From Vicinamibacterales bacterium (lineage in GTDB: Bacteria > Acidobacteriota > Vicinamibacteria > Vicinamibacterales > UBA2999): a DNA stretch of 64,000 nucleotides. The translations under genes and the position numbers were made by a program. Of this stretch, positions 1 through 64,000 are shown in pieces (position 1 is the stretch's first letter; each line of letters opens with the position of its first letter). The notes beneath the pieces were generated by a model. It was not told the DNA's origin, made no database searches, and saw nothing but the letters and a program-made list of their open reading frames with translations. Where the stretch lies: positions 17,968 to 81,967 of the forward strand of contig CAXNKG010000008.1 of assembly GCA_964202965.1 (NCBI GenBank). Direction: 5' to 3'.

Positions 1-372
1 GACCGACGACTCCTCGTGGCAGCAGGTGATGAACTCCGGCATCTTGTTGCCGCCGTAGTTGATGATCGACTCGTGGATCCCGCGGAAGCTCGAGCCGGGA
101 TTCGACGCCACGTACTCGATGTTGAGCGACTTGAGCACGTCGACCATGAAGTCGCCGCCGGATCGGTCCAGGACGAGCGACTCCGGGTCGAGGCCCGGAT
201 CGGTCTCGCGTGCCGGCGTCGGGGCCGCACCCGCACGGGGGCCCTGGGCCGCTGGAGCAGGGGCAGCCGCCGGCGCCTGTGCGGCAATGGCGTCGGGAAC
301 GAGCGCGGCGGCGCCGGTGACGGCGGCGCCTTTCAGGAAGTCCCGACGGTCCACGGATTTCTTCGTCGACAT
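1..372 (-). CDS. Thiamine-pyrophosphate-dependent enzyme with Tat signal (5' part; runs off the window edge)
   Basis: Hand translation from ATG 372 (RBS GAGGAG): MSTKKSVDRRDFLKGAA...SGGDFMVDVLKSLNIEYVASNPGSSFRGIHESIINYGGNKMPEFITCCHEESSV. PGS and HE motifs of the TPP N-terminal (PYR) domain. Not in the ORF track. Confidence 0.8.
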   Translation of the reverse strand, partial: MSTKKSVDRRDFLKGAAVTGAAALVPDAIAAQAPAAAPAPAAQGPRAGAAPTPARETDPGLDPESLVLDRSGGDFMVDVLKSLNIEYVASNPGSSFRGIHESIINYGGNKMPEFITCCHEESSV

Positions 373-429
373 GGCATCTCCTCGCAGTGTGAGTCGCGCC
401 CGGGCAGAAGCCCGCGCGGGCGAAGTTTA

Positions 430-1248
430 CTACCGTTTCAGAAGGTCGCGAAGCACTTCGGCAATGGCGTCCGGCCGCTCGATCGGGGTGAGGTGCCGGG
501 CCTTCGGCAGGACCGCGAGCGTGGACTGCGGAATCGCCTCGTGGAGCTGCCGGGCCATCTCGACGGGGGTGGCGTAGTCCTCCTCGCCGACGACGATCGC
601 GACCGGCATCCGCAGGGTCGGCAGGACCGTCCGGAGGTCGGCGTCGCCGAGGAGGGCGCAGCTCGCGGCGTAGCAGTCGAAATCGTTGGCCACAAAGACG
701 TCACCGACGTTCTTCAGCACGTCCGGGTGCGAGGCGCGGAACTCGTCGGAGAACCAGCGCGTGACCTGAAAATCAATCAGCCCCTGCAGCCCTTTCGCGC
801 GCGCCGCTTCCGCGCGTTCCCGAAACTTGCCCGGGGCGTCGTCGCCGTACCAGGCCGTCGTATCGATCAGGCCGAGCGCCTCGGTGCTGGCGGGGTAGAG
901 TCCGCCAAAAGCGAGCGCGACACAGCCCCCCATCGAACAGCCCGCAATCGCGGCGCGTCCCCACCGGACGTGGTCGAGAAGCTCGGCGAGGTCGCGCGCA
1001 AAGAGCTCCGCCGTGAATGCGGATGCCTTGCGGTCCGACCGGCCATGGCCGCGGCAGTCGACAGTCAGGATCTCCGCATCGTGCCGAAGCGCCAGGACGA
1101 CCGCGTCCCAGACGCTGCGGTCGAGGGCGAGGGAATGAATGAGGACCAGGCGGGGCGCACCCGATCGAGGCGCCGGATGATGCGTGTAGCCGAGCCTGGC
1201 CCCGTCGGCGAGCGTGAACGTGCCGTCATGTTGAGACGAAGCGACCAT
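430..1248 (-). CDS. Alpha/beta hydrolase, 3-oxoadipate enol-lactonase (PcaD)-like
   Basis: HSLALD oxyanion region, DCRGHG, GCSMGG nucleophile elbow, GEED..TP, ARHLTPIE; start taken at MVASSQ. Confidence 0.8.
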   Translation of the reverse strand: MVASSQHDGTFTLADGARLGYTHHPAPRSGAPRLVLIHSLALDRSVWDAVVLALRHDAEILTVDCRGHGRSDRKASAFTAELFARDLAELLDHVRWGRAAIAGCSMGGCVALAFGGLYPASTEALGLIDTTAWYGDDAPGKFRERAEAARAKGLQGLIDFQVTRWFSDEFRASHPDVLKNVGDVFVANDFDCYAASCALLGDADLRTVLPTLRMPVAIVVGEEDYATPVEMARQLHEAIPQSTLAVLPKARHLTPIERPDAIAEVLRDLLKR

Positions 1249-1274
1249 GAGCGTAGAGTATGCCGGGAGGCGAA

Positions 1275-2840
1275 ATGAGTCGATTGATTGCAGGTGCGGC
1301 GTTACTTCTCCTGATCGCAGCGCCGATGCCCGCTGCGGCGCAGGCCTCATGTGAGGCGCTGGCCGGTCTGGCGCTTCCCGACGCGAAGGCGCTGTCGGCC
1401 CAGGCGGTCGCACCAGGCGCGTTCACGCCTCCGCAGGCCGGTGCCGGCCGCGGCGGTCGCGGCGGACCAGGAGGCGCAGCGGCGGTCAATCCCTACGCGA
1501 AGCTGCCGGAGTTCTGCCGCGTCGCGGCGCAACTCGCGCCCAGCAGCGATTCCGACATCCGCATCGAAGTGTGGCTGCCGGTCACGGGATGGAACGGCAA
1601 GTTCCAGGCGGTCGGCAACGGCGGCTTCGCCGGGACGATCGGATACCCCGCCATGGCACAGGCGCTCGCGGCGGGTTACGCGACGGCAAGCACCGACACC
1701 GGTCACGTCGGCAACAACGCCGATTTCGCGCTCGGCCATCCGGAGAAGATGGTCGATTTCAGCCACCGCGCGATCCACGAGATGGCGGTGAAGGCGAAGG
1801 CGGTCATCCAGGCGACCTATGGCACGGCGCCGCGTCTCTCGTACTTCAATGGCTGCTCCCAGGGCGGCCGCCAGGGAATCACCGCCGCGCAGCGCTATCC
1901 CGCGGACTTTGACGGCATCATCGCCGGCGCGCCCGCCTGGGGCGGCATGCGTCTCTACGCCGGCCGCATGACGCTCAATCACATGGTGAACACGTCGCCG
2001 GACGCGGTGATCGCGCCGGAGAAATATCCGGTGATCCACAAGGCGGTGATGAACGCCTGCGACGCGCGCGACGGCGTTACCGACGGCGTCATCGAGAATC
2101 CGACCGCGTGCCGTTTCGATCCGCAGGTGCTGGCGTGCAAGGGTGAGGACACGTCCGGCTGCCTGACGCCAGGGCAGATCGCCTCCGCCCGCGCGATGCT
2201 GTCGCCCATTACGCATCCGGTCACGGGCCAGACGGTCTACGACGGACATCTCTGGCCGGGAGCCGAGCTCGAATGGGACGTCCTCGGTGGGCCGCAGCCG
2301 AACGGCAACGTCGTCACCGCGATCCGGAACCTCGTCATGAAGGACACGAAGTGGGATCCGAAGATGTTCAACCCGGCGACCGACATCGACAAGGCGATGC
2401 AGTCCGAGGGGCATGAGTGGCTGCTCTCAGGCGATGCGAACCTGAAGCCGTTCTTCGATCGCGGCGGGAAGCTGGTCATGTACCACGGGTGGGCGGATCC
2501 GCAGGTGCCGCCGCATACGGCCATGACCTACTACAACAACGTCCTCAAGACGGTCGGTCAGCCGGCGGCCAACTCGATGACGCTCTTCATGGTGCCTGGC
2601 ATGCTGCACTGCAACGGCGGAACGGGGACCGACACGTTCGACAAGGTGGGGACGCTCGAAGCCTGGGTCGAACGCGGCCAGAAGCCCACGCGCATCGTCG
2701 CAGCGCATCTCACCGATGGCAAGGTGGATAAGACCCGTCCGCTCTGCCCGTTCGGCCAGGTCGCGAAGTGGAACGGCACGGGCGACACGAACGACGCAGC
2801 GAACTTCTCGTGCGTTGCGGAGTCGATGGAGGTTAAGTAG
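1275..2840 (+). CDS. Secreted tannase/feruloyl esterase family hydrolase
   Basis: Signal peptide; WNGKFQAVGNGG, GCSQGGRQ, YHGWAD, PGMLHC, TRPLCPF (CS-D-HC motif). Confidence 0.92.
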   Translation: MSRLIAGAALLLLIAAPMPAAAQASCEALAGLALPDAKALSAQAVAPGAFTPPQAGAGRGGRGGPGGAAAVNPYAKLPEFCRVAAQLAPSSDSDIRIEVWLPVTGWNGKFQAVGNGGFAGTIGYPAMAQALAAGYATASTDTGHVGNNADFALGHPEKMVDFSHRAIHEMAVKAKAVIQATYGTAPRLSYFNGCSQGGRQGITAAQRYPADFDGIIAGAPAWGGMRLYAGRMTLNHMVNTSPDAVIAPEKYPVIHKAVMNACDARDGVTDGVIENPTACRFDPQVLACKGEDTSGCLTPGQIASARAMLSPITHPVTGQTVYDGHLWPGAELEWDVLGGPQPNGNVVTAIRNLVMKDTKWDPKMFNPATDIDKAMQSEGHEWLLSGDANLKPFFDRGGKLVMYHGWADPQVPPHTAMTYYNNVLKTVGQPAANSMTLFMVPGMLHCNGGTGTDTFDKVGTLEAWVERGQKPTRIVAAHLTDGKVDKTRPLCPFGQVAKWNGTGDTNDAANFSCVAESMEVK

Positions 2841-2943
2841 GGTTCCTGAAGTTCCTGAAGTTCCTAGGGTTCCTGGGGTTCTGAGGTGCGGAACTTTAGG
2901 AACCCCTAGGAACCCCAGGAACCCCTAGGAACCCCAGGAACTT
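2841..2943. repeat. 9-bp-unit inverted array (GTTCCT-core units, then AGGAACCCC units) forming a hairpin between convergent genes
   Basis: ggttcctgaagttcctgaagttcctagggttcctggggtt ... aggaacccctaggaaccccaggaacccctaggaaccccaggaac; followed by a C10 run. Confidence 0.9.
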
Positions 2944-2954
2944 TACCCCCCCCC

Positions 2955-4313
2955 CTACGTCGCGATTTCTTCCAGGCGACGATTCCTCGTCTCGACCATC
3001 CACGCGGCGGCCAGCGCTCCAATGACGCCGGCCGCCGCGAACATCAGGAAGACCGCGCCGGTTCCGCGCGCGGCCACGAGATACCCCACGAGCAGCGGCG
3101 CCGCCGCCGAGGCCAGTCGCAGCCAGCAGGTCGCGGCCCCCGTCGCAATCGCGCGCATCCGGGTTGGATAGATTTCCGGCGTGTAGAGATACAGCACCGC
3201 GTTGGCTGACCCCACAATCCCGTAACTGATCGTCACGAGCGCAATCACCGCGCCCACCGACCCGGACGCGAATGTTCCCAGTCCCGCCAGGAGCAGCGCG
3301 CCGGCCACGAAGCAGACGGCCATCCACCGGCGGCGGCCAACCCGGTCGATCACGAACGCGCACACCAGCAGCAGGGCGACCTGCGCGATGTTGGTCAGCG
3401 TGCCCGCGCGCAGGGCGTCCGGGATGCTGAGCCCGTAGACGCGGTTGTACAGGGTGGGCATCCAGTTGTTGAGTCCGTTGGTGATGAAGTACGCGCAGGC
3501 CCAGAGCACCCAGACGGCTAACGTCCGCGCGCGATACGCCGGGGAGAGCAGCTCGAGCCAGCGGGTCTTCGAGGCGGCAGGCTGGTCCTGCGCGCTGCTC
3601 GCGGCGCCAGCGGGCGCCGGCTCTTTCCCCGCGTCAATGTCCGCGGCGCGCTCCATCTCCTCGATGATCGCCTCCGCCTCACCCAGCCGTCCCCGGTTGA
3701 TCAGCCATCGCGGTGATTCGCGCAGCCGGAGCAGCAGGCCCGCGATGACGAGGCCCGGGATGCCGCCGATGAGGAACATCGACTGCCATCCGAGCACCGG
3801 TACGACCAGCGCGCCGATCTGGCCGGTCATCATCAGGCCGATTGGAAAAATCATCTCGTAGAGCAGGAAGAACTTCCCGCGGCCGCGTGCCTTCGACAGC
3901 TCGTTGATGTAGACCGCGGCCACCGGCATCTCGCCGCCGACGCCGATGCCCTGAACCAGCCGGAGCACGATGAGCGCGGGAAAGCTGCCGGCCAGCACGC
4001 ACGCGATGCTCATGACCGACATCAGCGCCGTGGCGCCGACCACGCCGCGGATGCGCCCGTACCGCTCGGCGAGCGCGCCGAAGATCAGCGCGCCGGCAAA
4101 CTGGCCGAGATAACCGGCCGCAATCAGCCACCCGATCTGGACCGGCGTGATGCCCCAGAGCGGCACCAGTACCGGCAGCACGAACGCCAGCGACAGCGCG
4201 TCGAAGGCGTCGAAGAACGTGGCGCTGCCCATGATGAGACGGGCGCGCAGATGCCACCCCGTAAACGGGATGCGCTCAAGCCTGGCGAGGAGGGAATCAG
4301 AGACGACAGGCAA
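2955..4313 (-). CDS. MFS transporter (aromatic acid/sugar porter-like)
   Basis: FFDAFD, GALAERYGR, GIGVGGE, ESPRWL, PEIYPTRMR motifs; start uncertain (TTG 4313 chosen). Confidence 0.85.
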   Translation of the reverse strand: MPVVSDSLLARLERIPFTGWHLRARLIMGSATFFDAFDALSLAFVLPVLVPLWGITPVQIGWLIAAGYLGQFAGALIFGALAERYGRIRGVVGATALMSVMSIACVLAGSFPALIVLRLVQGIGVGGEMPVAAVYINELSKARGRGKFFLLYEMIFPIGLMMTGQIGALVVPVLGWQSMFLIGGIPGLVIAGLLLRLRESPRWLINRGRLGEAEAIIEEMERAADIDAGKEPAPAGAASSAQDQPAASKTRWLELLSPAYRARTLAVWVLWACAYFITNGLNNWMPTLYNRVYGLSIPDALRAGTLTNIAQVALLLVCAFVIDRVGRRRWMAVCFVAGALLLAGLGTFASGSVGAVIALVTISYGIVGSANAVLYLYTPEIYPTRMRAIATGAATCWLRLASAAAPLLVGYLVAARGTGAVFLMFAAAGVIGALAAAWMVETRNRRLEEIAT

Positions 4314-4355
4314 GGGGTCAGACCCCGGTGACGGGTCGTTCCGGGGTCTGACCCC
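4314..4355. repeat. REP-like palindrome pair GGGGTCAGACCCC / GGGGTCTGACCCC
   Basis: Two 13-bp palindromes at 4314-4326 and 4343-4355. Confidence 0.8.
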
Positions 4356-5499
4356 GGTGATGGGGCGACTCAAGGTTGACGGTCCACGCGTCGTAGCCGT
4401 ACAGCCACGAGGTGTCGTCGCTGCCGCCCTTCATCCAGGTGTTGGCGCTCGAAATCGCCTGGATGCGAGCGGTCCGTGGCTTCCGGTGCGCTTCGTAGCC
4501 CGCGAACGCTGCCCGATGGTCGTCGCCCTCCACGTCGGCGAGACACCGTGTCAGCACGGCGGCGTCCTCCATCGCGGTGGCCGCACCCTGCGCCATGTAC
4601 GGCGTCATCGGATGACACGCATCGCCCAGCAGGACGACCCGCCCCTGGCTCCATGACGGCAGCGGCTCGCGCTCGAGGATCGCCCATTTATGGCAGCTCG
4701 GGCAGCCTTCGACGACCGCGCGTACGTCCGGATGAAAGCCTTCATAGGCCGCGCGCAGTTCTTCGACGTCGCCGGTCGTGGACCACGACTCGCGCGTGAG
4801 CCATTCAGACGGCTCGGGCACGCTCGTGATCAAGTAGATCTCGCTGCGGTCCGGTTTGGTGTAGTAGATGACGATATGGCGGTCGACGCCCCACCACTTG
4901 GTGCGGGAGGGACCGACGTCGACACCGCCCATCAGTGCGGACGGAAAAATCGCGCGATAGGCGATGCGCCCCTTATGAATCGGTTCGTCCGGTCCCACGA
5001 TCAGGCCGCGGACGATCGAGTGGACGCCATCCGCGCCAATCACCAGATCCGCCTGCGCCGTCGTCCCATCGTCAAAGGACATCGTGACGTGCGACGGGCT
5101 CTCGTCCAGGCCGACCAGCTTCCTGTGCAGGGCGATGGTGTCGGACTGGACGCCGGCGAGCAGCGCTTCGTGCAGATCCCCGCGGTGCATGCAGAGGTAC
5201 GGCGCGCCGAAGAGCTCCTCCGGCATCGGCAGCTCTCGAAGCACCTCGCCCGTATCCCACACGCGGTTCAGGTGCGAGTACGGCTGAAATGCGATGTGCC
5301 GCACGCGCGCCTCGATGCCGATCTTTCTGAGGACCTTCATCGAGTTCGGCATCATCTGGATGCCGGCGCCCACGCGCGCGAACCGGCCGGCCTGTTCGTA
5401 GATCCGTACATCGAACCCGACCTGGCGCAGCGTGGCAGCAACAGTGAGTCCGCCGAGCCCGGCGCCCACGATCGCAATCAACGGTTTCCGCCGGGACAT
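4318..5499 (-). CDS. FAD-dependent monooxygenase (6-hydroxynicotinate 3-monooxygenase/salicylate hydroxylase-like)
   Basis: GAGLGG FAD motif, VGAGIQ, HRGDLH, GADG, LLGDACHPMTPYMAQGA; start MSRRKP. Confidence 0.88.
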   Translation of the reverse strand: MSRRKPLIAIVGAGLGGLTVAATLRQVGFDVRIYEQAGRFARVGAGIQMMPNSMKVLRKIGIEARVRHIAFQPYSHLNRVWDTGEVLRELPMPEELFGAPYLCMHRGDLHEALLAGVQSDTIALHRKLVGLDESPSHVTMSFDDGTTAQADLVIGADGVHSIVRGLIVGPDEPIHKGRIAYRAIFPSALMGGVDVGPSRTKWWGVDRHIVIYYTKPDRSEIYLITSVPEPSEWLTRESWSTTGDVEELRAAYEGFHPDVRAVVEGCPSCHKWAILEREPLPSWSQGRVVLLGDACHPMTPYMAQGAATAMEDAAVLTRCLADVEGDDHRAAFAGYEAHRKPRTARIQAISSANTWMKGGSDDTSWLYGYDAWTVNLESPHHRGQTPERPVTGV

Positions 5500-5535
5500 T
5501 GCTGGCATGATACTTTTTACGAAGTGGGGGTGCAG

Positions 5536-6108
5536 GTGGATTCGGAGCTCGGCGCGCTGATTGCGCGGCTGGACGCCGCCGTGGGCGATGTCGATCCCGA
5601 CGCGATCGTCCACCGGGTGAAGGCCGCACTGCAGGCGGCGCTTCGCGCCGGCGAGCTCGAGCTTCCCGCGCGCTTTCGCCGCACGCGTCCGGATGCGTAC
5701 GCGCGGCGCCTGCTCCATCGCGATCCCGAAGGGCGCTACACGGCGGTCGTGATGACCTGGGGCCCGGGCCAGGGCACGTCGCTTCACGATCATTCCGGCC
5801 TCTGGTGCGTCGATTGCGTCGTCGAGGGCGAGATCGCTGTCACCCAGTACGACCTGTCGTCCGGCGCCGGCGAGGGTGAGGGCGGCGTGTATGCCTTTGC
5901 GCCGCAAACGCACGTGACCGCGTCGCGCGGCGAGGCTGGCTGCCTCATTCCGCCCTTCGAGTACCACACCCTCAGGAACGCCAGCGCGGACCGGACATCC
6001 GTCACGCTGCACGTCTACGGCGGCGAGATGTCCCAGTGCCACGTGTTCGAGCCGGCGGGCGACGCCACGTATCGGCGCGTTACCCGCGACCTGTCCTACG
6101 ACGAGTGA
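5536..6108 (+). CDS. Cysteine dioxygenase family cupin
   Basis: YARRLL, WGPGQGTSLHDH, YHTLRNA, SVTLHVYG (3-His triad); GTG start approximate. Confidence 0.82.
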   Translation: MDSELGALIARLDAAVGDVDPDAIVHRVKAALQAALRAGELELPARFRRTRPDAYARRLLHRDPEGRYTAVVMTWGPGQGTSLHDHSGLWCVDCVVEGEIAVTQYDLSSGAGEGEGGVYAFAPQTHVTASRGEAGCLIPPFEYHTLRNASADRTSVTLHVYGGEMSQCHVFEPAGDATYRRVTRDLSYDE

Positions 6109-6112
6109 TCCG

Positions 6113-8377
6113 TTGACGTCCCTGCAGGGTTTCCGAGCCTTCGTCCTCCTCGTCTGTCTGTCGTTCACCGCCTCCGCTGCAGCTGCCCAGGATCTGCCGT
6201 TTGCGATCGAGGGCCCGCAGGCGCCTCCGCCGCCGGGGGTCGTCGCCCGCGACGCCGAAGGCCGGACGACCATCAGGGCCACCCGCCTGGCCGCGCCGCT
6301 GCGGCTCGACGGCGCGCTGGACGAGGCGATCTACCGGGACGTGCCCGCGGTCGGAGGATTCGTCCAGGTCGAGCCACGGGCGGGCGAGCCGGCGACCGAG
6401 CAGACCGAGATCTGGCTGTCCTTTGACGACGAGCACTTCTACATCACGCTGCGCTGCTGGGACAGCGCCCCCGAGCGGCGCGTGTCAACTGAAATGCGCC
6501 GCGACGTCACGAACTACATCAACGGCAACGACATCGTGAACATCTTCATCGATCCGTTCTACGACCGCCGGAACGGGCTCTCGTTTACGCTGAATGCGAT
6601 CGGCTCGCGCAACGACGGCCAGCAGATTGGCAACCAGTACAACTCGGACTGGAACCCAATCTGGGATCACGCGACGGGTGAGTTCGATGGCGGATGGACG
6701 ATCGAGATGGCGCTGCCGTTCCGGTCGCTCCGATACCGGCCCGGCCGCGTGCAGATCTGGGGCCTGAACGTCCTGCGGGTCATCCGGTGGAAGAACGAGA
6801 TGTCCCTCCTGTCGCCCGTGCCGCCCGGCCGTGGGCTCAACAGCGCCCAATACTCGCCGCTCACCGCGACCGTCGTCGGGATCGAGGCGCCGGCGACGTC
6901 GCGCAACCTCGACATCAAGCCGTTCGCCGTATCGTCGTCGACGACGAACCGGGCGGCGGGCGTGTCGAATGACATCGACGGCGATGCCGGTCTCGACGTC
7001 AAGTACGCCTTCACGCAGAACCTGGTTGCCGATCTGACCTACAACACCGACTTCGCGCAGGTCGAGGCTGATGAACAGCAGGTGAACCTGACGCGGTTCA
7101 GCCTGTTCTTCCCGGAGAAGCGCGAGTTCTTCCTGGAGAACCGCGATACGTTCGCGTTCGGCGGTGTTGGCGGCGGCGGGTTCGGCGGCGGAGGCGACGC
7201 GCCGGTGCTCTTCTACAGCCGGCGTATCGGGCTCGACAGCGGTCTGCCCGTTCCGATCGAAGCGGGCGGCAGGGTGACCGGCCGGATCGGCGCATTCAAC
7301 GTGGGCATCCTGAACATCCAGACCGACGACGTGCCGGCATCCGGTAGGCGCGGGACGAATTTCTCGGTCGTGCGGCTCAAGCGCGACATTCTGCGGCAGA
7401 GCAGCGTCGGTGCCATGGCGACACGGCGCACGATCAGCACAGCCGCCCCCGGCGACAACCTGTCGTACGGCGTGGACGGCACGTTCAACTTCTTCAACGA
7501 TCTCGCCATCAACACCTACTGGGCCCGCACGCAGACCGGCGGGCGGCGCGGTGACGACGTCAGCTATCGCGCGCAGTTCGACTTGCGCGGGGACCGGTAT
7601 GGCGCGCAGCTCGAACGGATGCTCGTCGGGCGGAACTTCAATCCGGAGATGGGGTTCGTGCGCCGGGCGGACACGCGGCGGACGCTCGCCGAATTCCGAT
7701 TCAGCCCGCGCCCGCGTGCGATGCCGTCGGTCCGCCGGTTCTGGTGGCTCGGGTCCCTCGATTATTTCGAGACGGCCGCCGGGCAGATCGAATCACGCGA
7801 GCAGACGGGGGAGTTCGCGATCGAGTTCTCGAACGCGAATCGATTCAGTCTGACGCTCACCGACGTGTACGAGTTCGTCCCGCGCCCCTTCCGAATCGGC
7901 GGCGGCGTGACACTGCCGGTCGCCGGCTACGGCTGGCAGAACGCGCGGGTCGGCTACAACGTCAGCCCGCAGCGGCGCATGGCGGCCAACCTGGCGGTGG
8001 AGTACGGCACCTTCTACAGCGGCCACCGCACCGCGTTCTCGGCGAGCCGCGGGCGAGTGGCCTTCGGGCCGCACTTCGCCGCGGAACCGAATTACTCGTT
8101 GAACCGCATCGACCTCGCGCAAGGCGAGTTCACCACGCATCTCGTCGGGTCGAGGTTCATTGCGACGATGACGCCGCGGATGTTCGTGAGCGCGCTGGTC
8201 CAGTACAACACCAGCATCAACTCCGCTTCGGCCAACGTCAGGCTGCGGTGGGAATATCAGCCCGGCAGCGAGCTGTTCGTCGTCTATAACGACGATCGGA
8301 ATACGCGCCTCAGCGGGTTTCCCCAGCTCACGACGCGCTCGTTCATCGTGAAGGTAAACCGGCTGCTCCGGTTCTAG
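6113..8377 (+). CDS. CBM9-like + DUF5916 outer-membrane/secreted protein
   Basis: Signal peptide; LDGALDE, WTIEMALPFRSLRY, NTDFAQVEAD...NLTRFSLFFPEKREFFLE, FYSRRIG; C-terminal Phe. Confidence 0.85.
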   Translation: MTSLQGFRAFVLLVCLSFTASAAAAQDLPFAIEGPQAPPPPGVVARDAEGRTTIRATRLAAPLRLDGALDEAIYRDVPAVGGFVQVEPRAGEPATEQTEIWLSFDDEHFYITLRCWDSAPERRVSTEMRRDVTNYINGNDIVNIFIDPFYDRRNGLSFTLNAIGSRNDGQQIGNQYNSDWNPIWDHATGEFDGGWTIEMALPFRSLRYRPGRVQIWGLNVLRVIRWKNEMSLLSPVPPGRGLNSAQYSPLTATVVGIEAPATSRNLDIKPFAVSSSTTNRAAGVSNDIDGDAGLDVKYAFTQNLVADLTYNTDFAQVEADEQQVNLTRFSLFFPEKREFFLENRDTFAFGGVGGGGFGGGGDAPVLFYSRRIGLDSGLPVPIEAGGRVTGRIGAFNVGILNIQTDDVPASGRRGTNFSVVRLKRDILRQSSVGAMATRRTISTAAPGDNLSYGVDGTFNFFNDLAINTYWARTQTGGRRGDDVSYRAQFDLRGDRYGAQLERMLVGRNFNPEMGFVRRADTRRTLAEFRFSPRPRAMPSVRRFWWLGSLDYFETAAGQIESREQTGEFAIEFSNANRFSLTLTDVYEFVPRPFRIGGGVTLPVAGYGWQNARVGYNVSPQRRMAANLAVEYGTFYSGHRTAFSASRGRVAFGPHFAAEPNYSLNRIDLAQGEFTTHLVGSRFIATMTPRMFVSALVQYNTSINSASANVRLRWEYQPGSELFVVYNDDRNTRLSGFPQLTTRSFIVKVNRLLRF

Positions 8378-8721
8378 CTGCCCAGACCGAAGAAGAGCTC
8401 GATCCCCTGGTCGATGCTCGCGAGTTCCGAACGCGAGACTTGCCCAAACATCCGGCGGATTCGGCGCTTGTCGATTGATCGAATGTGATCGACTAGAGCA
8501 AACGACGGCTTCGCGAGCCCGCTGCTTCCCGGTGCGAGAGCCGGATACAGCGCACCGACGCCGGCCGTTCCGGTCACAGGCACAACGGCGATGAGAGGGA
8601 ACCGCTGGTCAGCATTCACGGCGGGATCACTCACAGCAACGCAGGGTCTCACGCCTCGTTGCTCGTGGCCTACCGTTGGATCTAGTTCGACCAGAACGAC
8701 CGTGCCCCGTTCGACCGTCAC
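8374..8721 (-). CDS. PemK/MazF family toxin
   Basis: RGTVVLVELDPTVGHEQRGVRPCVAVS, DHIRSIDKRR. Confidence 0.9.
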   Translation of the reverse strand: MTVERGTVVLVELDPTVGHEQRGVRPCVAVSDPAVNADQRFPLIAVVPVTGTAGVGALYPALAPGSSGLAKPSFALVDHIRSIDKRRIRRMFGQVSRSELASIDQGIELFFGLGS

Positions 8722-9020
8722 GCGGGTTCCTTGACCCAGCCCTCTCCTTCGACCCAGCGAACGGCCGTGCCGCCGGACGGATCCAGGAGCCCTTCATCGT
8801 CTGGCAACTCAGAGGTCCAATCAGCCAATCCGACGTCAACCGACTGGGTCGTTTCCGGATGAGGGCTTCGCAGCGACTCCAGGAGCGCAGCGCGACGTCG
8901 ACGGGTGACCTCATGCTGCACGGCTTCAGCGATGAAGCGGCTTCGGTTCCGCTCAAGCTGGTCCACTTCCTCAAGGAGATCCGCAGGCAGCGTTATGGTG
9001 ACTCGTCCGGTAGCTGGCAT
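8718..9020 (-). CDS. Ribbon-helix-helix antitoxin
   Basis: RVTITLPADLLEEVD...NRSRFIAEAV; GTGA overlap with the toxin start. Confidence 0.8.
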   Translation of the reverse strand: MPATGRVTITLPADLLEEVDQLERNRSRFIAEAVQHEVTRRRRAALLESLRSPHPETTQSVDVGLADWTSELPDDEGLLDPSGGTAVRWVEGEGWVKEPA

Positions 9021-9026
9021 AACGAT

Positions 9027-9060
9027 AGTATGACGTAAAGTATGATCATACTCAAGTATG
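9027..9060. promoter_or_regulatory. Probable TA autoregulatory operator
   Basis: Perfect palindrome AGTATGATCATACT (9039-9052) plus AGTATG repeats at 9027 and 9055, just upstream of the antitoxin. Confidence 0.65.
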
Positions 9061-9129
9061 TATGCCACATTCTCAACACGTCCGCCGAACAAGGTCGACT
9101 TTCGAGGACGCTCGACGGATGGATGTTGG

Positions 9130-9528
9130 TTAGTCGACGGTTTCGCCGGCCTTATCGCCCCACGAGAATCCATCGGCCGCGCGCTTCAGTGTGAGCATGC
9201 GGATGCGGCGATCGGCCGGGTTCCGCCCGGGATTGCCCAGAATCCAGACGACATCGCCGACTTTGAGGGTGTCGCGGCTGATGCCCTGGCCGCCGAGCTG
9301 GCCGGCGGCGCCCCATTCAATCGACCACCGCTGCTCCCGGCCGTTCGCGTCGGGTGCCATCACGTGTACGAAGGAGTGGGGGTTCCGGAACTGGAACTGA
9401 ATCAGCTTCCCCTCGACGGTGACCATCTTGCTCTCGTCGTAGGTGGCCGCGAACGAGTGGTGGGCGTGTGTGCCGGCGGTGGCAGCGGCGACGGTGAGGG
9501 CGAGCGCGATGGCGAACCTGGCGTGCAT
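9130..9528 (-). CDS. DUF6152 family secreted protein
   Basis: Signal peptide ending A-HHSFAATYD, FRNPHS, WSIEW. Confidence 0.8.
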   Translation of the reverse strand: MHARFAIALALTVAAATAGTHAHHSFAATYDESKMVTVEGKLIQFQFRNPHSFVHVMAPDANGREQRWSIEWGAAGQLGGQGISRDTLKVGDVVWILGNPGRNPADRRIRMLTLKRAADGFSWGDKAGETVD

Positions 9529-9567
9529 TCCTGCCTCCGGACCATTTGCAGGATAATCCCACTTCTG

Positions 9568-10770
9568 ATGCGTCTGCAACGAGTGGCACGGCTGCTCGCC
9601 CTCCTCGGGGTCGTCCTGGCCGGCGCCGCGGCCGATGCCGTGGCCCAGGACCTTGCCATCACCAACGCGCGGATCATCGTCGGCACCGGCCAGGTGATCG
9701 AGCGTGGGTCGGTCGTGGTCCGGAGCGGCCGGATCGTGTCGGTCGGTGCCGCGGCAGCGCCCGCGGGCGGCACCACCATCGACGCCCGGGGCATGACGGT
9801 CATGCCCGGGTTCATCGACGCGCATCGGCACATCATGCCTGGCGATACCGGCCAATGGTTCAAAGAGCAGGCTACGGTGCGCCTCCAGGAATTTCTCGAG
9901 GCGGGCTATACGACGCTGCTGTCAGGCGGCGGACCCGTCCCGGGCATCGTCGAACTGAAAGAGCGCATCGAGAAGGGCGTGCTCAAGGGACCGCGGATCA
10001 TCACGTCCGGCCGCGCCGACCCCGCGAATTTCAAGACGCCTGCGGCCGCCAGGGAGCAGGTGCAGGCGCTGGCGAAGGCCCGCGTCGAGATCATCAAGGC
10101 TGCGATCAGCCCTGCGGCGGAGGCGTGGGAGACCGAGGTGCTCGCCGCGATCGTGGACGAGGGGCGGAAGCACACGCTTGACGTGATGGTGCACGCCGTC
10201 AGTCCGAAGGCGACGGTTGCCGCGGTGAAGGCGGGGGCGCAGAAACTCGTGCACACGCCGCATTTCGGATGGCTGACCGACGTGGAGGCGCGCATGATCC
10301 GCGATGCGGGTGTCGAGGTGCTCTCGTGCGCCGGGTTCGGCGTCCCGGTCTTCGGCGTCTTCAACCAGAACAACGTGCCGACATTCCGCGACGGCAAGCC
10401 GTGGCCTGACGCGATTCTCGACGGCCAGGGAAGAGGACGTGAGGCGGGCGAGAAGATCGTCAACGCACGCACGCTGTGGGATGCCGGCGTGACGTACGGG
10501 TTCGGCACCGATACGGGCTATCACCCGCGCGAGGGGCTCGCGCACGAGCTGCGCACGCTCAACGTGATGTTCTCGCCGCAGGATCTCATCAGGCTGATGG
10601 GGCCGAACACGGCGGCCTTCCTCGACAGGGGCGCGGATCTGGGGACGCTCGAGGCCGGCAAGCTCGCTGACATCGTCATGCTGGAGGGAAACCCGCTCGA
10701 GGGGTACTGGCATCTGCTGAATCCACGCGTCGTGATCAAAGGTGGTGTGGTCATGGTGGACAAGAGGTGA
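9568..10770 (+). CDS. Secreted amidohydrolase
   Basis: Signal peptide; MPGFIDAHRH, VMVHA, FGTD, GTLEAGKLADIV. Confidence 0.85.
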   Translation: MRLQRVARLLALLGVVLAGAAADAVAQDLAITNARIIVGTGQVIERGSVVVRSGRIVSVGAAAAPAGGTTIDARGMTVMPGFIDAHRHIMPGDTGQWFKEQATVRLQEFLEAGYTTLLSGGGPVPGIVELKERIEKGVLKGPRIITSGRADPANFKTPAAAREQVQALAKARVEIIKAAISPAAEAWETEVLAAIVDEGRKHTLDVMVHAVSPKATVAAVKAGAQKLVHTPHFGWLTDVEARMIRDAGVEVLSCAGFGVPVFGVFNQNNVPTFRDGKPWPDAILDGQGRGREAGEKIVNARTLWDAGVTYGFGTDTGYHPREGLAHELRTLNVMFSPQDLIRLMGPNTAAFLDRGADLGTLEAGKLADIVMLEGNPLEGYWHLLNPRVVIKGGVVMVDKR

Positions 10771-10775
10771 GGACC

Positions 10776-12371
10776 ATGCGCGCCCTCGCGCTGCTCGTCG
10801 CGCTGGCCCTGCCTGCGCCCCGCCTGTTCGCTCAGGCGCCCGCGCCCGATCTCATATTCACCAATGGGAAGATCGTCACCGTCGACGAGCGGTTCACGAT
10901 CGCCCAGGCGCTTGCCGTGCGGGGCGATCGTATCGTCGCCGTCGGCTCCAACCAGGACATCGGACGCCTCGCCGGACCGTCGACGCGGCGTGTGGACTTG
11001 CGTGGACGTACCGTGCTGCCTGGTCTCATCGACAACCACATGCACCTGCTTCGGTACGGCACCACATGGAAGTACGAGGTGCGGCTGGATGGGGTCGAGA
11101 CCCGCCGGGAGGCCCTGGCTCTCCTGCGCGCGCGGGCGCAGACGCTGAAACCGGGCGAGTGGATCTACACGCTGGGTGGGTGGGCGCTCGAACAGTTCGC
11201 CGACGATCCGAAGCCGTTCAGGCGGCAGGAGCTCGATGCGGTCGCGCCAGCAAACCCAGTGTTCCTGCAGGCGTCGTACTACGAGGCGTTCCTGAACAGC
11301 CGCGCGATCGAGCAGATGGGCGTGCAGTCCGCGACGGGGCACGTCGACGAGAATGCGTTCCGGCCGCTCGTGGAGAAGCTTCCCGTTGCGACCGGGGCCG
11401 AGCTGGAGGCGAGCACGCTCGGGATGATCCGTGAGCTCAATCGGTCCGGCCTCACGGCATTCGGCAGCGCCGGATGCGAGACGGAGCTGCTCGATCGGTA
11501 TCGCGGGTGGGCCGATCGAGGGCAATTGCACATCCGCGTGTTCTGCATCACGACCCCAGGTGGCAACGTCGACCAGTTGGTGGCCCGGACTCCCGACATG
11601 AAGGTCTTTCAGGGCGATGCGTGGGTCGACCACATCGCCTTCGGCGAGAACTTCGGCGCCCTGTCGGACCCGATGTTCCGTCACCGGCCCCCGGCGAGTC
11701 CATCTGATCTGGCGACATGGCGACGGATCGTCACCGAGGTGGCCAAGGCGGGCCTGCCGCTCCACGTCCACACGAATTTCACGGAGACGATCGACGCGTT
11801 TCTCGATCAGATCGAGGTGGTGAATCGGGACTATCCGGTCCGCAACCTTCGCTGGGTTCTGGCGCATTTCAACGAGCCGAACGCCACGCAACTGGAGCGG
11901 ATGAAGCGGCTTGGCCTGTATGCCGCGGTGCATCCGTGGGCCGTCATCAACGGCGGGATCAACGTGCGGCAGTTCGGCGAGGCCGCGTACGGGATGGCGC
12001 CCCTCGCCACCATCCAGAAGAGCGGGATCACCTGGGGCTTCGGCAGCGACGGCAGCCGTGCCAATCAGATCCTGCCGTTCGAAACCCTGGGCTGGGCGGT
12101 CACGGGAAAGATGGTTGGCGGCCGCACCGTCCTGCGCCAACCCATCGGCCGTGAGGACGCGTTGATTGCGCACACGCGGAAGAACGCGTATTTCGTGTTT
12201 CGCGAGGACGATCTGGGATCGATCGAAGTGGGAAAGCTCGCGGATCTGATTGCCATCGACCGCGACTATCTGACGGTCCCGGCGGAGCAGATCAAGGACA
12301 TCAAGGTCACGATGACCGTCGTAGGCGGGCGCGTCGTTTATGACGCAGCCGCACCCGCGGGTACCAAGTAG
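10776..12371 (+). CDS. Secreted amidohydrolase 3 (YtcJ-like)
   Basis: NGKIVTVD, PGLIDNHMH, GSD, GSIEVGKLADL. Confidence 0.87.
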   Translation: MRALALLVALALPAPRLFAQAPAPDLIFTNGKIVTVDERFTIAQALAVRGDRIVAVGSNQDIGRLAGPSTRRVDLRGRTVLPGLIDNHMHLLRYGTTWKYEVRLDGVETRREALALLRARAQTLKPGEWIYTLGGWALEQFADDPKPFRRQELDAVAPANPVFLQASYYEAFLNSRAIEQMGVQSATGHVDENAFRPLVEKLPVATGAELEASTLGMIRELNRSGLTAFGSAGCETELLDRYRGWADRGQLHIRVFCITTPGGNVDQLVARTPDMKVFQGDAWVDHIAFGENFGALSDPMFRHRPPASPSDLATWRRIVTEVAKAGLPLHVHTNFTETIDAFLDQIEVVNRDYPVRNLRWVLAHFNEPNATQLERMKRLGLYAAVHPWAVINGGINVRQFGEAAYGMAPLATIQKSGITWGFGSDGSRANQILPFETLGWAVTGKMVGGRTVLRQPIGREDALIAHTRKNAYFVFREDDLGSIEVGKLADLIAIDRDYLTVPAEQIKDIKVTMTVVGGRVVYDAAAPAGTK

Positions 12372-12427
12372 GGCGGCTCCGGTCCGAGGCTGAATGCCTC
12401 GAGGCCCGGACCCGCCGAAGGAGACTC

Positions 12428-13954
12428 ATGCGCGCGAAATCCATCGTTCTCGCTCTCGTTGCCATCGGCGCCGGCGGTATCGTGGCGGCGCAAGTCACGA
12501 CCAATCCTCTGTCGACCCCCATCCCCAAACGGGGCTTGAGCGTGCAGATCGAGGATTACGCGCGGCTACCCGACTCGCGCGAGATTCGCCCGAAGAGCGA
12601 AGACGTCACGCAATCGGGGTACGCCCGGGTGAGCTTCGTGAAGGATCTGCCGGACGGCCGCCGCTTCGTGAACGACTCGCGCGGCGTGATGTTCCTGATT
12701 GGCGGGGACCGCAAGCCGCAGGTGTACTGGGAGTTCCACAAGGAAGTCCCGTTCGGGGTGTACAACCGCCTCGAGAGCGGCTTCATCAGCTTCGAGTTCC
12801 ATCCGGAATTCGCGAAGAACGGCCTGATCTACACCGTGCACAGCGAACGGGCTCCCGGCAACCCCGCGAAGCCGACGTTCATCCCGCCAGGGTTCGCGCC
12901 AGAGGAAGTCACGTATCACAACGTGATCTCCGAATGGCGCGTGACCAACCCGGCAGCGACGACGTTTGCAGGGACCCGGCGCGAACTGCTCCGCGTCGCG
13001 CACATTGTGGACAGTCTCACGCATCCGATGGGATTCGCCGGCTTCAATCCGACAGCGAAGCCGGGGAGTGAGGACTACGGCCTGATCTACACGAGCGGCA
13101 GCGACCTGGGATTCAGCAACGGCCAGGGCCCGAAGGCCAACAATCCGAGCACCACGCAGCGGCTGGATTCGGTCATCGGCGCGATCCTGCGCTTCGATCC
13201 GCGCAGTCCGTCGGTCTCTGGCGGGATGAAGGGGCTTGGCGACTACACCATTCCGCCAACCAATAGATTCGCCGCCGACGGCGACCCGAAGTCGCTCGGC
13301 GAGATCTATGCCTACGGGTTCCGCAACGCGCATCGCCTGTCGTGGGATCCGGCCGACGGCACCATGTTCGCCGCCGACATCGGCATGAGCCAGATCGAGG
13401 AAGTGAACATCGTCCGCAATGGCGGCAACTACGGCTGGATGAAGCGTGAAGGGTACTGGGAGAACGGCATGATCCGTCCCGGCGGGGCGCTCAATCAGCT
13501 GTATCCGCTGCCCGCCGAGGTGCTGGATGGGCGTCAGAAGGATGAGTTCCTCTATCCGGTCGCCATCTATGACCACGACGAAGGCCTGGCCATCACCGCC
13601 GGCTTCCCGTACCACGGCCGCATAGAGGCGCTGAGAGGGAAGTTCGTGTTCGGCGACATCGCCAGGGGCCGGCTGTTTGCCTCGGACCTCGCGGCGATGA
13701 AGAAAGCCGACGACGGCATTCCGCAGACGGTGGCGCCGGTGGAAGAGGTGCAGCTGTACCTGCGCGATGACGCGAACAACCGTGAGTTCGTCACGCTCAG
13801 GCAGTTGATTGAGACCACGCTCGGCGCGCCGGTCGTACGCGCCGACCTGCATCTGAGCATCAGCCGAGACGGCGAGTTGTTCGTCACCTCGCGGCAGGAC
13901 GGGACGATCCGGATACTCGTGCCCGATGGAGAGGGATTGTTCCGCGCCAATTAA
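12428..13954 (+). CDS. PQQ-dependent sugar dehydrogenase-like beta-propeller (GSDH family)
   Basis: Signal peptide; FHPEFAKNG, EIYAYGFRN, EEVNIVRNGGNYGW. Confidence 0.82.
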   Translation: MRAKSIVLALVAIGAGGIVAAQVTTNPLSTPIPKRGLSVQIEDYARLPDSREIRPKSEDVTQSGYARVSFVKDLPDGRRFVNDSRGVMFLIGGDRKPQVYWEFHKEVPFGVYNRLESGFISFEFHPEFAKNGLIYTVHSERAPGNPAKPTFIPPGFAPEEVTYHNVISEWRVTNPAATTFAGTRRELLRVAHIVDSLTHPMGFAGFNPTAKPGSEDYGLIYTSGSDLGFSNGQGPKANNPSTTQRLDSVIGAILRFDPRSPSVSGGMKGLGDYTIPPTNRFAADGDPKSLGEIYAYGFRNAHRLSWDPADGTMFAADIGMSQIEEVNIVRNGGNYGWMKREGYWENGMIRPGGALNQLYPLPAEVLDGRQKDEFLYPVAIYDHDEGLAITAGFPYHGRIEALRGKFVFGDIARGRLFASDLAAMKKADDGIPQTVAPVEEVQLYLRDDANNREFVTLRQLIETTLGAPVVRADLHLSISRDGELFVTSRQDGTIRILVPDGEGLFRAN

Positions 13955-13986
13955 ATGGGGTCGGGGGTCATTTAATGAGGACACTC
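13950..13986 (+). repeat. 37-bp dispersed repeat, copy 1 (ATTAAATGGGGTCGGGGGTCATTTAATGAGGACACTC)
   Basis: One mismatch to the copy at 23239-23275; arms ATTAAATG/CATTTAAT. Confidence 0.9.
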
Positions 13987-13998
13987 GCAGGAGGATTC

Positions 13999-16884
13999 AT
14001 GATCGTCAGGTTCGTCCGGGTTCTGCTCGTTCTCGTGATCCTGGCGCTGCCGGCTGCGTCGTATGCGCAGGAGGCGGTGCTCACCGGTACCGTGGCGGAC
14101 TCGACAGGCGGCGTCCTCCCAGGCGTCACCGTAACCGCCGTCCATGAAGCCACCGGCAACACGTTCCTTGCGGTCACCGACGAGCGCGGTATTTATCGGA
14201 TTCCGGCAAGGGTCGGCCTGCTGCAGCTCGTGGCTGAACTCACAGGCTTTGCGACGGTGACGCGGGGCGGCGTCCAGTTGCTCGTCGGCCAGACCGTGAC
14301 GGTGGACCTTCAGATGGCGCCCTCGACGGTGCAGGAAACTGTGACCGTCACCGGGGAGGCGCCGCTCCTCAACGTCGCCACGTCGAGTCTCGGCGGCAAC
14401 GTCGATCCCCGACAGGTGCAGGAACTGCCGGTGCAGGGCCGCAACTGGATGTCGCTCGCCATGCTGGCCCCTGGCAGCCGCATGACCTCGCCGACGGGCA
14501 CGACGCCGCTCCCCGATCGCAACCAGGGAGAACAGCGGGAGTTTCAGCTGAGTCTCGACGGCCAGAACGTCGCGGGCGAGCTGGGGTACGGCGGGCAGCC
14601 GCGGTACTCCCAGGATTCGATCGCCGAGTTCCAGTTCATCTCCAACCGGTTCGATGCGACGCAGGGCCGGTCGTCAGGCGTGCAGGTCCGGGCGATTACC
14701 CGCTCCGGCACGAATGGGTTTTCCGGTTCGGTGCGCGGAAACTTCCGCGACAGCCGTTTCAATGCCGAGAACCCGGTGCTGAACCGCGTCGTGCCGATCG
14801 ACAACCAGCAGCTCGCGTTCACGGCGGGCGGACCGATTCGCCGCGACCTCCTGCACTACTTCGGGCATTTCGAGTACGAGCGCGAGCCGCGCTCGAGCGT
14901 CTGGAATACGCCGTTCCCGGCATTCAACGTCGAGCTCACGGGCAAGCAGACGGTCAAGATGGGCGGCATCCGGCTCGACTACCAGCTCACGCCGCAGGCC
15001 CGCATGATGGGGAAGTTCTCGGAGGCGCGCGTCTTTCAGCCGTTCGGCGCCGGCAACCAGAACCACCCCGCCGAGACCGGCGCGCACAGCGACCTCAATC
15101 GCGAGTACCTGGCGCAGTTCACGCAGGTCATCGGCAATCGTGCGGCCAATGAGATCAAGGGCGGGAAGACCCGCTACATCTTCACCGACGCGAACCTGAC
15201 GACGTGGAACAACCACTGGCAGCGCGGCATCGGCGTCACGACAGGCTCGCCGCGCATTACTTTCACCGGCTTCACGATCGGCGGCAACCGGTTCTTCCCG
15301 CGCCACGGCGCGCAGGACATCTGGATGATCCGCGACGACTTCACGTTCTCGTACGACCTGCGAGGCCGCCACGATCTGCGCGCGGGCGGCGAGTATCAGC
15401 GCTACATCGACGACGGCAACAACTGTCAGTCGTGCATGGGCATCATCGACGCACGCAACGGGCCGCTGCCGTCGGCCGCGCAGCTCCAGGCCTGGTTCCC
15501 GGATCCATTCAACGCAGATACATGGAACATGGCCGCGATTTCGCCACTCGTCAGGACGTACGACATCGGCATCGGCGATTATTCAACGCACGATACACGG
15601 CCGCAGATTGCCGCCTGGCTCCAGGACGACTGGCGTGTGTCCTCCTCGCTGACCGTCAATGCGGGATTGCGGTACGACCTGAGCAAGAACGCGAGCGGCA
15701 ACGAGTACGACATTCCGAATCTGCATCCGGGCGGCCGTCCTGACGACACCAACAACATCCAGCCCCGCGTCGGCTTCGCGTATCAGCTCAATGCCCGGAC
15801 CGTCGTGCGCGGCGGATCGGGGCTGTATTACGGCGTGCCCCTGTCGGTGGAGACGTTCTGGATGGCGCAGATCAACCGGCTCCGCGTCCTGCAGTTCACC
15901 AACGACGGCCGCGCGAACTTCGCGGCCGACCCGCTGAACGGCCAGCCGCTGCCGACCCTCGCGCAGGCGGAGGGGCGCTTCTGCCACGCGCGGAACGTCC
16001 CCGGCTGCGTGCGGCTGGCGATTGGAGAGCTGATTGCGCCGGACGAGTACAGCCGCGACCTCGCGCGCAGCTGGCAGAACTCGATCGGCGTCCAGCGGCA
16101 GTTCGGGGACACGATGGCCGTGGAGGCGGACTACGTCTACACCCAGGGACGGCACGAGAAAGACATCCTCGAGAACGTGAACCTCACTTTTGATCCGGCG
16201 ACCGGGGCCAACTACCCGTTCTCGAACATCGCGCGCCGCGCGCTGCCGGACTACGGGCTGATCTCGATGTCCGCCCGCACTGGACGATCGAGCTACCACG
16301 CGCTGCAGACGGCGTTCACCAAGCGGCTGGCGAACCGGTGGCAGGCCTCGGCGACCTACACGTTGTCCGGATTGCGGGATGCGGAGTCGCGCCCGTTCAC
16401 CGGCCTTCAAATGGTTCCGTTCCCGACCTCACCGGATCTGGGCGGCGAGTTTACGCTCGGGCAAACCGACCAGCGGCACCGCGCGGTGCTGAATGGCATC
16501 TGGCAGGTTGGCCGCGGCTTCCAGATGAGCGGGCTGTACTACCTCGGCGTGGGCGAGCGCTCGACGCACGTGTACAGCGGGGACCTGCGGGGGGTTGGCG
16601 GCGGGGGCGGCGGTCAGGCCCTGCGGCGGCAGCGGTTGCGGCCGGACGGCACCATTATCGCGCGCAACAGCTTCACGCAGCCCCGTCGTCAGCGCGTCGA
16701 CCTGCGCGTGCAGCAGCGTATTCCGATGCGCGGCCGGCTGGCGATTGATGGCATCGTCGAGGTGTTCAACGTCTTCAACTCGCCCAACTGGACGCTGAAC
16801 AGCGACCAGGCCAACCGGCTGTACAACACGCGGATCTCCGGCGAGAACCGGACCGCGCAGTTGGGGTTCAGGGTGGGATTCTGA
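13999..16884 (+). CDS. TonB-dependent receptor (Oar-like, carboxypeptidase-regulatory N-domain)
   Basis: GTVADSTGGVLPGVTV, LPVQGRN, TRSGTN, QDDWR, PRVGFAY, C-terminal Phe; RBS GGAGG; alternative in-frame ATG at 13975. Confidence 0.9.
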   Translation: MIVRFVRVLLVLVILALPAASYAQEAVLTGTVADSTGGVLPGVTVTAVHEATGNTFLAVTDERGIYRIPARVGLLQLVAELTGFATVTRGGVQLLVGQTVTVDLQMAPSTVQETVTVTGEAPLLNVATSSLGGNVDPRQVQELPVQGRNWMSLAMLAPGSRMTSPTGTTPLPDRNQGEQREFQLSLDGQNVAGELGYGGQPRYSQDSIAEFQFISNRFDATQGRSSGVQVRAITRSGTNGFSGSVRGNFRDSRFNAENPVLNRVVPIDNQQLAFTAGGPIRRDLLHYFGHFEYEREPRSSVWNTPFPAFNVELTGKQTVKMGGIRLDYQLTPQARMMGKFSEARVFQPFGAGNQNHPAETGAHSDLNREYLAQFTQVIGNRAANEIKGGKTRYIFTDANLTTWNNHWQRGIGVTTGSPRITFTGFTIGGNRFFPRHGAQDIWMIRDDFTFSYDLRGRHDLRAGGEYQRYIDDGNNCQSCMGIIDARNGPLPSAAQLQAWFPDPFNADTWNMAAISPLVRTYDIGIGDYSTHDTRPQIAAWLQDDWRVSSSLTVNAGLRYDLSKNASGNEYDIPNLHPGGRPDDTNNIQPRVGFAYQLNARTVVRGGSGLYYGVPLSVETFWMAQINRLRVLQFTNDGRANFAADPLNGQPLPTLAQAEGRFCHARNVPGCVRLAIGELIAPDEYSRDLARSWQNSIGVQRQFGDTMAVEADYVYTQGRHEKDILENVNLTFDPATGANYPFSNIARRALPDYGLISMSARTGRSSYHALQTAFTKRLANRWQASATYTLSGLRDAESRPFTGLQMVPFPTSPDLGGEFTLGQTDQRHRAVLNGIWQVGRGFQMSGLYYLGVGERSTHVYSGDLRGVGGGGGGQALRRQRLRPDGTIIARNSFTQPRRQRVDLRVQQRIPMRGRLAIDGIVEVFNVFNSPNWTLNSDQANRLYNTRISGENRTAQLGFRVGF

Positions 16885-16886
16885 GG

Positions 16887-16960
16887 AGGCTCTGGGCTCA
16901 AGGCTCGCGGCTCAGGGAAGAACGTTCTTCCTAAAGCCTTGAGCCTTGAGCCCAGGGCCT
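16887..16960. terminator. Long hairpin of 7-bp units (GGCTCAA/TTGAGCC) between convergent genes
   Basis: AGGCTCTGGGCTCAAGGCTCGCGGCTCAGGGAAGAA-CG-TTCTTCCTAAAGCCTTGAGCCTTGAGCCCAGGGCCT. Confidence 0.7.
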
Positions 16961-16964
16961 TGTC

Positions 16965-18083
16965 CTATCTCGCGAGGAACCGCTGGACCCGGTTGTTCGG
17001 GTCAACCTCCCCGGTGTAGAGATTGCCGTCCGAGTCGGTCGCCACCATGTGCAGCGCGTTGAAGCCGCCGCCGTTGCGACCGAGGTAGCCGATTCGGGCG
17101 GTCACCTTGTCGGTGCTCCGGTCCACCAGCCACACGACATTGTTCATGTGGTCGCCCACGAAGAGCGACCGGCTGTCCTTCGTCAGCGCCAGGCCGACGG
17201 CGGAGCCGTCGCCAAGCGTCGCCGGCGCCACTGAATACTCCCGCACGAACTTGCCCGGCTTCGTGAACACCTGAATTCGGTTCGCCTGCCGATCGGCGAC
17301 GTAGACGTCATTGCCCGCCACGAAGATCGTGACGTGCCCGAGGAAGTCCTTGTAGGTCGTGAGCGGCACCTTCGCGTCGTAGCGCGGGCGCGGCATCGGG
17401 CCGATCTCGCCGAGCGGCTTGCCGTAGGCGCCCCAGCCGCGCTTGAACTTGTAGGTGTCCATGTCGAACACGAGGACGCGGCCGGCGAGGTAGTTGTCGA
17501 TCACGTACACCTCGCGCGCCTTCTCGTCGAAGGACGCGCCCTCGACGCCGACGACGATCGCTTCGGTGCCGGCCGGCACGACGACCGCCGGCGGCCCGCC
17601 GGGCTTTGCCGGCACGGGGCGCTGGGGATGGCGCGGGAACTCGGCGACGAGCTTCCCCGGCTTCGTGTAGATCCGGAACGTGTCCGAGCCCACCCAGACC
17701 TGATCCTTCGAGTCGATCATCAGCATGTGGCCCTGGGGCGTATCCCATGAGTGCACCAGGTTGCCCTGGCGATCGAAGGCCAGCACCGCAGGCGCCTTCA
17801 CGCAGCACTCGGCCTGCGGCGGGTCGACCGCGGCGAAATTCTCGGTGTCGTTCAGGTCGTTGGGGCGATGGAGGACCCAGATGATGTCGTCGTTGTCGAC
17901 GCCCAGGCCGGTCACGCCGCCGAACGTCCACTTGTTCGGGAGCGGGAGCTTGGGCCACGAGCCGTCGAAGGTGAACTTGGCGACGGTCTGCGTCTCCTGC
18001 GCCGCGGGCTGTGCACCGGTACCGGTGAGCAGGGCCACGGTGACCGCGGCAGCAAGGATCCTGGTGAAGCGGGCTGTTCTCAT
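16965..18083 (-). CDS. Secreted NHL-repeat beta-propeller protein
   Basis: Signal peptide; DGSWPK, VYVADRQANRIQVF, HMVATDSDGNLYTGEV. Confidence 0.8.
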   Translation of the reverse strand: MRTARFTRILAAAVTVALLTGTGAQPAAQETQTVAKFTFDGSWPKLPLPNKWTFGGVTGLGVDNDDIIWVLHRPNDLNDTENFAAVDPPQAECCVKAPAVLAFDRQGNLVHSWDTPQGHMLMIDSKDQVWVGSDTFRIYTKPGKLVAEFPRHPQRPVPAKPGGPPAVVVPAGTEAIVVGVEGASFDEKAREVYVIDNYLAGRVLVFDMDTYKFKRGWGAYGKPLGEIGPMPRPRYDAKVPLTTYKDFLGHVTIFVAGNDVYVADRQANRIQVFTKPGKFVREYSVAPATLGDGSAVGLALTKDSRSLFVGDHMNNVVWLVDRSTDKVTARIGYLGRNGGGFNALHMVATDSDGNLYTGEVDPNNRVQRFLAR

Positions 18084-18153
18084 ATGCGTGTCTCCCTTGG
18101 CCGGCATGTCCTCAGCTCGGGGGAACATACACCACTTCGGCTACGATCGTCGC

Positions 18154-19341
18154 GTGCCAGACGCGTTCATCGTCTCCGCCGTCCGCACGCCTGTCGGCCG
18201 GGCCGGCGGCAGCCTCGCTGGCGTCCGTGCTGACGATCTTGCCGCGATCGTCGTGAAGGCGGCCGTCGAGCGCGCGGGTCTCGACCCTGCCCGCATCGAC
18301 GACGTGATCCTGGGGTGCGCGAATCAGGCGGGGGAGGACAACCGCAACGTCGCCCGGATGGCCGTGCTCCTCGCCGGACTGCCGGCGGACGTCCCCGGCC
18401 AGACCGTCAACCGGCTCTGCGGCTCGGGTCTGCAGGCGGCCGCGAGCGCTGCCCAGGCCATCAAGGCCGGCGAGGGCGAGGTGTTCATCGCCGGTGGCGT
18501 GGAGAGCATGACGCGGGCGCCCTACGTGATGCTGAAGCCGGGCGTTCCGTGGAGCCGCGAGGCGCCGGCGGTGGCCGATTCCACGGTCGGCTGGCGGTTC
18601 GCCAATCCGCGAATGCGCGAGGGATGGACGATCTCGCTCGGCATGACCGCTGAGGTGGTCGCCGAACGCTACGGGATCTCCCGCGAGGATCAGGACGCCT
18701 TCGCGGCCGGGAGCCAGCAGCGGGCCGCCGCCGCGGTGCGGGACGGGGTATTCGCGGACGAGATCGTGCCGGTGGAGATGGCTGGCGCCGGCGGAAAAGC
18801 CGTGCGCGTCGAGGCCGACGAGCATCCCCGTCCGGGCACGACCATCGAAAAGCTGTCAGGGCTCGCCGCCGCCTTCAAGACCGGCGGCACGGTCACGGCG
18901 GGCAACTCGAGTGGCATCAACGACGGCGCGTCGGCGCTGGCGGTCGTCAGCTCGGCGCACAAGGGCGTAAGACCGCTGGCGCGCATCATCACAACCGCCG
19001 TGGCGGGTGTCGATCCCGACGTCATGGGCATCGGACCGGTCCCTGCGGTGCGCAAGGCGCTGGCACGCGCCGGGCTCACCATCGATCAGATGGATCTCGT
19101 CGAGCTGAACGAGGCGTTTGCGGCGCAGACGCTCGCGTGTATCCGCCAACTCGAGATCGACCCGGCCAGGGTCAATGTCTACGGCGGCGCCATTGCGCTC
19201 GGTCACGCGCTCGGATCGTCGGGCGCGAGGATGCTCACGACCCTCACGCACGCGCTCCATCGCCGCAAGGCGCGCTACGGCCTGGCCGCGATGTGCGTCG
19301 GCGTTGGCCAGGGTATCGCGATGATCGTCGAGCGACCCTAG
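18154..19341 (+). CDS. Thiolase (3-oxoadipyl-CoA thiolase PcaF/PaaJ-like)
   Basis: GCANQAGEDNRNVAR, NRLCGSG, NEAFA, GHALG, MCVGVGQG. Confidence 0.9.
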   Translation: MPDAFIVSAVRTPVGRAGGSLAGVRADDLAAIVVKAAVERAGLDPARIDDVILGCANQAGEDNRNVARMAVLLAGLPADVPGQTVNRLCGSGLQAAASAAQAIKAGEGEVFIAGGVESMTRAPYVMLKPGVPWSREAPAVADSTVGWRFANPRMREGWTISLGMTAEVVAERYGISREDQDAFAAGSQQRAAAAVRDGVFADEIVPVEMAGAGGKAVRVEADEHPRPGTTIEKLSGLAAAFKTGGTVTAGNSSGINDGASALAVVSSAHKGVRPLARIITTAVAGVDPDVMGIGPVPAVRKALARAGLTIDQMDLVELNEAFAAQTLACIRQLEIDPARVNVYGGAIALGHALGSSGARMLTTLTHALHRRKARYGLAAMCVGVGQGIAMIVERP

Positions 19342-20633
19342 GCGCGGTCCAGCGTTCCGGCGTTCTCCCGCAGCCACGGCAGCGTGGCCAGCGTCACGAC
19401 CGTTGTGGCGAGCGCAAACAGGGCGATCGCCGTGGAGCTCTGATACACGAGAAAGAGATAGGCGGCGACGGCGGGGGCCGGGCCGCCGGCCGTGATCGCC
19501 GCCATGTGATAGCCGAGGCCTGAACCGGTGTAGCGTCGCGACGCGGGAAAGTTCTCCGCAATCACCGCCGCCTGCGGCCCGTACTGCAGATCCTGCAGCA
19601 TGCCGTCCACCAGGAGTCCGAGGATGACCAGCGGCATCGCGCGCGTGTTCATCAGCGCGAAGAGCGCGAACACCCACAGTCCGGTGCCGACCGCGCCGAT
19701 GCCGATAATCCGCCGACGGCCGTAGCGGTCGGCAAGATATCCGGCAAGCGGCAGCACCGCGAGCGAACCGATCGCACGAATGGACACGGCGTTCAGCAGG
19801 TCCGCGCGATCGAGGCCGAGCACCTGCGTGCCGTAGGTCAGCACGTACGTCGTCGTGATGTAGAACGGCGCAAGCTGGCCCGTCCGCAGCAGCATCGTCA
19901 GCACGACCTGGCGCCAGTTGAATCGGAGCACCTCCGCGATCGGCACGCGGACGATCTTCCGCTCTGCCTTGAGCGCCGTGAACACCGGCGACTCGAGCGT
20001 CCCGATGCGGATCCAGAGCCCGATCACAATCAGGACGATGCTCGCCAGGAAGGGGACACGCCATCCCCACTCGAGGAACGCGGCGTCGTCGAGCGTCGTG
20101 CTCATGACGGCCAGGGCCGAGTTCGCCATGATGGCGCCGAGCGGCGATCCCATCTGCGGGAAGCTCATGGCCAGCCCGCGGCGGCCGGGCGCCGCCCATT
20201 CGCCGGCCATCAGGATCGACCCGCTCCACTCGCCGCCGACTGCAATGCCCTGCATGACGCGAAAGACGGTCAGGAGCACCGCGCCCCAGATCCCGATGCG
20301 CTCGTATGAGGGAACGAGGCCCACACACACGGTCGCGACGCCCATGATGAGCATCGTGGTGACGAGCAGCGCCTTCCGGCCGATGCGGTCGCCGAAGTGG
20401 CCGAAGATCGCCGCGCCGAACGGCCGCGCGGCAAAACCGGCGAAGAACGTGACGTAGGAGAGGAGGCTGCCGAGCGCAGGGTCGAGATTCGAGAAGAACA
20501 GTTTTGGAAAGACGAGCGCGGCCGCCGCGCCGTACAGGTAGAAGTCGTACCACTCGACGGTCGTGCCGATCGTGGACGCGGCGACGGCGCGACGCAGGTG
20601 CCGCCGGCGGGTCTGTTCGTCGAAGTCTGGCAC
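19338..20633 (-). CDS. MHS family MFS transporter (ShiA-like)
   Basis: STIGTTVEWYDF, GHFGDRIGRK, QGIAVGGEW, WGWRVPF, ESPVF. Confidence 0.88.
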   Translation of the reverse strand: MPDFDEQTRRRHLRRAVAASTIGTTVEWYDFYLYGAAAALVFPKLFFSNLDPALGSLLSYVTFFAGFAARPFGAAIFGHFGDRIGRKALLVTTMLIMGVATVCVGLVPSYERIGIWGAVLLTVFRVMQGIAVGGEWSGSILMAGEWAAPGRRGLAMSFPQMGSPLGAIMANSALAVMSTTLDDAAFLEWGWRVPFLASIVLIVIGLWIRIGTLESPVFTALKAERKIVRVPIAEVLRFNWRQVVLTMLLRTGQLAPFYITTTYVLTYGTQVLGLDRADLLNAVSIRAIGSLAVLPLAGYLADRYGRRRIIGIGAVGTGLWVFALFALMNTRAMPLVILGLLVDGMLQDLQYGPQAAVIAENFPASRRYTGSGLGYHMAAITAGGPAPAVAAYLFLVYQSSTAIALFALATTVVTLATLPWLRENAGTLDRA

Positions 20634-20685
20634 GCGGAGGCGGCGATTATCACACGCGGGGACGTATGATGGTCGCCCAGTCGCG

Positions 20686-21375
20686 ATGAACAAGGTGGTG
20701 ACGAGCGCGGCCGCCGCGGTGGCCGACATTCCCGACGGCGCGCGCATTATGGTCGGCGGGTTCGGCGTCTGCGGGGTGCCCGAGGATCTGATTCGCGCCC
20801 TGCATGCGCGTGGGAGCCGCCGGCTCACCATCATCAGCAACAATGCGGGCGTCGGCGGCGCGGGAGTCGGACGGCTCCTCGCGGCGAAGCAGATCGCGCG
20901 CCTCATCGGCACCTACGTCGGCGACAACGAGGAATTCGAGCGCCAGATGCGCAGCGGCGACATCGAGGCGGAGCTGATTCCGCAGGGGACGTTCGCGGAG
21001 CGGATGCGCGCCGCCGGGGCCGGGCTCGGCGGCTTCTTCACGCCGACCGGCGCCGGCACGATCGTCGCCGAAGGGAAGGAACGGCGCATCATCGACGGGC
21101 GCGAGTTCCTCCTCGAGCTGCCGCTGCACGCGGACTTCGCGCTGGTCAAGGCGTTCCGCGGCGATCGGCTCGGTAATCTCGTCTATCGGAAGACCGCGCG
21201 CAACTTCAATCCGGTGATGGCGATGGCCGCCGCGGTCACCATCGCGGAAGTCGAGGAGCTCGTCGAACCGGGCGGCATCGACCCTGAGACCGTCGTCACG
21301 CCCGGCATCTTCGTTGCGCGCGTCGTACAGGGAACCGGCTACGAGAAGGCGATTGAACGGCGGACGACGCGATGA
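20686..21375 (+). CDS. 3-oxoacid CoA-transferase subunit A
   Basis: [34 protein letters not shown]. Confidence 0.92.
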
Positions 21376-22022
21376 ACGCGCGTGAGCGCATCGTTCGCCG
21401 CGTCGCCCGCGAGCTGCGCGACGGCGACTATGTCAATCTCGGCATCGGTCTCCCGACGCTCGTGGCCAACTACATTCCTCCGGGGATCCATGTCGTCATC
21501 CACTCCGAGAACGGCATGCTGGGGGTGGGGCCGTATCCGGCCGACGACCAGGTTGACGCCGATCTCATCAATGCGGGGAAGGAGACGGTGACCGAGGAGG
21601 CGGGCGCGTCGTATTTCGACGGCGCGACGTCGTTCGCGATGGTGCGCGGGGGTCACATAGACCTTACGGTGCTCGGGGCGATGCAGGTTGATGCCGAGGG
21701 CAGTCTGGCCAACTGGATGATTCCAGGGACCATCATGCGGGGGATGGGCGGCGCGATGGACCTGGTGGCCGGCGCTCGCCGCGTCATCGTGGCCATGGAG
21801 CACACGACGCGGGCCGGGGCGCACAAGATCGTGGAGCGCTGCACGCTCCCGCTGACCGGCGCCAGGGTGGTCCACCGGATCATCACCGAACTGGCCGTCA
21901 TCGACGTGACGCCACGGGGGCTCGTTCTGGTCGAGCGGGCCGAGAACTCGACGGTTGAGGCGGTACAGGCGGCCACCGGGTCCGGGCTGGTCGTGGCCGG
22001 CGGGGCGCCTGCGTTGTTCTAG
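21372..22022 (+). CDS. 3-oxoacid CoA-transferase subunit B
   Basis: [13 protein letters not shown] (catalytic Glu), GMGGAMDLV. Confidence 0.92.
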
Positions 22023-22077
22023 GCGGTCCTCCGCCGCTTTGCTACAATCCCCGCTTGCCGAGAGGGGGCATGCTCAT

Positions 22078-23232
22078 ATGAAAAAACTCAGCGCCAAAAA
22101 ACTCAGCGCCGCTGTGGCGGCTTTCGCGGTGTTACTCGTCGTCGGCGGGTTCGCACAGTCGCAGCAGCAGAAGGGCGGCGGCGACATCACGGGTCCGTAC
22201 GAAGTGGTGGCCAACTGGCCGCAGAACTGGTGCGGGCAGGGCTTTCAGATCGGGTCGACTGCCGGTGTCTGGGCCGAGACGCCGGATCGCGTCTTCATCT
22301 TCTCCCGCGGATGCCTACCGGTTCTCGAAAATCCGGGCGACCCGGTGCCGACCCGCAATGCATCGGGGTATGACCTCTCACAGAAGGACCCGACCCGGCA
22401 TCCGCGCTGGGATCACATCGTCAACATCGTCGATCGCAACGGCCGGCTGGTGGAGTCGTGGGAGCAGCACAACAAGCTGTTCGTCCGGCCGCACCGCGTC
22501 CTCGTGAACCCGTACGACCCGGAACGTCATGTGTGGCTCGTCGATGACGGTGTCCATGCTATCTACAAGTTCACGCGCGACGGCAAGCAGCTCGTGCAGA
22601 CCATCGGCACGCCGCGTGTGCCTGGGAACGACGAAACCCACTTCGCGCGGCCGACCGATATCGCGTGGCTGCCCGACGGGACGTTCTTCATCAGCGACGG
22701 CTACATCAACACGCGCGTCGTGAAGTTCGACCGCAACGGCAAGTACCTCACGTCCTGGGGGATGAAGGGCACGCCGCCCACCGAAACGCGGCCGTACTAC
22801 ATGAACACGGTGCACGCGATTGTCGCCGACAAGCAGCGCCGTCTCTACGTCAGCGATCGCGCCAACAACCGCGTACAGGTCTTCGACGAGAACGGGAAGT
22901 TCCTGGACGTGTGGCCGAACGTGCCGCTGCCGTACTCGTTCCTGATGTCGGACGACCAGCACCTCTGGTCCGCGTCTGGGCAGACGCAGAAGTTCACGAA
23001 GTACGACCTGAACGGGAAGCTGCTGTCCTCCTGGGGCACGTTCGGCACGATGCCGGGCGGCTTCTGGGGTGTGCACCAGTTCCACGTCGACAGCGAGGGC
23101 GGTCTGTACACGGCCGACGTGCATGTTGGCCGGCCGCAGAAGTTCCGCCCGCGCCCCGGCGTGAATCGCGACCTGCTCATCGGCGCCCCAACCCGCGCGG
23201 TGCGCACGGTCACGACGTCGTCGAGCAACTAA
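22078..23232 (+). CDS. Secreted peptidyl-alpha-hydroxyglycine amidating lyase (PAL)-like NHL protein
   Basis: Signal peptide; RPH, FARPTDIAW, DGYINTRVVKF, HAIVAD, DRANNRVQVF. Confidence 0.8.
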   Translation: MKKLSAKKLSAAVAAFAVLLVVGGFAQSQQQKGGGDITGPYEVVANWPQNWCGQGFQIGSTAGVWAETPDRVFIFSRGCLPVLENPGDPVPTRNASGYDLSQKDPTRHPRWDHIVNIVDRNGRLVESWEQHNKLFVRPHRVLVNPYDPERHVWLVDDGVHAIYKFTRDGKQLVQTIGTPRVPGNDETHFARPTDIAWLPDGTFFISDGYINTRVVKFDRNGKYLTSWGMKGTPPTETRPYYMNTVHAIVADKQRRLYVSDRANNRVQVFDENGKFLDVWPNVPLPYSFLMSDDQHLWSASGQTQKFTKYDLNGKLLSSWGTFGTMPGGFWGVHQFHVDSEGGLYTADVHVGRPQKFRPRPGVNRDLLIGAPTRAVRTVTTSSSN

Positions 23233-23238
23233 CCGCCC

Positions 23239-23275
23239 ATTAAATAGGGTCGGGGGTCATTTAATGAGGACACTC
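23239..23275 (+). repeat. 37-bp dispersed repeat, copy 2
   Basis: ATTAAATAGGGTCGGGGGTCATTTAATGAGGACACTC; contains the ATG at 23264. Confidence 0.9.
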
Positions 23276-24655
23276 CGGCCCCATCCGCTTGCCGTTGTCG
23301 TCTGCGCGCTGTTCGCGCTGACGGCGGCGGCCTCCTCGCAGTCTCCGCAGCGTCCGTCGTGGCTCGACCCGTACCGCGAGACCGCGGCGCAGCTGATCCA
23401 CGAGTCCACACGCGACGACTTCGCGTGGCGGCGTCTCGCAGAGCTCACCGACACCTTCGGTCATCGCCTCAGCGGTTCCGAGAATCTCGAGCGCGCCATC
23501 GCGTGGGCGCGCGAGACGATGAAGCGCGACGGCCTGCAGAACGTCCGCACCGAGCCGGTCATGGTCCCGAAATGGGTGCGTGGCCGCGAGAGCGCAGAGA
23601 TCCTTAGTCCTCCGCAGCATCCGATCGCGATGCTGGGGCTTGGCGGGTCCGTGGGCACGCCGTCCGGCGGCATCGAGGCGGACGTGCTGACCGTGGCGTC
23701 CTTTGACGAGGTGCGGTCCCGAGCGGAAGACGCGCGCGGGCGCATCGTGCTGTTCAACGCCCCGTTTTCCACCTACAGCGATACGGTGACCTACCGGACC
23801 AACGGCGCGCGCGTCGCGTCACAACTGGGCGCCCTGGCGGTGCTCGTGCGCGGCGTGGGCCCCGCGGGTCTTCGCACGCCTCACACGGGCAGCGTCCAGT
23901 ACGGACAGGGCATTCCGCCGATTCCGGCCGCCTCGATTTCAGCCGAAGATGCGGACCGCATTGCGCGCCTCTCGGCCGCCGGGACCCGCGTGCGCGTCAG
24001 GCTGACGATGGAGGGGCGTACCGATCCTGACGTCGAGTCCGCGAATGTCGTCGGTGAGATCCGCGGGCGGGAGCGCCCGGAAGAGATCGTGCTGCTGGGC
24101 GGTCATATCGATTCCTGGGACGTCGGCACCGGCGCGTCAGACGACGGGGTCGGCTGCATCGTCACCTGGGAGGCCGCGCGGCTGATGGCGAAGCTGGGCA
24201 TCAGGCCCCGCCGCACCATTCGCATCGTCCTCTGGACGAACGAGGAGAACGGGCTGCGCGGCGCCACGGCGTACGCCGCTCGTCACGCCGCACACGCCTC
24301 CAATCACGTGTTCGCGCTCGAGTCCGATTCAGGGGTCTTCGAGCCCGCCAGCCTCGGGTTCTCGGGGAGCGGTGCGGCGCGAGGCCTCGTTCGTGACATC
24401 GGGTCGCTGCTTACCCAACTGGGACTGTCGGACATCGTTGCGGGCGGCGGCGGGGCCGACATCGGACCAATCGCCCAGGCTGGCAACGCGCCGATGATGG
24501 CGTATCTCGGGAATCCCACCAGGTACTTCGCGATTCACCACACGCCGGCTGATACGGTGGAGCGGATCACGCCGCAGGAAGTGTCCAAAGCCGCAGCCGC
24601 CATCGCCGTCATGGCGTATGTCGTGGCGGAAATGCCCGATCGCCTGCCGCGCTGA
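23264..24655 (+). CDS. Secreted M28 family peptidase (carboxypeptidase Q-like)
   Basis: GHRLSGS, PHTG, GGHIDSWDVG, DDG, NEENGLRG, ESDSG, HHTPAD. Confidence 0.9.
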   Translation: MRTLRPHPLAVVVCALFALTAAASSQSPQRPSWLDPYRETAAQLIHESTRDDFAWRRLAELTDTFGHRLSGSENLERAIAWARETMKRDGLQNVRTEPVMVPKWVRGRESAEILSPPQHPIAMLGLGGSVGTPSGGIEADVLTVASFDEVRSRAEDARGRIVLFNAPFSTYSDTVTYRTNGARVASQLGALAVLVRGVGPAGLRTPHTGSVQYGQGIPPIPAASISAEDADRIARLSAAGTRVRVRLTMEGRTDPDVESANVVGEIRGRERPEEIVLLGGHIDSWDVGTGASDDGVGCIVTWEAARLMAKLGIRPRRTIRIVLWTNEENGLRGATAYAARHAAHASNHVFALESDSGVFEPASLGFSGSGAARGLVRDIGSLLTQLGLSDIVAGGGGADIGPIAQAGNAPMMAYLGNPTRYFAIHHTPADTVERITPQEVSKAAAAIAVMAYVVAEMPDRLPR

Positions 24656-24673
24656 CACGGGCCGGCCGCGCAG

Positions 24674-24711
24674 TTGACACGCCAGGGAGACACGCGTAAC
24701 GTCCGCGTTAC
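24674..24711 (+). promoter_or_regulatory. Sigma-70 promoter with overlapping palindromic operator
   Basis: TTGACA-17 bp-TAACGT; inverted repeat GTAACG-N4-CGTTAC at 24696-24711. Confidence 0.65.
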
Positions 24712-24742
24712 CTGAGACGTTCCTTCAGGCGAGGAGGCGTTC

Positions 24743-27682
24743 ATGTTCGCTATCTGGCGTGTACTGTGTGTCGGCGTGCTCTCGCTCCTGATATCGACCG
24801 CCACCGCGACCGCGCAGCAGCGCGGGTCGGTCAGCGGCAGAGTCCTTGACGCGGGGGGTCTGGTCCTGCCCGGCGCCACGGTCACCCTTACCGAACAGAA
24901 CACCGGGTTCAACCGCACGGTCGTGACGGCTGAGAACGGCGCGTACGCGGTGCCTAATCTTGATCCGGGCGTCTATTCGCTCGTGGCGGAACTGGCGGGC
25001 TTCGCCACGGTCACGCGGAACGGCCTGCAGCTGACGGCCGGGTCGGCCATCACGGCGGATGTCACGCTGCAGGTCGCGGGGCTGCAGGAATCGATTCAAG
25101 TCACGGCGGAGATCCCGCTCGTGCAGACGTCGACGAACCAGATCGGCGGCACGCTCTCGAGCCGCGAGATCGAGGAAGTGCCGTCGAACTTCAGGAACTT
25201 CACTGCGCTGACGCAGTTGATTCCCGGCATCACGCCGAACCCGGCCGCCTCGACGTTCGAGGGTGGGCAGGTGGTGGCGAACGGGACGCCGTCGCAGCAG
25301 AACGTCTACCTGATCGACGGCATGTACAACAACGACGATCGGCTCGGCGGCAGCCAGGGCACGCAGGTGCGCATGGTGCTGGACAACATTGCCGAGTACC
25401 AGGTGCTGACGAACCAGTACAGCTCGCAGTACGGCGGCGGGGCGGGGACGATCATCAACATGATCTCGCGCGGCGGCACCAACGAACTGCACGGCCGCGT
25501 CTACTCGTACTTCCGGGACGACCGGTTCAACGCGCGCAACGCGTTCCTTCCGGCATCGGCCCCCAAGCCTCAGGAGCGGACGCTGCAGGCGGGCTTCGGC
25601 ATCGGCGGCCCGATCGTCCGGAACCGCGCGCACTTCTACTTCACGATGGAGAAGGACCACGAGGACATCGCGGGGCAGAAGCGCTTCCCGGCCGCTGCGG
25701 CGCCGCTGGCTCGCGACATGGTCGGCACCTTCGAAGTCCGTGCGACGAACTATTTCGCGCGCGGCGATCTGCAGATTAACCAGCAGAACCTGCTCAACTT
25801 CCGGTGGGTGCTGGAGACCGCTCCGACGCGAGGCGAGGGATTCAACACCAACACCGAGACGATCGACGCCCAGGGGTGGGAGGGCGACCGGGACAACTTC
25901 ATGGGCGCGACCTATACCTCCGTCTGGAGCAGCCGTGCGACCAACGAGCTCCGTGTAGGCCATATTGCCGAGGAGCTCGGGACCGGCGCGCAGGTGTTCT
26001 TTGACGACGACGTGAAGCAGATTGGGTTCAATAGCCGCGACCCGTTCTCCGTCGGGCAGCGGAACGTGCATCCGAGCTACATCACCGGCCGCGGCGGCGA
26101 GGGGCTGAACACCAGAATCAAAACCTACACCCTCGACGAGTCGTTCAGCTATTTCGCGCCCGCGCTGTGGGGACGCGAACATTCGTTCAAGGTTGGTGGC
26201 GGCCTCGGCATGCACGAGATGCCGCCCCGCACCACGTTCAGCTCGGGCACATTCCAGTTCCGGACGGACGCGCCCTACAACCCCACGAACCCGGCGACCT
26301 TCCCGTTCCAGTTCAACGTGACGGTCGGTCCGCCGGATCCCTACGGGTACCCGGTGTTTTCCCGGGACCGCCGGTACAACTTCTTCGCCGAAGATCGCGT
26401 GAAGGTCGCCGGCAATGTGACGTTGAACCTCGGCATCCGCTACGACCACCATCGGCAGACGCCGAACAGCAAGGATGACTTCGCCCCGCGAATCGGGTTT
26501 GCGTGGGACCTGCGGGGCACCGGGCGCACGGTCGTGCGCGGCGGCATCGGCAAGTTCTACGCGTATCCACCAGTGGTACTCGACCTGACGCTGCAGCAGA
26601 ACGCCGTCCGCACGCGTTTCCCGGGCATCGCCATCAACGAGGCGCATCCGCTGGCCGGCCTGGTGCTGCGACCCGTCATGATCAACGACTCGGAGGGTAA
26701 TCCCGGCGTGGCGCAGCTGAGCCCGGCCGCCCAGGCCGCGCTCAATGCCTTCCGCGACCAGGTACTCGCGGGCTCGACCTTCAACCAGAATCCCTGGGTG
26801 GACAGCCCGGATCGACAGCTGCCGTACACGTGGTCGTACAGCTTCGGCCTGAACCACCAGATCGGGTCGAACGCCGCGGTGGGCGTTGATTACGTCGCGA
26901 ACGTGTCGCGCGATCAGCTCGGCGTGATTGATCTGAACGAACCGGTCAACCGCGTCCGGCCCGGGATCAACACGATCGATCCGGGCGGCCAGCTGATTCC
27001 GCTTGCGGCGCGCGGCACGACCTTCGCGCGCGTGCTGCAGGCCCAGACCAGCCCGGACTTCAACGGCGACTACAAGTCGGTTCAGGTCTCTCTGCTCAAG
27101 CGCATGGCCAATCGCTGGAGCGGCCGTCTGGCCTACACGGCGCAGGAAAGCCACTACGTCGGCCTCGGCAACCCGGACGCGCGGCGGGTGTGGTCCGACA
27201 GGGAAGTACGGGCGGACTACGGGCGGTTCGCGTCCGACAGAACGCACGTGCTGGCGGCGAGCAGCACCGTGAACGTCTGGCGCGCCTTCAACATCGCGGC
27301 GGTGGTGAGCGCGATTTCAGGGGCGCCGATCAACGAAACCGTCGGCTCGGATGTGAACGGCGATCTCGACAACAACGATCGGCCGATCCGCGGGATCAAC
27401 GACCTGACGATCCCGATTCGGTCCGAGGTGGACGCGCAGGGGCGCGCGGTTATCAACGGCCTGGAAGGACCGGGGTCGCTGCTGGTCGACACGTCGTTCC
27501 GATACTCGATCCCGTTCGGCCGCGGCCTCGAGAGCCTCGACCTGTTCTACGACATCTTCAATCTCTTCAACCGTGAGAACCATGTGCCGCCGACCGGCAA
27601 TCGCGCGTCGTCGGTATTCATGGTGCCGACTGCCGCGCAGTTCCCGCGGCAGATGCAGTTCGGCGTTCGCGTGCGGTTCTAG
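24743..27682 (+). CDS. TonB-dependent receptor (Oar-like)
   Basis: Signal peptide; GLVLPGATV, RGGTN, APRIGFAWD, PRQMQFGVRVRF. Confidence 0.9.
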   Translation: MFAIWRVLCVGVLSLLISTATATAQQRGSVSGRVLDAGGLVLPGATVTLTEQNTGFNRTVVTAENGAYAVPNLDPGVYSLVAELAGFATVTRNGLQLTAGSAITADVTLQVAGLQESIQVTAEIPLVQTSTNQIGGTLSSREIEEVPSNFRNFTALTQLIPGITPNPAASTFEGGQVVANGTPSQQNVYLIDGMYNNDDRLGGSQGTQVRMVLDNIAEYQVLTNQYSSQYGGGAGTIINMISRGGTNELHGRVYSYFRDDRFNARNAFLPASAPKPQERTLQAGFGIGGPIVRNRAHFYFTMEKDHEDIAGQKRFPAAAAPLARDMVGTFEVRATNYFARGDLQINQQNLLNFRWVLETAPTRGEGFNTNTETIDAQGWEGDRDNFMGATYTSVWSSRATNELRVGHIAEELGTGAQVFFDDDVKQIGFNSRDPFSVGQRNVHPSYITGRGGEGLNTRIKTYTLDESFSYFAPALWGREHSFKVGGGLGMHEMPPRTTFSSGTFQFRTDAPYNPTNPATFPFQFNVTVGPPDPYGYPVFSRDRRYNFFAEDRVKVAGNVTLNLGIRYDHHRQTPNSKDDFAPRIGFAWDLRGTGRTVVRGGIGKFYAYPPVVLDLTLQQNAVRTRFPGIAINEAHPLAGLVLRPVMINDSEGNPGVAQLSPAAQAALNAFRDQVLAGSTFNQNPWVDSPDRQLPYTWSYSFGLNHQIGSNAAVGVDYVANVSRDQLGVIDLNEPVNRVRPGINTIDPGGQLIPLAARGTTFARVLQAQTSPDFNGDYKSVQVSLLKRMANRWSGRLAYTAQESHYVGLGNPDARRVWSDREVRADYGRFASDRTHVLAASSTVNVWRAFNIAAVVSAISGAPINETVGSDVNGDLDNNDRPIRGINDLTIPIRSEVDAQGRAVINGLEGPGSLLVDTSFRYSIPFGRGLESLDLFYDIFNLFNRENHVPPTGNRASSVFMVPTAAQFPRQMQFGVRVRF

Positions 27683-27699
27683 GAAGCAATTCCCCACGT

Positions 27700-27757
27700 G
27701 CCAACTTCCAATTCCCAAGACTCTTGGGAGTTGGGAGCTGGGCGATTGGGAGTTGGG
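27700..27757. repeat. 7-bp-unit inverted repeat (TTGGGAG) between convergent genes
   Basis: ccaacttccaattcccaaga-c-tcttgggagttgggagctgggcgattgggagttggg. Confidence 0.7.
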
Positions 27758-28627
27758 TCAGCGCGGCGCGACGGCGGTGACCTCGCACATGATCCGGGCC
27801 CCCGGAATCCCGGTGCGGACGGCGCGGGTGGTCCGGCAGGGCCGCCAGTCTCCGAAGCGTTCCTGCATGGACGCCACGCCTTTCACTTCGCCCGTCCGCG
27901 CCATCAGCACGATGTTCTGCCATCCAAGGCGCGCCGTCTTCAGCATGCGATCGATGCTGTCCGCGACCATCTTTTCCTGAGCCGCCAGGTCGTCTGGCAG
28001 CTTGTAGCTGCCTGGATTCCAGGGATCGACGTCCGGCGGATACGCTGTGACCGCCGGGAAGTACACGAGGTCGACCGCGTTCGTCACGCGGATTGCGGGC
28101 GCCTGCGGCAGCTCCTTGAGCGCGACGCCCGGCCGGTCGATGATGGCTTCGATGCCGGCCACCGGCCCCCGCGCCGCGATCTGTTTGTGTGGAGCCGTGG
28201 CGGTGACCTGATACATGACGTTGACGCCAGGGACGCCGGTATCGACCACCCGCAGGCTCGTGCTGCACGGCCGCCAGTCGCCGTACTGGGCAGCGAAGTT
28301 GATCCCGCCGCCTCCCGGAGCGGCGTAGTTCACGTTGAAGACGATGTGCTCCCAGGTGGAGCCGGCCGCCTTCAGGATGCGATCGAGGTTGGCGGTCGCC
28401 ATCTTGCCGCGCTCAGCTGCGTCCTCCGGCAGACGGAAGGATCCGGGATTCCACGGGTCCACCTCCGGCGGATAGGCGCTGATGCCTGAGATGATCAGCA
28501 GATCGAGCGTCGGGCTGATCTCGATAGCGGGCGCGAATGCCGCCCGGTCCGTGACTTCGGGCCGCGGAAAGATCGCGTGAAGGCCCTTCAGCTTCGATTG
28601 ATGCGGTGAGTTTTCTGCCTGTGCCAT
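27758..28627 (-). CDS. Tandem two-domain Rid (YjgF/RidA) family protein
   Basis: Internal duplication AYPPEVDPWNPGSFRLPED / AYPPDVDPWNPGSYKLPDD; L..AG..W..IV; WRPCST / WRPCRT. Confidence 0.7.
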   Translation of the reverse strand: MAQAENSPHQSKLKGLHAIFPRPEVTDRAAFAPAIEISPTLDLLIISGISAYPPEVDPWNPGSFRLPEDAAERGKMATANLDRILKAAGSTWEHIVFNVNYAAPGGGGINFAAQYGDWRPCSTSLRVVDTGVPGVNVMYQVTATAPHKQIAARGPVAGIEAIIDRPGVALKELPQAPAIRVTNAVDLVYFPAVTAYPPDVDPWNPGSYKLPDDLAAQEKMVADSIDRMLKTARLGWQNIVLMARTGEVKGVASMQERFGDWRPCRTTRAVRTGIPGARIMCEVTAVAPR

Positions 28628-28650
28628 TGACGCCTCGTTGTTGTAACGGC

Positions 28651-29184
28651 CTACCCGACGACGACCCGCGTGCCGGCGGGCGCGACCCACATGTCAATCT
28701 CCAGGCGCGCCTGGGGAGACGAGAGGCCATTGACCTCGTAGATCGTCATTGCGGGCCACCAGTCCTTGAAGTAGCTGCGCAGCACCGCCTCGATCTGCGG
28801 CGACTCGTCCATCCGCGTCTGGTACCGCGTCAGCTTGACGACATTGCGCCAGCCAAGGCCGGCCCAGTCGAGGATCTCCTTGTGGTTGATGATCGTCAGG
28901 CGGGTCTGCAGCCGGATGTCCTCCGGCTGCACCACTTCCTCGCGGGGGTCGTGCGGGTGCTTGTGGTACAGCTCCATGGCCGTCCCACCCGCGTGCGGAA
29001 TGATGCCGTTGGTGAGCGGCACACGGATAAACGCGGCATTGCGGCCCGCGGCGCGGGCACCCGCCTGCACGGCGGCTTCCACAACTGGCGAGGGTGCGAG
29101 CGTCCCCAGTGACCCGCCGGCCGCGGCGATACCGCCAGAGCCGAGGACGCGAAGGAGTTGTCGTCGATCGAGAAACACCGCCAT
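28651..29184 (-). CDS. Tat-signal Rid family protein
   Basis: DRRQLLRVLG twin-arginine signal; DIRLQT, AGLGWRNVVK, PAMTIYEVNGL...RLEID. Confidence 0.75.
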   Translation of the reverse strand: MAVFLDRRQLLRVLGSGGIAAAGGSLGTLAPSPVVEAAVQAGARAAGRNAAFIRVPLTNGIIPHAGGTAMELYHKHPHDPREEVVQPEDIRLQTRLTIINHKEILDWAGLGWRNVVKLTRYQTRMDESPQIEAVLRSYFKDWWPAMTIYEVNGLSSPQARLEIDMWVAPAGTRVVVG

Positions 29185-29275
29185 GCGTAATCTCCTGGAA
29201 AAAGAGATGGAGCCCGGATGTCACATCGCGAGATCAGAGTACACGCGTACCGCCGCCCGGCGTGTGGCCGTTTGC

Positions 29276-29809
29276 TCAGTCAACGACGGCCACCACCTGT
29301 ATTTCGATCAATTGTTCCGGCTCGCCGAGCTCGAGCACCACGACGTTGGTCGACGTCGGTTTGTGGTTGAACGGGGCGAAGTACGAATTGATGACCGCAC
29401 TCGCGCGCCCGAGGTCGCCGATGCGGGGCCGCGTCCTGAACACAAACATGTGCACAACATCGCCGAAGGTCGCACCGGAGGCCGCGAGTGTCTGCTTAAT
29501 GCCGTCCATCGTCGCCCGCGTCTGCGCCTCGAGGTCGTTCGGCAGGTGCTTCACGACCTCGTCACGGCGATGCGGGTGATCGTGATACACCGGCACCGCA
29601 GTCGTGCCCGCCAGCCAGAGCATCTTCCCCGAGGCGACTTTGATGGCCGGCACGAACGGCATGTTCAATGACTTGTCGAAGCCCGGATGGTGAACGGCCT
29701 CGATATGTTCGCTGGGCGCCGCGGTCTGTGCGGCGGATGGCGTGGGGGCGGCAAGGAGTCCCGCGCACACGAACACGAAGATACCGGGCACTGCGACTCG
29801 CGTTGTCAT
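29276..29809 (-). CDS. Sec-signal Rid family protein
   Basis: Signal peptide; LWLAGTT, DLEAQT, ASGATFGDVV, PTSTNVVVLELGEPEQLIEIQVVA. Confidence 0.8.
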   Translation of the reverse strand: MTTRVAVPGIFVFVCAGLLAAPTPSAAQTAAPSEHIEAVHHPGFDKSLNMPFVPAIKVASGKMLWLAGTTAVPVYHDHPHRRDEVVKHLPNDLEAQTRATMDGIKQTLAASGATFGDVVHMFVFRTRPRIGDLGRASAVINSYFAPFNHKPTSTNVVVLELGEPEQLIEIQVVAVVD

Positions 29810-29849
29810 GGCGAACTCCTGGTGAAGAGGGCTATCCGGCGCGACGGCT

Positions 29850-29865
29850 TGCCGAACTCATGCCA
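29850..29865 (-). promoter_or_regulatory. Sigma-54 promoter of the Rid operon
   Basis: TGGCATGAGTTCGGCA, GG-N10-GC. Confidence 0.65.
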
Positions 29866-29927
29866 CTTTGCCGGACGCCGCGCTCCGGCATGGCGCCGTC
29901 GCGACGACCCGCTCTGACCATCTTCGT

Positions 29928-29967
29928 TGTAAGAATTTCTCACGACAAGCTGTGCGCTTTCTGCACA
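29928..29967. promoter_or_regulatory. Tandem enhancer boxes TGTR-N9-CACR (probable activator binding sites)
   Basis: TGTA-agaatttct-CACG at 29928 and TGTG-cgctttctg-CACA at 29951; 23-bp spacing. Confidence 0.75.
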
Positions 29968-30063
29968 ACGGATGTGCCGCCAGGCTTGGGCGCCTGGCGA
30001 TTCCATCGCCGTCTGCCTTCAAGACGGGCCGAAACGTGATCAGGTCTCGACGTGGCTCCCTGC

Positions 30064-30079
30064 TGGAATAACAGTTGCT
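30064..30079 (+). promoter_or_regulatory. Sigma-54 promoter of the receptor/amidohydrolase operon
   Basis: TGGAATAACAGTTGCT (TGG-N8-TTGC). Confidence 0.8.
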
Positions 30080-30188
30080 TCGGCCCCGTGCTTCCGGTCC
30101 ATCGACAGGTCCCCGTTCATGCGCGACCGCGTGTGTGCGAGGCCTGTCTGCCACAGGCGACGAGCTTCTAGAGACCAGGGGGGTCACG

Positions 30189-33100
30189 ATGACGATCAGG
30201 AGGACAGTGGCGCGACTGCTCGCGGGTGTGCTGATGCTCGTGGCGCTCCCATGCGCAGCGTGGGCGCAGGCCACCGCTCAACTAAGCGGCACGGTGCGCG
30301 ACCAGGACGGCGGCGTACTGCCAGGCGTGTCCGTGACGGTGAGTCACGTCGAGACCGGCCTGACGCGTACGACGGTTACCAACGAGACCGGCACCTACGC
30401 GCTGCCGAATCTCCCGCTCGGCACGCACCGGTTCGAGGCGGCTCTCCAGGGGTTCCAGACGTACGTGCAGACGGGAATCGTGCTGCAGGTCAACAGCAGC
30501 TTCCTCATCAACCCGGTGCTCAACGTCGGCGCTCTGGCCGAGAGCGTCGAAGTGGTCGCGTCCGCGGCCATGGTGGAGACGCGCGCTGTTGGCGTCGGCC
30601 AGGTGATGGAGAACGAGCGCATCCTGGCGCTCCCGCTCAACGGACGCAACGTGGCGGATTTGATTGTGCTCTCGGGGCAGGCCGTGCAGACGGCGACGAC
30701 AACCGCCGGCAGCAGGTCCTTCCGAACAGGCGATCTCCAGCTGTCGGTCGGCGGGGGGCTGCGCGGCGGCGAGTCGTACATGCTGGACGGCGCCCGCTAC
30801 AAGAATCTGTTCGACGGCAGCGCGCTGCCGTATCCGTTTCCCGATGCGCTCCAGGAGTTCAAGGTCGAGACGTCAGGCCTGTCGGCGGAACATTCGGGCG
30901 GCGCCAGCGTCAGCGCGGTGACCCGATCCGGCACGAACCAGTTTCATGGCACCGCCTTCGAGTTCCTGCGGAACGACCTGTTCAACGCCCGGGGCTATTT
31001 CGCCACCCGGAACAGTACGCTCAAGCGCAACCAGTTCGGCGGGACGTTCGGTGGGCCGGTGCTGGAAAACCGCGTGTTCTTCTTTGGCGGCTATCAGGGG
31101 ACGATGCTGCGGCAGGATCCTGCCGACCAGCGCTCCCGGATTGTCACGCCGGCCATGCTGGCCGGCGACTGGACGACCGTCGCTTCCCCCGCCTGCAACA
31201 GCGGACGCCAGGTCACCCTGGGTGCGCCGTTCGTCAACAACCGGATCGATCCGGGGGTGTTCAGCCGTCCGTCCACCGACATTGCCAGACGGCTTCTCGC
31301 CGAGTCGGCGTCGCCGGATCCGTGCGGCGAGGTCGTCTTTGGCCGCCGCAATATCTATGACGAGCATCAGTACGTGGCGAGGGTGGACTATCAGCTGAAC
31401 AACAGCCACTCTCTCTTCGGGCGCGCCATGATCTTCACCTACGTGGCGCCCCGGCCGTCCGACTTCAACAATCCGCTTCTGAACGCGAACTCGCAGGGCG
31501 CCGCGACGTCTTCACAAGGGTATGCGACCGGGTCCAACTACATCCTCAGCCCAACCGCTGTGAACTCGCTGCGCTTTTCCGCCAACGTCCCCAGCATCAC
31601 GCGACGGACCTATGGCGGCTTCGATCCGACCGAGGTCGGCATCAATGCCGTGGCCGATACCAAGGGCTACACCATCGTGCTGATCCCCGGCGCGTTCAAT
31701 ATCGGGGCAGCGCACCTCAGCGCCGATTCGGTGTTTGACGGACACCATTTCACCATCGAGGACAGTCTCAACGTGGTGAAGGGTCGACACCAGATTGGCA
31801 TCGGCGCGAGTCTCGCCTACGCGAGCATGCACACCGAACTGGCGACGTCGGTCGCGCCGACCTTCAGCTTTACGACGCAGGTGACGGGCTTGGCGGTTGG
31901 AGACTTCATGATCGGGCGGCCCGCGTCAATGGTGCAGGGCAGTCCGGCCGATGTCGTCCAGACGCAGTGGCTCCCGGTGATGTACGCCCAGGATGCCTGG
32001 CAGGTGAAGCCGACCGTCACGCTGACCTACGGCGTCCGGTGGGAGCCAGACCTTCCGGTGGCCATGGAGGAAGGCTTCATCGTCAACTTCGACTATGAGC
32101 GCTTCCGCCAGGGGACCAAGAGCACCGTGTTCAGGAACGCGCCGGCGGGGCTCTATTACCCGGGCGATCCCGGCTTCCCCGGCAAGACGGGCGTGAACAG
32201 CTCCTGGCTGAAGTTCGCGCCGCGCCTTGGTGCGGCGTGGGATGTCCAGGGCGACGGCCGCATGTCGGTACGGGGTTCGTACGGCCTCGGCTACGACCAG
32301 CAGTTCCTCGGGTATTACAACGGCACGTTCGTCGCGTCGCCGTTCTTCAACCGCCTGACGCTCGTCAACCCGGCGGGAGGCTTGGCCAATCCGTGGCAGG
32401 GCGTGCCAGGCGGCCAGCCGTTTCCGCGGACGCAGATCGGCGCGGACGCCGCCTTCCTTCCCTTCGGCGATTATCTGAGCATGCCGTACGACCGCGAACG
32501 GCCGCGGAGTCAGTCGTGGAACGCGACCGTGCAGCGGCAGTTCGGGATCGAATGGATGGCGATGGCGAGCTACGTTGGTACCCGCGGCGACCACCTGTGG
32601 GGCATCAAGATGCTGAACCCTGGGGTCTACGTGTCGAACGGCACGGCCACCTGCACCTTGCCGAACGGGCAGGCCATCACTGGCACCGGCACGCAGTGCT
32701 CGACGACGGGGAACACCAACCAGCGCCGGCGCTTCACCGTCGAGCGTCCGCAGGACGGCCAGTTCCTCGGCCGGGTCTCGGAGTTCGACACGAACGGGAC
32801 GCAGGACTACCACGGTCTGCGGCTGTCGCTCGATCGGCGGTCGCCGCTCGGGTTGACCATTGGTGGCAACTACACGTACTCGCAATGTCTGCAGGACTTC
32901 ACGAGTGACGGATTGCCCAACGTGGAAGAGGCCTATCCCGACCCGAGCAATCGTGGCGCCGAGCGCGGCCCGTGCTTCGGTTCGCGGAACCACGCGGCCA
33001 ACGTCACGGGCGTGTACGCAGTGCCGGAATTCGCGAACCCCACGCTGCGTGCCGTGGCGAGCGGCTGGCGGGTGTCGGGCATCTACCGCCGGCTGAGCGG

Positions 33101-33509
33101 GCGGTTTGTGAACGTGACGGCGGGGCCGGACCGCGCGTTGACCGACATTGTCAATCAGCGGCCGAACCAGGTGCTGGATGACGTGTTCAGCGACACGTCG
33201 GGACGTCCGCTGTCGCAGTTCTGGAATCCGGCGGCCTTCGCTCTGCCGCCGGTCGGGACGATCAACGGCAATGCGGAGCGCAATGGCTTTGAGGGGCCGC
33301 CGACGTGGCAGCTCGACATGGCGCTGTCGCGCATCGTCCGGGTTGGCGCGCACGGACTCGAGTTCCGCGCGGAGGCGTACAACGTGACGAACAGCTTCCG
33401 GGCTGCCGATTTCGGCAACAATGTGCCGCTGAGTTCGCCGACGTTCGGGCAGATTCGCTCGGCGCTGGACTCCCGGATCCTGCAGTTTGCGCTGAAGTAC
33501 TCCTTCTAG
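30189..33509 (+). CDS. TonB-dependent receptor (Oar-like)
   Basis: Signal peptide; LPLNGRN, PDALQEFKV, TRSGTNQFHG, APRLGAAWD, RILQFALKYSF. Confidence 0.92.
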   Translation: MTIRRTVARLLAGVLMLVALPCAAWAQATAQLSGTVRDQDGGVLPGVSVTVSHVETGLTRTTVTNETGTYALPNLPLGTHRFEAALQGFQTYVQTGIVLQVNSSFLINPVLNVGALAESVEVVASAAMVETRAVGVGQVMENERILALPLNGRNVADLIVLSGQAVQTATTTAGSRSFRTGDLQLSVGGGLRGGESYMLDGARYKNLFDGSALPYPFPDALQEFKVETSGLSAEHSGGASVSAVTRSGTNQFHGTAFEFLRNDLFNARGYFATRNSTLKRNQFGGTFGGPVLENRVFFFGGYQGTMLRQDPADQRSRIVTPAMLAGDWTTVASPACNSGRQVTLGAPFVNNRIDPGVFSRPSTDIARRLLAESASPDPCGEVVFGRRNIYDEHQYVARVDYQLNNSHSLFGRAMIFTYVAPRPSDFNNPLLNANSQGAATSSQGYATGSNYILSPTAVNSLRFSANVPSITRRTYGGFDPTEVGINAVADTKGYTIVLIPGAFNIGAAHLSADSVFDGHHFTIEDSLNVVKGRHQIGIGASLAYASMHTELATSVAPTFSFTTQVTGLAVGDFMIGRPASMVQGSPADVVQTQWLPVMYAQDAWQVKPTVTLTYGVRWEPDLPVAMEEGFIVNFDYERFRQGTKSTVFRNAPAGLYYPGDPGFPGKTGVNSSWLKFAPRLGAAWDVQGDGRMSVRGSYGLGYDQQFLGYYNGTFVASPFFNRLTLVNPAGGLANPWQGVPGGQPFPRTQIGADAAFLPFGDYLSMPYDRERPRSQSWNATVQRQFGIEWMAMASYVGTRGDHLWGIKMLNPGVYVSNGTATCTLPNGQAITGTGTQCSTTGNTNQRRRFTVERPQDGQFLGRVSEFDTNGTQDYHGLRLSLDRRSPLGLTIGGNYTYSQCLQDFTSDGLPNVEEAYPDPSNRGAERGPCFGSRNHAANVTGVYAVPEFANPTLRAVASGWRVSGIYRRLSGRFVNVTAGPDRALTDIVNQRPNQVLDDVFSDTSGRPLSQFWNPAAFALPPVGTINGNAERNGFEGPPTWQLDMALSRIVRVGAHGLEFRAEAYNVTNSFRAADFGNNVPLSSPTFGQIRSALDSRILQFALKYSF

Positions 33510-33541
33510 TTCCCGCACGCTCACCCGCTGCGCGTGGAAAA

Positions 33542-33578
33542 GGGCCGGTCCTTCCTCACCTCCAGGAAGGGCCGGCCC
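33542..33578 (+). other. Intra-operon stem-loop with no U-tract
   Basis: GGGCCGGTCCTTCCT-N7-AGGAAGGGCCGGCCC; 15-bp stem with one G-U pair. Confidence 0.7.
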
Positions 33579-33606
33579 GCCTTGCGGTGCGACCGCCGGA
33601 GCCATC

Positions 33607-35313
33607 ATGCGACGCTCGAATAATCTTCTGACCGTCCTGCTGTCCGGCGGAGCCCTCTTCGCCACCGGTCTCGCCGCCGTCCTGATGACGCAGGCGCTCT
33701 CGAAGCCGCCAGATGACCGGGTGGTCAGTTATCCGGACACGCTTGTCCTGAACGGGAAGGTCGTCACGGTCGACGACGCCTCCAGTGTTCAGGAAGCGCT
33801 CGCCATTCGCGACGGCAGGTTCCTCGCGGTGGGCACGACGGCGGAGATGCGGAGTCTGGCCGGGCCCTCCACGCGCATCATCGACGCCGGCGGCCGCACG
33901 GTGCTGCCGGGACTCATCGACACACACGTCCACCTGATCCAGGCGGCGGTCTTCTGGCGCGACGAGATTCGCGTGGACGAGGCGCGCAGCCTCGACGACA
34001 TCTTTGCGGCGATCCGGGCGCGCGCGGCGACCGTGCCGCCGGGTACGTGGATTCTGATCCGCGGCGGCTGGCACTATTCCCAGCTGCGCGAGCGGCGCAT
34101 GCCGACGCGGGCCGAACTCGACCGCGTGGCCCCTGCGCACCCGGTGCACGTGCAGGCCACCTACGAGGTGGTGCAGCTCAATTCGCTGGGAATCACGGCG
34201 AGCGGAATCACGGGGCAGACGGCACTGCCGCCTGGCGGGTCGATGGAGAAGGACGCCCAGGGTAATTTCACCGGCGTGCTGCGCGGCACGCGCGGGGTGC
34301 TGATGGGCCGCGAGAAGTACTTCCCGCGCCTGTCGTTCGACGACAAGATTGCCGGCCTGCGCGCCGTGATGCGGGAGTTCAACGCCGCCGGCCTGACGGG
34401 CATCATCGACGGCAACGGGCTGTCCATCATCGAGCACTGGCTGGACAGCGACGAGGACTACCAGGCGATGTTCGAAGTGTGGCGGCGTGGGCAGATGACG
34501 CTCCGCGTCGGGCTTCAGCTGGACTCGCGCGACGAGGCGCAGGCGCTCGACGTCCTGGATCGCTTTCCGGCGCGGTTCGGCGACGACATGTTCTGGCTGA
34601 ACTCCGTCGGCGAGAACCTGATGCTGGACGTCTGGAATCCCGCCAGCTATCCGCTGCCGCCGGCGGCGCGTGCGGCGTTCACGCGCGTCGTCGAAGCGGC
34701 CGTCGCGCGCAACGCCACGATGCAGATCCACTCCCAGACCGAGCCGCAGCTGAACACCATGCTCGAGGTCTTCGAGGACGTGCACGCCCGGACGCCGCTC
34801 GATCACCTGCGCTTCACCCTTCTCCACGCGGAGCTGTTGACCCCGCCGATGATCGAACGGATGAAGCGTCTGGGCATGGGCGTCATGATCCAGTCCCGAC
34901 AGCTGGTCACGGCGGACGTGCTGCAGAAGACCTGGGGCGCGCGTATGGACGATGCGCCGATTGTCAAGACGGTGTTCGAAAGCGGACTCCCGCTCGGCGG
35001 TGGCACGGACGGCACGGTCGCGGTGCCGTTCCGGCCGTTCATGGCGCTCTATTGGTACATCTCGGGGCGCAGCTGGCGCGGGGATCTCGTGCGGCCGACG
35101 CAGCGTCTCACACGCGAGCAGGCGCTGCAGGTCTATACGCGGCAGGCCGCCTGGTTCAGCTTTCAGGAGGACCGCCGCGGTGCGATTATGCCCGGCTTTC
35201 TCGCGGACCTCATCGTGCTCGACAAGGACTACCTGACGGTGCCCGAGGAGGAGATCGCGACCATCCGCCCGGTGATGACGATCGTCGACGGGAAGGTCGT
35301 GTTCGAGCGCTGA
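33607..35313 (+). CDS. Secreted amidohydrolase 3 (YtcJ-like)
   Basis: NGKVVTVD, PGLIDTHVH, QIH, LHAE, GGTDG, GFLADLIVLD. Confidence 0.87.
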   Translation: MRRSNNLLTVLLSGGALFATGLAAVLMTQALSKPPDDRVVSYPDTLVLNGKVVTVDDASSVQEALAIRDGRFLAVGTTAEMRSLAGPSTRIIDAGGRTVLPGLIDTHVHLIQAAVFWRDEIRVDEARSLDDIFAAIRARAATVPPGTWILIRGGWHYSQLRERRMPTRAELDRVAPAHPVHVQATYEVVQLNSLGITASGITGQTALPPGGSMEKDAQGNFTGVLRGTRGVLMGREKYFPRLSFDDKIAGLRAVMREFNAAGLTGIIDGNGLSIIEHWLDSDEDYQAMFEVWRRGQMTLRVGLQLDSRDEAQALDVLDRFPARFGDDMFWLNSVGENLMLDVWNPASYPLPPAARAAFTRVVEAAVARNATMQIHSQTEPQLNTMLEVFEDVHARTPLDHLRFTLLHAELLTPPMIERMKRLGMGVMIQSRQLVTADVLQKTWGARMDDAPIVKTVFESGLPLGGGTDGTVAVPFRPFMALYWYISGRSWRGDLVRPTQRLTREQALQVYTRQAAWFSFQEDRRGAIMPGFLADLIVLDKDYLTVPEEEIATIRPVMTIVDGKVVFER

Positions 35314-35334
35314 CCCCCGGCCAGGGCGGCCGCC

Positions 35335-36693
35335 TCAGTCGATCCCGAACTTCTGCAGCTTGTCGTACAGCAGCCGCCGGTTGATCTTCAGGAGTTCGGC
35401 GGCACGCGACTTGTTTTCGTGCGCCTGCGCCAGAGCCCGGCGCACGAGGCTCTGTTCGAGCTTCGTGATCAGCGCATGGAATCCTTCATCCAGCGGCAGC
35501 TCCCCGAACGGATCGCTCCTGCGCGCCGGCGGCGGTGGGGCGAGCAGATCCGGGCCGATCGGCGCGCCCTGGCACAGGATGACACCGCGCTCGATCACGT
35601 GCTCGAGTTCGCGCACGTTGCCCGGCCAGCTGCCGGCCTTCAGCACGTCGATCGCCTGCGGGGTGAGGCTCGTCGGCGTGACCTTCCGCCGGGAAATCAG
35701 CTTGCGAAGGATGTGGGCGGCGAGGGCTGGAATGTCCTCGCGGCGATCGCGCAGCGGCGGCGCCTCGATCGTCACCACGTTGAGCCGGTAGAACAGGTCT
35801 TCCCTGAACGCCCCCTTCCGGATGGCCTGTTTCAGGTCGGCATTCGTCGCGGCCAGGATTCGCACGTCGAGCGCAATCGTCCGCTCCGATCCGAGCGGCT
35901 CGATCGTCCGCTCCTGCAGGACCCGCAGCAGCTTGACCTGCATGGAAGGCGAGAGCTCCCCGATTTCGTCGAGGAAAATGGTGCCGCCCTCGGCGATCTC
36001 GAACTTCCCGCGTTTCCGCGCGATGGCACCGGTGAAGGCGCCCTTCTCGTACCCGAAGAGCTCCGCCTCGAGCAGCGTGTCGGGGATCGCCGCGCAGTGG
36101 ACGGCGACCAGCCGTGCGGCGCGCCGCGGGCTGTGAGCGTGGATGGCGCGCGCAATCAACTCCTTGCCGGTTCCGGATTCACCGAGGATCAGCACGGTGG
36201 AATCCGACGACGCGACCTGTGCGATCAGTTTGTAGACCTGCCGCATCGGTGCGCTGTCACCGACGAGTTCCACCTGCGCCGCGGATCCACTGTCTTCCAC
36301 GTACCGCTCGAGGCTCATCGCCTGCAGGCGGTTGGCGATCGAGCGTTTCAGCTGGATGAGCAGCTCGTCGAAGCGAATCGGCTTGGTGAGGTAGTCATAG
36401 GCGCCGAGGGTCATCGCCTCGATCGCGACGTCGGAGCTGCCAAAGGCCGTCATCACCAGAATGGCCGGGGCCGCGGGATGTTCGCGCAGATCGCGCAGGA
36501 TCGTCAGGCCGTCGCGGCCCGGCATCCGGATGTCGAGCAGCACGGCGTCGTAATTCGACTGCTGCAGCGCCTCGGTCGCTTCGGTCCCGTCGCACGCGGC
36601 ATCCACGTGATAGTGCTCCTCCTCGAGGAGCGTCTGCAGCGTCTCGCGCGCCCGGACGTCGTCTTCGACGATGAGCACGTGGGCCTTTTTCAC
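35335..36693 (-). CDS. Sigma-54-dependent response regulator (NtrC/AtoC/ZraR type)
   Basis: REC (EDD, LDIRMP, KP), GESGTGKE, GAFTGA, FLDEIG, FREDLFYRL, WPGNVREL, Fis-type HTH. Confidence 0.95.
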   Translation of the reverse strand: MKKAHVLIVEDDVRARETLQTLLEEEHYHVDAACDGTEATEALQQSNYDAVLLDIRMPGRDGLTILRDLREHPAAPAILVMTAFGSSDVAIEAMTLGAYDYLTKPIRFDELLIQLKRSIANRLQAMSLERYVEDSGSAAQVELVGDSAPMRQVYKLIAQVASSDSTVLILGESGTGKELIARAIHAHSPRRAARLVAVHCAAIPDTLLEAELFGYEKGAFTGAIARKRGKFEIAEGGTIFLDEIGELSPSMQVKLLRVLQERTIEPLGSERTIALDVRILAATNADLKQAIRKGAFREDLFYRLNVVTIEAPPLRDRREDIPALAAHILRKLISRRKVTPTSLTPQAIDVLKAGSWPGNVRELEHVIERGVILCQGAPIGPDLLAPPPPARRSDPFGELPLDEGFHALITKLEQSLVRRALAQAHENKSRAAELLKINRRLLYDKLQKFGID

Positions 36694-38168
36694 GCGTGTA
36701 TCCGTTGCCGCGGCAAGCGGAGGGCGAAGGTCGTGCCGCCCTCGGTGGACTCGAATTCGAGGCTGCCGTCGTGATGCGCGGCCATCTCGCGTGAAATGGC
36801 CAGACCGAGGCCGGTTCCGTTTTCCTTGGTCGTGAAATACGGGTTGAAGATCTGCTCGCGGTCAGTGGGGCTGATTCCGGCCCCTCGGTCGGCGACCTCG
36901 ATCCGCACGCTGTCGCCGTTGGTCTCCGCCGAGATCGTCACGACCGCTTGTTCCGGCGAGGCGTCGATCGCGTTGATCAGGAGGTTAATCAGGATCTGCT
37001 CGATGGCGAGCGCGTCGACCTCTGCTCCGATCGGGTTGTCGCCGAGCCCCACGAGGTCAACCTGCACGCGCTTGTGCCGCGCCTGTTCGCCGACAATGCG
37101 AACGGCCCGCTCGAGGAGGGGCCGCAGGTCATGCACGCGACGGTTGCGCCCCTCGGGCCGGCCGAACGTGAGCAGTCTCCCGAGAATCTGGTCGAGCCGG
37201 TCGACCTCGTCGATGGCCTCGCGGACCTCGCCGCCCTCGGTCGTGCCCTTGCGGACGCGGCGGTTCAGGAGTTCCAGCGTCAGGCGCAGGGAGTTGAGCG
37301 GGTTGCGGATCTCGTGCGCCACGCCCGAGACGACCCGTCCGAGTGCCGCCAGCCGATCCTGACGGCGCAGCGTCCCTTCGAGAGTGCCGCGTCGATCGGC
37401 CATGCGGTTGACGGCCTGGGCGACACCTCCGAAGTCGCCCCCAATCGCCGGCAGGCGGTAGTCGAAGTCATGTTCGAGGCGCGACAGGCCGGTCTGGAGC
37501 GCTTCGACGCCGTGCTGCAGGCGGAAGCTGATGGAGATCGTCATCGCCAGACCGAGTACGGCCGACAGCACCAGCCCCGCCAGCCACCAGCGACGGCGCT
37601 CCGCGGCGGGATTGTTGGCGTCGGACAGGCGCTTGAGCACCCACGCCACGGCATCCCTTGGGAAAATGGCGACGGCACACGCCACCAGCAAGTCGTTACC
37701 GTCCTCACGAATCAGCGATGTCGGCGGTGGACCGGCGGCGGCCGCCTGAGCAAGGTCCACCACGAGGCGCGCTTCGTTTTCCATCGGGTCCGTGGCAACG
37801 GCCGGCATCGTGAAGCTTTCACCCGTATGGCCCGCGAGACGGCGCTCGGGGCCGATCATGAAGCCGCCCTCCGCGCCTTCGTACGAACGCAGGACGGCCG
37901 ACGACAGGCCCCGCAGCGAGAGGTCGAGGGCCTCGAAGACCTGGGGCGCCGGTTCGGACGCGTCGATCAGGGATTCCCGATCCACGAACTGCTGCTGGAG
38001 TTCTGCGACCGCGGTGGCGCATTCCTGCCGTGCTTCATCGGTCAGCGTCTGGCGCGTGCTCTGCCAGGCGTCCTGGATCAGGACGGCGGTGAGCACCGCC
38101 ATCGAGATCGAGGTCAGGGCGATCAGCAGGCCCTGAGTCCGGAAGCGGTCCGGTGAATACCAGGCCAC
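36690..38168 (-). CDS. Membrane sensor histidine kinase
   Basis: Two TM helices flanking a periplasmic domain, HAMP, AHEIRNPL, NLLINAID, D.GAG, FTTK, GTGLGL. Confidence 0.93.
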   Translation of the reverse strand: MAWYSPDRFRTQGLLIALTSISMAVLTAVLIQDAWQSTRQTLTDEARQECATAVAELQQQFVDRESLIDASEPAPQVFEALDLSLRGLSSAVLRSYEGAEGGFMIGPERRLAGHTGESFTMPAVATDPMENEARLVVDLAQAAAAGPPPTSLIREDGNDLLVACAVAIFPRDAVAWVLKRLSDANNPAAERRRWWLAGLVLSAVLGLAMTISISFRLQHGVEALQTGLSRLEHDFDYRLPAIGGDFGGVAQAVNRMADRRGTLEGTLRRQDRLAALGRVVSGVAHEIRNPLNSLRLTLELLNRRVRKGTTEGGEVREAIDEVDRLDQILGRLLTFGRPEGRNRRVHDLRPLLERAVRIVGEQARHKRVQVDLVGLGDNPIGAEVDALAIEQILINLLINAIDASPEQAVVTISAETNGDSVRIEVADRGAGISPTDREQIFNPYFTTKENGTGLGLAISREMAAHHDGSLEFESTEGGTTFALRLPRQRIHA

Positions 38169-38170
38169 TG

Positions 38171-38743
38171 TTACCCTTCTGGAAGCCGCGGTGGTTCGGG
38201 GACGCCCATTTCGGCCTGTGCAAGCCGTTCGACACCCATGATGACGTCGCGCGACGCTTCAGAGAGCAGCCGGACGCGGCCGTATTCCCGGTCGTCGTAG
38301 GCGGCCCGGGCGACCTGGTAGAGGCGCCGGGCCACGCGGACATACTGGGTACCGCTGGCCCCCTGCGACTGCCGCCCGAAGTAGTCGCCCTGCTGAATTC
38401 TGAAATACGTGCGCTCGAGGTCGCGCGCCATCAGGAAGCGCATCTCTTCGCTGCGGTCGTCGCCCTGCCGGCCGCTTTTCGCCTCGATGATGCGTTCGCT
38501 GGCGTCCAGGAAATCCTTCATGGCGAGGTCCAAGCGTTCGACCAGGAACGATCTCGCCTGCGCCCGCCGGCGTCGTTCGATCAGGATCGCAATCTGCTCG
38601 TGGAGAAAGACGTTCTCCGGCGTGAGGTCACCCCTCGATGTTAACGCCTGGAGGCGTTGCACCGTATCACGAAGGGGATCGTCCTGGGCGGCGCCGCCCG
38701 CGGCGAGGGCGGCGACGATCACCAGGGCCAGCGGCATGTGCAT
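38171..38743 (-). CDS. Secreted alpha-helical hypothetical protein (probable accessory to the two-component system)
   Basis: Signal peptide MHMPLALVIVAALAAGGAA; ends 2 bp before the kinase start. Confidence 0.65.
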   Translation of the reverse strand: MHMPLALVIVAALAAGGAAQDDPLRDTVQRLQALTSRGDLTPENVFLHEQIAILIERRRRAQARSFLVERLDLAMKDFLDASERIIEAKSGRQGDDRSEEMRFLMARDLERTYFRIQQGDYFGRQSQGASGTQYVRVARRLYQVARAAYDDREYGRVRLLSEASRDVIMGVERLAQAEMGVPEPPRLPEG

Positions 38744-38796
38744 CACGTGTAACAGGGACTCCTGCGGGTCAGGCGGTACGGATCGGCCCAGCTGAA

Positions 38797-38812
38797 GGCA
38801 ACTGTCATTCCA
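38797..38812 (-). promoter_or_regulatory. Sigma-54 promoter of the regulator operon
   Basis: TGGAATGACAGTTGCC, 14/16 identical to the 30064 promoter. Confidence 0.8.
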
Positions 38813-38861
38813 CTCCGCTGGCCCCCTGGCAGGCCGGGGTTCAAGCGCTGACGCCGGACGC

Positions 38862-38901
38862 TGTGTCGAAGGCACACAAACCGCTGTGAGAAAAGCGCAC
38901 A
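38862..38901. promoter_or_regulatory. Tandem enhancer boxes TGTG-N9-CACA
   Basis: TGTG-tcgaaggca-CACA at 38862 and TGTG-agaaaagcg-CACA at 38885; 23-bp spacing. Confidence 0.8.
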
Positions 38902-38953
38902 GTTCGAGCGATCAATGGGCCGATTACGGAGGGGAGGAGACGCAATGTTTGCT

Positions 38954-38969
38954 TGGTGCCTTTCTTGCT
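38954..38969 (+). promoter_or_regulatory. Sigma-54 promoter of the DUF6152 operon
   Basis: TGGTGCCTTTCTTGCT (TGG-N8-TTGC). Confidence 0.75.
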
Positions 38970-39056
38970 TCGGGGCAAAGATATCGCCTTCGCACCGGCA
39001 CGCACCGGTAAATATACAACCCCAATCGGAGCCCTCAAGACTTCGACGGAGGACGA

Positions 39057-39989
39057 ATGCACATTGTGACTCGTACGTCTGTCACCGCGGCGACCTGTCT
39101 TGCCGCGGCCGCCTTTCTCGCGGCGCCCGTGTTTTCGCAGCAGGCGGCGCAAAGCGGGCGCCGGATCGGGTCGACCCAGCGGATCGCCGTAGGGGACGCC
39201 ATCAAGGGCGGCGACATGAATATTGCGACCGGCTCCACCGATTTCGCGGGGGAGTGGGTGGTCTACGACGAAGAGGAGCGCGAGCTGGGAAACTTCACCG
39301 GCATTCCGCACTCTGAGGCCGGCCGGATGCGGGCTGAAACGCACGATGCGTCGGAATGGAGTACCCCCGAGTTCCAGTGCCGGCCGCACCCGATGCTCGC
39401 GCAGTGGCGCGCGTCCGGGGCAGTCCGGATCCGGAAGGACGTCGACCCGGTGAACCGGTCGGTGACCGCGTACCGGGTGACGTTTGTCCGCGGGCTCGAC
39501 GACCGGGTCATTTATCTCGACGGCCGGCCTCATCCCTCCGAGTATGCGCCCCACACCTGGTACGGCTTCTCGACGGGCGAGTTCAGGGGCAACACGCTGA
39601 TCATCACGACGACCCACTTGAAGGAAGGCTATTTTGACTGGAACGGCAACTCGGTGAGTGACAAGGCAAAGGTCACTGAATGGTGGGTGCGTCACGGCAA
39701 CTTCCTCACCATCACGTTGATGCATGAGGATCCGGTCTATCTCAGCGAGCCGTTCATGCAATCGATCAGCTATTTGCTCGATACACACACCGAAGTCGAG
39801 TACTTCCCCTGCACCGTCATCACGGAAATCACATCGGGGCGGTTCCCGCATCACCTCCCCGGTAAGAACCCCTACCTCCGCGAGTACGCGGAGGACAATG
39901 GCATTCCGTACGAAGCAGCGCGGGGCGGCGCCGAGACGATGTATCCGGATTTCCGGCTGAAGATGCGCGGCACGGGGCGGACCGAATGA
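39057..39989 (+). CDS. Secreted hypothetical protein (DUF6152-associated family)
   Basis: RBS GGAGG, signal peptide; DFAGEW, QCRPHP, IYLDGRPHP, WYGFSTG.F.GNTL. Confidence 0.75.
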   Translation: MHIVTRTSVTAATCLAAAAFLAAPVFSQQAAQSGRRIGSTQRIAVGDAIKGGDMNIATGSTDFAGEWVVYDEEERELGNFTGIPHSEAGRMRAETHDASEWSTPEFQCRPHPMLAQWRASGAVRIRKDVDPVNRSVTAYRVTFVRGLDDRVIYLDGRPHPSEYAPHTWYGFSTGEFRGNTLIITTTHLKEGYFDWNGNSVSDKAKVTEWWVRHGNFLTITLMHEDPVYLSEPFMQSISYLLDTHTEVEYFPCTVITEITSGRFPHHLPGKNPYLREYAEDNGIPYEAARGGAETMYPDFRLKMRGTGRTE

Positions 39990-41110
39990 GCACGGAACGC
40001 GCCATCATGCGAATGACACGCCATACCCTGACGCGCGGTGGTTGTGCCGTGGCGCTGGTTCTGCTCGCCGTGGTCTCCGGCGTGGACCGTCTTGCGGCGC
40101 AGCAGGCGGCCCAGCCCGGTATTCAGGTGCTGCCCGTGCAGGGCAACGTCTACCTGCTTGGCGGGGCGGGCGGCAACATCAGCATTTCGACGGGGTACGA
40201 CGGCACGCTGATTGTCGACGCAGGGCGCGCCGACATGTCGGCGGCTGTGCTCGATAATCTCGAGCAGCTCGCGACGCTCGTGCAGTTGCCGTTCTTCCCA
40301 TTGGCACCGTGTGTCGGACCGCGGTGTCCGGGCGGCGCCGGGACCGGTGCCTATACGGGCGCGGGGTGGTGGACCAGCCAGGCGGTGAACGGCATGGTGC
40401 ATTCGCCTGGAGCCCTCAAGCCGCTGCGCTTCATCGTCAACACGAGTGGCGACGCCGAGCATGCCGGCGGCAATCCCGCCGTTCGCGCCGCCGGGATGAC
40501 ATTCACGGGTGGGAATGTCGCACGCGGTGCCGGCGGGGAAGGGGTCGGTGCCGAGGTCTGGGCGCATGAGGCGGTCCTGAGCCGCATGGTCGGTGAAAAG
40601 GTGGACGTCGATCGGCATGCGCAGATGACGTACGACACGCCGAAGTACAAGTGGAACGGGTTCTTTAACGGCGAAGGCATCGAACTGATTCACGTGCCCG
40701 CCGCGTCGACGGACGGCGACACCATCGTCTATTTCCGGTACTCGGACGTGATCAGCACGGGCGACGTCTTTTCGATAGACCGATATCCGGCCATCCATAT
40801 CGACCGCGGCGGTTCGATCCAGGGCACGGTCGACGGCCTCAACAGGATCCTCGACATGGCCGTAGCCCAGAACAAGTCCCAGGGGGGCACCTATATCGTG
40901 CCGGGCCACGGCCGGGTCGCCGACATCGGCGATGTCGCGAATTATCGCAACATGGTGATCCGGGTTCGCGACCGGATTCAGGACTCGATCAAGAACGGGC
41001 AGTCGCTGCAGCAAGTGCGAGCAGCACGTCCCACGCTGGATTTCGACGGTATGTACGGTTCTCCCGACGCATTCATTGAGGCGGTGTATCGAAGCCTCAG
41101 CACGCGCTAG
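39986..41110 (+). CDS. Secreted MBL-fold (cyclase-like) protein with degenerate metal motif
   Basis: VQGNVYLLGGAGGNI, IVDAG, IVNTSGDAEHAGGN, ASTDGD, STGDVF, VPGHG. Confidence 0.8.
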   Translation: MSTERAIMRMTRHTLTRGGCAVALVLLAVVSGVDRLAAQQAAQPGIQVLPVQGNVYLLGGAGGNISISTGYDGTLIVDAGRADMSAAVLDNLEQLATLVQLPFFPLAPCVGPRCPGGAGTGAYTGAGWWTSQAVNGMVHSPGALKPLRFIVNTSGDAEHAGGNPAVRAAGMTFTGGNVARGAGGEGVGAEVWAHEAVLSRMVGEKVDVDRHAQMTYDTPKYKWNGFFNGEGIELIHVPAASTDGDTIVYFRYSDVISTGDVFSIDRYPAIHIDRGGSIQGTVDGLNRILDMAVAQNKSQGGTYIVPGHGRVADIGDVANYRNMVIRVRDRIQDSIKNGQSLQQVRAARPTLDFDGMYGSPDAFIEAVYRSLSTR

Positions 41111-41123
41111 ACGCGAGGAGCCC

Positions 41124-41525
41124 ATGATGAAAATGAAGAGCTTCGTTCTGACTGTGATGGTCCTGGTTGCGTCCGGTGTGGGGATTCAGGCCCACCATTC
41201 ATTCGCCGGCACCTATGACCTGAAGCGCCAGGTCAAGGTTGAGGGCACGCTCATCCGCGTGCAGTTCCGGAACCCGCACTCGTTCGTGACCGTCAAGGCA
41301 CCCGACGAAACGGGGACCATGCAGGATTGGTCTGTCGAGTGGAGCGGTCTGCCGCAGCTCGCCGGTGACGGCGTGTCGTCGAAGACCATCATGGTCGGGG
41401 ATCCCGTTGTGATCACCGGCAATCCCTCGCGCACCGCTGGCGAGCACCGCCTCCGCATGGTGATGTTCCAGCGCACCTCGGACGGCTTTACGTGGGGCGG
41501 CCGGGCGAGCGAGGTCGTCAATTGA
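41124..41525 (+). CDS. DUF6152 family secreted protein
   Basis: A-HHSFAGTYD, FRNPHS, WSVEW; paralog of 9130-9528. Confidence 0.8.
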   Translation: MMKMKSFVLTVMVLVASGVGIQAHHSFAGTYDLKRQVKVEGTLIRVQFRNPHSFVTVKAPDETGTMQDWSVEWSGLPQLAGDGVSSKTIMVGDPVVITGNPSRTAGEHRLRMVMFQRTSDGFTWGGRASEVVN

Positions 41526-42301
41526 TGCGACGCGGACTGCGGCGTGCGGCGCTGCTCTGCGCCTCGTCGGTCATCGCCGTCGCGGCGGCGTTTACTGAGA
41601 CCGCGGCGCAGCAGCCGGCGGGGGGCCGGGGGCAGGGTCCGCAGCCCACGGCGCGGGCTGCGGCGGCCGTCGATGTCACCGGGAACTGGGTTTCGGTCAT
41701 CACCGAAGAATGGGTATCGCGCATGGTGACGCCCAGGAAGGGCTACGTACGCGGCGGGGGCATTCACGTCACGCCCGAAGGCATGAAATTGGTGAACGCG
41801 TGGGATCCAGCCGGGGACGAAGCCGCCGGCGAGCAGTGCAAGGGATATGGCGCCGTCGGGGTGACCCGATTGCCCGGACGTGTACGCCTCAGCTGGCAGG
41901 ACGAGACCACATTGAAGGCGGAGTTTGAGGCGGGGAATCAGGTGCGGCTGTTTCGCTTTGCGGCTGCGCCGGCAGCCGGTGCGCCAAGCTGGCAGGGACA
42001 ATCGGCTGCGCAGTGGGAGCGGGCCGTGGCAGCCGCGGGGCAGCGCGAAGGTAACCTGAAGGTCACGACGACCAATCTGCGCGCGCAGTACGCCCGCAAG
42101 AACGGCCTGCCCGTCAGCGCCAGCGCGACGCTGACCGAGTATCTCCACGTGCTGCAGGCGCCGTCGGGCGATACCTGGCTCAGCTGGATCGGCGAACTCG
42201 ACGAGCCGCGCTACTATCTCGAGCCGTATCACTACAGTTTTCAGTTCAAGAAGCTTCCGGCGAATTCGCCGTGGACGCCGGAGCCCTGCTCGGCGCGGTA
42301 G
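41525..42301 (+). CDS. Secreted hypothetical protein, distantly like 39057-39989
   Basis: Signal peptide; DVTGNW, QCKGYG, WQGQSAAQW, LKVTTTNL, C-terminal PC. Confidence 0.7.
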   Translation: MRRGLRRAALLCASSVIAVAAAFTETAAQQPAGGRGQGPQPTARAAAAVDVTGNWVSVITEEWVSRMVTPRKGYVRGGGIHVTPEGMKLVNAWDPAGDEAAGEQCKGYGAVGVTRLPGRVRLSWQDETTLKAEFEAGNQVRLFRFAAAPAAGAPSWQGQSAAQWERAVAAAGQREGNLKVTTTNLRAQYARKNGLPVSASATLTEYLHVLQAPSGDTWLSWIGELDEPRYYLEPYHYSFQFKKLPANSPWTPEPCSAR

Positions 42302-42305
42302 TCCG

Positions 42306-44526
42306 GTGAGGGTCAGCCTCGCGCTCGCCGCGGTGGCGTGTGGCACCCTTGGCGTGTCGGCCGCGAATGCGCAGGGACCCGACGCCGGCGACCTACGGCC
42401 GCGTGCCGTCGTGACGCGGATCGAATCAGCCATCGCAGTCGATGGGTTCTTGCGCGAGGAGGCCTGGCGGACTGCCGCGCCGCTCGGGGCGCTGACGCAA
42501 CGCGAACCGAAGGTGGGCGCCGAGCCGTCGGAGCGCACGGTGATCACGGTGCTGTACGACGCCGACGCGCTCTACATCGGCATCGTCGCGCACGACTCCG
42601 AACCGGATGGGATTATCGGCACACAGATGACCCGCGACGGCGGCCTCCACGGCGACGATCGAATCGAGATTCTCCTGGATACGTTCCGCGATCAGCGGAA
42701 TGCGTACTACTTTCGCCACGAACCCCGCGGGTGCGCTCGTCGACGGCCTCATCTTCGCGAATGGACAATCGAATCTGGAGTGGGACGCGATCTGGACGGT
42801 GCGGACGCGACGGGTCCCGGAGGGCTGGAGCGCGGAATTTGCGATCCCATTCAGGAGCCTGAGCTTCCCGGCCGGCCAGACCGTCTGGGGGCTCAATGTC
42901 GCACGCCACATCCGTAGGAAGGCGGAAGAAGACCGCTGGGCGGGCGCGCGACTGGAGACGCAGTTTTTTCACGTCTCCGAAGCTGGCGACCTCATGCGCC
43001 TGGAGGGTTTGAGCCAGGGCGTCGGGCTTGATCTGCGTCCATTCGCCGCGGGCCAGTGGCGTGACTCGGCGCGACGCGACACCACCACGCTGACTGGCCG
43101 ACCTGGTTTCGACCTGACGTACAACGTCACGTCGAGCCTCAAGGTAACCGCCACGGTCAATACCGACTTCGGCGAGACGGAGGTCGACGCCCGGCAGATT
43201 AATCTGACTCGCTTTTCGCTCTTTTTTCCGGAGAAGCGCGCCTTCTTCCTCGAAGATGCAGGCGTCTTCAGTTTTTCCAATACCGGCATCCGCGGGTCAT
43301 GGGGCATCCCAGCCCTTCGGTCAGAGGCGCTGCCGTTCTTCAGCCGCCAGATTGGCCTTCTGAACGGCGAGGAGGTCCCGATCGACGTGGGCGTGAAAGT
43401 GACGGGCAAGATCGGACGTACGGATCTCGGAGTCCTCGACGTCCGGACATCCGACAGTGTAACCACGCCCGCGCGGAACCTTCTTGTTGCGCGCCTCCGG
43501 CGAAATTTTCTCCAGCAATCCTCCATTGGCGCGATCGTGACGCACGGCGACCCTGCGCGTGCGCGCGACAGCGCCACCTACGGCGCCGATCTGCGCCTGG
43601 CGACAGCGCGGTTTCTGGGGCAATCGCGAAACCTGATGCTGAACGCGTATGGTCTGCAGACGGTGACGGAGGGACGACGAGGGAACAATCTTTCGTACGG
43701 CGCGTCCCTCGAGTACCCCAATGACGTGGTCGAAGCGGAGGTGGTGCTGCGTGAGATTCAGCAGGACTTTCGGCCAGCGCTCGGATTCGTGTCCCGTAGA
43801 AACGTGCGGGTGTTTCGTGCCGGCGGCCGCTACAACCCTCGGCCCGGCGAGTTTCTCGGTCTGCAGCAGATGTTCCACGGAGCGTACTTCACCCGATACA
43901 CGCGTCTGGACATCGACCAGACAGAGAGCTGGAACCTGCACGTGATTGCGCCAATCGACTGGCATTTTGCGTCGGGCGATGCCGTCCACTCCATGTTTAG
44001 CCCGGTGGTCAACTACGAGCGGTTGTTCGCGCCGTTCGAGATTTCTCCCGGAGTCGTTCTCCCCGGGGGCGAGTACCGGTTCACGCGCTGGCGCTCCGAT
44101 CTCGCGACAGCGCCTCAGCGAACGCTGCAGACGAACATCAACTGGCAGTTCGGCCGCTATTGGTCGGGGACCGCCGACGAGCTTCAGGTATCGGTCACGT
44201 ACCGGCTGCCACCGCGGCTCGCGATCACGCTCAATACGAATCAGACGTTCGCCGATTTGCCGCAGGGGAGCTTCGTTGCCCGCATCCTCGGCATGCAGTT
44301 CAATTACTCGTTCTCGCCGTTCCTGTCGACGTCAGGCCTCGCGCAGTTCGACAATCTGACAAGGAACCTTGGATGGCAGAGCCGGCTGCGGTGGATTCAG
44401 CGCCCTGGCAACGACGTCTTCCTCGTGTTCAGCCAGGGATGGCTGCAGGACGCTCTGGGTGGACTGCGGTTCCATCAGCAGGACCAGAAGCTGTCTGGCA
44501 AACTGCAGTACACGGTGCGGCTGTAA
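42306..44526 (+). pseudogene. CBM9-like/DUF5916 protein split by a +1 frameshift at ~42711
   Basis: First frame: signal peptide...DTFRDQRNAYYF; the family sequence FATNPAG...NTDFGETEVD...PEKRAFFLE continues in the +1 frame across TAC-TTT-C-GCC. Confidence 0.8.
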
Positions 44527-44551
44527 GATCACGATGAGAAGGAGGACTGCG

Positions 44552-45547
44552 ATGCCTACACCCTATCGCCTGGTCGCGTGCACGCTGGTGGCCCTGCTGG
44601 GTCCGGCGGTGATGACCCCGCTGGCCGCACTGCAGGGCGGTCCTCCGCCCGCGGCTCCGGTCGCTGATAAAGGCCTGACGGATCCGGCGCTTGCTGGCGC
44701 GCTCGACACGCACGCGCACATGGCGCCAGACAGCCCGGAGCCGCAGATCCGTGGGATCGACGTTATCGACTACGCGCAGATGGCGAAGGCGCGCGGCATG
44801 CGCGGATTCGTGATCAAGCAGCAGTACGACCAGACGGCGCAGCTGGCGTACCTGGCCCGGAAGGTCGTGCCCGGTCTCGAGGTGTTCGGCGGCATCGTGA
44901 TGAGCCGCACCGTCGGCGGCATGAGCGCCGAAGCCGTCCAGCACATGGCCCGCGTCACCGGCGGCTGGGGACGGATCGTCTGGATGCCGACCCTCAATGC
45001 CGAAGGCAACACCGTCGGTGGCACCAATCCTCCGTTTGTGCTCGTGTCGAAGAACGGAGAGCTGCTGCCCGAGACACGCGCGGTCCTCGAGGTCATTGCG
45101 AAGACGCGAACCGTCGACAGCAACGGCGAGCTGGTCCTTGCGACCGGGCACATGCCGTCGAAGGAAGCGCTGATGGTGCTTCGCGCGGCGCGCGACGCCG
45201 GCGTGAAGCACATGGTCGTCACGCACGGGGCAACCACCTGGCCGATTCCAGACCTTCAGGAGGCGATCACGCTTGGCGCGATGGTCGAGGCACGAGCCGG
45301 GTTCGATCTGATTGCGGAACCCCGGCCGAACGGCGACCCGCGAAAGGTCACGACCGACGTGATCCGGCAGCTCGGTCCGGAGCACATCGTGATCGCGAGC
45401 GATCTGGGCCAGCGCACGAATCCGGTCCACCCGGACGGGCTCGCGACCGCGGCGAAGTGGCTGCGAAGCCAGGGTTTCACGGACCGGCAGTTGACGATGA
45501 TGTTCAAGGAAAATCCGGCGCGCCTGATGGGGCTTCCGCTCCAGTAA
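44552..45547 (+). CDS. Secreted DUF6282-like amidohydrolase-fold protein
   Basis: RBS AAGGAGG; DTHAHMAPD, VWMPT, LATGH, VTH, SDLGQ, KENPARL. Confidence 0.75.
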   Translation: MPTPYRLVACTLVALLGPAVMTPLAALQGGPPPAAPVADKGLTDPALAGALDTHAHMAPDSPEPQIRGIDVIDYAQMAKARGMRGFVIKQQYDQTAQLAYLARKVVPGLEVFGGIVMSRTVGGMSAEAVQHMARVTGGWGRIVWMPTLNAEGNTVGGTNPPFVLVSKNGELLPETRAVLEVIAKTRTVDSNGELVLATGHMPSKEALMVLRAARDAGVKHMVVTHGATTWPIPDLQEAITLGAMVEARAGFDLIAEPRPNGDPRKVTTDVIRQLGPEHIVIASDLGQRTNPVHPDGLATAAKWLRSQGFTDRQLTMMFKENPARLMGLPLQ

Positions 45548-45563
45548 CAGAAGGAGTCTGCAG

Positions 45564-46580
45564 ATGAACGGCACACGGATATTCGCGGCGGCGGCGGTGT
45601 GGTGCCTGGCGGCGGCGTCCGCCCTGAGTCAGCAGGCGGCTCCTGCCCGGCAGCAGGCGCAGGCACCCGCCGCGCCTCGCTCGCGGGTTGCGGCGACCGA
45701 CATGAAAGCCACAGCGATCCCCGGCGTCGTTGCCGAGGGCGCCACGGTGCAGGTCATCAAACGCGATTTCGAAGTGGCCATCAACGGGCCGATTGGACTG
45801 CCGGACGGCAGTGGCGTGCTCATCGCCGAAATCCTCCGCAACCGCGTCTGGAAATTCGACAACAACAACCAGGGATCCGTCTTCGTCGACAACTCGAGCG
45901 GCGCTTTGTGCCTCGCGTTCGACGCCAAGGGACGGCTGATCGCCAATCAGACGACGCCGGCCGAGCGAAACAAGATTGCGGTGATCTATCCGCGCGGTCA
46001 GGAAGCCGTGCTCGCAGACAACTTCGACGGGATGGCGTTTGGGCGGCCGAACGACCTGGCAATCAATCGCGGGGGCGGCATCTACTTTACCGACCCCGGC
46101 CCCAATCAGGGGCAGATGAAGATCGGTCATCCGAAAACGGATCCGGCAGTGTTCTACATTCCGTCAGGCGGCAAGGCCCTGAAGGTCGCTGTGGACATTC
46201 CCGATCCGAACGGTCTGATCCTCAGCCCTGACGAGAAGACGCTGTACGTCGCCGACACGTCGAGCGAGTTCGTGTATGCCTATGACGTGCGAGCCGATGG
46301 GCAGCTCGGAACCCGTAGAAATTTCGCGCGACTGCAGGAGGGCAAGGAGGCGGAGGCGGATGGACTGGCGATCGATAACGACGGCCGCCTCTACGCGTCA
46401 GTCTGGGGAGGCGTCGAAGTGTTCGATGCGCAGGGCCGCAGACTCGGGCTGATTCCCGGCAGCGGACCAGGAAACCTGGCATTCGGCGGACCTGACAGAA
46501 GGACGCTGTACATCACCGGCGGAACGTCGCTGTCGAAAGTGCCCTTGCTCGCGCAGGGGCCGAAAGCGCGCGCGAAATAA
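45564..46580 (+). CDS. Secreted SMP-30/gluconolactonase family protein
   Basis: RPNDL, IYFTDP, PNGLILSPDEKTLYVAD, ADGLAID, NLAFGG. Confidence 0.88.
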   Translation: MNGTRIFAAAAVWCLAAASALSQQAAPARQQAQAPAAPRSRVAATDMKATAIPGVVAEGATVQVIKRDFEVAINGPIGLPDGSGVLIAEILRNRVWKFDNNNQGSVFVDNSSGALCLAFDAKGRLIANQTTPAERNKIAVIYPRGQEAVLADNFDGMAFGRPNDLAINRGGGIYFTDPGPNQGQMKIGHPKTDPAVFYIPSGGKALKVAVDIPDPNGLILSPDEKTLYVADTSSEFVYAYDVRADGQLGTRRNFARLQEGKEAEADGLAIDNDGRLYASVWGGVEVFDAQGRRLGLIPGSGPGNLAFGGPDRRTLYITGGTSLSKVPLLAQGPKARAK

Positions 46581-46584
46581 AGGG

Positions 46585-47655
46585 CTAGCGAAGTTCGGTC
46601 AGGGTGACGTCGAGCAGGCGGGTCTGGCGCGGAGCGCGCGCCCACTGCACCAGGATCGGGCTCTGGTAGGTCCCCTCGATCAGCCCGTGCGTGCCATCGG
46701 GCCGTTCCGACACCAGCAGACTCACCGAGCGGCGCATCCGGAAGAAGCGCGCCGCCGGGACGGCGAGCGTGCGCGCCAGCAGGCGCTCGACGATGGAGCC
46801 GCGCAGGCCCAGCGTGTCGAGGCTCTTGTTGAGCACACGAACGAAGTCGTATTTCGCGTAGCCGAGCGTCTTGGCCGGCACCGCGCGGGGATTGGCCCAC
46901 GCGTGGCCCGCTTTCTCGGCGAAGAACCGCATCGGGTTGCGCAGCACGTCCGCCAGGTCGTGCCTCATCAACAGCGTTTCGAATTCGTTGATGGTCAGCG
47001 CGGAGTGGCGCTCTGACGGATCGAGCGTGATGCGCAGGCGGCCCTTGCCAATGCCGGCCTTCGACACGAACTCGGACAATTGCTCGTACACGCCGAGCCG
47101 CCGGTCCTTCAAATTGATCGAATCAATCGGGTGCGTGGACACCGGGACTTCAATGCGGGTGGCGCCAATCACGCGTTCGTTGTGGAACCCGATGAGGCGC
47201 GTCAGGCGCTTGCGCGGCTTGCCCTCGACCACTCCATCGAGATCGACGAAGAAGACCGATTCGCCAGGCCGGTTCGGATGCGTGACGCAGGCGCGCAGGC
47301 CGCCCGCGATGAACGCCAGATGCGAATCGGCGTTCCGTGGCTCCACGGCGCGCTGCTCCGGACAGAGTTCGTCGCGGCGCTCCAGGCGGTCGTGCTCGTA
47401 CCCGGCGCCTTCAGGAAAGATCGTGCGGAACGCTTCGAGGTAGCTGGGGACGCCATGTGCGCTCAGCCGCGCCGCGAGGCTCCGGTCCAGAAAGCCCGCC
47501 GTCGTATGCGACGACCAGTACAGGCAGTTCGGGTACGGCGCGAAGGCTTCGTGCTCCGCTGCGAAGTGGGATCGCAATTCGACGACGTCGAATCGCGCCT
47601 TGGGAACGAGCTCGAGGGTAAGGTCGAGCGGCTGGCTGGTTCTCTGCTGGGGCAC
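46585..47655 (-). CDS. Tandem YjbQ/UPF0047-like protein
   Basis: HTTAG, YEHD, NADSHL, DLDG..R.R; second degenerate unit HSALTINE...GTYQSPIL; start approximate. Confidence 0.6.
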   Translation of the reverse strand: MPQQRTSQPLDLTLELVPKARFDVVELRSHFAAEHEAFAPYPNCLYWSSHTTAGFLDRSLAARLSAHGVPSYLEAFRTIFPEGAGYEHDRLERRDELCPEQRAVEPRNADSHLAFIAGGLRACVTHPNRPGESVFFVDLDGVVEGKPRKRLTRLIGFHNERVIGATRIEVPVSTHPIDSINLKDRRLGVYEQLSEFVSKAGIGKGRLRITLDPSERHSALTINEFETLLMRHDLADVLRNPMRFFAEKAGHAWANPRAVPAKTLGYAKYDFVRVLNKSLDTLGLRGSIVERLLARTLAVPAARFFRMRRSVSLLVSERPDGTHGLIEGTYQSPILVQWARAPRQTRLLDVTLTELR

Positions 47656-47731
47656 TCTCAGACGAAAACTAGCGTAACACAGCATTTCCACAGGGGCGAC
47701 CCCTGTGGACCCGTCGTACGATGAGGTCAGG

Positions 47732-50700
47732 ATGACCGATCAGCCGCCGCCCCGGGCACCACGGGGGCGGGCGATAACCTTCTTCATCATCGTGGCCGCG
47801 CTCGCCGCGGCGGGGGTTGTGTTCGCGCTACTCCTGCACGCGCCATTCACGCGCGGGGCCGTGCTCGGGTACGTCCTTCCCAGGATCGAGCGTGACTACC
47901 AGCTTCAACTGACCGCTTCGCGGCTCGACTACAACCTGGCCGCGTTGCGCGTCGGACTGGCGGATGTCCGGTTCGCGGCCCCCCACGCGCCAGACGCCCC
48001 CTTCTTCATCGCCGACTACGTCCTCGTGGACCTGCCCTGGGGCAGCCTCCTGGGCAACATCGTTCTTGATGACGTCAGCGTCACGAACGGCGTTGTCGTC
48101 GTCAGACGAGACGTGGACGGTACGACCAACCTGCCGGCGGGCTCCGGCGAGCAGGGTGGCGAGCCCGCCGCGCTGCGAATCAATCGGCTGGGCGTCAACC
48201 GCCTCACCGTTGATCTGAACGACGCGCAGGCCATCGCGAGCCTGTGGCTCCCGGCTGTGGCTATCGAGCTGACGCCGGCCGAAGGCTTCCTCCGTATGGA
48301 GACCGCAGGATTTGTACGCACCGAGACACAGGAGACCGCGATTCAGCAATTCAGTGGCGGTGCGCGCTTCGACGGACGGGCGCTTCACCTGTCGAACGTC
48401 GACCTCCGCACGGCTGATGCGAGTGCGCGCATCAACGGCGCGGTGACGGTGATTGCGCGAGACCCGTCGGTGGACCTCACGATTGCCGGAAGCGCCGATG
48501 TGACACGCGTGTCGCGATGGTTCGTCGCCGACGGGGAGCTGCCCACCGGGATGGTCGCGTTCGATGCCGCCGTCGAAGGACCGTTCACGGCGATCACCAC
48601 CGTGGCGAGCGTCACGTCGGAGCGCCTTGCGCTGGGTGGCGTGGTGCTGACCGGGTTGGACGGGCGCGCGCGAGTGACGTCAACGGCCGCCGACGTCGAG
48701 CGGATCGGCTTCGGCTTCGCGGGCGGGACGGTGTCGGCGATGGGCGTGCTGCCGCTCGACGAGGCGGGAAGCGGCCGCCTGTCGGCGTCATGGACACGCG
48801 TGGACGCTGCCGCCGCCATACGGGCTGTGGCTCCTGGCGCCGAGCTGATGCCGTCCGGCGAGTTCTCGGGCGACATCAGCATGGACGGCACGGGTCTCGC
48901 GTTCGAACGGTGGAGAGGGCTGGTGCGCCTGGCGCTCGAGGGCGGCGCGACGCGCCGGGGAGAGATCCCTGCGCCCGGCAGCTCGATCGTGCGGCTCGAT
49001 GAGGGCCGGTGGCATCTCGAAGGGCGTCACCTCGTGGGTGGCGTGGCTTCGGCGGGGGTCGTGCTGAGCGGGACCACCGCCAGCAGCATCGTTGCCGGCG
49101 ATATCGACCTCGCGCCGACGAGCCTCATCTCGCTGGCGGACGTGCTGCGCGGCGCCGGCCTGGCGGAGGTCAATCGCGACGTCGTCACCGGTGGCTCAAT
49201 CGCGGGCACGCTGCGCGTCACGGGCGAGATGACCGACCCCGTCATCACAAGCGACATTGCGGTGCGCGAGCTCGCGACTGCCGACGCGTCAATTTCGCTG
49301 ATTGAAGCGACGATCAGCGGACGTCCGGCCGGGCCCGCTCTGGACTTCAGCGCCGCCGCGTCCGGCGCCGTACTCGCCGGAGAGCCGTTTGCCGATCTCC
49401 GGGCGGCGGGCCGGATCGTCGAATCGATGGTGCTGCTGGACGGCGTGACGGCCGCGCAGCCGTCGACCGCGGGCGTGCTGAACGCGCGCGGCACGTACGA
49501 TCTCGACTCGGGACGCTACGACGTACGGGTCGAGGGCTCGGGCTGGCGGGTCTCCCCGACACCAGACCGGCCCGGCGCTGCCGACATTGCCCTGACGTTC
49601 ACAGGGACGGGGACGGTTGACGACCCCGCCGGTGCTGGAACTGTCGCCATCCGGGACGCCGCGTGGGAGATGACCGGCCTTGGCGACATGACCGCCTCGT
49701 TCGAACTGGCCCGGCGCAGCGCGCACATCACGGCCGAGGCCCCGGCGTTTGCCGTGACCGCGGACGTTCAGGTCGCGCTCGACGCGCCATACGCCGCGAC
49801 CGTCGACGCGCGTGCGGCGGGCCTCGACCTGGCCCGGCTGCTTCGGGGCATCGACACGCCAGTGCCCATTTCCGGGACGACGACCGTCGCGATTCGTGCA
49901 GAAGGGCCGCTCGAATCATGGCGCACGGGTACCGCATCAATCGAGGTGACATCACTCGCCGCCCGTGCCGGCGATCTCGACGTGAGCCTGGCAGAGACGG
50001 CGCGTGCGCGCTACGGCTCGGAGCGCGTGTTTATCGATCGCCTCGAAGTGGAGGCCGAAGACCTTCGGGTGTCAGCGTCCGGCGACCTGGCGACATTCGG
50101 AGGCAGCGCGGGAGGCGCTCCCGCCTCGGGTCTTCTCGTCACGATGATCGGCGACGTGGGTCAGGTCGTGCGCGCTGCTGCGGCTGCAGGGCTCACCGAG
50201 CTGCCTGTTACCGGCGGCACCGGTCCGGTCGCCTTGCTCGCACGCATCACGGGCGCCGTCGAAGATCCCGTGATCGCCGCCGACCTCGAGGTGGGTCCTG
50301 GGACGGTGACCCTCCGGGACCTGCCGCCGGCATCGAATATCCGACTCCGCGCGCACGCCGAAGACGGCTGGGTCGAGCTCCGCGAAGCGCAGGTGACCTA
50401 CGAGGGCGCCGACATCACCGCAACCGGCAAGGCGCTCGTTCAACCACGATCCGGGGAACTTCACGCGCGCGCCACGAACCTGACTGCCGCTGTGCTTCGT
50501 CCGTTCGTCGATCCTGGAACCCTGGATGAAGTGACCGGCTCCGTTGACGCCACCCTCGACCTCGTCGCTCCGACACTCGAACTGTCCGACCTGACCGGCG
50601 AGCTGCGTATCGACCGCCTTGATGTGCGCGTGGCGGACCTGCCGGTGACCCAGCGTGTGCCGACGAGAATCGTGGCGCGCGACGGGTTCGCGCGCGTGGA

Positions 50701-53700
50701 AGCCTGGGAATGGGTAGGGCAGGGCGCCACGCTCGGTGTCCGCGGCCAGGTGCGGCTCGAGGACCGTCAGGCCGCCATTCTTGCCAACGGCGTCATCGAC
50801 CTGCGGATGCTCACGCCATTCGTGCGCGACGCGGGCATGACCACCGCCGGCCGGATGGAGCCGCGTCTCTCCATCACCGGGCCGATCGACAGCCCCCGGA
50901 TCGACGGCGATGTCCTCGTGAGTGACGGTGAAGTGCGGCTCGTCGACCCGCGAGTGGTCGTGTCGGGTCTGACGGTCCGGACGGTGCTATCGCGCATGTC
51001 CGGCCGCATCACCGAGCTCGCCGGCTCGATCAACGGCGGCACACTCACCGGCGGAGGGGCCGTCGACTTCAACGACGACGGGCAGCTCGGCCTGCAGCTG
51101 AGCAGCGACATCCGCGGTATGGCGCTCGAGTTTCCAGCCGGTCTTCGCAGCGAAATCGACGCCGCGCTCGGGCTCTCCTTCGTGGCGCCGGAGCCGATGT
51201 CGGGGCTGCTGTCGGGAACGGTCACCGTCGTCCGCGGCTCGTATCGCGAGCCGCTTGCCGTGGTGACCGGCTTGCTCGCCGCGTCACGGGCGCGGCAGCT
51301 GGCGGCCGCCGCCGAGCCGTCGCCGCTCCTCGATGCCCTTGCGCTGGACGTGCGCGTGACGACCGACGAAGACATCTTCGTGGACAACAACTACGGCCGC
51401 TTCCAGCTTGGAGGCGACTTCCGCCTGATTGGAACGGCCTCGGCGCCTGGAATGTCCGGACGGGCGGAGTTGCGCGAAGGCGGCCAGTTGTTTGTCGGAC
51501 GCAATGCGTACACGGTGAACTTCGGGGCCATCGATTTCACGAGTGCCGCGGCAATCGAGCCGAACCTCAACGTCGAGGTCACGACCCGCGCCGGCGGGGA
51601 AGACATCGACGTCTCCCTGACCGGGCCCGCTGAAAGTCCCACGGTCACACTGGCGTCGCCCTCGAATCCCGATCTCGGCGAGGCGGAGCTCGCCTCGCTC
51701 CTGCTGACTGGGCGGCAGCTCGAGGACCTGGCGCCCGGCGATGCGGCATTCGTCGGGACGCAGGTGCTGGGCAATTTCTCCGCCGAGGTGCTGGGCTTCG
51801 CCAGCCGCGCCGTGGGTCTCGACACCCTGCGTCTCGGCGGCGTCGACACCCCGACGACGCGGCGCGATCCGACCGCCATCGCCACGGAGCTCGATCCGAC
51901 AACGCGGGTGACGTTCGGCAAGAGCATCGGATCTGACGTCGACGTGACGTTCTCCCAGAGCCTGCGTGACAGCGACGCCCAGACGTGGATCGTGGACTAT
52001 CTTCCGGCCCGCGGGCTTGAACTGCGGCTCGTGTCCGGCGACGAGGACCTGCGATCGTACGGGTTCCGTCACGATGTCGCCTTTGGCGGCGCTCCGCGCA
52101 CCGCTCAGACGGCGGCCGTGCGCGCCGATGTGCGGGTGGCGAGGATCGATCTCGCCGGTGATGTGGCGCTGCCGGAGATGCGCGTCCGCGGTTCGCTCCG
52201 GCTGGCGCCGGGCGACAGGTTCGATTTTGCGAGCTGGCAGGAGGACCGCGACCGGCTCGATGCCCTGTATCTCGACGAGGGGTATCTGACGGCACGGATC
52301 AACGCCCGGCGGATGGACGAGACAGAGGGTGTCGTGCTGATTTATGAGATCGAGGCAGGTCCCCTTGCCTCGGTTGAGATCACCGGCATCCCGGCGACGG
52401 CCGTCCTGCGCGAGCGCCTCGAGACGGCGTGGGCCACGTCGGTATTCGATGATTTTCTGATCGACGAAGCGGCGGGCATCGTTCGGGCCGATCTCGGCGC
52501 TGACGGCCACCTCCAGCCGGCGATCGACGTCACCCTTCGCGAGATGCCAGGGTCGAAGGTGTTGGCGATTGCCGTCGATTCCGGCCCGAGGACGACCCGC
52601 ATTGTGATTCGGGTCGATGGAGTAGACGAAGCACTCGGAAAGGAGATCCAGGCCAACCTCCGCGCACAGGGCCTCGAAGACGACGTGGTGTCGGAGGGTG
52701 ACCGGATCGAGGCGGAGGCGACGGCATTCCTGCGCCGCCGTGGATACCTCCGCGCGACTGTCACCGCCGGGACGCCGCTCTTCGAAGCCGACGAAGCGAC
52801 GCTCCCGCTGACGGTGGACGCCGGCGCCATCTTCGTCATCTCCGAGGTGTCGTTTCCGGGGTCCGGCGGCCTCGACATCGACGTGCGCGGCGTGGCGGGC
52901 GTGAATCCGGGAGAGCCGTACGCGCCGACCGCCATCGAGGAAGCCCGCCAGCGGCTCGTGGCCGTCTATCGGCGCGAAGGATTCGCCGCAGCGGCCGTCG
53001 CGGCGCGCCCCGTCGTCGATGAGGCGCGGCCGGACGTGGCGGTGGCCTTCGACGTGACGGAGGGCCCTCGTCAGGTGCTCAGCGAGGTCGCCATTACCGG
53101 CAACCGGCGGGTGGCGGAGGAGGTGATTCGCCGGGCACTCGACATGTCGGAAGGGGACCCGCTCCGGGCCGACGATGTGCTGCAGGCGCGTACGCGGGTG
53201 TTCAACACGGGACTCTTCCGCCGTATCGACGTCGCGTCCGAGCCCTCCACCGCCGCCGCGGCCGCCGCGGCCGACGCGACCACGACGTCCATGCGCCTGC
53301 ACGTCACGGTGGAAGAGTGGCCGGCCGTGCGTCTGCGGTACGGCTTGGTGGTGGCCGAAGAGCGGCCGGAAGACAAGCTGGACGGACGCGAGCTGGTGCC
53401 GGGCGTGTCCGCCGACGTCACGCGCCGCATGCTGTTTGGCCGGCCGATCGGGATTGGCACCGCCGTCACGCTGCAGCGCCGCGACCAGCGCGGCCGTGTC
53501 TTTGTGAACACCCCGACACTGTTCAGCCTGCCGATTGAAACGTCCCTGATCGGTGAACGATCGCGGGAGCAGTTCCAGGCGGTCAGCCTGGTCACGTACC
53601 GGGACAGCGTCACCTGGGAGCAACGCTCGCGGATCGCGCGGAACCTGACGCTGTCCTACGCCTACACCTTCGAGCGGAACCACACCTTCGACACCGACCC

Positions 53701-54328
53701 GAACGAAGGGGACGAGTTCGTATTCGACATCACGGTCAATATCGCGCGGCTCAACGGCGCCGTCGCCTGGGACACCCGCAACGACCCCACTGACACCACC
53801 CGAGGTGTGTTCGCGTCGTCGACGTCCGAGTACGCACCGGAAGCCGTCGGATCGGACATCAGGTTCATCCGTCAGCTCCAGCAGGCGTACTACTTCCGGC
53901 CGTGGCGCGGGATGGTGTTTGCGTCCGCCGCCAGAGCGGGGGTCGTCGTGCCGCTCGGGGGACAGGAGCTGATCGTGTCGGAGCGATTCTTCGCCGGCGG
54001 TTCGCGGTCGGTGCGTGGCGTGGCGGAGGAGGGGCTCGGTGGGCGCGACTTCTTCGGCGCCCCGACCGGTGGTCAGCTGATGGCCGTGCTCAACCAGGAA
54101 GTGCGGGTGCCGATTTACGGCTGGGTGCGGGGCGTCGGGTTTGTGGACGCCGGAAACGTGTTCACGAAGCCGCGCGACGGGAGTCTGCGCGATCTGGTGG
54201 GGTCGGTTGGCGTGGGTCTGCGGCTGGCGACGCCGTTTGCGCTGTTGCGGGTCGATTTCGCGAAAACGGCCTGGGGCGCGCCGGCGACCTCAGGCCGTTG
54301 GACGTTTGGGATTGGACAGGCGTTCTAG
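47732..54328 (+). CDS. TamB/AsmA-like protein fused to POTRA domains and an Omp85 beta-barrel
   Basis: N-terminal TM helix, long Gly-rich beta-repeat region, DUF490-like segment, POTRA repeats (LY...GY), FAGGSRSVRG, GFVDAGNV, C-terminal FGIGQAF. Confidence 0.85.
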   Translation: MTDQPPPRAPRGRAITFFIIVAALAAAGVVFALLLHAPFTRGAVLGYVLPRIERDYQLQLTASRLDYNLAALRVGLADVRFAAPHAPDAPFFIADYVLVDLPWGSLLGNIVLDDVSVTNGVVVVRRDVDGTTNLPAGSGEQGGEPAALRINRLGVNRLTVDLNDAQAIASLWLPAVAIELTPAEGFLRMETAGFVRTETQETAIQQFSGGARFDGRALHLSNVDLRTADASARINGAVTVIARDPSVDLTIAGSADVTRVSRWFVADGELPTGMVAFDAAVEGPFTAITTVASVTSERLALGGVVLTGLDGRARVTSTAADVERIGFGFAGGTVSAMGVLPLDEAGSGRLSASWTRVDAAAAIRAVAPGAELMPSGEFSGDISMDGTGLAFERWRGLVRLALEGGATRRGEIPAPGSSIVRLDEGRWHLEGRHLVGGVASAGVVLSGTTASSIVAGDIDLAPTSLISLADVLRGAGLAEVNRDVVTGGSIAGTLRVTGEMTDPVITSDIAVRELATADASISLIEATISGRPAGPALDFSAAASGAVLAGEPFADLRAAGRIVESMVLLDGVTAAQPSTAGVLNARGTYDLDSGRYDVRVEGSGWRVSPTPDRPGAADIALTFTGTGTVDDPAGAGTVAIRDAAWEMTGLGDMTASFELARRSAHITAEAPAFAVTADVQVALDAPYAATVDARAAGLDLARLLRGIDTPVPISGTTTVAIRAEGPLESWRTGTASIEVTSLAARAGDLDVSLAETARARYGSERVFIDRLEVEAEDLRVSASGDLATFGGSAGGAPASGLLVTMIGDVGQVVRAAAAAGLTELPVTGGTGPVALLARITGAVEDPVIAADLEVGPGTVTLRDLPPASNIRLRAHAEDGWVELREAQVTYEGADITATGKALVQPRSGELHARATNLTAAVLRPFVDPGTLDEVTGSVDATLDLVAPTLELSDLTGELRIDRLDVRVADLPVTQRVPTRIVARDGFARVEAWEWVGQGATLGVRGQVRLEDRQAAILANGVIDLRMLTPFVRDAGMTTAGRMEPRLSITGPIDSPRIDGDVLVSDGEVRLVDPRVVVSGLTVRTVLSRMSGRITELAGSINGGTLTGGGAVDFNDDGQLGLQLSSDIRGMALEFPAGLRSEIDAALGLSFVAPEPMSGLLSGTVTVVRGSYREPLAVVTGLLAASRARQLAAAAEPSPLLDALALDVRVTTDEDIFVDNNYGRFQLGGDFRLIGTASAPGMSGRAELREGGQLFVGRNAYTVNFGAIDFTSAAAIEPNLNVEVTTRAGGEDIDVSLTGPAESPTVTLASPSNPDLGEAELASLLLTGRQLEDLAPGDAAFVGTQVLGNFSAEVLGFASRAVGLDTLRLGGVDTPTTRRDPTAIATELDPTTRVTFGKSIGSDVDVTFSQSLRDSDAQTWIVDYLPARGLELRLVSGDEDLRSYGFRHDVAFGGAPRTAQTAAVRADVRVARIDLAGDVALPEMRVRGSLRLAPGDRFDFASWQEDRDRLDALYLDEGYLTARINARRMDETEGVVLIYEIEAGPLASVEITGIPATAVLRERLETAWATSVFDDFLIDEAAGIVRADLGADGHLQPAIDVTLREMPGSKVLAIAVDSGPRTTRIVIRVDGVDEALGKEIQANLRAQGLEDDVVSEGDRIEAEATAFLRRRGYLRATVTAGTPLFEADEATLPLTVDAGAIFVISEVSFPGSGGLDIDVRGVAGVNPGEPYAPTAIEEARQRLVAVYRREGFAAAAVAARPVVDEARPDVAVAFDVTEGPRQVLSEVAITGNRRVAEEVIRRALDMSEGDPLRADDVLQARTRVFNTGLFRRIDVASEPSTAAAAAAADATTTSMRLHVTVEEWPAVRLRYGLVVAEERPEDKLDGRELVPGVSADVTRRMLFGRPIGIGTAVTLQRRDQRGRVFVNTPTLFSLPIETSLIGERSREQFQAVSLVTYRDSVTWEQRSRIARNLTLSYAYTFERNHTFDTDPNEGDEFVFDITVNIARLNGAVAWDTRNDPTDTTRGVFASSTSEYAPEAVGSDIRFIRQLQQAYYFRPWRGMVFASAARAGVVVPLGGQELIVSERFFAGGSRSVRGVAEEGLGGRDFFGAPTGGQLMAVLNQEVRVPIYGWVRGVGFVDAGNVFTKPRDGSLRDLVGSVGVGLRLATPFALLRVDFAKTAWGAPATSGRWTFGIGQAF

Positions 54329-54461
54329 GGTTCCTGGGGTTCCTGGGGTTCCTGGGGTTCCTGGGGTTCCTGGGGTTCCTGGGGTTCCTGGGGTGCCTGG
54401 GGTGCCTAGGGTTCCTGGGGTGCCTAGAGTTCCTAGAGTTCCTAGAGTGCCTGGAGTTCCG
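54327..54461. repeat. Tandem 9-mer array (RGRGTKCCT) x15 between convergent genes
   Basis: GGGGTTCCT x6 perfect, then GGGGTGCCT / AGAGTTCCT variants. Confidence 0.95.
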
Positions 54462-54464
54462 GGT

Positions 54465-55073
54465 CTAGCGGCCTCGGACCGTTTTCATGATCTGCAGCAC
54501 TTCTGGGCGTTCGGGCGCCTCGGGGGCCAGCTTCAGGAACTGTTCGAAGTGGTTCGCCATGCGGTCGGGCCGGCCGGCGCGGTAGTGCATCAGGCCGCCG
54601 TAGTAGTGCGCGTAGGCGAGCGCCGGATTCAGGTCCGATGCGCGATCGAACGCGTCGGCGGCCCCGCGCCAGTCTTCGCGCTTCGCGAGGACCAGGCCGA
54701 GCTGATAATGCGCTTCCGGCAGTCGGCCGGCGCGTGAGACCGCTTCCCGCGCCGCGTCGAGCGCCGCATCGGTGTTGTCGTCCAGCAGGAGCTGGGCGGA
54801 CAGCCCGATAAAGTGCCACGGGTCGTCCTCGGGAAGCACCACGAGCTCACCGTAGTCCGCACGCGCCTGTTCGACGGCCCCAAGCTTCTGATGGCTCTGG
54901 GCCGCCGTGTAGATCACGTCGGGGGCCTGGGCATCGCCGGCCGTTTCCACCACCTGCTGATACTGCCCGGCCTCATACAGCCGCCGGACCTGCGCGGCGT
55001 CCTGGGCCGAGGCCAGCGAGGGGGCGAGAAGCATCGCAATCAGGAATGTCTTCATGGTTGCACTCATCTTCAT
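54465..55073 (-). CDS. Secreted tetratricopeptide-repeat protein
   Basis: Signal peptide; EAHYQLGLVL, AYAHYYGG, FLKLAP. Confidence 0.8.
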   Translation of the reverse strand: MKMSATMKTFLIAMLLAPSLASAQDAAQVRRLYEAGQYQQVVETAGDAQAPDVIYTAAQSHQKLGAVEQARADYGELVVLPEDDPWHFIGLSAQLLLDDNTDAALDAAREAVSRAGRLPEAHYQLGLVLAKREDWRGAADAFDRASDLNPALAYAHYYGGLMHYRAGRPDRMANHFEQFLKLAPEAPERPEVLQIMKTVRGR

Positions 55074-55098
55074 GCTGCATTCATTGTACGGCACCAGT

Positions 55099-55114
55099 TG
55101 CGCTTCGCGTGCCA
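55099..55114 (-). promoter_or_regulatory. Possible sigma-54 promoter of the TPR gene
   Basis: TGGCACGCGAAGCGCA (perfect -24 box, GG-N10-GC). Confidence 0.5.
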
Positions 55115-55507
55115 ACGCGGGCGGCTCTGCAACCTGTTGCGAATACAAGGAAAGCGAGGCGGTCCTTCTGCGCCTGTCCGGTTTTTGCGTCGTCCTGCGC
55201 TGTGGCGGGCTGACGGTCCTGTCCTCGGGAGGGGAGCCCGTGAGCGTGGGCGGCCGGGAGGGGACGGGGGGACGGCGTTCAGGCTGACATGCAGCCACGG
55301 TCGCAGCGCGATGCCTGCTATGCAGATCCGCATATTCCGTCCCGGTGGGCGTCTGCGATTCAGCGCAAGGCACGCCTCATGAACGAGTTCCGAAGCGTTT
55401 GAGCGCCGCCGCAATGGGCGCTACACTGCGGCCGTCGCAGGCGTATTTGGATTATCCAGATCCGCCTACTATTCGTTAGCCGGAATAGCTTGGAGTCTTT
55501 CCAAGAT

Positions 55508-55795
55508 TCAAGCGGCCGACAGCTTCGCGACCCGAAGTGTCTTGCGATGTCGTTCGGCATGCCAGAGGTCGTACTGCACTTGCTGGTTCATCCAACTCTC
55601 GGCGGTCGTGCCGAAGGCGAGCGACAGTCGTACCGCCATTTCGGGACTAATCCCGGCGCGGCCGTTCAGGATGCTCGAGAGCGTCTTCCGACTCACCCCC
55701 AGTGCGGCTGCGGCCTGGGTGACCGTCAGCCCCAACGGCTTCAAGCACAATTCCAGGAGTACTTCGCCGGGGTGTGGCGGGTTGTGCATCTTCAT
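55508..55795 (-). CDS. higA: HigA family antitoxin
   Basis: [36 protein letters not shown]. Confidence 0.92.
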
Positions 55796-55805
55796 GATTT
55801 CGACC

Positions 55806-56087
55806 TCAGTGATAGTCCTCGTAGTCGACGCGTTCGGCCTCTTTAGCGGAAAAGCTGAACGTGACCCGCCAGTTGCCGCTCACTTTCACCGCCCACGTCC
55901 CTTTCCGCGTGCCCTGCAACTCGTGCAGGTCCAAGCCCGGCAGACCCAGGTCGCGTGGGTCAGCCGCTGCGTTCAAGTGGCCGAGAATCAGCCGAAGGCG
56001 GTCGCCGTGTTTCGACTGGATGCCCCGTCTATTCCCGGTGGCGAAGAAGCGTTCGAGCCCTTTGTGCCGAAAGCTCTTGATCGCCAC
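55806..56087 (-). CDS. higB: HigB (RelE family) toxin
   Basis: [39 protein letters not shown]. Confidence 0.92.
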
Positions 56088-56096
56088 GAAGACCAG

Positions 56097-56115
56097 TGTA
56101 ACCTATGTGGTTACA
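56097..56115. promoter_or_regulatory. Probable higBA operator
   Basis: TGTAACC-N5-GGTTACA directly upstream of the toxin. Confidence 0.65.
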
Positions 56116-56126
56116 TGTGGCAATCC

Positions 56127-56210
56127 GGCTAACCTCCAAATGGAGCCGACGCGCGCGCTCGTCTGTGCCATCATGTCGCCGTCGCGCGCGGCTCATTTGG
56201 ACCGTTAGGC
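56127..56210 (+). mobile_element. attC recombination site (84 bp)
   Basis: R'' GGCTAAC, 5-nt spacer, L'' AATGGAGC, L' GCTCATT, 6-nt spacer, R' GTTAGGC; two unpaired bases in the left arm. Confidence 0.88.
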
Positions 56211-56376
56211 TGCGCGGTCGAAAGAAGCTGTTTTAGCCGCAACGTTGAACGCCTTCCTTGTCATGTCGAGTTCCCCCGCGTGGTTCCGACATTGAAGCCG
56301 ATCGATGCGCCAACGGCGGGAATCACTGGCGCTCGGGTAGGCGCGCCGCTCACCGTTGGAAGTAGGCTGTTACGAC

Positions 56377-56973
56377 ATGAGAACCCCCACGGTCTTCGTA
56401 GCCGCCCTCATCTGGGCAGTCCTGGTGGTGGCTGCGGTTCATTTTCTTGATTTCCCTGGGAGTGTCCCCAACTTTCAGCAGGCGAGCAGCGGCGGCGCGT
56501 TGTTGGACGCCGTGCCAGCATTCACGGCGGATAGCATTTACCAGCGACTCGACGCGTATGGCCACGAGGGACGAAAGAACTATTCCTTTAGAAATGTGAC
56601 CGTCGACGTTCTGCTGCCATTGAGCGCCCTGCCCTTTCTGTTTTTGCTCATGCTCAGGGCCGTGACTGCTGTCCCGGTCGGTCGTTCGTGGCGAGCGACG
56701 CTGCTCTCAGTGCCGCTTGTCTACGTCATTTTCGATCTTGTAGAGAACTCGATCGTCCTCGTTCTATTGAGTAGTTACCCCGAACGCATAAACGCGTTGG
56801 CGATGACCTTGCCCTCTGTGACGATCATAAAGAGAATCGCCTCCCTGCTTGCCATTGGCGTCCCCTTGATGATGCTTGGATTTCGGATTTTTTCGCAGGT
56901 TCCAGAAACCAAAGCTCCACCACACTGGGAAGGCGGGCTGACCTACGGCCGCTGGTGCAGCGGCGAATCGTGA
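56377..56973 (+). CDS. Membrane hypothetical protein (lower GC)
   Basis: About four hydrophobic segments; LDAYGHEGRKNY, FDLVEN. Confidence 0.7.
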   Translation: MRTPTVFVAALIWAVLVVAAVHFLDFPGSVPNFQQASSGGALLDAVPAFTADSIYQRLDAYGHEGRKNYSFRNVTVDVLLPLSALPFLFLLMLRAVTAVPVGRSWRATLLSVPLVYVIFDLVENSIVLVLLSSYPERINALAMTLPSVTIIKRIASLLAIGVPLMMLGFRIFSQVPETKAPPHWEGGLTYGRWCSGES

Positions 56974-57008
56974 GAAGGCTCGTGTACCGACCGGAATCTG
57001 AGGTGACA

Positions 57009-57686
57009 ATGAAGATCGCCGAGATTTGGCGATATCCGGTCAAGACAATGGCTGGAGAGAAGCTGGAACGCGTGGCCATTGGGTCCCTCGGTATCGAAGG
57101 TGATCGGGTCGTGCATGTCGAGAACGCCAAGGGTAGGGTCATCACCTCCCGTTCGCATCCGCGCTTTCTAGGGCATAAGGGCTCGCTCAGCCCGCATGGC
57201 AAGATCTTGGTCGACGGTCGGCCCTGGGACAGTCCGGAGGTTGCCGCCGAGGTCATGGATATTGCCGGGCCAGGCGCACGGCTTGTTCGCTACGACGGCG
57301 CCGAGCGATTCGACGTGTTGCCGCTGCTGGTGGCCACCGATGGCGCGATCGCCGCCTTCGGCCATGACGGACGCCGCTTGCGACCAAACATCGTGGTTGG
57401 CGGAGTCGAGGGCCTGAGCGAGAGAGAGTGGCCGGGCGCGTGCCTGCGAATTGGCAAAGTCCTCATCGGTGTTCAGGATCTGCGTCTGCGCTGCATCATG
57501 ACCTCATACGATCCCGACACCCAGGTTCAGGACAAGGAGATTACGCGAGGCATCTACCAGCGGTTCGACGGCAAGCTTGCGCTCAACTGCTTCATTATCG
57601 AAGGCGGCGAGATGACTCTTGGCGACGAGGTGCAACTGGTACCAGGGCGTTCCTGCGCTGGACCCGGTTTCCAGGTGACGCTGTGA
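57009..57686 (+). CDS. MOSC domain protein
   Basis: IWRYPVK, GDR, RLRPNIVV, RCIMT. Confidence 0.85.
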   Translation: MKIAEIWRYPVKTMAGEKLERVAIGSLGIEGDRVVHVENAKGRVITSRSHPRFLGHKGSLSPHGKILVDGRPWDSPEVAAEVMDIAGPGARLVRYDGAERFDVLPLLVATDGAIAAFGHDGRRLRPNIVVGGVEGLSEREWPGACLRIGKVLIGVQDLRLRCIMTSYDPDTQVQDKEITRGIYQRFDGKLALNCFIIEGGEMTLGDEVQLVPGRSCAGPGFQVTL

Positions 57687-58147
57687 AGGGCCGTCTCACA
57701 GTGGGCAAGCTGCCTGGAACTGCGTTAGCCCTGTGGCTACTTGGCGTCCAGCTGTGTACGACGGCCGCTTGCGGCGGAACCGGGGCGGGGACAGGTTCGA
57801 CGCCGACCACGCCAAGCGCAACGGGCAGCCCGGCCGGGCGGTTTGTGACGGTGGGGTTCTGGCAAGACCCGGCGTGCACTGGAGAACCCAGCAACACGAC
57901 AGCCTTCCCCGTCGGCGACGGCGGCACGCAGTGCTTCGCATGGCCGGGACGGTCAGGCGAAAATTCCGCGAGCCGGTTCTCTTGCGGGGAGCAAAGCTTC
58001 AGTTACACACAGTGGACGACGCTGACCTGCAGCGGTGGACAAGTACCGGAGGGGACCCGCAAGACTGCTGGCACATCCACGTGCACACAAGGCGTGCCCC
58101 CGACCCAGTACGCCCGCATTCTGGACTTCAGCGGATGTGCGAGGTGA
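57683..58147 (+). CDS. Cys-rich putative lipoprotein
   Basis: GTGA overlap with MOSC stop; TAAC-GG lipobox-like; Thr/Pro linker; six further Cys. Confidence 0.6.
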   Translation: MKGRLTVGKLPGTALALWLLGVQLCTTAACGGTGAGTGSTPTTPSATGSPAGRFVTVGFWQDPACTGEPSNTTAFPVGDGGTQCFAWPGRSGENSASRFSCGEQSFSYTQWTTLTCSGGQVPEGTRKTAGTSTCTQGVPPTQYARILDFSGCAR

Positions 58148-58149
58148 CG

Positions 58150-59076
58150 TTACCCCACCATCTCCTCATCCCCGGGGAACCCGTGCTGCTTCCGGCCCGT
58201 GGGTCCTTCGTGTTTGGCCGTCGTCTTGTACAGCTCGTATCGCCCGTCCGTGGCGTGCTCGCGCATGCGCCTGCGGAGAGCCTCCATCCGCTTCTCTGAC
58301 ATCTGTGTGAAGCCCAGCGCCACTGTGAGGTTCTGGCGCAGGACCTTCATCGAGTCGATGCCGCTGACGGTTGTGGCCACCGGCAGGCTCATCGCGTAGC
58401 GGAGGGCGTCCTGCGGCGTGACGATCTTCTTCCTCAGTTGAATGGCGTCGCCGCCCAGGCTCTTCATGCCGACGGGAGCGATGCCGCGGCCGACGAGCGC
58501 CGGCAGGATCTCCCGCTCGAACGAGCGGAACGAGGCATCGAAGCAATTGAGCGGCAGCTGGCAGGCATCGAACCGGAAGTCGTGCTTCAGCATCGCCAGA
58601 TGAATGTCCGGATGCTTGTGGCCCGTGAAGCCGACAAACCGCACCTTGCCCTGCTTCCGCGCCAGTTCCAGCGCCTCGACGACTCCGCCGGCCGCGAAGT
58701 GGCGCTCGGGATCGTTGTCGTACACGCATTCATGGATCTGCCAGAGGTCCAGCGTGTCCGTGCGCAGCCGCCGCAGGGACTGCTCCAGCTGTTTCATCGC
58801 TTCACGCTTGCCGCGGCCGTGGGTGCAGACCTTCGTCATGAGGAACACTCGCTCGCGGCGGCCGGCAAGGGCCTTCCCCATGCGGGTTTCCGCGCGTCCC
58901 TCCTGGTACTCCCACGCGTTGTCCATGAACGTGATGCCGGCGTCGATGGCGGCATGGACGACCCTGATGGCCTCCCGCTCGCTCGTCATCCTGCCGATGT
59001 GATACCCACCCAGGCCGAGCGCCGATACCATGACGCCGGTGGACCCGAGCGGCCGCAGAGGAATGTCCGAATTCAT
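58150..59076 (-). CDS. Aldo/keto reductase
   Basis: LGLGG, DNAWEY, MTK, DLWQIH, GKVRFVGFTGH. Confidence 0.9.
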   Translation of the reverse strand: MNSDIPLRPLGSTGVMVSALGLGGYHIGRMTSEREAIRVVHAAIDAGITFMDNAWEYQEGRAETRMGKALAGRRERVFLMTKVCTHGRGKREAMKQLEQSLRRLRTDTLDLWQIHECVYDNDPERHFAAGGVVEALELARKQGKVRFVGFTGHKHPDIHLAMLKHDFRFDACQLPLNCFDASFRSFEREILPALVGRGIAPVGMKSLGGDAIQLRKKIVTPQDALRYAMSLPVATTVSGIDSMKVLRQNLTVALGFTQMSEKRMEALRRRMREHATDGRYELYKTTAKHEGPTGRKQHGFPGDEEMVG

Positions 59077-59131
59077 ATCTTGCTGATTATCGCGCGCGCA
59101 CGTACCATCGCTGTCCTACCAAGGAGGCGCG

Positions 59132-59608
59132 ATGCGCGGCAACGAGAAAGTCATAGCAGAGCTTAATGTGGCGCTCCGTGAGGAGCTCACGGCGATCAAT
59201 CAGTACTTCATCCACGCGGAGATGTGCCACCACTGGGGGTACCACAAGCTTGGGTCGTACATCCGGAAGCAGTCGATCGACGAGATGAAGCACGCGGAGT
59301 CGCTCATCGAGCGGATCCTGTTCCTCGACGGGACACCGAAGATGGAGTACCTCGACCTGAACATCGGCCAGTCGGTGAAGGATCAGATCGCGGCGGACCT
59401 GAAGCTCGAGGTCAACGCGGTCAAGATGTACAACAAGGCGATTCAAGTCTCACGCGACGCGCTGGACGATGCGTCACGTGAGCTCTTTGCGAAGCTCCTC
59501 AAGGACGAGGAGGAACACGTCAGCTGGCTCGAAGCGCAGACCCACCTGATCAAGGAGCTTGGCTACGAGACGTATCTGTCCAACCAGGCGGAAGGACAGA
59601 ACGAGTAG
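59132..59608 (+). CDS. bfr: Bacterioferritin
   Basis: ELTAINQYFIH, SIDEMKHA (heme Met), ERILFL, DEEEH. Confidence 0.95.
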   Translation: MRGNEKVIAELNVALREELTAINQYFIHAEMCHHWGYHKLGSYIRKQSIDEMKHAESLIERILFLDGTPKMEYLDLNIGQSVKDQIAADLKLEVNAVKMYNKAIQVSRDALDDASRELFAKLLKDEEEHVSWLEAQTHLIKELGYETYLSNQAEGQNE

Positions 59609-60052
59609 CTAGACGGCCTGCGCCTCGACGGTAATGGCCACGCTGCCGCGGAGCGCGTTGGAGATCGGGCAGCCCTTTTCGGCGCCGGTCGCCAGCTCGC
59701 TCAGCGTGGCCTTGTCGATCCCTTCAAGCCCTTCCACGACGGCTTTCAGGTGCGACGACACGACCTTGAGGCCGGCGTCGCTCTTGTCGCCGGTGATCGT
59801 CGCGGTGACGCGCACCTTGCTCGCCTTGCCGCCCTGCTTGGTGATGGTGTTCGTGAGCACCATCGCGTAGCAGACCGCGTGTGAGGCGGCCATCAGCTCT
59901 TCGGGCGTGGTCTTGCCGTCGCCCGCAGGGGCGATTCGGCTTGGAAATGTCACCGGGACGGAAAACGCGCCGGTGCCGGCCTTGGCCTGGCCGCTGCCGT
60001 CCATCAGATTGCCTGTCCAGTTCACATCTGCGTGCCGCGCGAAAGTTGCCAT
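59609..60052 (-). CDS. OsmC family peroxiredoxin
   Basis: W.G.L..GSG, TPEELMAASHAVCYAM, CPISNAL. Confidence 0.88.
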   Translation of the reverse strand: MATFARHADVNWTGNLMDGSGQAKAGTGAFSVPVTFPSRIAPAGDGKTTPEELMAASHAVCYAMVLTNTITKQGGKASKVRVTATITGDKSDAGLKVVSSHLKAVVEGLEGIDKATLSELATGAEKGCPISNALRGSVAITVEAQAV

Positions 60053-60074
60053 AGCGGATGAGTATTACACATCT

Positions 60075-60148
60075 CGTTCACGCTTCTGGGTTCTCACTTC
60101 TTGGTTCGTGTTCAAGTTCGAAGGTTCGGGGTGCAGGGTTCAGGGTTC
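60075..60148. repeat. Degenerate GGTTC-based short repeats overlapping the carboxylase stop
   Basis: gttcacgc...ggttcgtgttcaagttcgaaggttcggggtgcagggttcagggttc. Confidence 0.55.
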
Positions 60149-61891
60149 GTCCAGTTCGACCAGAGGGACACCAGGCTGGACGAGGTCACCTTTCTGGCAG
60201 TTGACCGCTTTTACACGACCGTCGCGAGGCGACCTGATTGGCAGCTCCATCTTCATCGCCTCGAGCGTGACGAGCAGGTCGCCGGCCGTCACCATGTCGC
60301 CCGCGTTGACCTCGACGCCGGCGACGGTGGCGGGCATGGGGGAGGAGAGGGCATCGCTGCCGCTGACTCCGGCGGGTCCGCGGCTCGATGGGTCCCCGCT
60401 CGCCGCGGGATCCGCCCTGCGTACGATTGGTGACCGGCCCGTCTGCGGCGGCTGCAGCAGGCGCCAGCCACGCAGGGTCGTCCACGGGTCGGCGTCGTCG
60501 GCCGGCGCGTCCGATGCTTCGGCAATCCGCGTCATCGACTCTGCGCGCTCGCGGTCGATGAAATGGGTGTCGATATCGCCGCTGACGAAGCGCGGATGCT
60601 CGAGCAGCGCAATCAGCAGTGGGATGTTCGTGCGGATGCCTTCGATCTCATAGCGCCGGAGCGCCGCAATCGCGCGCAGGCGTGCGGCCTCGCGCGAATC
60701 GCCCGTGGCAATCAGCTTCGCGATCATCGGGTCGTAGTGCACCGAGATCTCGCCGCCTTCGACGACGCCGCTGTCGATCCGGATGCCGGGCATGTCGGGT
60801 TCGCGGTAGCGCCGCAGCGGCCCGGCCTGCGGCAGGTCGTTCCGGTCGGGGTCCTCCGCGTAGATCCGCGCCTCGATGGCGTGTCCGCGCTGCGTCAGAC
60901 CGGCCTGCGTCCAGGGCAGCGGCTCACCGGCGGCGATGGCGATCTGCGCGCGCACGATGTCGACCCCGGTGGTCTGTTCCGTCACGGGGTGTTCCACCTG
61001 CAGGCGCGTGTTCATCTCGAGGAAGTAGAAGTGCGCCCCGTCGTCCGTGCCGTCGAGCAGGAACTCCACGGTGCCGGCGCTTTCATAGCCGGCTGCGCGC
61101 GCGAGCGCGACCGCCGCCTCGCCCATGCGCGCGCGCAGCCGCGGCGTCAGCGCCGTGGACGGCGATTCTTCGATGACCTTCTGGTGGCGGCGCTGCAGCG
61201 AGCACTCGCGCTCGAAAAGATGGACGACGTGCCCGTGGCGGTCGGCCAGAATCTGCATCTCGACATGGCGCGGGCGATCGATCAGCCGCTCGAGGTACAG
61301 CGTGCCGTCGCCAAACGCCGCCACCGCGACCCGCCGGGCCTGCGCGATGGCATCCATCAGCGAGGCGTCATCCCGCACCGCCGTCATCCCGATGCCGCCG
61401 CCGCCTTCGGACGGCTTGATGAGGATCGGATAGCCGATGCGGCGGGCGGCGTCCGCGATGGTCACGTCGGTCTGGTCGGCGGGCGTGGCGCCGGGCACGA
61501 CAGGAATGCCGGCATCCGCGGCAAGCCGGCGAGCCGATATCTTCGACCCGAGCCGCGCGATGACGTCCGCCGGCGGCCCCACGAACGCGATCCGTTCGCG
61601 CGCGCATGCCTCCGCAAACATGTGGTTCTCGGCCAGAAACCCGTACCCGGGGTGGATCGCCTGGCAGTCGGTCTCGCGCGCCGCCGCGAGGATTGCGCTG
61701 ATGGAGAGGTAGCTGTCGGTCGCAGGCGCCGGACCGATGCGAACCGCACGATCGGCGCGCGCGGTGTGGAGCGCGGTCGCGTCGGCATCCGAATACACCG
61801 CCACGGACTCAATGCCGAGCGCGCGGCACGCACGAATAATGCGGACGGCGATCTCGCCACGATTCGCGACGAGCAGCCGACGGAACGTCAC
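60140..61891 (-). CDS. Acyl-CoA carboxylase alpha subunit (biotin carboxylase + biotin carrier)
   Basis: [51 protein letters not shown]. Confidence 0.92.
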
Positions 61892-63516
61892 ATCCGGAAG
61901 ACGCCGAATTTCGGAGGGGGAATCGGGGCGTTGAAGGCCATCGACAGGCCCAGCGCGAGCGCCTGGCGCGTCTCCGCCGGATCCAGGATCCCGTCGTCCC
62001 ACAGGCGCGCCGTCGAGTAGTACGGCGACCCCTCCGCCTCGTACTTCTCGAGAATCGGCTGCCGGATGGCCTGCTCGTCGGGTCCGCTGAGCGTGCCGCC
62101 GTCGCGCGCCAGTTGGTCCCGCTTCACGGTGGAGAGCACCGCCGCCGCCTGCTCGCCGCCCATCACGGAAATGCGCGAGTTCGGCCACATCCAGAGCAGC
62201 CGCGGCTCATACGCCCGCCCGCACATGCCGTAGTTGCCGGCGCCAAATGACCCGCCGATCACGACGGTGAACTTCGGCACGACCGAGTTGGCGACCGCGT
62301 GGACCATCTTGGCCCCGTCCTTCGCAATACCGCCACGCTCGTACTCACGGCCCACCATGAAGCCGGTGATGTTCTGGAGGAACACCAGCGGGATACCGCG
62401 CATGTTGCAGAGCTCGATGAAATGCGTCGCCTTGAGCGCCGACTCGGAAAACAGCACTCCGTTGTTGGCGACGATGCCGATCAGGAAACCGTGCAGCCGC
62501 GCGAAGCCGGTGACGAGCGTCGGGGCGTAGCGCTCCTTGAATTCGTCGAAGCGGGACCCATCGACGAGCCTCGCGATCACCTCGCGGACGTCATACGCCT
62601 TGCGCGCGTCGGACGGGACGATCCCGTAGAGCTCAGACGGGTCGTACGCCGGGTCTTCCGGTGTCGTCACGTCAACCGGCAGCACCTTGCGATCGTTCAA
62701 CGTCGACACGATGGTCCGCGCCAGCTGGAGCGCATGCCGGTCGTCGTTCGCCAGGTAGTCCGCGACGCCTGAGAGCCGCGTATGCACGTCGGCGCCGCCC
62801 AGTTCCTCTGCCGTGACGTCTTCGCCGGTGGCTGCCTTGACCAGCGGCGGACCGCCCAGAAAGATGGTGCCTGTGCCCTTGACGATGATCGTTTCGTCCG
62901 ACATTGCAGGCACGTACGCGCCGCCGGCGGTGCACGAGCCCATGACGACCGCGATCTGTGGAATCCGTTCGGCCGACATGCGCGCCTGGTTGTAGAAGAT
63001 GCGGCCGAAGTGATCCCGGTCCGGGAACACCTCGGCCTGCAGCGGCAGGAACGCGCCGCCGGAATCGACCAGGTAGAGACAGGGAAGCCGGTTCTCGAGC
63101 GCAACCTGCTGGGCCCGAAGGTGCTTCTTGACGGTCAGCGGGTAGTAGGTACCGCCCTTGACGGTCGCGTCGTTGGCGACGATCAGCACCTCGCGTCCGG
63201 AGACGCGGCCGACGCCCGTGACGAGGCCGGCACCAGGCGCCTCGTTCTCGTACATGTCCCAGGCGGCCAGCGGCGACAGTTCGAGGAACGGCGCGCCATC
63301 GTCGAGCAGCAGGTCGATGCGCTCGCGGACCGGGAGTTTCCCCTGCTGGCGATGCCGCTCCACGTACTTGGGCCCGCCACCCTGCTGACAGACCAGCACC
63401 CGGTCGCGCAGCTGCTTCACGAGACCGGCCATGCGGGCCCGGTTGTCGCGGAAGTCGGCTGAGTCGGTGCGGATCCGGCTGGCGAGGCGTTCCAGTGTCT
63501 GTCCAAGGGGCGCCAT
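61888..63516 (-). CDS. Methylcrotonyl-CoA carboxylase beta subunit
   Basis: [52 protein letters not shown]. Confidence 0.92.
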
Positions 63517-63656
63517 GCGCGGCATTATAGGCCGCGACGAAGAGCCTGACAGTGTGTCCGTCTGAGATGCACCGTGTAATGTTTCACGACGTGTCGGCTT
63601 GTTGTGCATGGATTGAAGACGCGCCGTGCTAGCCTGTCCACAGGGCAGGCAGGACC

Positions 63657-64000
63657 ATGGCGACATCTCAGAACAGGACCAAACGGCGCCGGCGCGTCCT
63701 CGCGATTGACGATGAGCCCGCGATGACTGAGTGGTTGCGGATGGTCATCGAAGCCGACGGCTATGACGTGCGAACCGCCCTCATCGCCACCCGAGGCGAG
63801 GAGATCTTCAAGCAGTGGCGCCCGGACGTCGTGGTGACCGACCTCATGCTGCCCGACCTCGACGGGATCGCGCTGCTGCGCCGCCTCAAGGAGATCGATC
63901 CGACCCCTGAAATCATCATCATCGGCGGGCAGGGGACGCTGGCCCGTGCGGCTGAAGCCGGGCAGGCCGGGGCGTTCTTCTTCCTCGAGAAGCCGGTGAC
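63657..64000 (+). CDS. Response regulator receiver domain (partial; runs off the window edge)
   Basis: Hand translation [23 protein letters not shown]...[12 protein letters not shown]...FFFLEKPV. Confidence 0.8.

What the first reader, a model, noticed from the sequence alone, without database searches (positions are those of the whole stretch)
27758..46580. Self-contained sigma-54 regulon: two divergent promoter pairs sharing twin TGTG-N9-CACA enhancers
Seen: four -24/-12 elements (29850-29865 minus, 30064-30079 plus, 38797-38812 minus, 38954-38969 plus). Two are nearly identical (TGGAATAACAGTTGCT / TGGAATGACAGTTGCC). Each divergent pair brackets two TGTG-N9-CACA-type boxes spaced 23 bp apart at both loci, and the best boxes share TGTG..AGAAA.GCGCACAG-like sequence. 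A GAFTGA-containing activator and its kinase lie between the loci, behind one of the promoters. Established: sigma-54 needs such an activator bound at upstream tandem sites. Inference: one two-component system autoactivates and co-induces about 15 genes, almost all with export signals (Rid proteins, TonB receptor, amidohydrolase, DUF6152 module, MBL fold, DUF5916, DUF6282, lactonase). This looks like an uncharacterised periplasmic uptake-and-processing pathway; the inducer is unknown.
Basis: partly seen in the sequence, partly recalled or inferred. Interest (0 to 1): 0.88.

Follow-up and report, generated by a model that had tools for sequence, protein, structure and literature searches.

The report
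Sigma-54 two-component regulon, shared enhancers
An uncultured lake-water acidobacterium carries a sensor-kinase and activator pair that most likely switches on itself and three neighbouring operons for an outer-membrane receptor and exported hydrolases, through two back-to-back sigma-54 promoter pairs that share paired activator sites; the wiring is a familiar kind but the controlled pathway is unknown.

Summary
All four -24/-12 elements, the boxes and the 23-bp box spacing are at the stated coordinates. At locus A only one box is exact. The other is TGTA-N9-CACG.

At locus B the two promoters and two boxes are the only conserved islands when aligned with three metagenome contigs and one Vicinamibacterales MAG. 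In these elements 56 of 66 columns are identical in all four sequences, against 54 of 244 elsewhere.

Genome-wide there are 13 exact boxes in 2.70 Mb. Tandem boxes 23 bp apart with 2 or fewer mismatches occur only at loci A and B. Of 302 divergent intergenic regions, 3 carry outward-facing sigma-54-like pairs, and two of them are these loci.

rpoN is present. The regulator has REC, an AAA+ domain with GAFTGA, and HTH_8.

Best reading: an autoregulated NtrC-family two-component system drives four operons of 15-16 genes from two shared bidirectional enhancers, an arrangement like ZraPSR.

Locus A is less well supported, because the only orthologue is a decayed remnant.

No binding or transcription-start data could be obtained. 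The inducer and the pathway chemistry remain unknown.

This is a new member of a known kind, of moderate interest.

The parts
29850..29865 (-). A-minus sigma-54-like promoter TGGCATGAGTTCGGCA, in front of the three-gene Rid operon; predicted start near 29839
   Evidence: Sequence. It matches 9 of 12 consensus positions. An identical 17-mer, GTGGCATGAGTTCGGCA, lies in the decayed locus-A remnant of L036 at 10501-10517.
29928..29944 (.). Box A1, TGTAAGAATTTCTCACG (degenerate: 2 of the 8 defining bases differ)
   Evidence: It starts 23 bp before A2. Its reverse complement shares GTGAGAAA with B2.
29951..29967 (.). Box A2, TGTGCGCTTTCTGCACA (exact TGTG-N9-CACA)
   Evidence: Its reverse complement matches B2 at 14 of 17 positions.
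30064..30079 (+). A-plus sigma-54-like promoter TGGAATAACAGTTGCT, in front of the receptor and amidohydrolase genes; predicted start near 30090
   Evidence: The 15-mer TGGAAYRACAGTTGC occurs 3 times in 194 family genomes: here, at B-minus, and at the B-minus orthologue in G136.
38797..38812 (-). B-minus sigma-54-like promoter TGGAATGACAGTTGCC, in front of P1, kinase and regulator (autoregulation); predicted start near 38786
   Evidence: In the four-way alignment 14 of 16 columns are identical.
38862..38878 (.). Box B1, TGTGTCGAAGGCACACA
   Evidence: In the four-way alignment 12 of 17 columns are identical. The 23-bp spacing to B2 is kept in L033, L034 and L036.
38885..38901 (.). Box B2, TGTGAGAAAAGCGCACA (the best conserved box)
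   Evidence: In the four-way alignment 16 of 17 columns are identical.
38954..38969 (+). B-plus sigma-54-like promoter TGGTGCCTTTCTTGCT, in front of the 39057-46580 operon; predicted start near 38980
   Evidence: In the four-way alignment 14 of 16 columns are identical. It is kept in L036 although the first downstream gene there is different.
35335..36693 (-). Sigma-54 activator: REC, AAA+ domain with GAFTGA, and HTH_8; 452 aa (P0003)
   Evidence: Pfam and translation. The closest NCBIfam models are AtoC, ZraR and NtrC, all below their cut-offs. The helix-turn-helix is conserved in L035 and L036.
36690..38168 (-). Sensor histidine kinase: transmembrane segments near residues 12-32 and 194-216, a periplasmic domain of about 160 aa, then HisKA and HATPase_c
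   Evidence: Pfam and hydropathy. An orthologue with 66% identity lies in L036.
38171..38746 (-). P1: exported all-helical protein of 191 aa, first gene of the kinase-regulator operon; no known family
   Evidence: Translation. No Pfam or NCBIfam match. AlphaFold2 mean pLDDT 83.5, and no PDB fold match better than E = 0.2. It lies next to the kinase in L033, L034, L035 and L036.
27758..29809 (-). Rid operon: 29276-29809 (Rid, signal peptide), 28651-29184 (Rid, twin-arginine-like RRQLL leader), 27758-28690 (weak Rid match, no signal peptide seen)
   Evidence: Pfam PF01042 scores are 51.4, 52.5 and 29 bits against a cut-off of 27.3. Frames were chosen by codon-position GC.
30189..35313 (+). TonB-dependent-receptor-like outer-membrane protein (30189-33509; CarboxypepD_reg and OMP_b-brl_4) and Amidohydro_3 enzyme (33607-35313); both have N-terminal hydrophobic leaders
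   Evidence: Pfam and N-termini.
39057..46580 (+). B-plus operon: P0002 (39057-39989, calycin-like barrel), metallo-beta-lactamase-fold SoxH-like gene (39986-41110), DUF6152 (41076-41525), a P0002 paralogue (41492-42301), CBM9-DUF5916 (42306-44526, frameshifted near 42720), DUF6282, which is phosphotriesterase-like (44369-45547), and an SGL lactonase-like gene (45564-46580)
   Evidence: Pfam and NCBIfam. Frameshift. The gene order P0002, MBL-fold gene, DUF6152, paralogue, DUF6282, SGL is kept in L033 without CBM9-DUF5916. P0002 model.

Best explanation
The region is an autoregulated NtrC-family two-component regulon.

**Proposed mechanism**
1. The membrane kinase (36690-38168) senses a periplasmic signal through its periplasmic domain of about 160 aa. 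The co-transcribed exported helical protein P1 may take part in sensing.
2. The kinase phosphorylates the regulator (35335-36693) at the receiver aspartate, which I read as D54 in 'VLLDIRMP'.
3. Phosphorylated regulator dimers occupy two 17-bp dyads that start 23 bp apart: A1 and A2 at 29928-29967, and B1 and B2 at 38862-38901.
4. The dimers assemble into the active AAA+ ring.
5. By DNA looping, the ring remodels sigma-54 holoenzyme waiting at the -24/-12 promoters on both sides of each enhancer.

**Predicted outcome**
- Four operons, 15-16 genes, are switched on together:
  - the P1, kinase and regulator operon (positive feedback);
  - the Rid operon;
  - the outer-membrane receptor plus amidohydrolase;
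  - the operon of six to eight exported binding proteins and hydrolases.
- The box centres lie about -84 and -107 from the predicted B-minus start, -87 and -110 from B-plus, -97 and -120 from A-minus, and -131 and -154 from A-plus.

**Shown and inferred**
- Shown here: the sequence elements, their rarity, their conservation at locus B, and the domain make-up of the proteins.
- Inferred: binding of this particular regulator, the transcription starts, co-induction, and the physiological role. I take the role to be uptake and periplasmic hydrolysis of an unknown compound.
For: **Sigma-54 machinery**
- rpoN is present.
- The genome has 15 full sigma-54 activator genes.
- The regulator has REC, Sigma54_activat, AAA_lid and HTH_8 domains and the GAFTGA motif.

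**Rarity of the boxes**
- All 3 exact boxes in the window fall in the two divergent intergenic regions, against an expectation of 0.54.
- The whole genome has 13 exact boxes.
- Tandem pairs at 23 bp with 2 or fewer mismatches occur only at loci A and B.
- Only these boxes have outward-facing sigma-54-like elements on both sides.
- Two of the 3 outward-facing promoter pairs found among 302 divergent regions are these loci.

- Within the four elements, 56 of 66 columns are identical in all four sequences, against 54 of 244 in the rest of the intergenic region.
- The box spacing is 23 bp in all four.
- The gap from B2 to the plus promoter is 51-52 bp in all four.
- The gap from the minus promoter to B1 is 49 bp here and 80-81 bp in the other three. 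The difference of 31-32 bp is about three helical turns (coordinates).

**Link to this regulator**
- In L036 the B-plus promoter and boxes are kept although a different gene follows.
- The regulator's helix-turn-helix (SRAAE-LKINRRLLYDKLQ) is conserved.

**Locus A and specificity**
- The A-plus and B-minus promoters share a 15-mer found only 3 times in 194 family genomes, always in this system.
- None of 16 paralogous receptor or module loci in the same genome has a comparable promoter plus box.

**Operon structure**
- Genes are tightly packed, and no sigma-70-like promoters or terminators were found above the shuffled expectation.
Against: - There are no experimental data: no transcription-start, binding or rpoN-dependence data.
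- By a simple consensus score each -24/-12 element matches only 9 of 12 positions, as do more than 1000 sites in the genome.
- The A-minus promoter has a poor -12 element (CGGCA), and box A1 is degenerate.
- Locus A could be compared with only one orthologous stretch, in L036.
  - That stretch is a patchwork of gene fragments.
  - The promoter 17-mer there lies within an open frame, and no Rid operon follows it.
- Two DNA-level Rid homologues in other genera (G169, G142) have no boxes and no plausible sigma-54 promoter.
- A very similar single box (C27:37056, TGTGCAATTTCTGCACA) lies between a different, non-REC activator gene and a sigma-54-like promoter of a subtilase gene. The motif may therefore not be exclusive to this regulator.
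- A 266-nt contig from an RNA library of a related organism (30 differences) covers 38792-38990, which is the whole enhancer.
  - If it is RNA, it would mean transcription through the intergenic region.
  - DNA carry-over cannot be excluded.
- The A-plus operon and the kinase-regulator operon converge with a 21-bp gap and no terminator was found. Co-induction would therefore make the two collide.
Confidence: 0.72

Rival explanations
1. Only locus B is a real target: autoregulation plus the 39057-46580 operon. The locus-A elements would then be chance or relics, and the Rid, receptor and amidohydrolase genes would be controlled otherwise.
For: - Box A1 misses 2 of 8 defining bases, and the A-minus -12 element is weak.
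- The only orthologous locus A, in L036, is decayed.
- Rid homologues in G169 and G142 lack the elements.
Against: - A2 is one of only 13 exact boxes in the genome, and its reverse complement matches B2 at 14 of 17 positions.
- The same 23-bp tandem geometry is found nowhere else in the genome at 2 or fewer mismatches.
- The A-plus promoter shares a 15-mer with B-minus that is otherwise absent from 194 genomes.
- A 17-nt identity to the A-minus promoter survives in L036, next to fragments of the receptor and Rid genes.
Confidence: 0.15
2. The boxes are operators of another DNA-binding protein, not of the adjacent regulator. Candidates are a CRP/FNR-type factor or another of the 15 activators.
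For: - TGTG...CACA arms recall the CRP half-sites. This is recalled, not tested.
- A look-alike box lies beside a different activator gene on contig C27.
- The genome has 15 activator genes.
Against: - The arm spacing is N9, not the N8 of a CRP site (recalled).
- The 17-bp dyad has the geometry known for NtrC-type sites (recalled).
- The boxes travel with P1, kinase and regulator in all four loci, including L036, where the neighbouring operon differs.
- The regulator's helix-turn-helix is conserved together with the boxes.
- The C27 activator is only 41% identical over the aligned region and differs in the helix-turn-helix.
Confidence: 0.08
3. The conserved islands are not sigma-54 promoters. 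They would be other conserved signals, such as operators or sigma-70-type elements, and the genes would be transcribed independently of rpoN.
For: - Each element has only a modest consensus score.
- No transcription-start data exist.
Against: - All four elements keep GG-N10-GC, and three have TTGC at -12.
- The islands coincide with the 16-mers.
- No sigma-70-like promoters above the shuffled expectation were found in 27500-47400: 2 found against 2.1 expected.
- A GAFTGA activator sits in the locus, and rpoN is present.
Confidence: 0.05

Closest known systems
ZraPSR (zraP and zraSR of E. coli and Salmonella)
   Same: - An NtrC-family response regulator with a membrane kinase activates two divergent sigma-54 promoters from the shared intergenic region and thereby autoregulates. 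[quoted passage not shown]
- In E. coli the two promoter motif centres are 154 bp apart (table passage of PMC4591121). At locus B they are about 157 bp apart.
- A small exported protein belongs to the system.
   Different: - P1 is co-transcribed with the kinase and regulator, not divergent from them.
- P1 has no Pfam match and no fold match to solved structures.
- The regulator scores 410.7 bits against the ZraR model, below its cut-off of 760.
- A second enhancer and promoter pair lies 9 kb away.
- The targets are a receptor, Rid proteins and hydrolases, not a chaperone.
NtrBC with glnAp2-type tandem enhancers
   Same: - The regulator has the same REC, AAA+ and Fis-type HTH layout.
- 17-bp dyad sites occur in tandem about 80-150 bp upstream of a -24/-12 promoter, and the regulator activates its own operon. 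The NtrC site geometry is recalled, not tested.
   Different: - The half-sites differ: TGTG..CACA here against TGCACC..GGTGCA (recalled).
- The score against the NtrC model is 406.5 bits, below its cut-off of 558.6.
- The kinase senses in the periplasm.
- The locus has no nitrogen-assimilation genes.
AtoSC
   Same: It is the best NCBIfam match for both the regulator (443.1 bits) and the kinase core (252.4 bits).
   Different: - Both scores are far below the equivalog cut-offs of 714 and 646.
- The kinase match covers only residues 262-489, so the sensor domain is unrelated.
- There are no ato genes.
GlrKR (QseEF), with GlrR sites TGTC-N10-GACA
   Same: The enhancer is a TGT...ACA-type dyad bound at several sites by a response-regulator activator. 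The motif is taken from the table in PMC4987338.
   Different: - The spacing differs by one base: TGT-N11-ACA here against TGT-N12-ACA.
- The score against the GlrR model is 351.3 bits, below its cut-off of 763.
- The targets differ.

Membership tests
Sigma-54-dependent promoter | GG and GC dinucleotides 10 bp apart (TGGCAC-N5-TTGCW type), upstream of a gene and in its orientation | tested here: met
   All four elements have it. Each matches 9 of 12 consensus positions. The consensus itself is recalled.
Sigma-54-dependent promoter | Conserved in orthologous loci as a discrete island | tested here: met
   B-minus and B-plus each have 14 of 16 columns identical in four loci. For the A promoters this is inconclusive, because only the L036 remnant could be compared.
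Sigma-54-dependent promoter | Transcription start 11-13 nt downstream of the GC, and dependence on rpoN | not testable with these tools
   Only contigs, not raw RNA reads, were available.
NtrC-family bacterial enhancer-binding response regulator | REC domain, AAA+ sigma-54 interaction domain with the GAFTGA loop, and a C-terminal Fis-type HTH | tested here: met
   PF00072 (110.9 bits), PF00158 (240.5 bits) and PF02954 (30.7 bits). GYEKGAFTGA is present.
AtoC, ZraR, NtrC and GlrR equivalogs (NCBIfam) | Score above the curated equivalog cut-off | tested here: not met
   Scores against cut-offs: 443.1 vs 714, 410.7 vs 760, 406.5 vs 558.6, and 351.3 vs 763.
ZraPSR-type system | Divergent sigma-54 promoters that share the regulator's binding region, one of them driving the kinase and regulator genes | tested here: met
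   Locus B. Comparison with passages of PMC4987338 and PMC4591121.
ZraPSR-type system | A periplasmic partner of the ZraP, CpxP or Spy family | tested here: not met
   P1 has no Pfam hit at E up to 5 other than an unrelated match at 0.15. Its confident model (pLDDT 83.5) has no PDB match better than E = 0.2.
Enhancer (UAS) of an NtrC-type activator | Tandem dyad sites 80-160 bp upstream of the start, conserved together with the regulator | tested here: met
   Positions. Conservation and the invariant 23-bp spacing. Binding itself was not tested.
CRP-type site | TGTGA-N6-TCACA, that is TGTG-N8-CACA (recalled) | tested here: not met
   All boxes have N9 between the TGTG and CACA arms.
TonB-dependent receptor | Plug domain plus a 22-strand barrel | tested here: inconclusive
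   The 30189-33509 product matches OMP_b-brl_4 (568 bits) and CarboxypepD_reg. No Plug hit was reported at E up to 0.001. The neighbouring paralogue 24743-27682 does have Plug.
Rid (YjgF/L-PSP) family | Pfam PF01042 above the gathering score | tested here: met
   Scores are 51.4, 52.5 and 29 bits against a cut-off of 27.3. All are below the NCBIfam RidA and RutC cut-offs.

The most novel reading that the evidence does not exclude
The regulon may be a dedicated uptake and periplasmic breakdown route for a hydrophobic lactone or ester compound, such as an acyl-homoserine-lactone-like signal or a lactone-type metallophore.

- One operon combines three unrelated folds that I recall each include lactonases:
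  - a metallo-beta-lactamase fold;
  - the phosphotriesterase-like DUF6282;
  - an SGL/arylesterase propeller.
- The same operon also holds two calycin-like barrel proteins of a large family without any Pfam model, and a DUF6152 protein. The mature DUF6152 would begin with His-His.
- This operon is co-induced with an outer-membrane receptor, an amidohydrolase and exported Rid deaminases.
- On the regulatory side, one enhancer-bound ring would fire two promoters placed almost mirror-symmetrically, at about -84 and -107 on one side and -87 and -110 on the other.
Probability: 0.12. Interest if true: 0.7.

Novelty: new member of a known kind. Interest (0 to 1): 0.42.

Why it matters
It gives a concrete and testable regulatory map for an uncultured Vicinamibacterales lineage: four promoters, four boxes, one kinase-regulator pair.

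It also ties several families of unknown function into one co-regulated unit with a TonB-type receptor. These are DUF6152, DUF5916, DUF6282 and a P0002 family that is unnamed and strongly expanded. These families are abundant in the group. P0002 has 20 matches in this 2.7-Mb genome and more than 30 in many relatives. DUF6152 and DUF5916 are also present in many copies. A defined inducible promoter set would be a way to find their substrate.

The regulatory logic itself is textbook, so the value lies in annotation and as an entry point, not in a new principle.

Tried and rejected
**Searches for more orthologues**
- P1 (P0001) was found in 1 of 61 genomes, the own one only, among the relatives.
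- In the family it matched 4 of 194 genomes at E up to 0.001. Only G136 is a real match (6e-71). The other two are at 2.2e-4 and 8.5e-4.
- A B2-like pattern with up to 2 mismatches matched 35 of 401 order genomes.
  - Every match outside the own genome had 2 mismatches.
  - The reversed control pattern also matched many genomes; I did not count them.
  - None of the 20 loci fetched had a tandem box.
  - I treat these matches as chance.
- A DNA search with 29276-30700 matched 90 of 194 family genomes, almost all through the conserved receptor N-terminus.
  - Two matches covered the Rid gene (G169, G142).
  - Neither had boxes.

**Sequencing runs**
- Ten runs were listed, mostly lake-water metagenomes.
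- Laying four of them gave contigs only, so no starts, strands or expression levels could be read. No variant information was obtained for locus A beyond one identical 648-nt contig.

**Protein-level attempts**
- Complex prediction of P1 with the kinase periplasmic domain gave no verdict (scores 0.75, 0.29, 0.27). It counts neither for nor against binding.
- The fold search for P1 gave no match, so a ZraP, CpxP or Spy-like identity is rejected.
- The fold search for P0002 gave only weak matches to calycin-type folds, the best at E = 3e-3. This is a hint only.
- The Atlas search for P0002 returned unnamed clusters.

**RNA and literature**
- Rfam found nothing in 27000-48000.
- Full-text searches for 'DUF6152' and for 'Vicinamibacter' with 'sigma-54' returned no papers.
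- A search on Acidobacteria, sigma-54 and TonB-dependent receptors listed 5 papers. Judged by title and abstract, none concerns this system.
- Supplementary files were not consulted.

**Rejected idea**
- Sigma-54 control is not generic to receptor and DUF6152 modules of this genome: 0 of 16 paralogous loci have the elements.

**Not done**
- I built no position-weight matrix from published promoter tables. The simple consensus score is crude.

Full report
**Source and setting**

The window is contig C8:17968-81967 of a metagenome-assembled genome of 2.70 Mb in 56 contigs. It is 84.7% complete and has 66.7% G+C. The closest named relative found is a Vicinamibacterales MAG. Runs that hold the stretch are mostly lake-water metagenomes. 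rpoN is present at C29:27236-27709, matching the Sigma54_DBD model at 219.7 bits. Fifteen full-length sigma-54 activator genes were found.

**Gene content**

Gene calls rest on ORFs, codon-position GC, Pfam and NCBIfam.

| Operon | Genes |
|---|---|
| A-minus | Rid 29276-29809; Rid 28651-29184 (the correct frame, not 28694-29224); weak Rid 27758-28690 |
| A-plus | receptor-like outer-membrane protein 30189-33509 (CarboxypepD_reg and OMP_b-brl_4); Amidohydro_3 33607-35313 |
| B-minus | P1 38171-38746; kinase 36690-38168; regulator 35335-36693 |
| B-plus | P0002 39057-39989; MBL-fold SoxH-like 39986-41110; DUF6152 41076-41525; P0002 paralogue 41492-42301; CBM9-DUF5916 42306-44526; DUF6282 44369-45547; SGL lactonase-like 45564-46580 |

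- Most products have signal-peptide-like N-termini, and one Rid has an RRQLL twin-arginine-like leader.
- CBM9-DUF5916 is split between two frames near 42720.
- Genes within each operon abut or overlap, and no excess of sigma-70-like promoters or terminators was found.
- The A-plus and B-minus operons converge with a 21-bp gap.

**Checking the observation**

- In the window, TGTG-N9-CACA occurs three times against 0.54 expected, and all three lie in the two divergent intergenic regions.
- The second locus-A box is degenerate (TGTA-N9-CACG), but it starts 23 bp before the exact one, as at locus B.
- The reverse complement of A2 matches B2 at 14 of 17 positions.
- The A-plus and B-minus promoters match at 14 of 16 positions.

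**Is it more than chance?**

- Taken alone, each promoter element is unremarkable. In the genome, 1146 sites with GG and GC in place match 9 or more of the 12 consensus positions.
- Sites scoring 10 or more are about twice as dense outside the cores of genes: 48 in 0.70 Mb against 60 in 1.99 Mb.
- The combination is rare.
  - There are 13 exact boxes genome-wide.
  - Seven tandem pairs at 22-24 bp have 3 or fewer mismatches. The only two with 2 or fewer are loci A and B.
  - Of the 13 exact boxes, only the three here have outward-facing elements on both sides.
  - Of 302 divergent regions in my crude gene calls, 53 have at least one element. Three have an outward-facing pair, and two of those are loci A and B.
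- None of 16 paralogous receptor, Rid or module loci in the same genome shows a promoter plus box.

**Conservation at locus B**

- P1 has almost no relatives. It was found in none of 60 relatives and in one real case among 193 other family genomes, G136.
- One metagenome scan gave three contigs with P1 at 79-87% identity: L033, L034 and L035.
- A genome-contig scan with the kinase gave L036, at 66% identity. It is the same contig as G136:C586, which is flagged unpublished.
  - Within the elements, 56 of 66 columns are identical in all four sequences, against 54 of 244 elsewhere.
  - Against L036 alone the figures are 57 of 66 and 91 of 244.
  - Columns are not independent, so the Fisher p-values (8e-21 and 4e-13) are only indicative.
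- The box spacing is 23 bp in all four loci.
- The gap from B2 to the plus promoter is 51-52 bp in all four.
- The gap from the minus promoter to B1 is 49 bp in the window and 80-81 bp in the others. The difference is close to three helical turns, which fits a face-of-the-helix constraint. That reading is an inference.
- In L036 the gene behind the B-plus promoter is an intact CBM9-DUF5916 instead of P0002, yet the promoter and boxes are kept. The elements therefore belong to the kinase-regulator unit and not to a particular target gene.
- The regulator's C-terminal helix-turn-helix is nearly invariant among the window, L035 and L036.

**Conservation at locus A**

- L035 ends inside the amidohydrolase gene.
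- L036 carries only remnants:
  - fragments of the receptor N- and C-termini, at 78-86% DNA identity;
  - a fragment of the third Rid gene;
  - an inserted molybdopterin-oxidoreductase and cytochrome b gene;
  - an A1-like box;
  - a 17-mer identical to the A-minus promoter, which there lies in an open frame with no Rid operon behind it.
- This shows that locus A was linked to the system in a common ancestor. It is weak evidence for present function.
- Stronger support comes from within the genome.
  - The tandem geometry is unique to the two loci.
  - The 15-mer TGGAAYRACAGTTGC is found 3 times in 194 family genomes: at A-plus, at B-minus and at the B-minus orthologue in G136. The reversed control pattern gave 1 hit.

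**Mechanism**

- The regulator has REC, AAA+ with GAFTGA, and HTH_8.
- It is nearest to AtoC, ZraR and NtrC but below every equivalog cut-off. The closest solved structures are NtrC-family proteins.
- The kinase has two transmembrane segments flanking a periplasmic domain of about 160 aa. Only its catalytic core resembles AtoS and ZraS.
- I infer phosphorylation-dependent binding of dimers to the paired 17-bp dyads, ring assembly, and looping to holoenzyme at both flanking promoters.
- Box centres lie -84 to -154 from the predicted starts, which is the usual range for such enhancers. That range is established knowledge recalled by me.
- Because B-minus drives P1, the kinase and the regulator, the circuit should amplify itself.

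**Function of the regulon**

- P0002 and its paralogue at 41492-42301 have no Pfam or NCBIfam family.
- An AlphaFold2 model of P0002 was made from 22 aligned sequences and has mean pLDDT 72.5. It shows a beta-barrel with weak resemblance to fatty-acid-binding, avidin and calycin folds. The best Foldseek hit has E = 3e-3 and a target-normalised TM-score of 0.54-0.60.
- The operon also holds MBL-fold, phosphotriesterase-like (DUF6282) and SGL enzymes.
- Together with the receptor, the amidohydrolase and the exported Rid proteins, this suggests uptake and periplasmic hydrolysis of an unknown, possibly hydrophobic ester, lactone or amide compound. This is speculation. No substrate can be named.
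- P1 is a confident all-helical bundle (pLDDT 83.5) with no structural relative in the PDB.

**Comparison with known systems**

- The arrangement at locus B is that of ZraPSR.
  - PMC4987338 (passages read) states that ZraR controls divergent sigma-54 promoters for zraSR and zraP.
  - The motif table in PMC4591121 (passage read) places the two E. coli motifs 154 bp apart. Here they are about 157 bp apart.
- GlrR sites are TGTC-N10-GACA (table in PMC4987338). The present boxes are one base shorter.
- Membership of the ZraR, AtoC, NtrC or GlrR equivalogs is not met, and P1 is not ZraP-like.
- The system is therefore a new member of the NtrC-type two-component sigma-54 class. Its distinguishing feature is that the shared-enhancer divergent-promoter module is used twice.

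**Limits**

- There are no data on binding, transcription starts or expression.
- The only RNA-library material was contigs from a relative. One of them covers the whole locus-B enhancer, and DNA carry-over cannot be excluded.
- The genome is incomplete, so further targets may exist.
- A single look-alike box at C27:37056 precedes a sigma-54-like promoter of a subtilase gene, next to another activator.
- Claims that use L036 (G136) rest on a genome flagged as unpublished.

**Verdict**

Confidence is about 0.72 for the full four-operon regulon and higher for locus B alone. It is a new member of a known kind, with interest 0.42.

Noticed in passing
window 47705-54328 (+): A single 2207-aa open frame combines a DUF748/AsmA-like N-terminus, a TamB domain (residues 1107-1442), POTRA repeats and an Omp85 barrel (1911-2207). 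It looks like a TamB-TamA fusion in one polypeptide.
   Followed up: no
window 39057-39989 and 41492-42301; loci L003-L031: P0002 belongs to a family with no Pfam or NCBIfam model that is strongly expanded. It has 20 matches in this 2.7-Mb genome, more than 30 in many genomes of the same family, and matches in 33 of 36 family relatives. The model suggests a calycin-like barrel with many conserved His and Cys residues.
   Followed up: partly
window 42306-44526: The CBM9-DUF5916 gene is split between two frames near 42720, either as a pseudogene or through an assembly error. It is absent from the otherwise collinear contig L033, and it is the first gene behind the B-plus promoter in L036. The genome holds about a dozen intact paralogues.
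   Followed up: partly
G000:C27:37056-37072 (locus L092 about 9057): A single exact box, TGTGCAATTTCTGCACA, is very like A2. It lies just downstream of a non-REC sigma-54 activator gene and about 125 bp upstream of a CGGCAGTAAACTTGCC element and a subtilase gene. It could be a further target or the site of a paralogous activator.
   Followed up: partly
G000:C35:8832-8951: This is the only other divergent intergenic region in the genome with outward-facing sigma-54-like elements: CGGCATGCTTGATGCT and TGGCGCGAGGTCTGCA.
   Followed up: no
window 41076-41525 and about 25 paralogues in the genome: After its predicted signal peptide, the DUF6152 protein would begin with His-His (…GIQA/HHSF…). The family is present in about 25 copies, often next to receptor genes. 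No paper mentions DUF6152.
   Followed up: no
window 35313-35335: The A-plus operon and the kinase-regulator operon converge with only 21 bp between their stop codons, and no terminator-like hairpin was found. Co-induction would mean head-on transcription.
   Followed up: no
L036 (G136:C586) 7900-11400: The region orthologous to locus A is a patchwork. It holds receptor fragments, an inserted molybdopterin-oxidoreductase and cytochrome b561 gene, a C-terminal piece resembling a Mo-enzyme dimerisation domain, and a Rid fragment. It is either real decay or a chimeric assembly.
   Followed up: partly
G000:C8:82080-82580, just beyond the window's end: Another sigma-54 activator gene lies about 100 bp past the end of the window.
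   Followed up: no

Follow-up and report, generated by a model that had tools for sequence, protein, structure and literature searches.

The window, as the whole analysed stretch of 64,000 nucleotides from a Vicinamibacterales bacterium (contig CAXNKG010000008.1) is called here, contains three head-to-tail genes of the Rid superfamily on the minus strand, which were verified at 29276-29809, 28651-29184 and 27758-28627 in the open reading frames, the translations and the DNA. The first gene product, P0001 (29276..29809; 177 aa; Pfam PF01042, 51.4 bits), is a Rid protein with a Sec-type signal and is further called Sec-Rid. The second, P0002 (28651..29184; 177 aa; PF01042, 52.5 bits), carries a Tat-type signal and provides a single Rid domain, D1. 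The third, P0003 (27758..28627; 289 aa), is a signal-less tandem protein composed of the domains D2 (approximately residues 13-150; 28178-28591) and D3 (residues 151-289; 27761-28177), and its Pfam match (29.3 bits) is confined to residues 58-101. The gaps between the genes are 91 and 23 nt; the three Rid proteins, their signals and the 23-nt gap are as described in the original prediction. The 23-nt spacer (28628..28650, minus strand) leads from the TAG stop of P0002 (28651-28653) to the ATG of P0003 at 28627 and contains GAGG; the tandem gene is in a different frame from the upstream D1 gene. A GTG at 28690, giving a tandem protein of 310 aa, was rejected as the start because homologues begin at a conserved MAQ. 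DNA contigs of two studies bridge the stop/23-nt/ATG junction without differences, although one run may be the source sample.

Purifying selection is indicated by dN/dS ratios of 0.06-0.25 across the three Rid genes (0.09-0.25 for the D1 and tandem genes), which are rough values because dS is near saturation. Scanning of positions 27600-30150 gave 0 promoter-like sites and 1 terminator-like site, inside the Sec-Rid gene, the latter being uninformative because shuffled sequences gave a mean of 1.6. A 175-nt contig from one metatranscriptome run is identical to 27762-27936; DNA carry-over is possible, and this single contig does not suffice as evidence of transcription or co-transcription. The surroundings are rich in genes for secreted peptidases and amidohydrolases. 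Convergent with the tandem gene is a plus-strand gene for a TonB-receptor-like outer-membrane protein (24743..27682; Pfam OMP_b-brl_4, CarboxypepD_reg and Plug), and divergent from the Sec-Rid gene is a second one (30075..33509, plus strand; OMP_b-brl_4, 568 bits). The second product is 43% identical to that of the gene upstream of the D1/tandem pair in locus L003. Of 12 loci with the pair, 5 also have a specific TonB-receptor-like gene, the window not being one of these; the product of 24743..27682 has 24-28% identity to this pair-linked subfamily and falls outside it.

Rid domains and export signals

Membership of the Rid family, which had been proposed from the reading frames, is confirmed by profile searches, in which all three proteins exceed the PF01042 cut-off of 27.3 bits, and by matches of D1 and D3 to Rid structures. 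With the RidA subfamily model TIGR00004, the scores of P0001, P0002 and P0003 (31.1, 41.1 and 16.3 bits) are all under the cut-off of 106.25 bits. A canonical RidA encoded elsewhere in the genome scores 144.6 bits. The residues described as conserved in RidA are Arg105, Tyr17, Gly31, Asn88, Pro114 and Glu120 (PMC1884159). Alignment with E. coli RidA gives, for Sec-Rid, D1, D2 and D3 in that order, Ser, Met, Ser and Arg at position 105; Glu, Glu, Met and Met at position 120; Ser, Glu, Gly and Val at position 88; and Gly, Ser, Gly and Gly at position 114, and the full residue set of the subfamily is not found in the domains of the locus. The motifs first read at the Arg105 position, PTST, PAMT and PCST with arginine only in the final PCRT, were recovered in translation and alignment, as KPTSTN in P0001, WPAMT in P0002, and RPCSTS and RPCRTT in the first and second of the two homologous halves of P0003. 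The same applies to the His-rich insert common to the two single-domain proteins, VYHDHPH in P0001 and LYHKHPH in P0002. All four domains have an insert of eight residues after Gly31, which is of the form YHxHPH or YPPxVDPW.

Strand beta-1 is missing from the Rid domain of D1, which shares about 30% identity with D2 and D3; the latter two are 41-47% identical to each other, and residues 15-148 of P0003 share 47% identity with residues 156-288 of the L001 homologue. The fold of D1 matches many RidA chains, e.g. 3i7t (Z 12.3-12.5, model residues 46-157), and that of D3 matches RutC (3v4d_A, Z 12.9, rmsd 2.3, 99 aligned, residues 184-288). The AF2 model of P0003 (pLDDT 83.7, pTM 0.83) can be superimposed on the chorismatase 5a3k_A with both domains covered (Z 10.0, rmsd 3.7, 164 aligned). 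This two-domain match, the Pfam match, the identity to D3 and the same order of secondary-structure elements support the fold of D2. A search of the PDB with the P0003 sequence gave nothing significant (best 0.084), and the protein atlas returned generic L-PSP clusters only, the P0003 scores of 0.85-0.88 being no more than leads.

In the N-terminus of P0002, MAVFLDRRQLLRVLG, a Tat signal peptide is predicted for residues 1 to about 37 (29074..29184, minus strand), with the twin-arginine motif DRRQLL (RR codons at 29161-29166), a Gly/Ala-rich h-region and cleavage probably at V-E-A. All 151 D1 sequences that extend over the RR pair have it, the other 4 of 155 being truncated there, and the h-region is variable among the homologues, with A-x-A-like ends. 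P0002 (15.5 bits) and the fused homologue P0038 (16.0 bits) score just under the 16.7-bit cut-off of the Tat-signal model TIGR01409, with which the fused P0048 gave no match. Weak formate_TAT matches were seen for P0200 and P0084. Tat machinery is encoded in the genome, by TatC (222.8 bits) and two TatA/B genes (77.9 and 65.1 bits). The N-terminus of P0003 is hydrophilic and has neither a hydrophobic stretch nor a signal. That Tat can carry signal-less partners, as the original prediction assumed, has been established for PaoABC (PMC4273604) and for heterodimers with one Tat signal (PMC10924467), and we infer that D1 and the tandem protein would be exported via this route.

The N-terminus of P0001, MTTRVAVPGIFVFVCAGLLAAPTPSAAQ, combines a single Arg with a hydrophobic core and an A-A site followed by Q, and reads as a Sec-type signal of residues 1 to about 28. 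The N-termini of all of 60 homologues have a basic n-region that precedes a hydrophobic core and end in A-x-A followed by Q, with no RR pair or lipobox, and P0001 is predicted to be a Sec substrate of signal peptidase I. A lipoprotein signal was considered and rejected, as there is no lipobox around Cys15 and this Cys is not conserved.

Fused and split relatives of the pair

The relationship between D1 and the tandem protein can be followed in the homologues of P0003. From 120 listed homologues plus P0003 itself, 4 fragments were dropped, and the 117 usable sequences comprise 50 fused and 67 split forms. The fused proteins consist of a Tat signal, a D1 domain with MELYH[KR]HPH, and the tandem, in that order. 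A search with P0002 gave 127 homologues at E<=1e-3. On the tree, which is unrooted and was made by a quick method (LG+G4) with SH-aLRT as the sole support measure, the fused/split state needs 7 changes, at least 4 of them forced by the starred branches, and each of 500 label shuffles required more. The fusion junctions are unlike between lineages: the L009 fusion is read through at the position of an in-frame stop, and fused L010 and P0038 retain an internal MAQAT or MTQTT, the former start of the tandem gene. These features suggest that a split ancestor underwent fusion several times independently, the start remnants in the linkers pointing to the direction from split to fused. Among the 67 split forms the beginning of the tandem is conserved, M1 and Q3 showing hardly any variation.

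In each of the 13 loci examined, D1 lies next to the tandem or is fused with it. These loci are ten genome loci (six split, four fused), the window, a second copy of the pair in the same genome (L098) and the metagenome locus L019. Both copies in the source genome are split. Where starts are clear, the gap between D1 and tandem in split loci is 15-33 nt. The two genes share a frame in 5/9 split loci, where readthrough of the stop codon could yield some fused protein. Among 401 sampled genomes of the phylum, only the source genome was matched by P0003 (E<=1e-20) or P0001 (E<=1e-25), which describes a sample and is no proof of absence; in view of the 400 other genomes without a match, the system is accessory and rare.

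The predicted ring and its pockets

We consider it likely that P0002 and P0003 form one obligate 1+2 hetero-oligomer, a ring of three Rid domains that is predicted to be exported by Tat in the folded state. The co-exported pseudo-trimer that had been suggested for these two proteins thus gains support from the fusions, the tree, the synteny, the complex model and the invariant RR pair, and the 2+1 reading is strongly supported in silico. Since an export signal is found on the small piece only and relatives make the same ring as one exported chain, joint export of both pieces in a single complex is very probable.

Structure prediction of 27758-28627 with 28651-29184, a check that accompanied the first proposal, gave a complex score of 0.93, whereas the best of three controls reached 0.01. 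The score mark was reached by 116/157 solved complexes and 2/215 mismatched pairs, counts that are only rough because the analysis's own alignments were used. Contacts agreed for at least 97% between runs, and partner pLDDT was at least 86. In the model, the partner chain contacts both tandem domains (residues 19-128 and 181-289), and the N-terminal strands of D1 pair with both. Because Rid homotrimers have already been solved, the model may pass through its likeness to them; it makes the ring plausible but is no proof that these particular chains bind each other. A fused homologue was modelled as one compact body (pLDDT 82.7, pTM 0.83). The ring would close as in the RidA homotrimer, yet be asymmetric, and would assemble in the cytoplasm before folded export via Tat; since the single twin-arginine signal sits on D1, the signal-less tandem would ride along as a hitchhiker. 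The stoichiometry in the cell is predicted to be 1+2.

The D1 His loop, Y73-H74-K75-H76-P77-H78 (28951..28968, minus strand), lies in the eight-residue insert after the Gly31 equivalent; H74 and H78 are each found in 155/155 sequences and H76 in 153/155, and the loop has low pLDDT in the fused model (P0048 residues 64-70). In D2, C121-S122-T123-S124 (28256..28267, minus strand) places Ser at the Arg105 position, and residues 121-128 touch the partner chain; C121 is conserved in 112/117 sequences, S122 in 114/117 and T123 in 117/117. D3 has Arg265 (27833..27835, minus strand), the only Arg105 equivalent of the three domains, which is kept in 113/117 sequences (Gly in 4), and R268 in 117/117. 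Judged from the contacts in the complex model, the ring would have three unequal pockets, none of which retains both Arg105 and Glu120. Pocket 2, between the chains, would receive Gly66, the His74/His76/His78 loop and Glu162 from D1, faced by Phe31 and Cys121-Ser122-Thr123-Ser124 from D2; it is better conserved than the other two and probably serves as the working site. Pocket 3, formed by D2 and D3 within the tandem, would hold the sole Arg105 equivalent, Arg265, and the invariant Arg268, with no Glu120 equivalent, and pocket 1, between D3 and D1, appears degenerate (Met146, Met280). A metal- or ligand-binding role, as put forward originally, would fit the invariant His triad, and the one Arg-bearing pocket that is left may serve deaminase-type chemistry. 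The ring is likely a periplasmic enzyme or binding protein for a small molecule that enters through a TonB-receptor-like importer.

It is of interest to compare the pair with known systems. Rid domains usually form homotrimers (PMC4433059, PMC1884159), and the 3x-RidA proteins have three Rid domains and are presumed to be covalently linked trimers, as EF_0115, with rare two- and four-domain fusions existing as well (PMC4433059). The fused relatives of the pair have the same three-domain layout. The domains of 3x-RidA are RidA-type repeats, however, and a signal-less three-domain match, P0396, has Arg in every domain, whereas the domains of the pair are mutually unlike, with one Arg, and are accompanied by the D1 His loop and a Tat signal; the ring of the window is moreover distributed over two chains (1+2), with domains below the RidA cut-off. 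The words 'signal peptide' and 'periplasm' are absent from the text of PMC4433059. The best whole-chain structural match to the fused homologue is to the chorismatases FkbO/Hyg5 (PDB 5a3k, 5ag3, 4bps): Foldseek gave an E-value of 2.4e-9 over about 388 columns, with a TM of only 0.20-0.28 and 12-13% identity, and VIA aligned 190/335 residues with 5a3k_A (Z 12.3, rmsd 2.9, model residues 44-437), a match that appeared in a wide search only and not among the 50 rows of a narrower one. In a chorismatase, three YjgF-like domains of one chain are related by pseudo-threefold symmetry, and there is a single active site. In contrast to the pair, these enzymes act in the cytoplasm, in secondary metabolism, and lack a signal, a His loop and a split form; the locus proteins gave no Pfam chorismatase match, and no chorismate-related genes were found near the pair. 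The Toblerone-fold cyclic amide hydrolases are also single chains with three YjgF-like repeats, but the match of the fused model to barbiturase (5hwe, 5hxu) is weak (Foldseek E 3e-5, VIA Z 5.1), with a poor superposition (rmsd 7.7, 182 residues); the likeness is too weak to suggest the same arrangement.

HybOC and DmsAB are Tat hitchhiker complexes. As in PaoABC (PMC4273604) and the described heterodimers (PMC10924467), where one subunit bears the signal and the partners fold and bind in the cytoplasm, the pair has one signal-bearing chain. Redox enzymes containing complex cofactors make up the known cases, whereas the pair would consist of paralogous Rid chains that close one ring, of which both fused and split versions exist in nature. 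The subfamilies Rid4 to Rid7 are described as lacking imine hydrolase activity and Arg105, with a function said to be unknown (PMC4433059). Compared at residues 105 and 120 only, Sec-Rid and D1 resemble them in having Glu120 and no Arg105; Rid4 and Rid7, however, have Trp at position 105, against Ser in Sec-Rid and D2 and Met or Gln in D1. Ser at this position is reported for about 10% of RidA proteins (PMC4433059).

Competing explanations and significance

All three Rid proteins could be thought to form one periplasmic assembly or obligate pathway, as their spacing, the identical gene order in L019, the common His loop and the 31-36% identity of Sec-Rid to D1-type proteins would allow. This is improbable, since a separate Sec-Rid homologue occurs neither in the ten genome loci nor in the second copy L098, and since only 1 of 78 Sec-Rid family loci, 48 of which have at least 600 nt downstream, has the pair downstream; the two adjoin only in the window and in one close relative (L019). 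The family (977 homologues of P0001 at E<=1e-3) is a large, mostly proteobacterial group of His-loop Rids with predicted export, of which Pseudomonadota is the commonest known phylum. Its invariant residues include H40, Y75-H80, H120 and H149 (27 sequences), the loop YHDHPH of P0001 being encoded at 29570-29587. No conserved neighbour of the family was found, the best being TctC in 11/80 loci, followed by Mfd (7) and DsbA-like (6), with many loci short, and its profile found no close solved structure in the PDB (best E-value 2.9e-7). Sec-Rid, presumably a separate periplasmic homotrimer with three copies of the same pocket type, belongs to a different, widespread family and is an unrelated neighbour of the pair, so the trio of the original prediction becomes a pair plus a bystander. 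Still less probable is that the proteins of the pair act apart, D1 as a periplasmic homotrimer and the tandem as a cytoplasmic oligomer, linked through a shared pathway only. Homotrimers are usual for Rid domains, the tandem lacks any signal, and general Rid likeness could explain the complex model; against this stand the 50 relatives with all three domains in one Tat-signal chain, the repeated flips between states, the absence of any examined locus with one gene alone, and the modelled pairing of the N-terminal strands of D1, which lacks beta-1, with both tandem domains. Closing a three-fold ring also takes more than the two domains of one such chain. Decay of a fused gene into a pseudogene in two pieces would agree with the existence of fused forms and with the shared frame in some split loci. 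Its probability is nonetheless minute: the start of the split forms is conserved, GAGG precedes the tandem ATG, dN/dS is low, both genomic copies are split, the linker remnants indicate the opposite direction, and contigs of two studies agree exactly at the junction.

Regarding function, the ring may be a periplasmic imine/enamine deaminase of the RidA type, in which the Arg265 pocket hydrolyses imines from a periplasmic amino-acid or amine oxidase or dehydrogenase and the His loop is structural or regulatory. Arg265 is well conserved at the Arg105 position, secreted peptidase and amidohydrolase genes are abundant nearby, and extracytoplasmic Rid partners of L-amino-acid oxidases are known (PMC5053998); the periplasmic RidA-like oxidase subunit cited there also makes the original description of RidA as cytoplasmic too broad. 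We regard this as unlikely, as no oxidase gene recurs beside the pair across the 12 loci, P0086 of the second copy has Gly at the Arg265 position (as do 4/117 in all), conservation of Arg265 does not exceed that of the His triad, Cys121, Ser122 or Thr123, and the best RidA-subfamily score is far from its cut-off. A bolder and rather unlikely form of the preferred 1+2 ring is a single-site metalloprotein, in which a His3-Glu set (His74, His76, His78, Glu162) would be completed by Cys121/Ser122/Thr123 of the other chain, with the Tat route used because ring closure and loading of metal or cofactor must be cytoplasmic. If this were true, the pair would work with a dedicated TonB-receptor-like importer, and the Sec-exported paralogues, whose three symmetric sites carry the same His loop, would be folded and loaded in the periplasm. 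The cupins MncA (Tat) and CucA (Sec) are paralogues with the same putative ligand set, in which the folding compartment decides the metal. The pair and the Sec-Rids resemble them as Tat- and Sec-exported paralogues, but the fold is different and metal binding by these Rid proteins is hypothetical. The folding compartment would then set metal or ligand specificity here as well, and the proteins would represent a new exported, non-deaminase Rid branch, with P0378, P0389, P0397 and P0409 as cytoplasmic two- and three-domain cousins.

Pseudo-trimers made of one Rid chain (3x-RidA, chorismatase) have been described, and so has Tat hitchhiking; their combination, as predicted here, is new, and a Rid protein with a Tat signal was not reported in the part of the full-text literature that was searched. 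Members of the Rid superfamily are ubiquitous, with known activity in Arg-bearing branches only, and the subfamilies Rid4 to Rid7 'remain mysterious' (Niehaus et al., PMC4433059). The locus suggests, through the modelled complex, that unlike domains can build Rid rings, leaving one or two specialised pockets, and such a ring is predicted to go outside the cytoplasm. The matched fused and split rings provide a test bed for Tat hitchhiking and for the replacement of assembly by fusion, and the invariant His loop also marks the large family of Sec-exported Rids.

The three Rid genes of the window

All three genes are read from the minus strand: P0001 at 29276-29809 (Sec-Rid, 177 aa), with a Sec-type signal (MTTRVAVPGIFVFVCAGLLAAPTPSAAQ) and the motifs VYHDHPH and KPTSTN; P0002 at 28651-29184 (Tat-Rid, 177 aa), with the N-terminus MAVFLDRRQLLRVLG and the motifs LYHKHPH and WPAMT; and P0003 at 27758-28627 (tandem Rid, 289 aa), whose N-terminus is hydrophilic and whose two halves, A and B, are homologous and carry RPCSTS and RPCRTT. 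The TAG stop of P0002 is followed by 23 nt, including GAGG, and then by the ATG of P0003 in a different frame, a junction that is spanned with zero differences by DNA contigs from two studies (one run may be the source sample). The places and motifs of the three genes given in the original prediction are confirmed by coordinates, translations and DNA. The DNA runs that cover most of the stretch come from two studies and are metagenomes of lake water; one freshwater-sediment metatranscriptome run contains a 175-nt contig identical to 27762-27936, at the 3' end of P0003. The three genes are under purifying selection as judged by dN/dS ratios of 0.06-0.25, which are rough, with dS about 1 or more.

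Each protein scores above the Pfam cut-off of 27.3 bits for PF01042 (P0001 51.4, P0002 52.5 and P0003 29.3 bits, the match of P0003 being restricted to residues 58-101), and each stays far under the cut-off of 106.25 bits for the RidA subfamily TIGR00004 (31.1, 41.1 and 16.3 bits, respectively). A canonical RidA with PPARS and the conserved Glu is encoded elsewhere in the same genome (144.6 bits). When the domains are aligned to E. coli RidA (NC_000913.3), position 105 is Ser in Sec-Rid, Met in Tat-Rid, Ser in tandem half A and Arg in half B, and position 120 is Glu in both single-domain proteins and Met in both tandem halves. In all four domains Gly31 is followed by an insert of 8 residues with the sequence YHxHPH or YPPxVDPW.

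Natural fusions, gene order and predicted export

A search with P0003 yielded 182 proteins at E≤1e-3, and many of the 120 listed are 430-465 aa long. Ten such long homologues were read, and they carry a twin-arginine N-terminus, a P0002-like domain (MELYH[KR]HPHDPREE) and the tandem in a single chain. For counting, the best 120 of the 182 plus P0003 (121 sequences) were reduced to 117 by removal of the fragments P0068, P0072, P0082 and P0085; among these 117, taken from the matches listed, 50 are fused and 67 split. A maximum-likelihood tree was made for the tandem part by a quick method under LG+G4, with branch support from SH-aLRT alone and a midpoint root used only for display. In this tree, the fused/split label requires seven changes, at least four of them forced by well-supported branches, and none of 500 label shuffles matched that low change count. 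The fusion junctions vary by lineage: fused locus L009 reads GTRIMAG-Y-VPQTKPVGASRVRG, where split locus L006 has, in that same frame, GTRVMVG-stop-QRGTAMAQTRPLGASRIKG; fused L010 and the fused protein P0038 still contain MAQAT/MTQTT inside the chain, the conserved sequence with which the tandem gene begins in split loci; and the group of the fused protein P0048 has GTRQAKGL. Such traces would fit several independent fusions from a split ancestor, a direction that we infer on an unrooted tree.

In five of nine split loci (L001, L002, L003, L006 and the metagenome locus L019), Tat-Rid and tandem are in-frame with one stop and 5-35 sense codons between them, so that readthrough to a fused protein is conceivable there; the frames differ in the window, in L004, in L007 and in L098, a second copy of the system in the window's own genome. 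Two irregular forms were also seen. The fused frame of L010 (5193-7424) extends to 743 aa and matches the tandem only at residues 13-244, the terminal part of the third domain being replaced, which may be due to a frameshift or assembly error; the 312-aa protein P0370, which may be truncated, consists of a Tat signal, a Tat-Rid-like domain and a single further domain.

A genome scan with one genome per species gave 10 loci, with the Tat-Rid gene immediately upstream of the tandem gene in six (L001-L004, L006, L007) and the two fused in four (L005, L008, L009, L010). The diverged second copy L098, 64-68% identical, lies on another contig (G000:C4:77000-95000, system at 5411-9750): a TonB-receptor-like gene (5411-8335) ends 12 nt before the Tat-Rid gene (P0200, 8348-8872), and the tandem gene (P0086, 8902-9750) starts 29 nt further on; its last domain has Gly in place of the Arg105-equivalent (RPAGTRR). 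A DDE transposase gene is located just upstream of this system, at 4071-5228. The pair is also present at L019, and among the examined loci (10 genome loci, window, L098, L019) there was no Tat-Rid without a tandem and no tandem without a Tat-Rid.

Regarding export, the twin-arginine pair is present in all 151 Tat-Rid domain sequences that cover the site, and the h-region varies among homologues. P0002 scores 15.5 bits with the Tat-signal HMM, slightly under the cut-off of 16.7, and the genome encodes TatC and two TatA/B proteins. In the fused relatives one Tat signal precedes all three domains; the split tandem could end up in their compartment only if its partner carried it, a predicted case of the hitchhiking already established in PaoABC (PMC4273604) and in heterodimers with a single signal (PMC10924467).

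The modelled ring and its proposed pockets

The complex was modelled from P0003 (own alignment A1) and residues 48-177 of P0002 (own alignment A3), and scored 0.93, with 0.01 for the best of three controls. Among solved complexes 116 of 157 attain that mark, and among mismatched pairs 2 of 215 do, counts that are approximate here because own alignments were used. Contact agreement between runs was at least 97%, and partner pLDDT at least 86. The model makes a closed ring of three Rid domains plausible, D1 from Tat-Rid and D2-D3 from the tandem; it does not thereby establish binding of these two chains, and since Rid homotrimers have already been solved, the pass may reflect likeness to them. 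Taken with the natural fusions, the tree changes, the synteny and the twin-arginine pair, it lends in silico support to the 2+1 co-exported pseudo-trimer originally proposed for P0002 and P0003, which we consider quite probable.

The fused homologue P0048, predicted from 46 fused sequences (pLDDT 82.7, pTM 0.83), folds into three beta-alpha-beta-alpha-beta-beta units, with low confidence in the His loop. Foldseek placed chorismatases on top (5a3k, E 2.4e-9 over about 388 columns, TM just 0.20-0.28), then RidA monomers, and a Toblerone-fold hydrolase lower; a wide VIA search gave chorismatase 5a3k_A at Z 12.3 (rmsd 2.9, 190 residues, model 44-437), single Rid chains at up to Z 13.0, and barbiturase weakly at Z 5.1. 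For the window tandem (pLDDT 83.7, pTM 0.83), the second half matched RutC (Z 12.9, rmsd 2.3, 99 aligned) and both halves together the same chorismatase (Z 10.0, 164 aligned, rmsd 3.7). For many single RidA chains, the alignment with the fused model extends over about 34 to 439 (residues 34-52 with 308-439). This suggests that the first D1 strands occupy, against D3, the place of the N-terminal strands of a RidA monomer, and this may be a contribution of strands across domains.

The best-determined contacts of the complex model join D1 strand 52-57 to D3 strand 186-189 and D1 strand 60-63 to D2 strand 35-37, and D3 Tyr189 lies against D1 Ala145, the residue preceding the Arg105 position. From these few contacts a pocket map was deduced in which every pocket would have a Gly31/Glu120 side made by one domain and a Tyr17/Arg105 side made by the next domain. 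Pocket 2, between the chains, would combine D1 Gly66, the His74/His76/His78 loop and Glu162 with D2 Phe31 and Cys121-Ser124; pocket 3, inside the tandem, would set D2 loop 47-59 opposite D3 Arg265, Thr267 and Arg268; and pocket 1 would set the D3 loop and Met280 opposite D1 Phe52 and Met146. Residue conservation agrees with the order 2, 3, 1. The D1 residues His74 (155/155), His76 (153/155), His78 (155/155) and Glu162 (145/155) and the D2 residues Cys121 (112/117), Ser122 (114/117) and Thr123 (117/117) are strongly kept, as are D3 Arg265 (113/117) and Arg268 (117/117); D1 Met146 (Met 104, Gln 41, n=155) and D3 Met280 (Met 59, Leu 50, n=117) are variable. Arg105 and Glu120 occur together in none of the three pockets. 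In Salmonella RidA, however, replacing Tyr17 or Glu120 by alanine changed little (PMC4433059), so that pocket 3 may have a deaminase-type role.

The Sec-signal protein, neighbouring genes and probable role

The Sec-Rid family is large (977 matches at E≤1e-3, members about 175-180 aa, atlas clusters commonest in Pseudomonadota). In each of the 60 members read, the N-terminus is signal-like and ends in A-x-A|Q, and YH[DQ]HPH is invariant; E37, H40, Y75-H80, H120, R125, R127, R129, H149, K150 and E169 are invariant across 27 aligned members. No conserved neighbour was found in 80 metagenome loci, the best being TctC at 11 of 80. Of the 78 loci at which a gene was called, 48 of them with at least 600 nt downstream, only L019 has the Tat pair, and neither the 10 genome loci nor L098 holds a separate Sec-Rid homologue. 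Sec-Rid is a bystander outside the proposed Tat-Rid/tandem complex. Its motif on the R105 side, HKPTSTN, is similar to RPCSTS of D2, and in its His loop and Glu it is similar to D1, so that as a homotrimer it would have three pockets of the kind kept once in the Tat ring.

A subfamily of TonB-receptor-like proteins (CarboxypepD_reg plus OMP_b-brl_4, 67-73% mutual identity) stands beside the pair in four loci, spread across the pair's diversity. It is directly upstream and co-oriented in L004 (4705-7716), L098 (5411-8335) and L006, which has a second, convergent copy (3344-6664 and 10043-12940), and convergent downstream in L008 (11909-14794); in L007, a relative with 41% identity is found 4 kb upstream (488-3403). 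L003 and L010 have, upstream of the pair, receptors of that Pfam type that are unrelated to the subfamily, and the window has such receptors on either side; these two share only 24-32% identity with the linked subfamily. In the window's clade (window 21955-24655; L001, L002, L003, L008), the genes that recur near the pair are instead those for an NHL-repeat beta-propeller protein and for an M28 peptidase that has a PA domain and is 80-84% identical. The window also holds, on the minus strand at 35335-38168, genes for a sigma-54-dependent response regulator and a histidine kinase, downstream of that for a secreted Amidohydro_3 protein (33607-35313).

The family of the pair is tight: in a profile search against 1.84 billion representatives clustered at 50%, what remains of it is a single split and a single fused full-length representative besides fragments, with only 9 matches at E≤1e-30. 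Named members are Vicinamibacterales or Acidobacteria MAGs. Although the record of L008 bears the title 'uncultured Bifidobacteriaceae bacterium', its genes share 66-80% identity with the Vicinamibacterales-like ones of the window (M28 peptidase 80%), and from these identities the bin label looks wrong. Besides P0370, the profile search brought up P0378, P0389, P0397, P0409 and P0381, signal-less two- or three-domain Rids with one or two LYHxHPH loops; in P0409 the His-loop domain is joined to a canonical Arg/Glu domain. Since P0378, P0389, P0397 and P0409 carry LYHxHPH without a signal, the His-loop domain is a building block of wider use.

Chains with three RidA domains ('3x-RidA') are described by Niehaus et al. 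(PMC4433059), with two- and four-domain fusions as rare; neither 'signal peptide' nor 'periplasm' occurs in that text. A periplasmic L-amino-acid oxidase with a RidA-like subunit provides an extracytoplasmic precedent (PMC5053998). No report of a Tat-signal Rid was found in the full-text literature on Rid/YjgF/L-PSP with signal peptide, periplasm or twin-arginine, a body of text outside which most subscription journals fall, and PMC3827258 merely has yjgF among the genes named in its TatC-protein analysis. Rid pseudo-trimers and Tat hitchhikers being both known, the locus anatomy is a variant that combines these two kinds in a new way. The ring probably handles a small molecule imported via such a TonB-receptor-like protein, which is the upper limit of what can be said.
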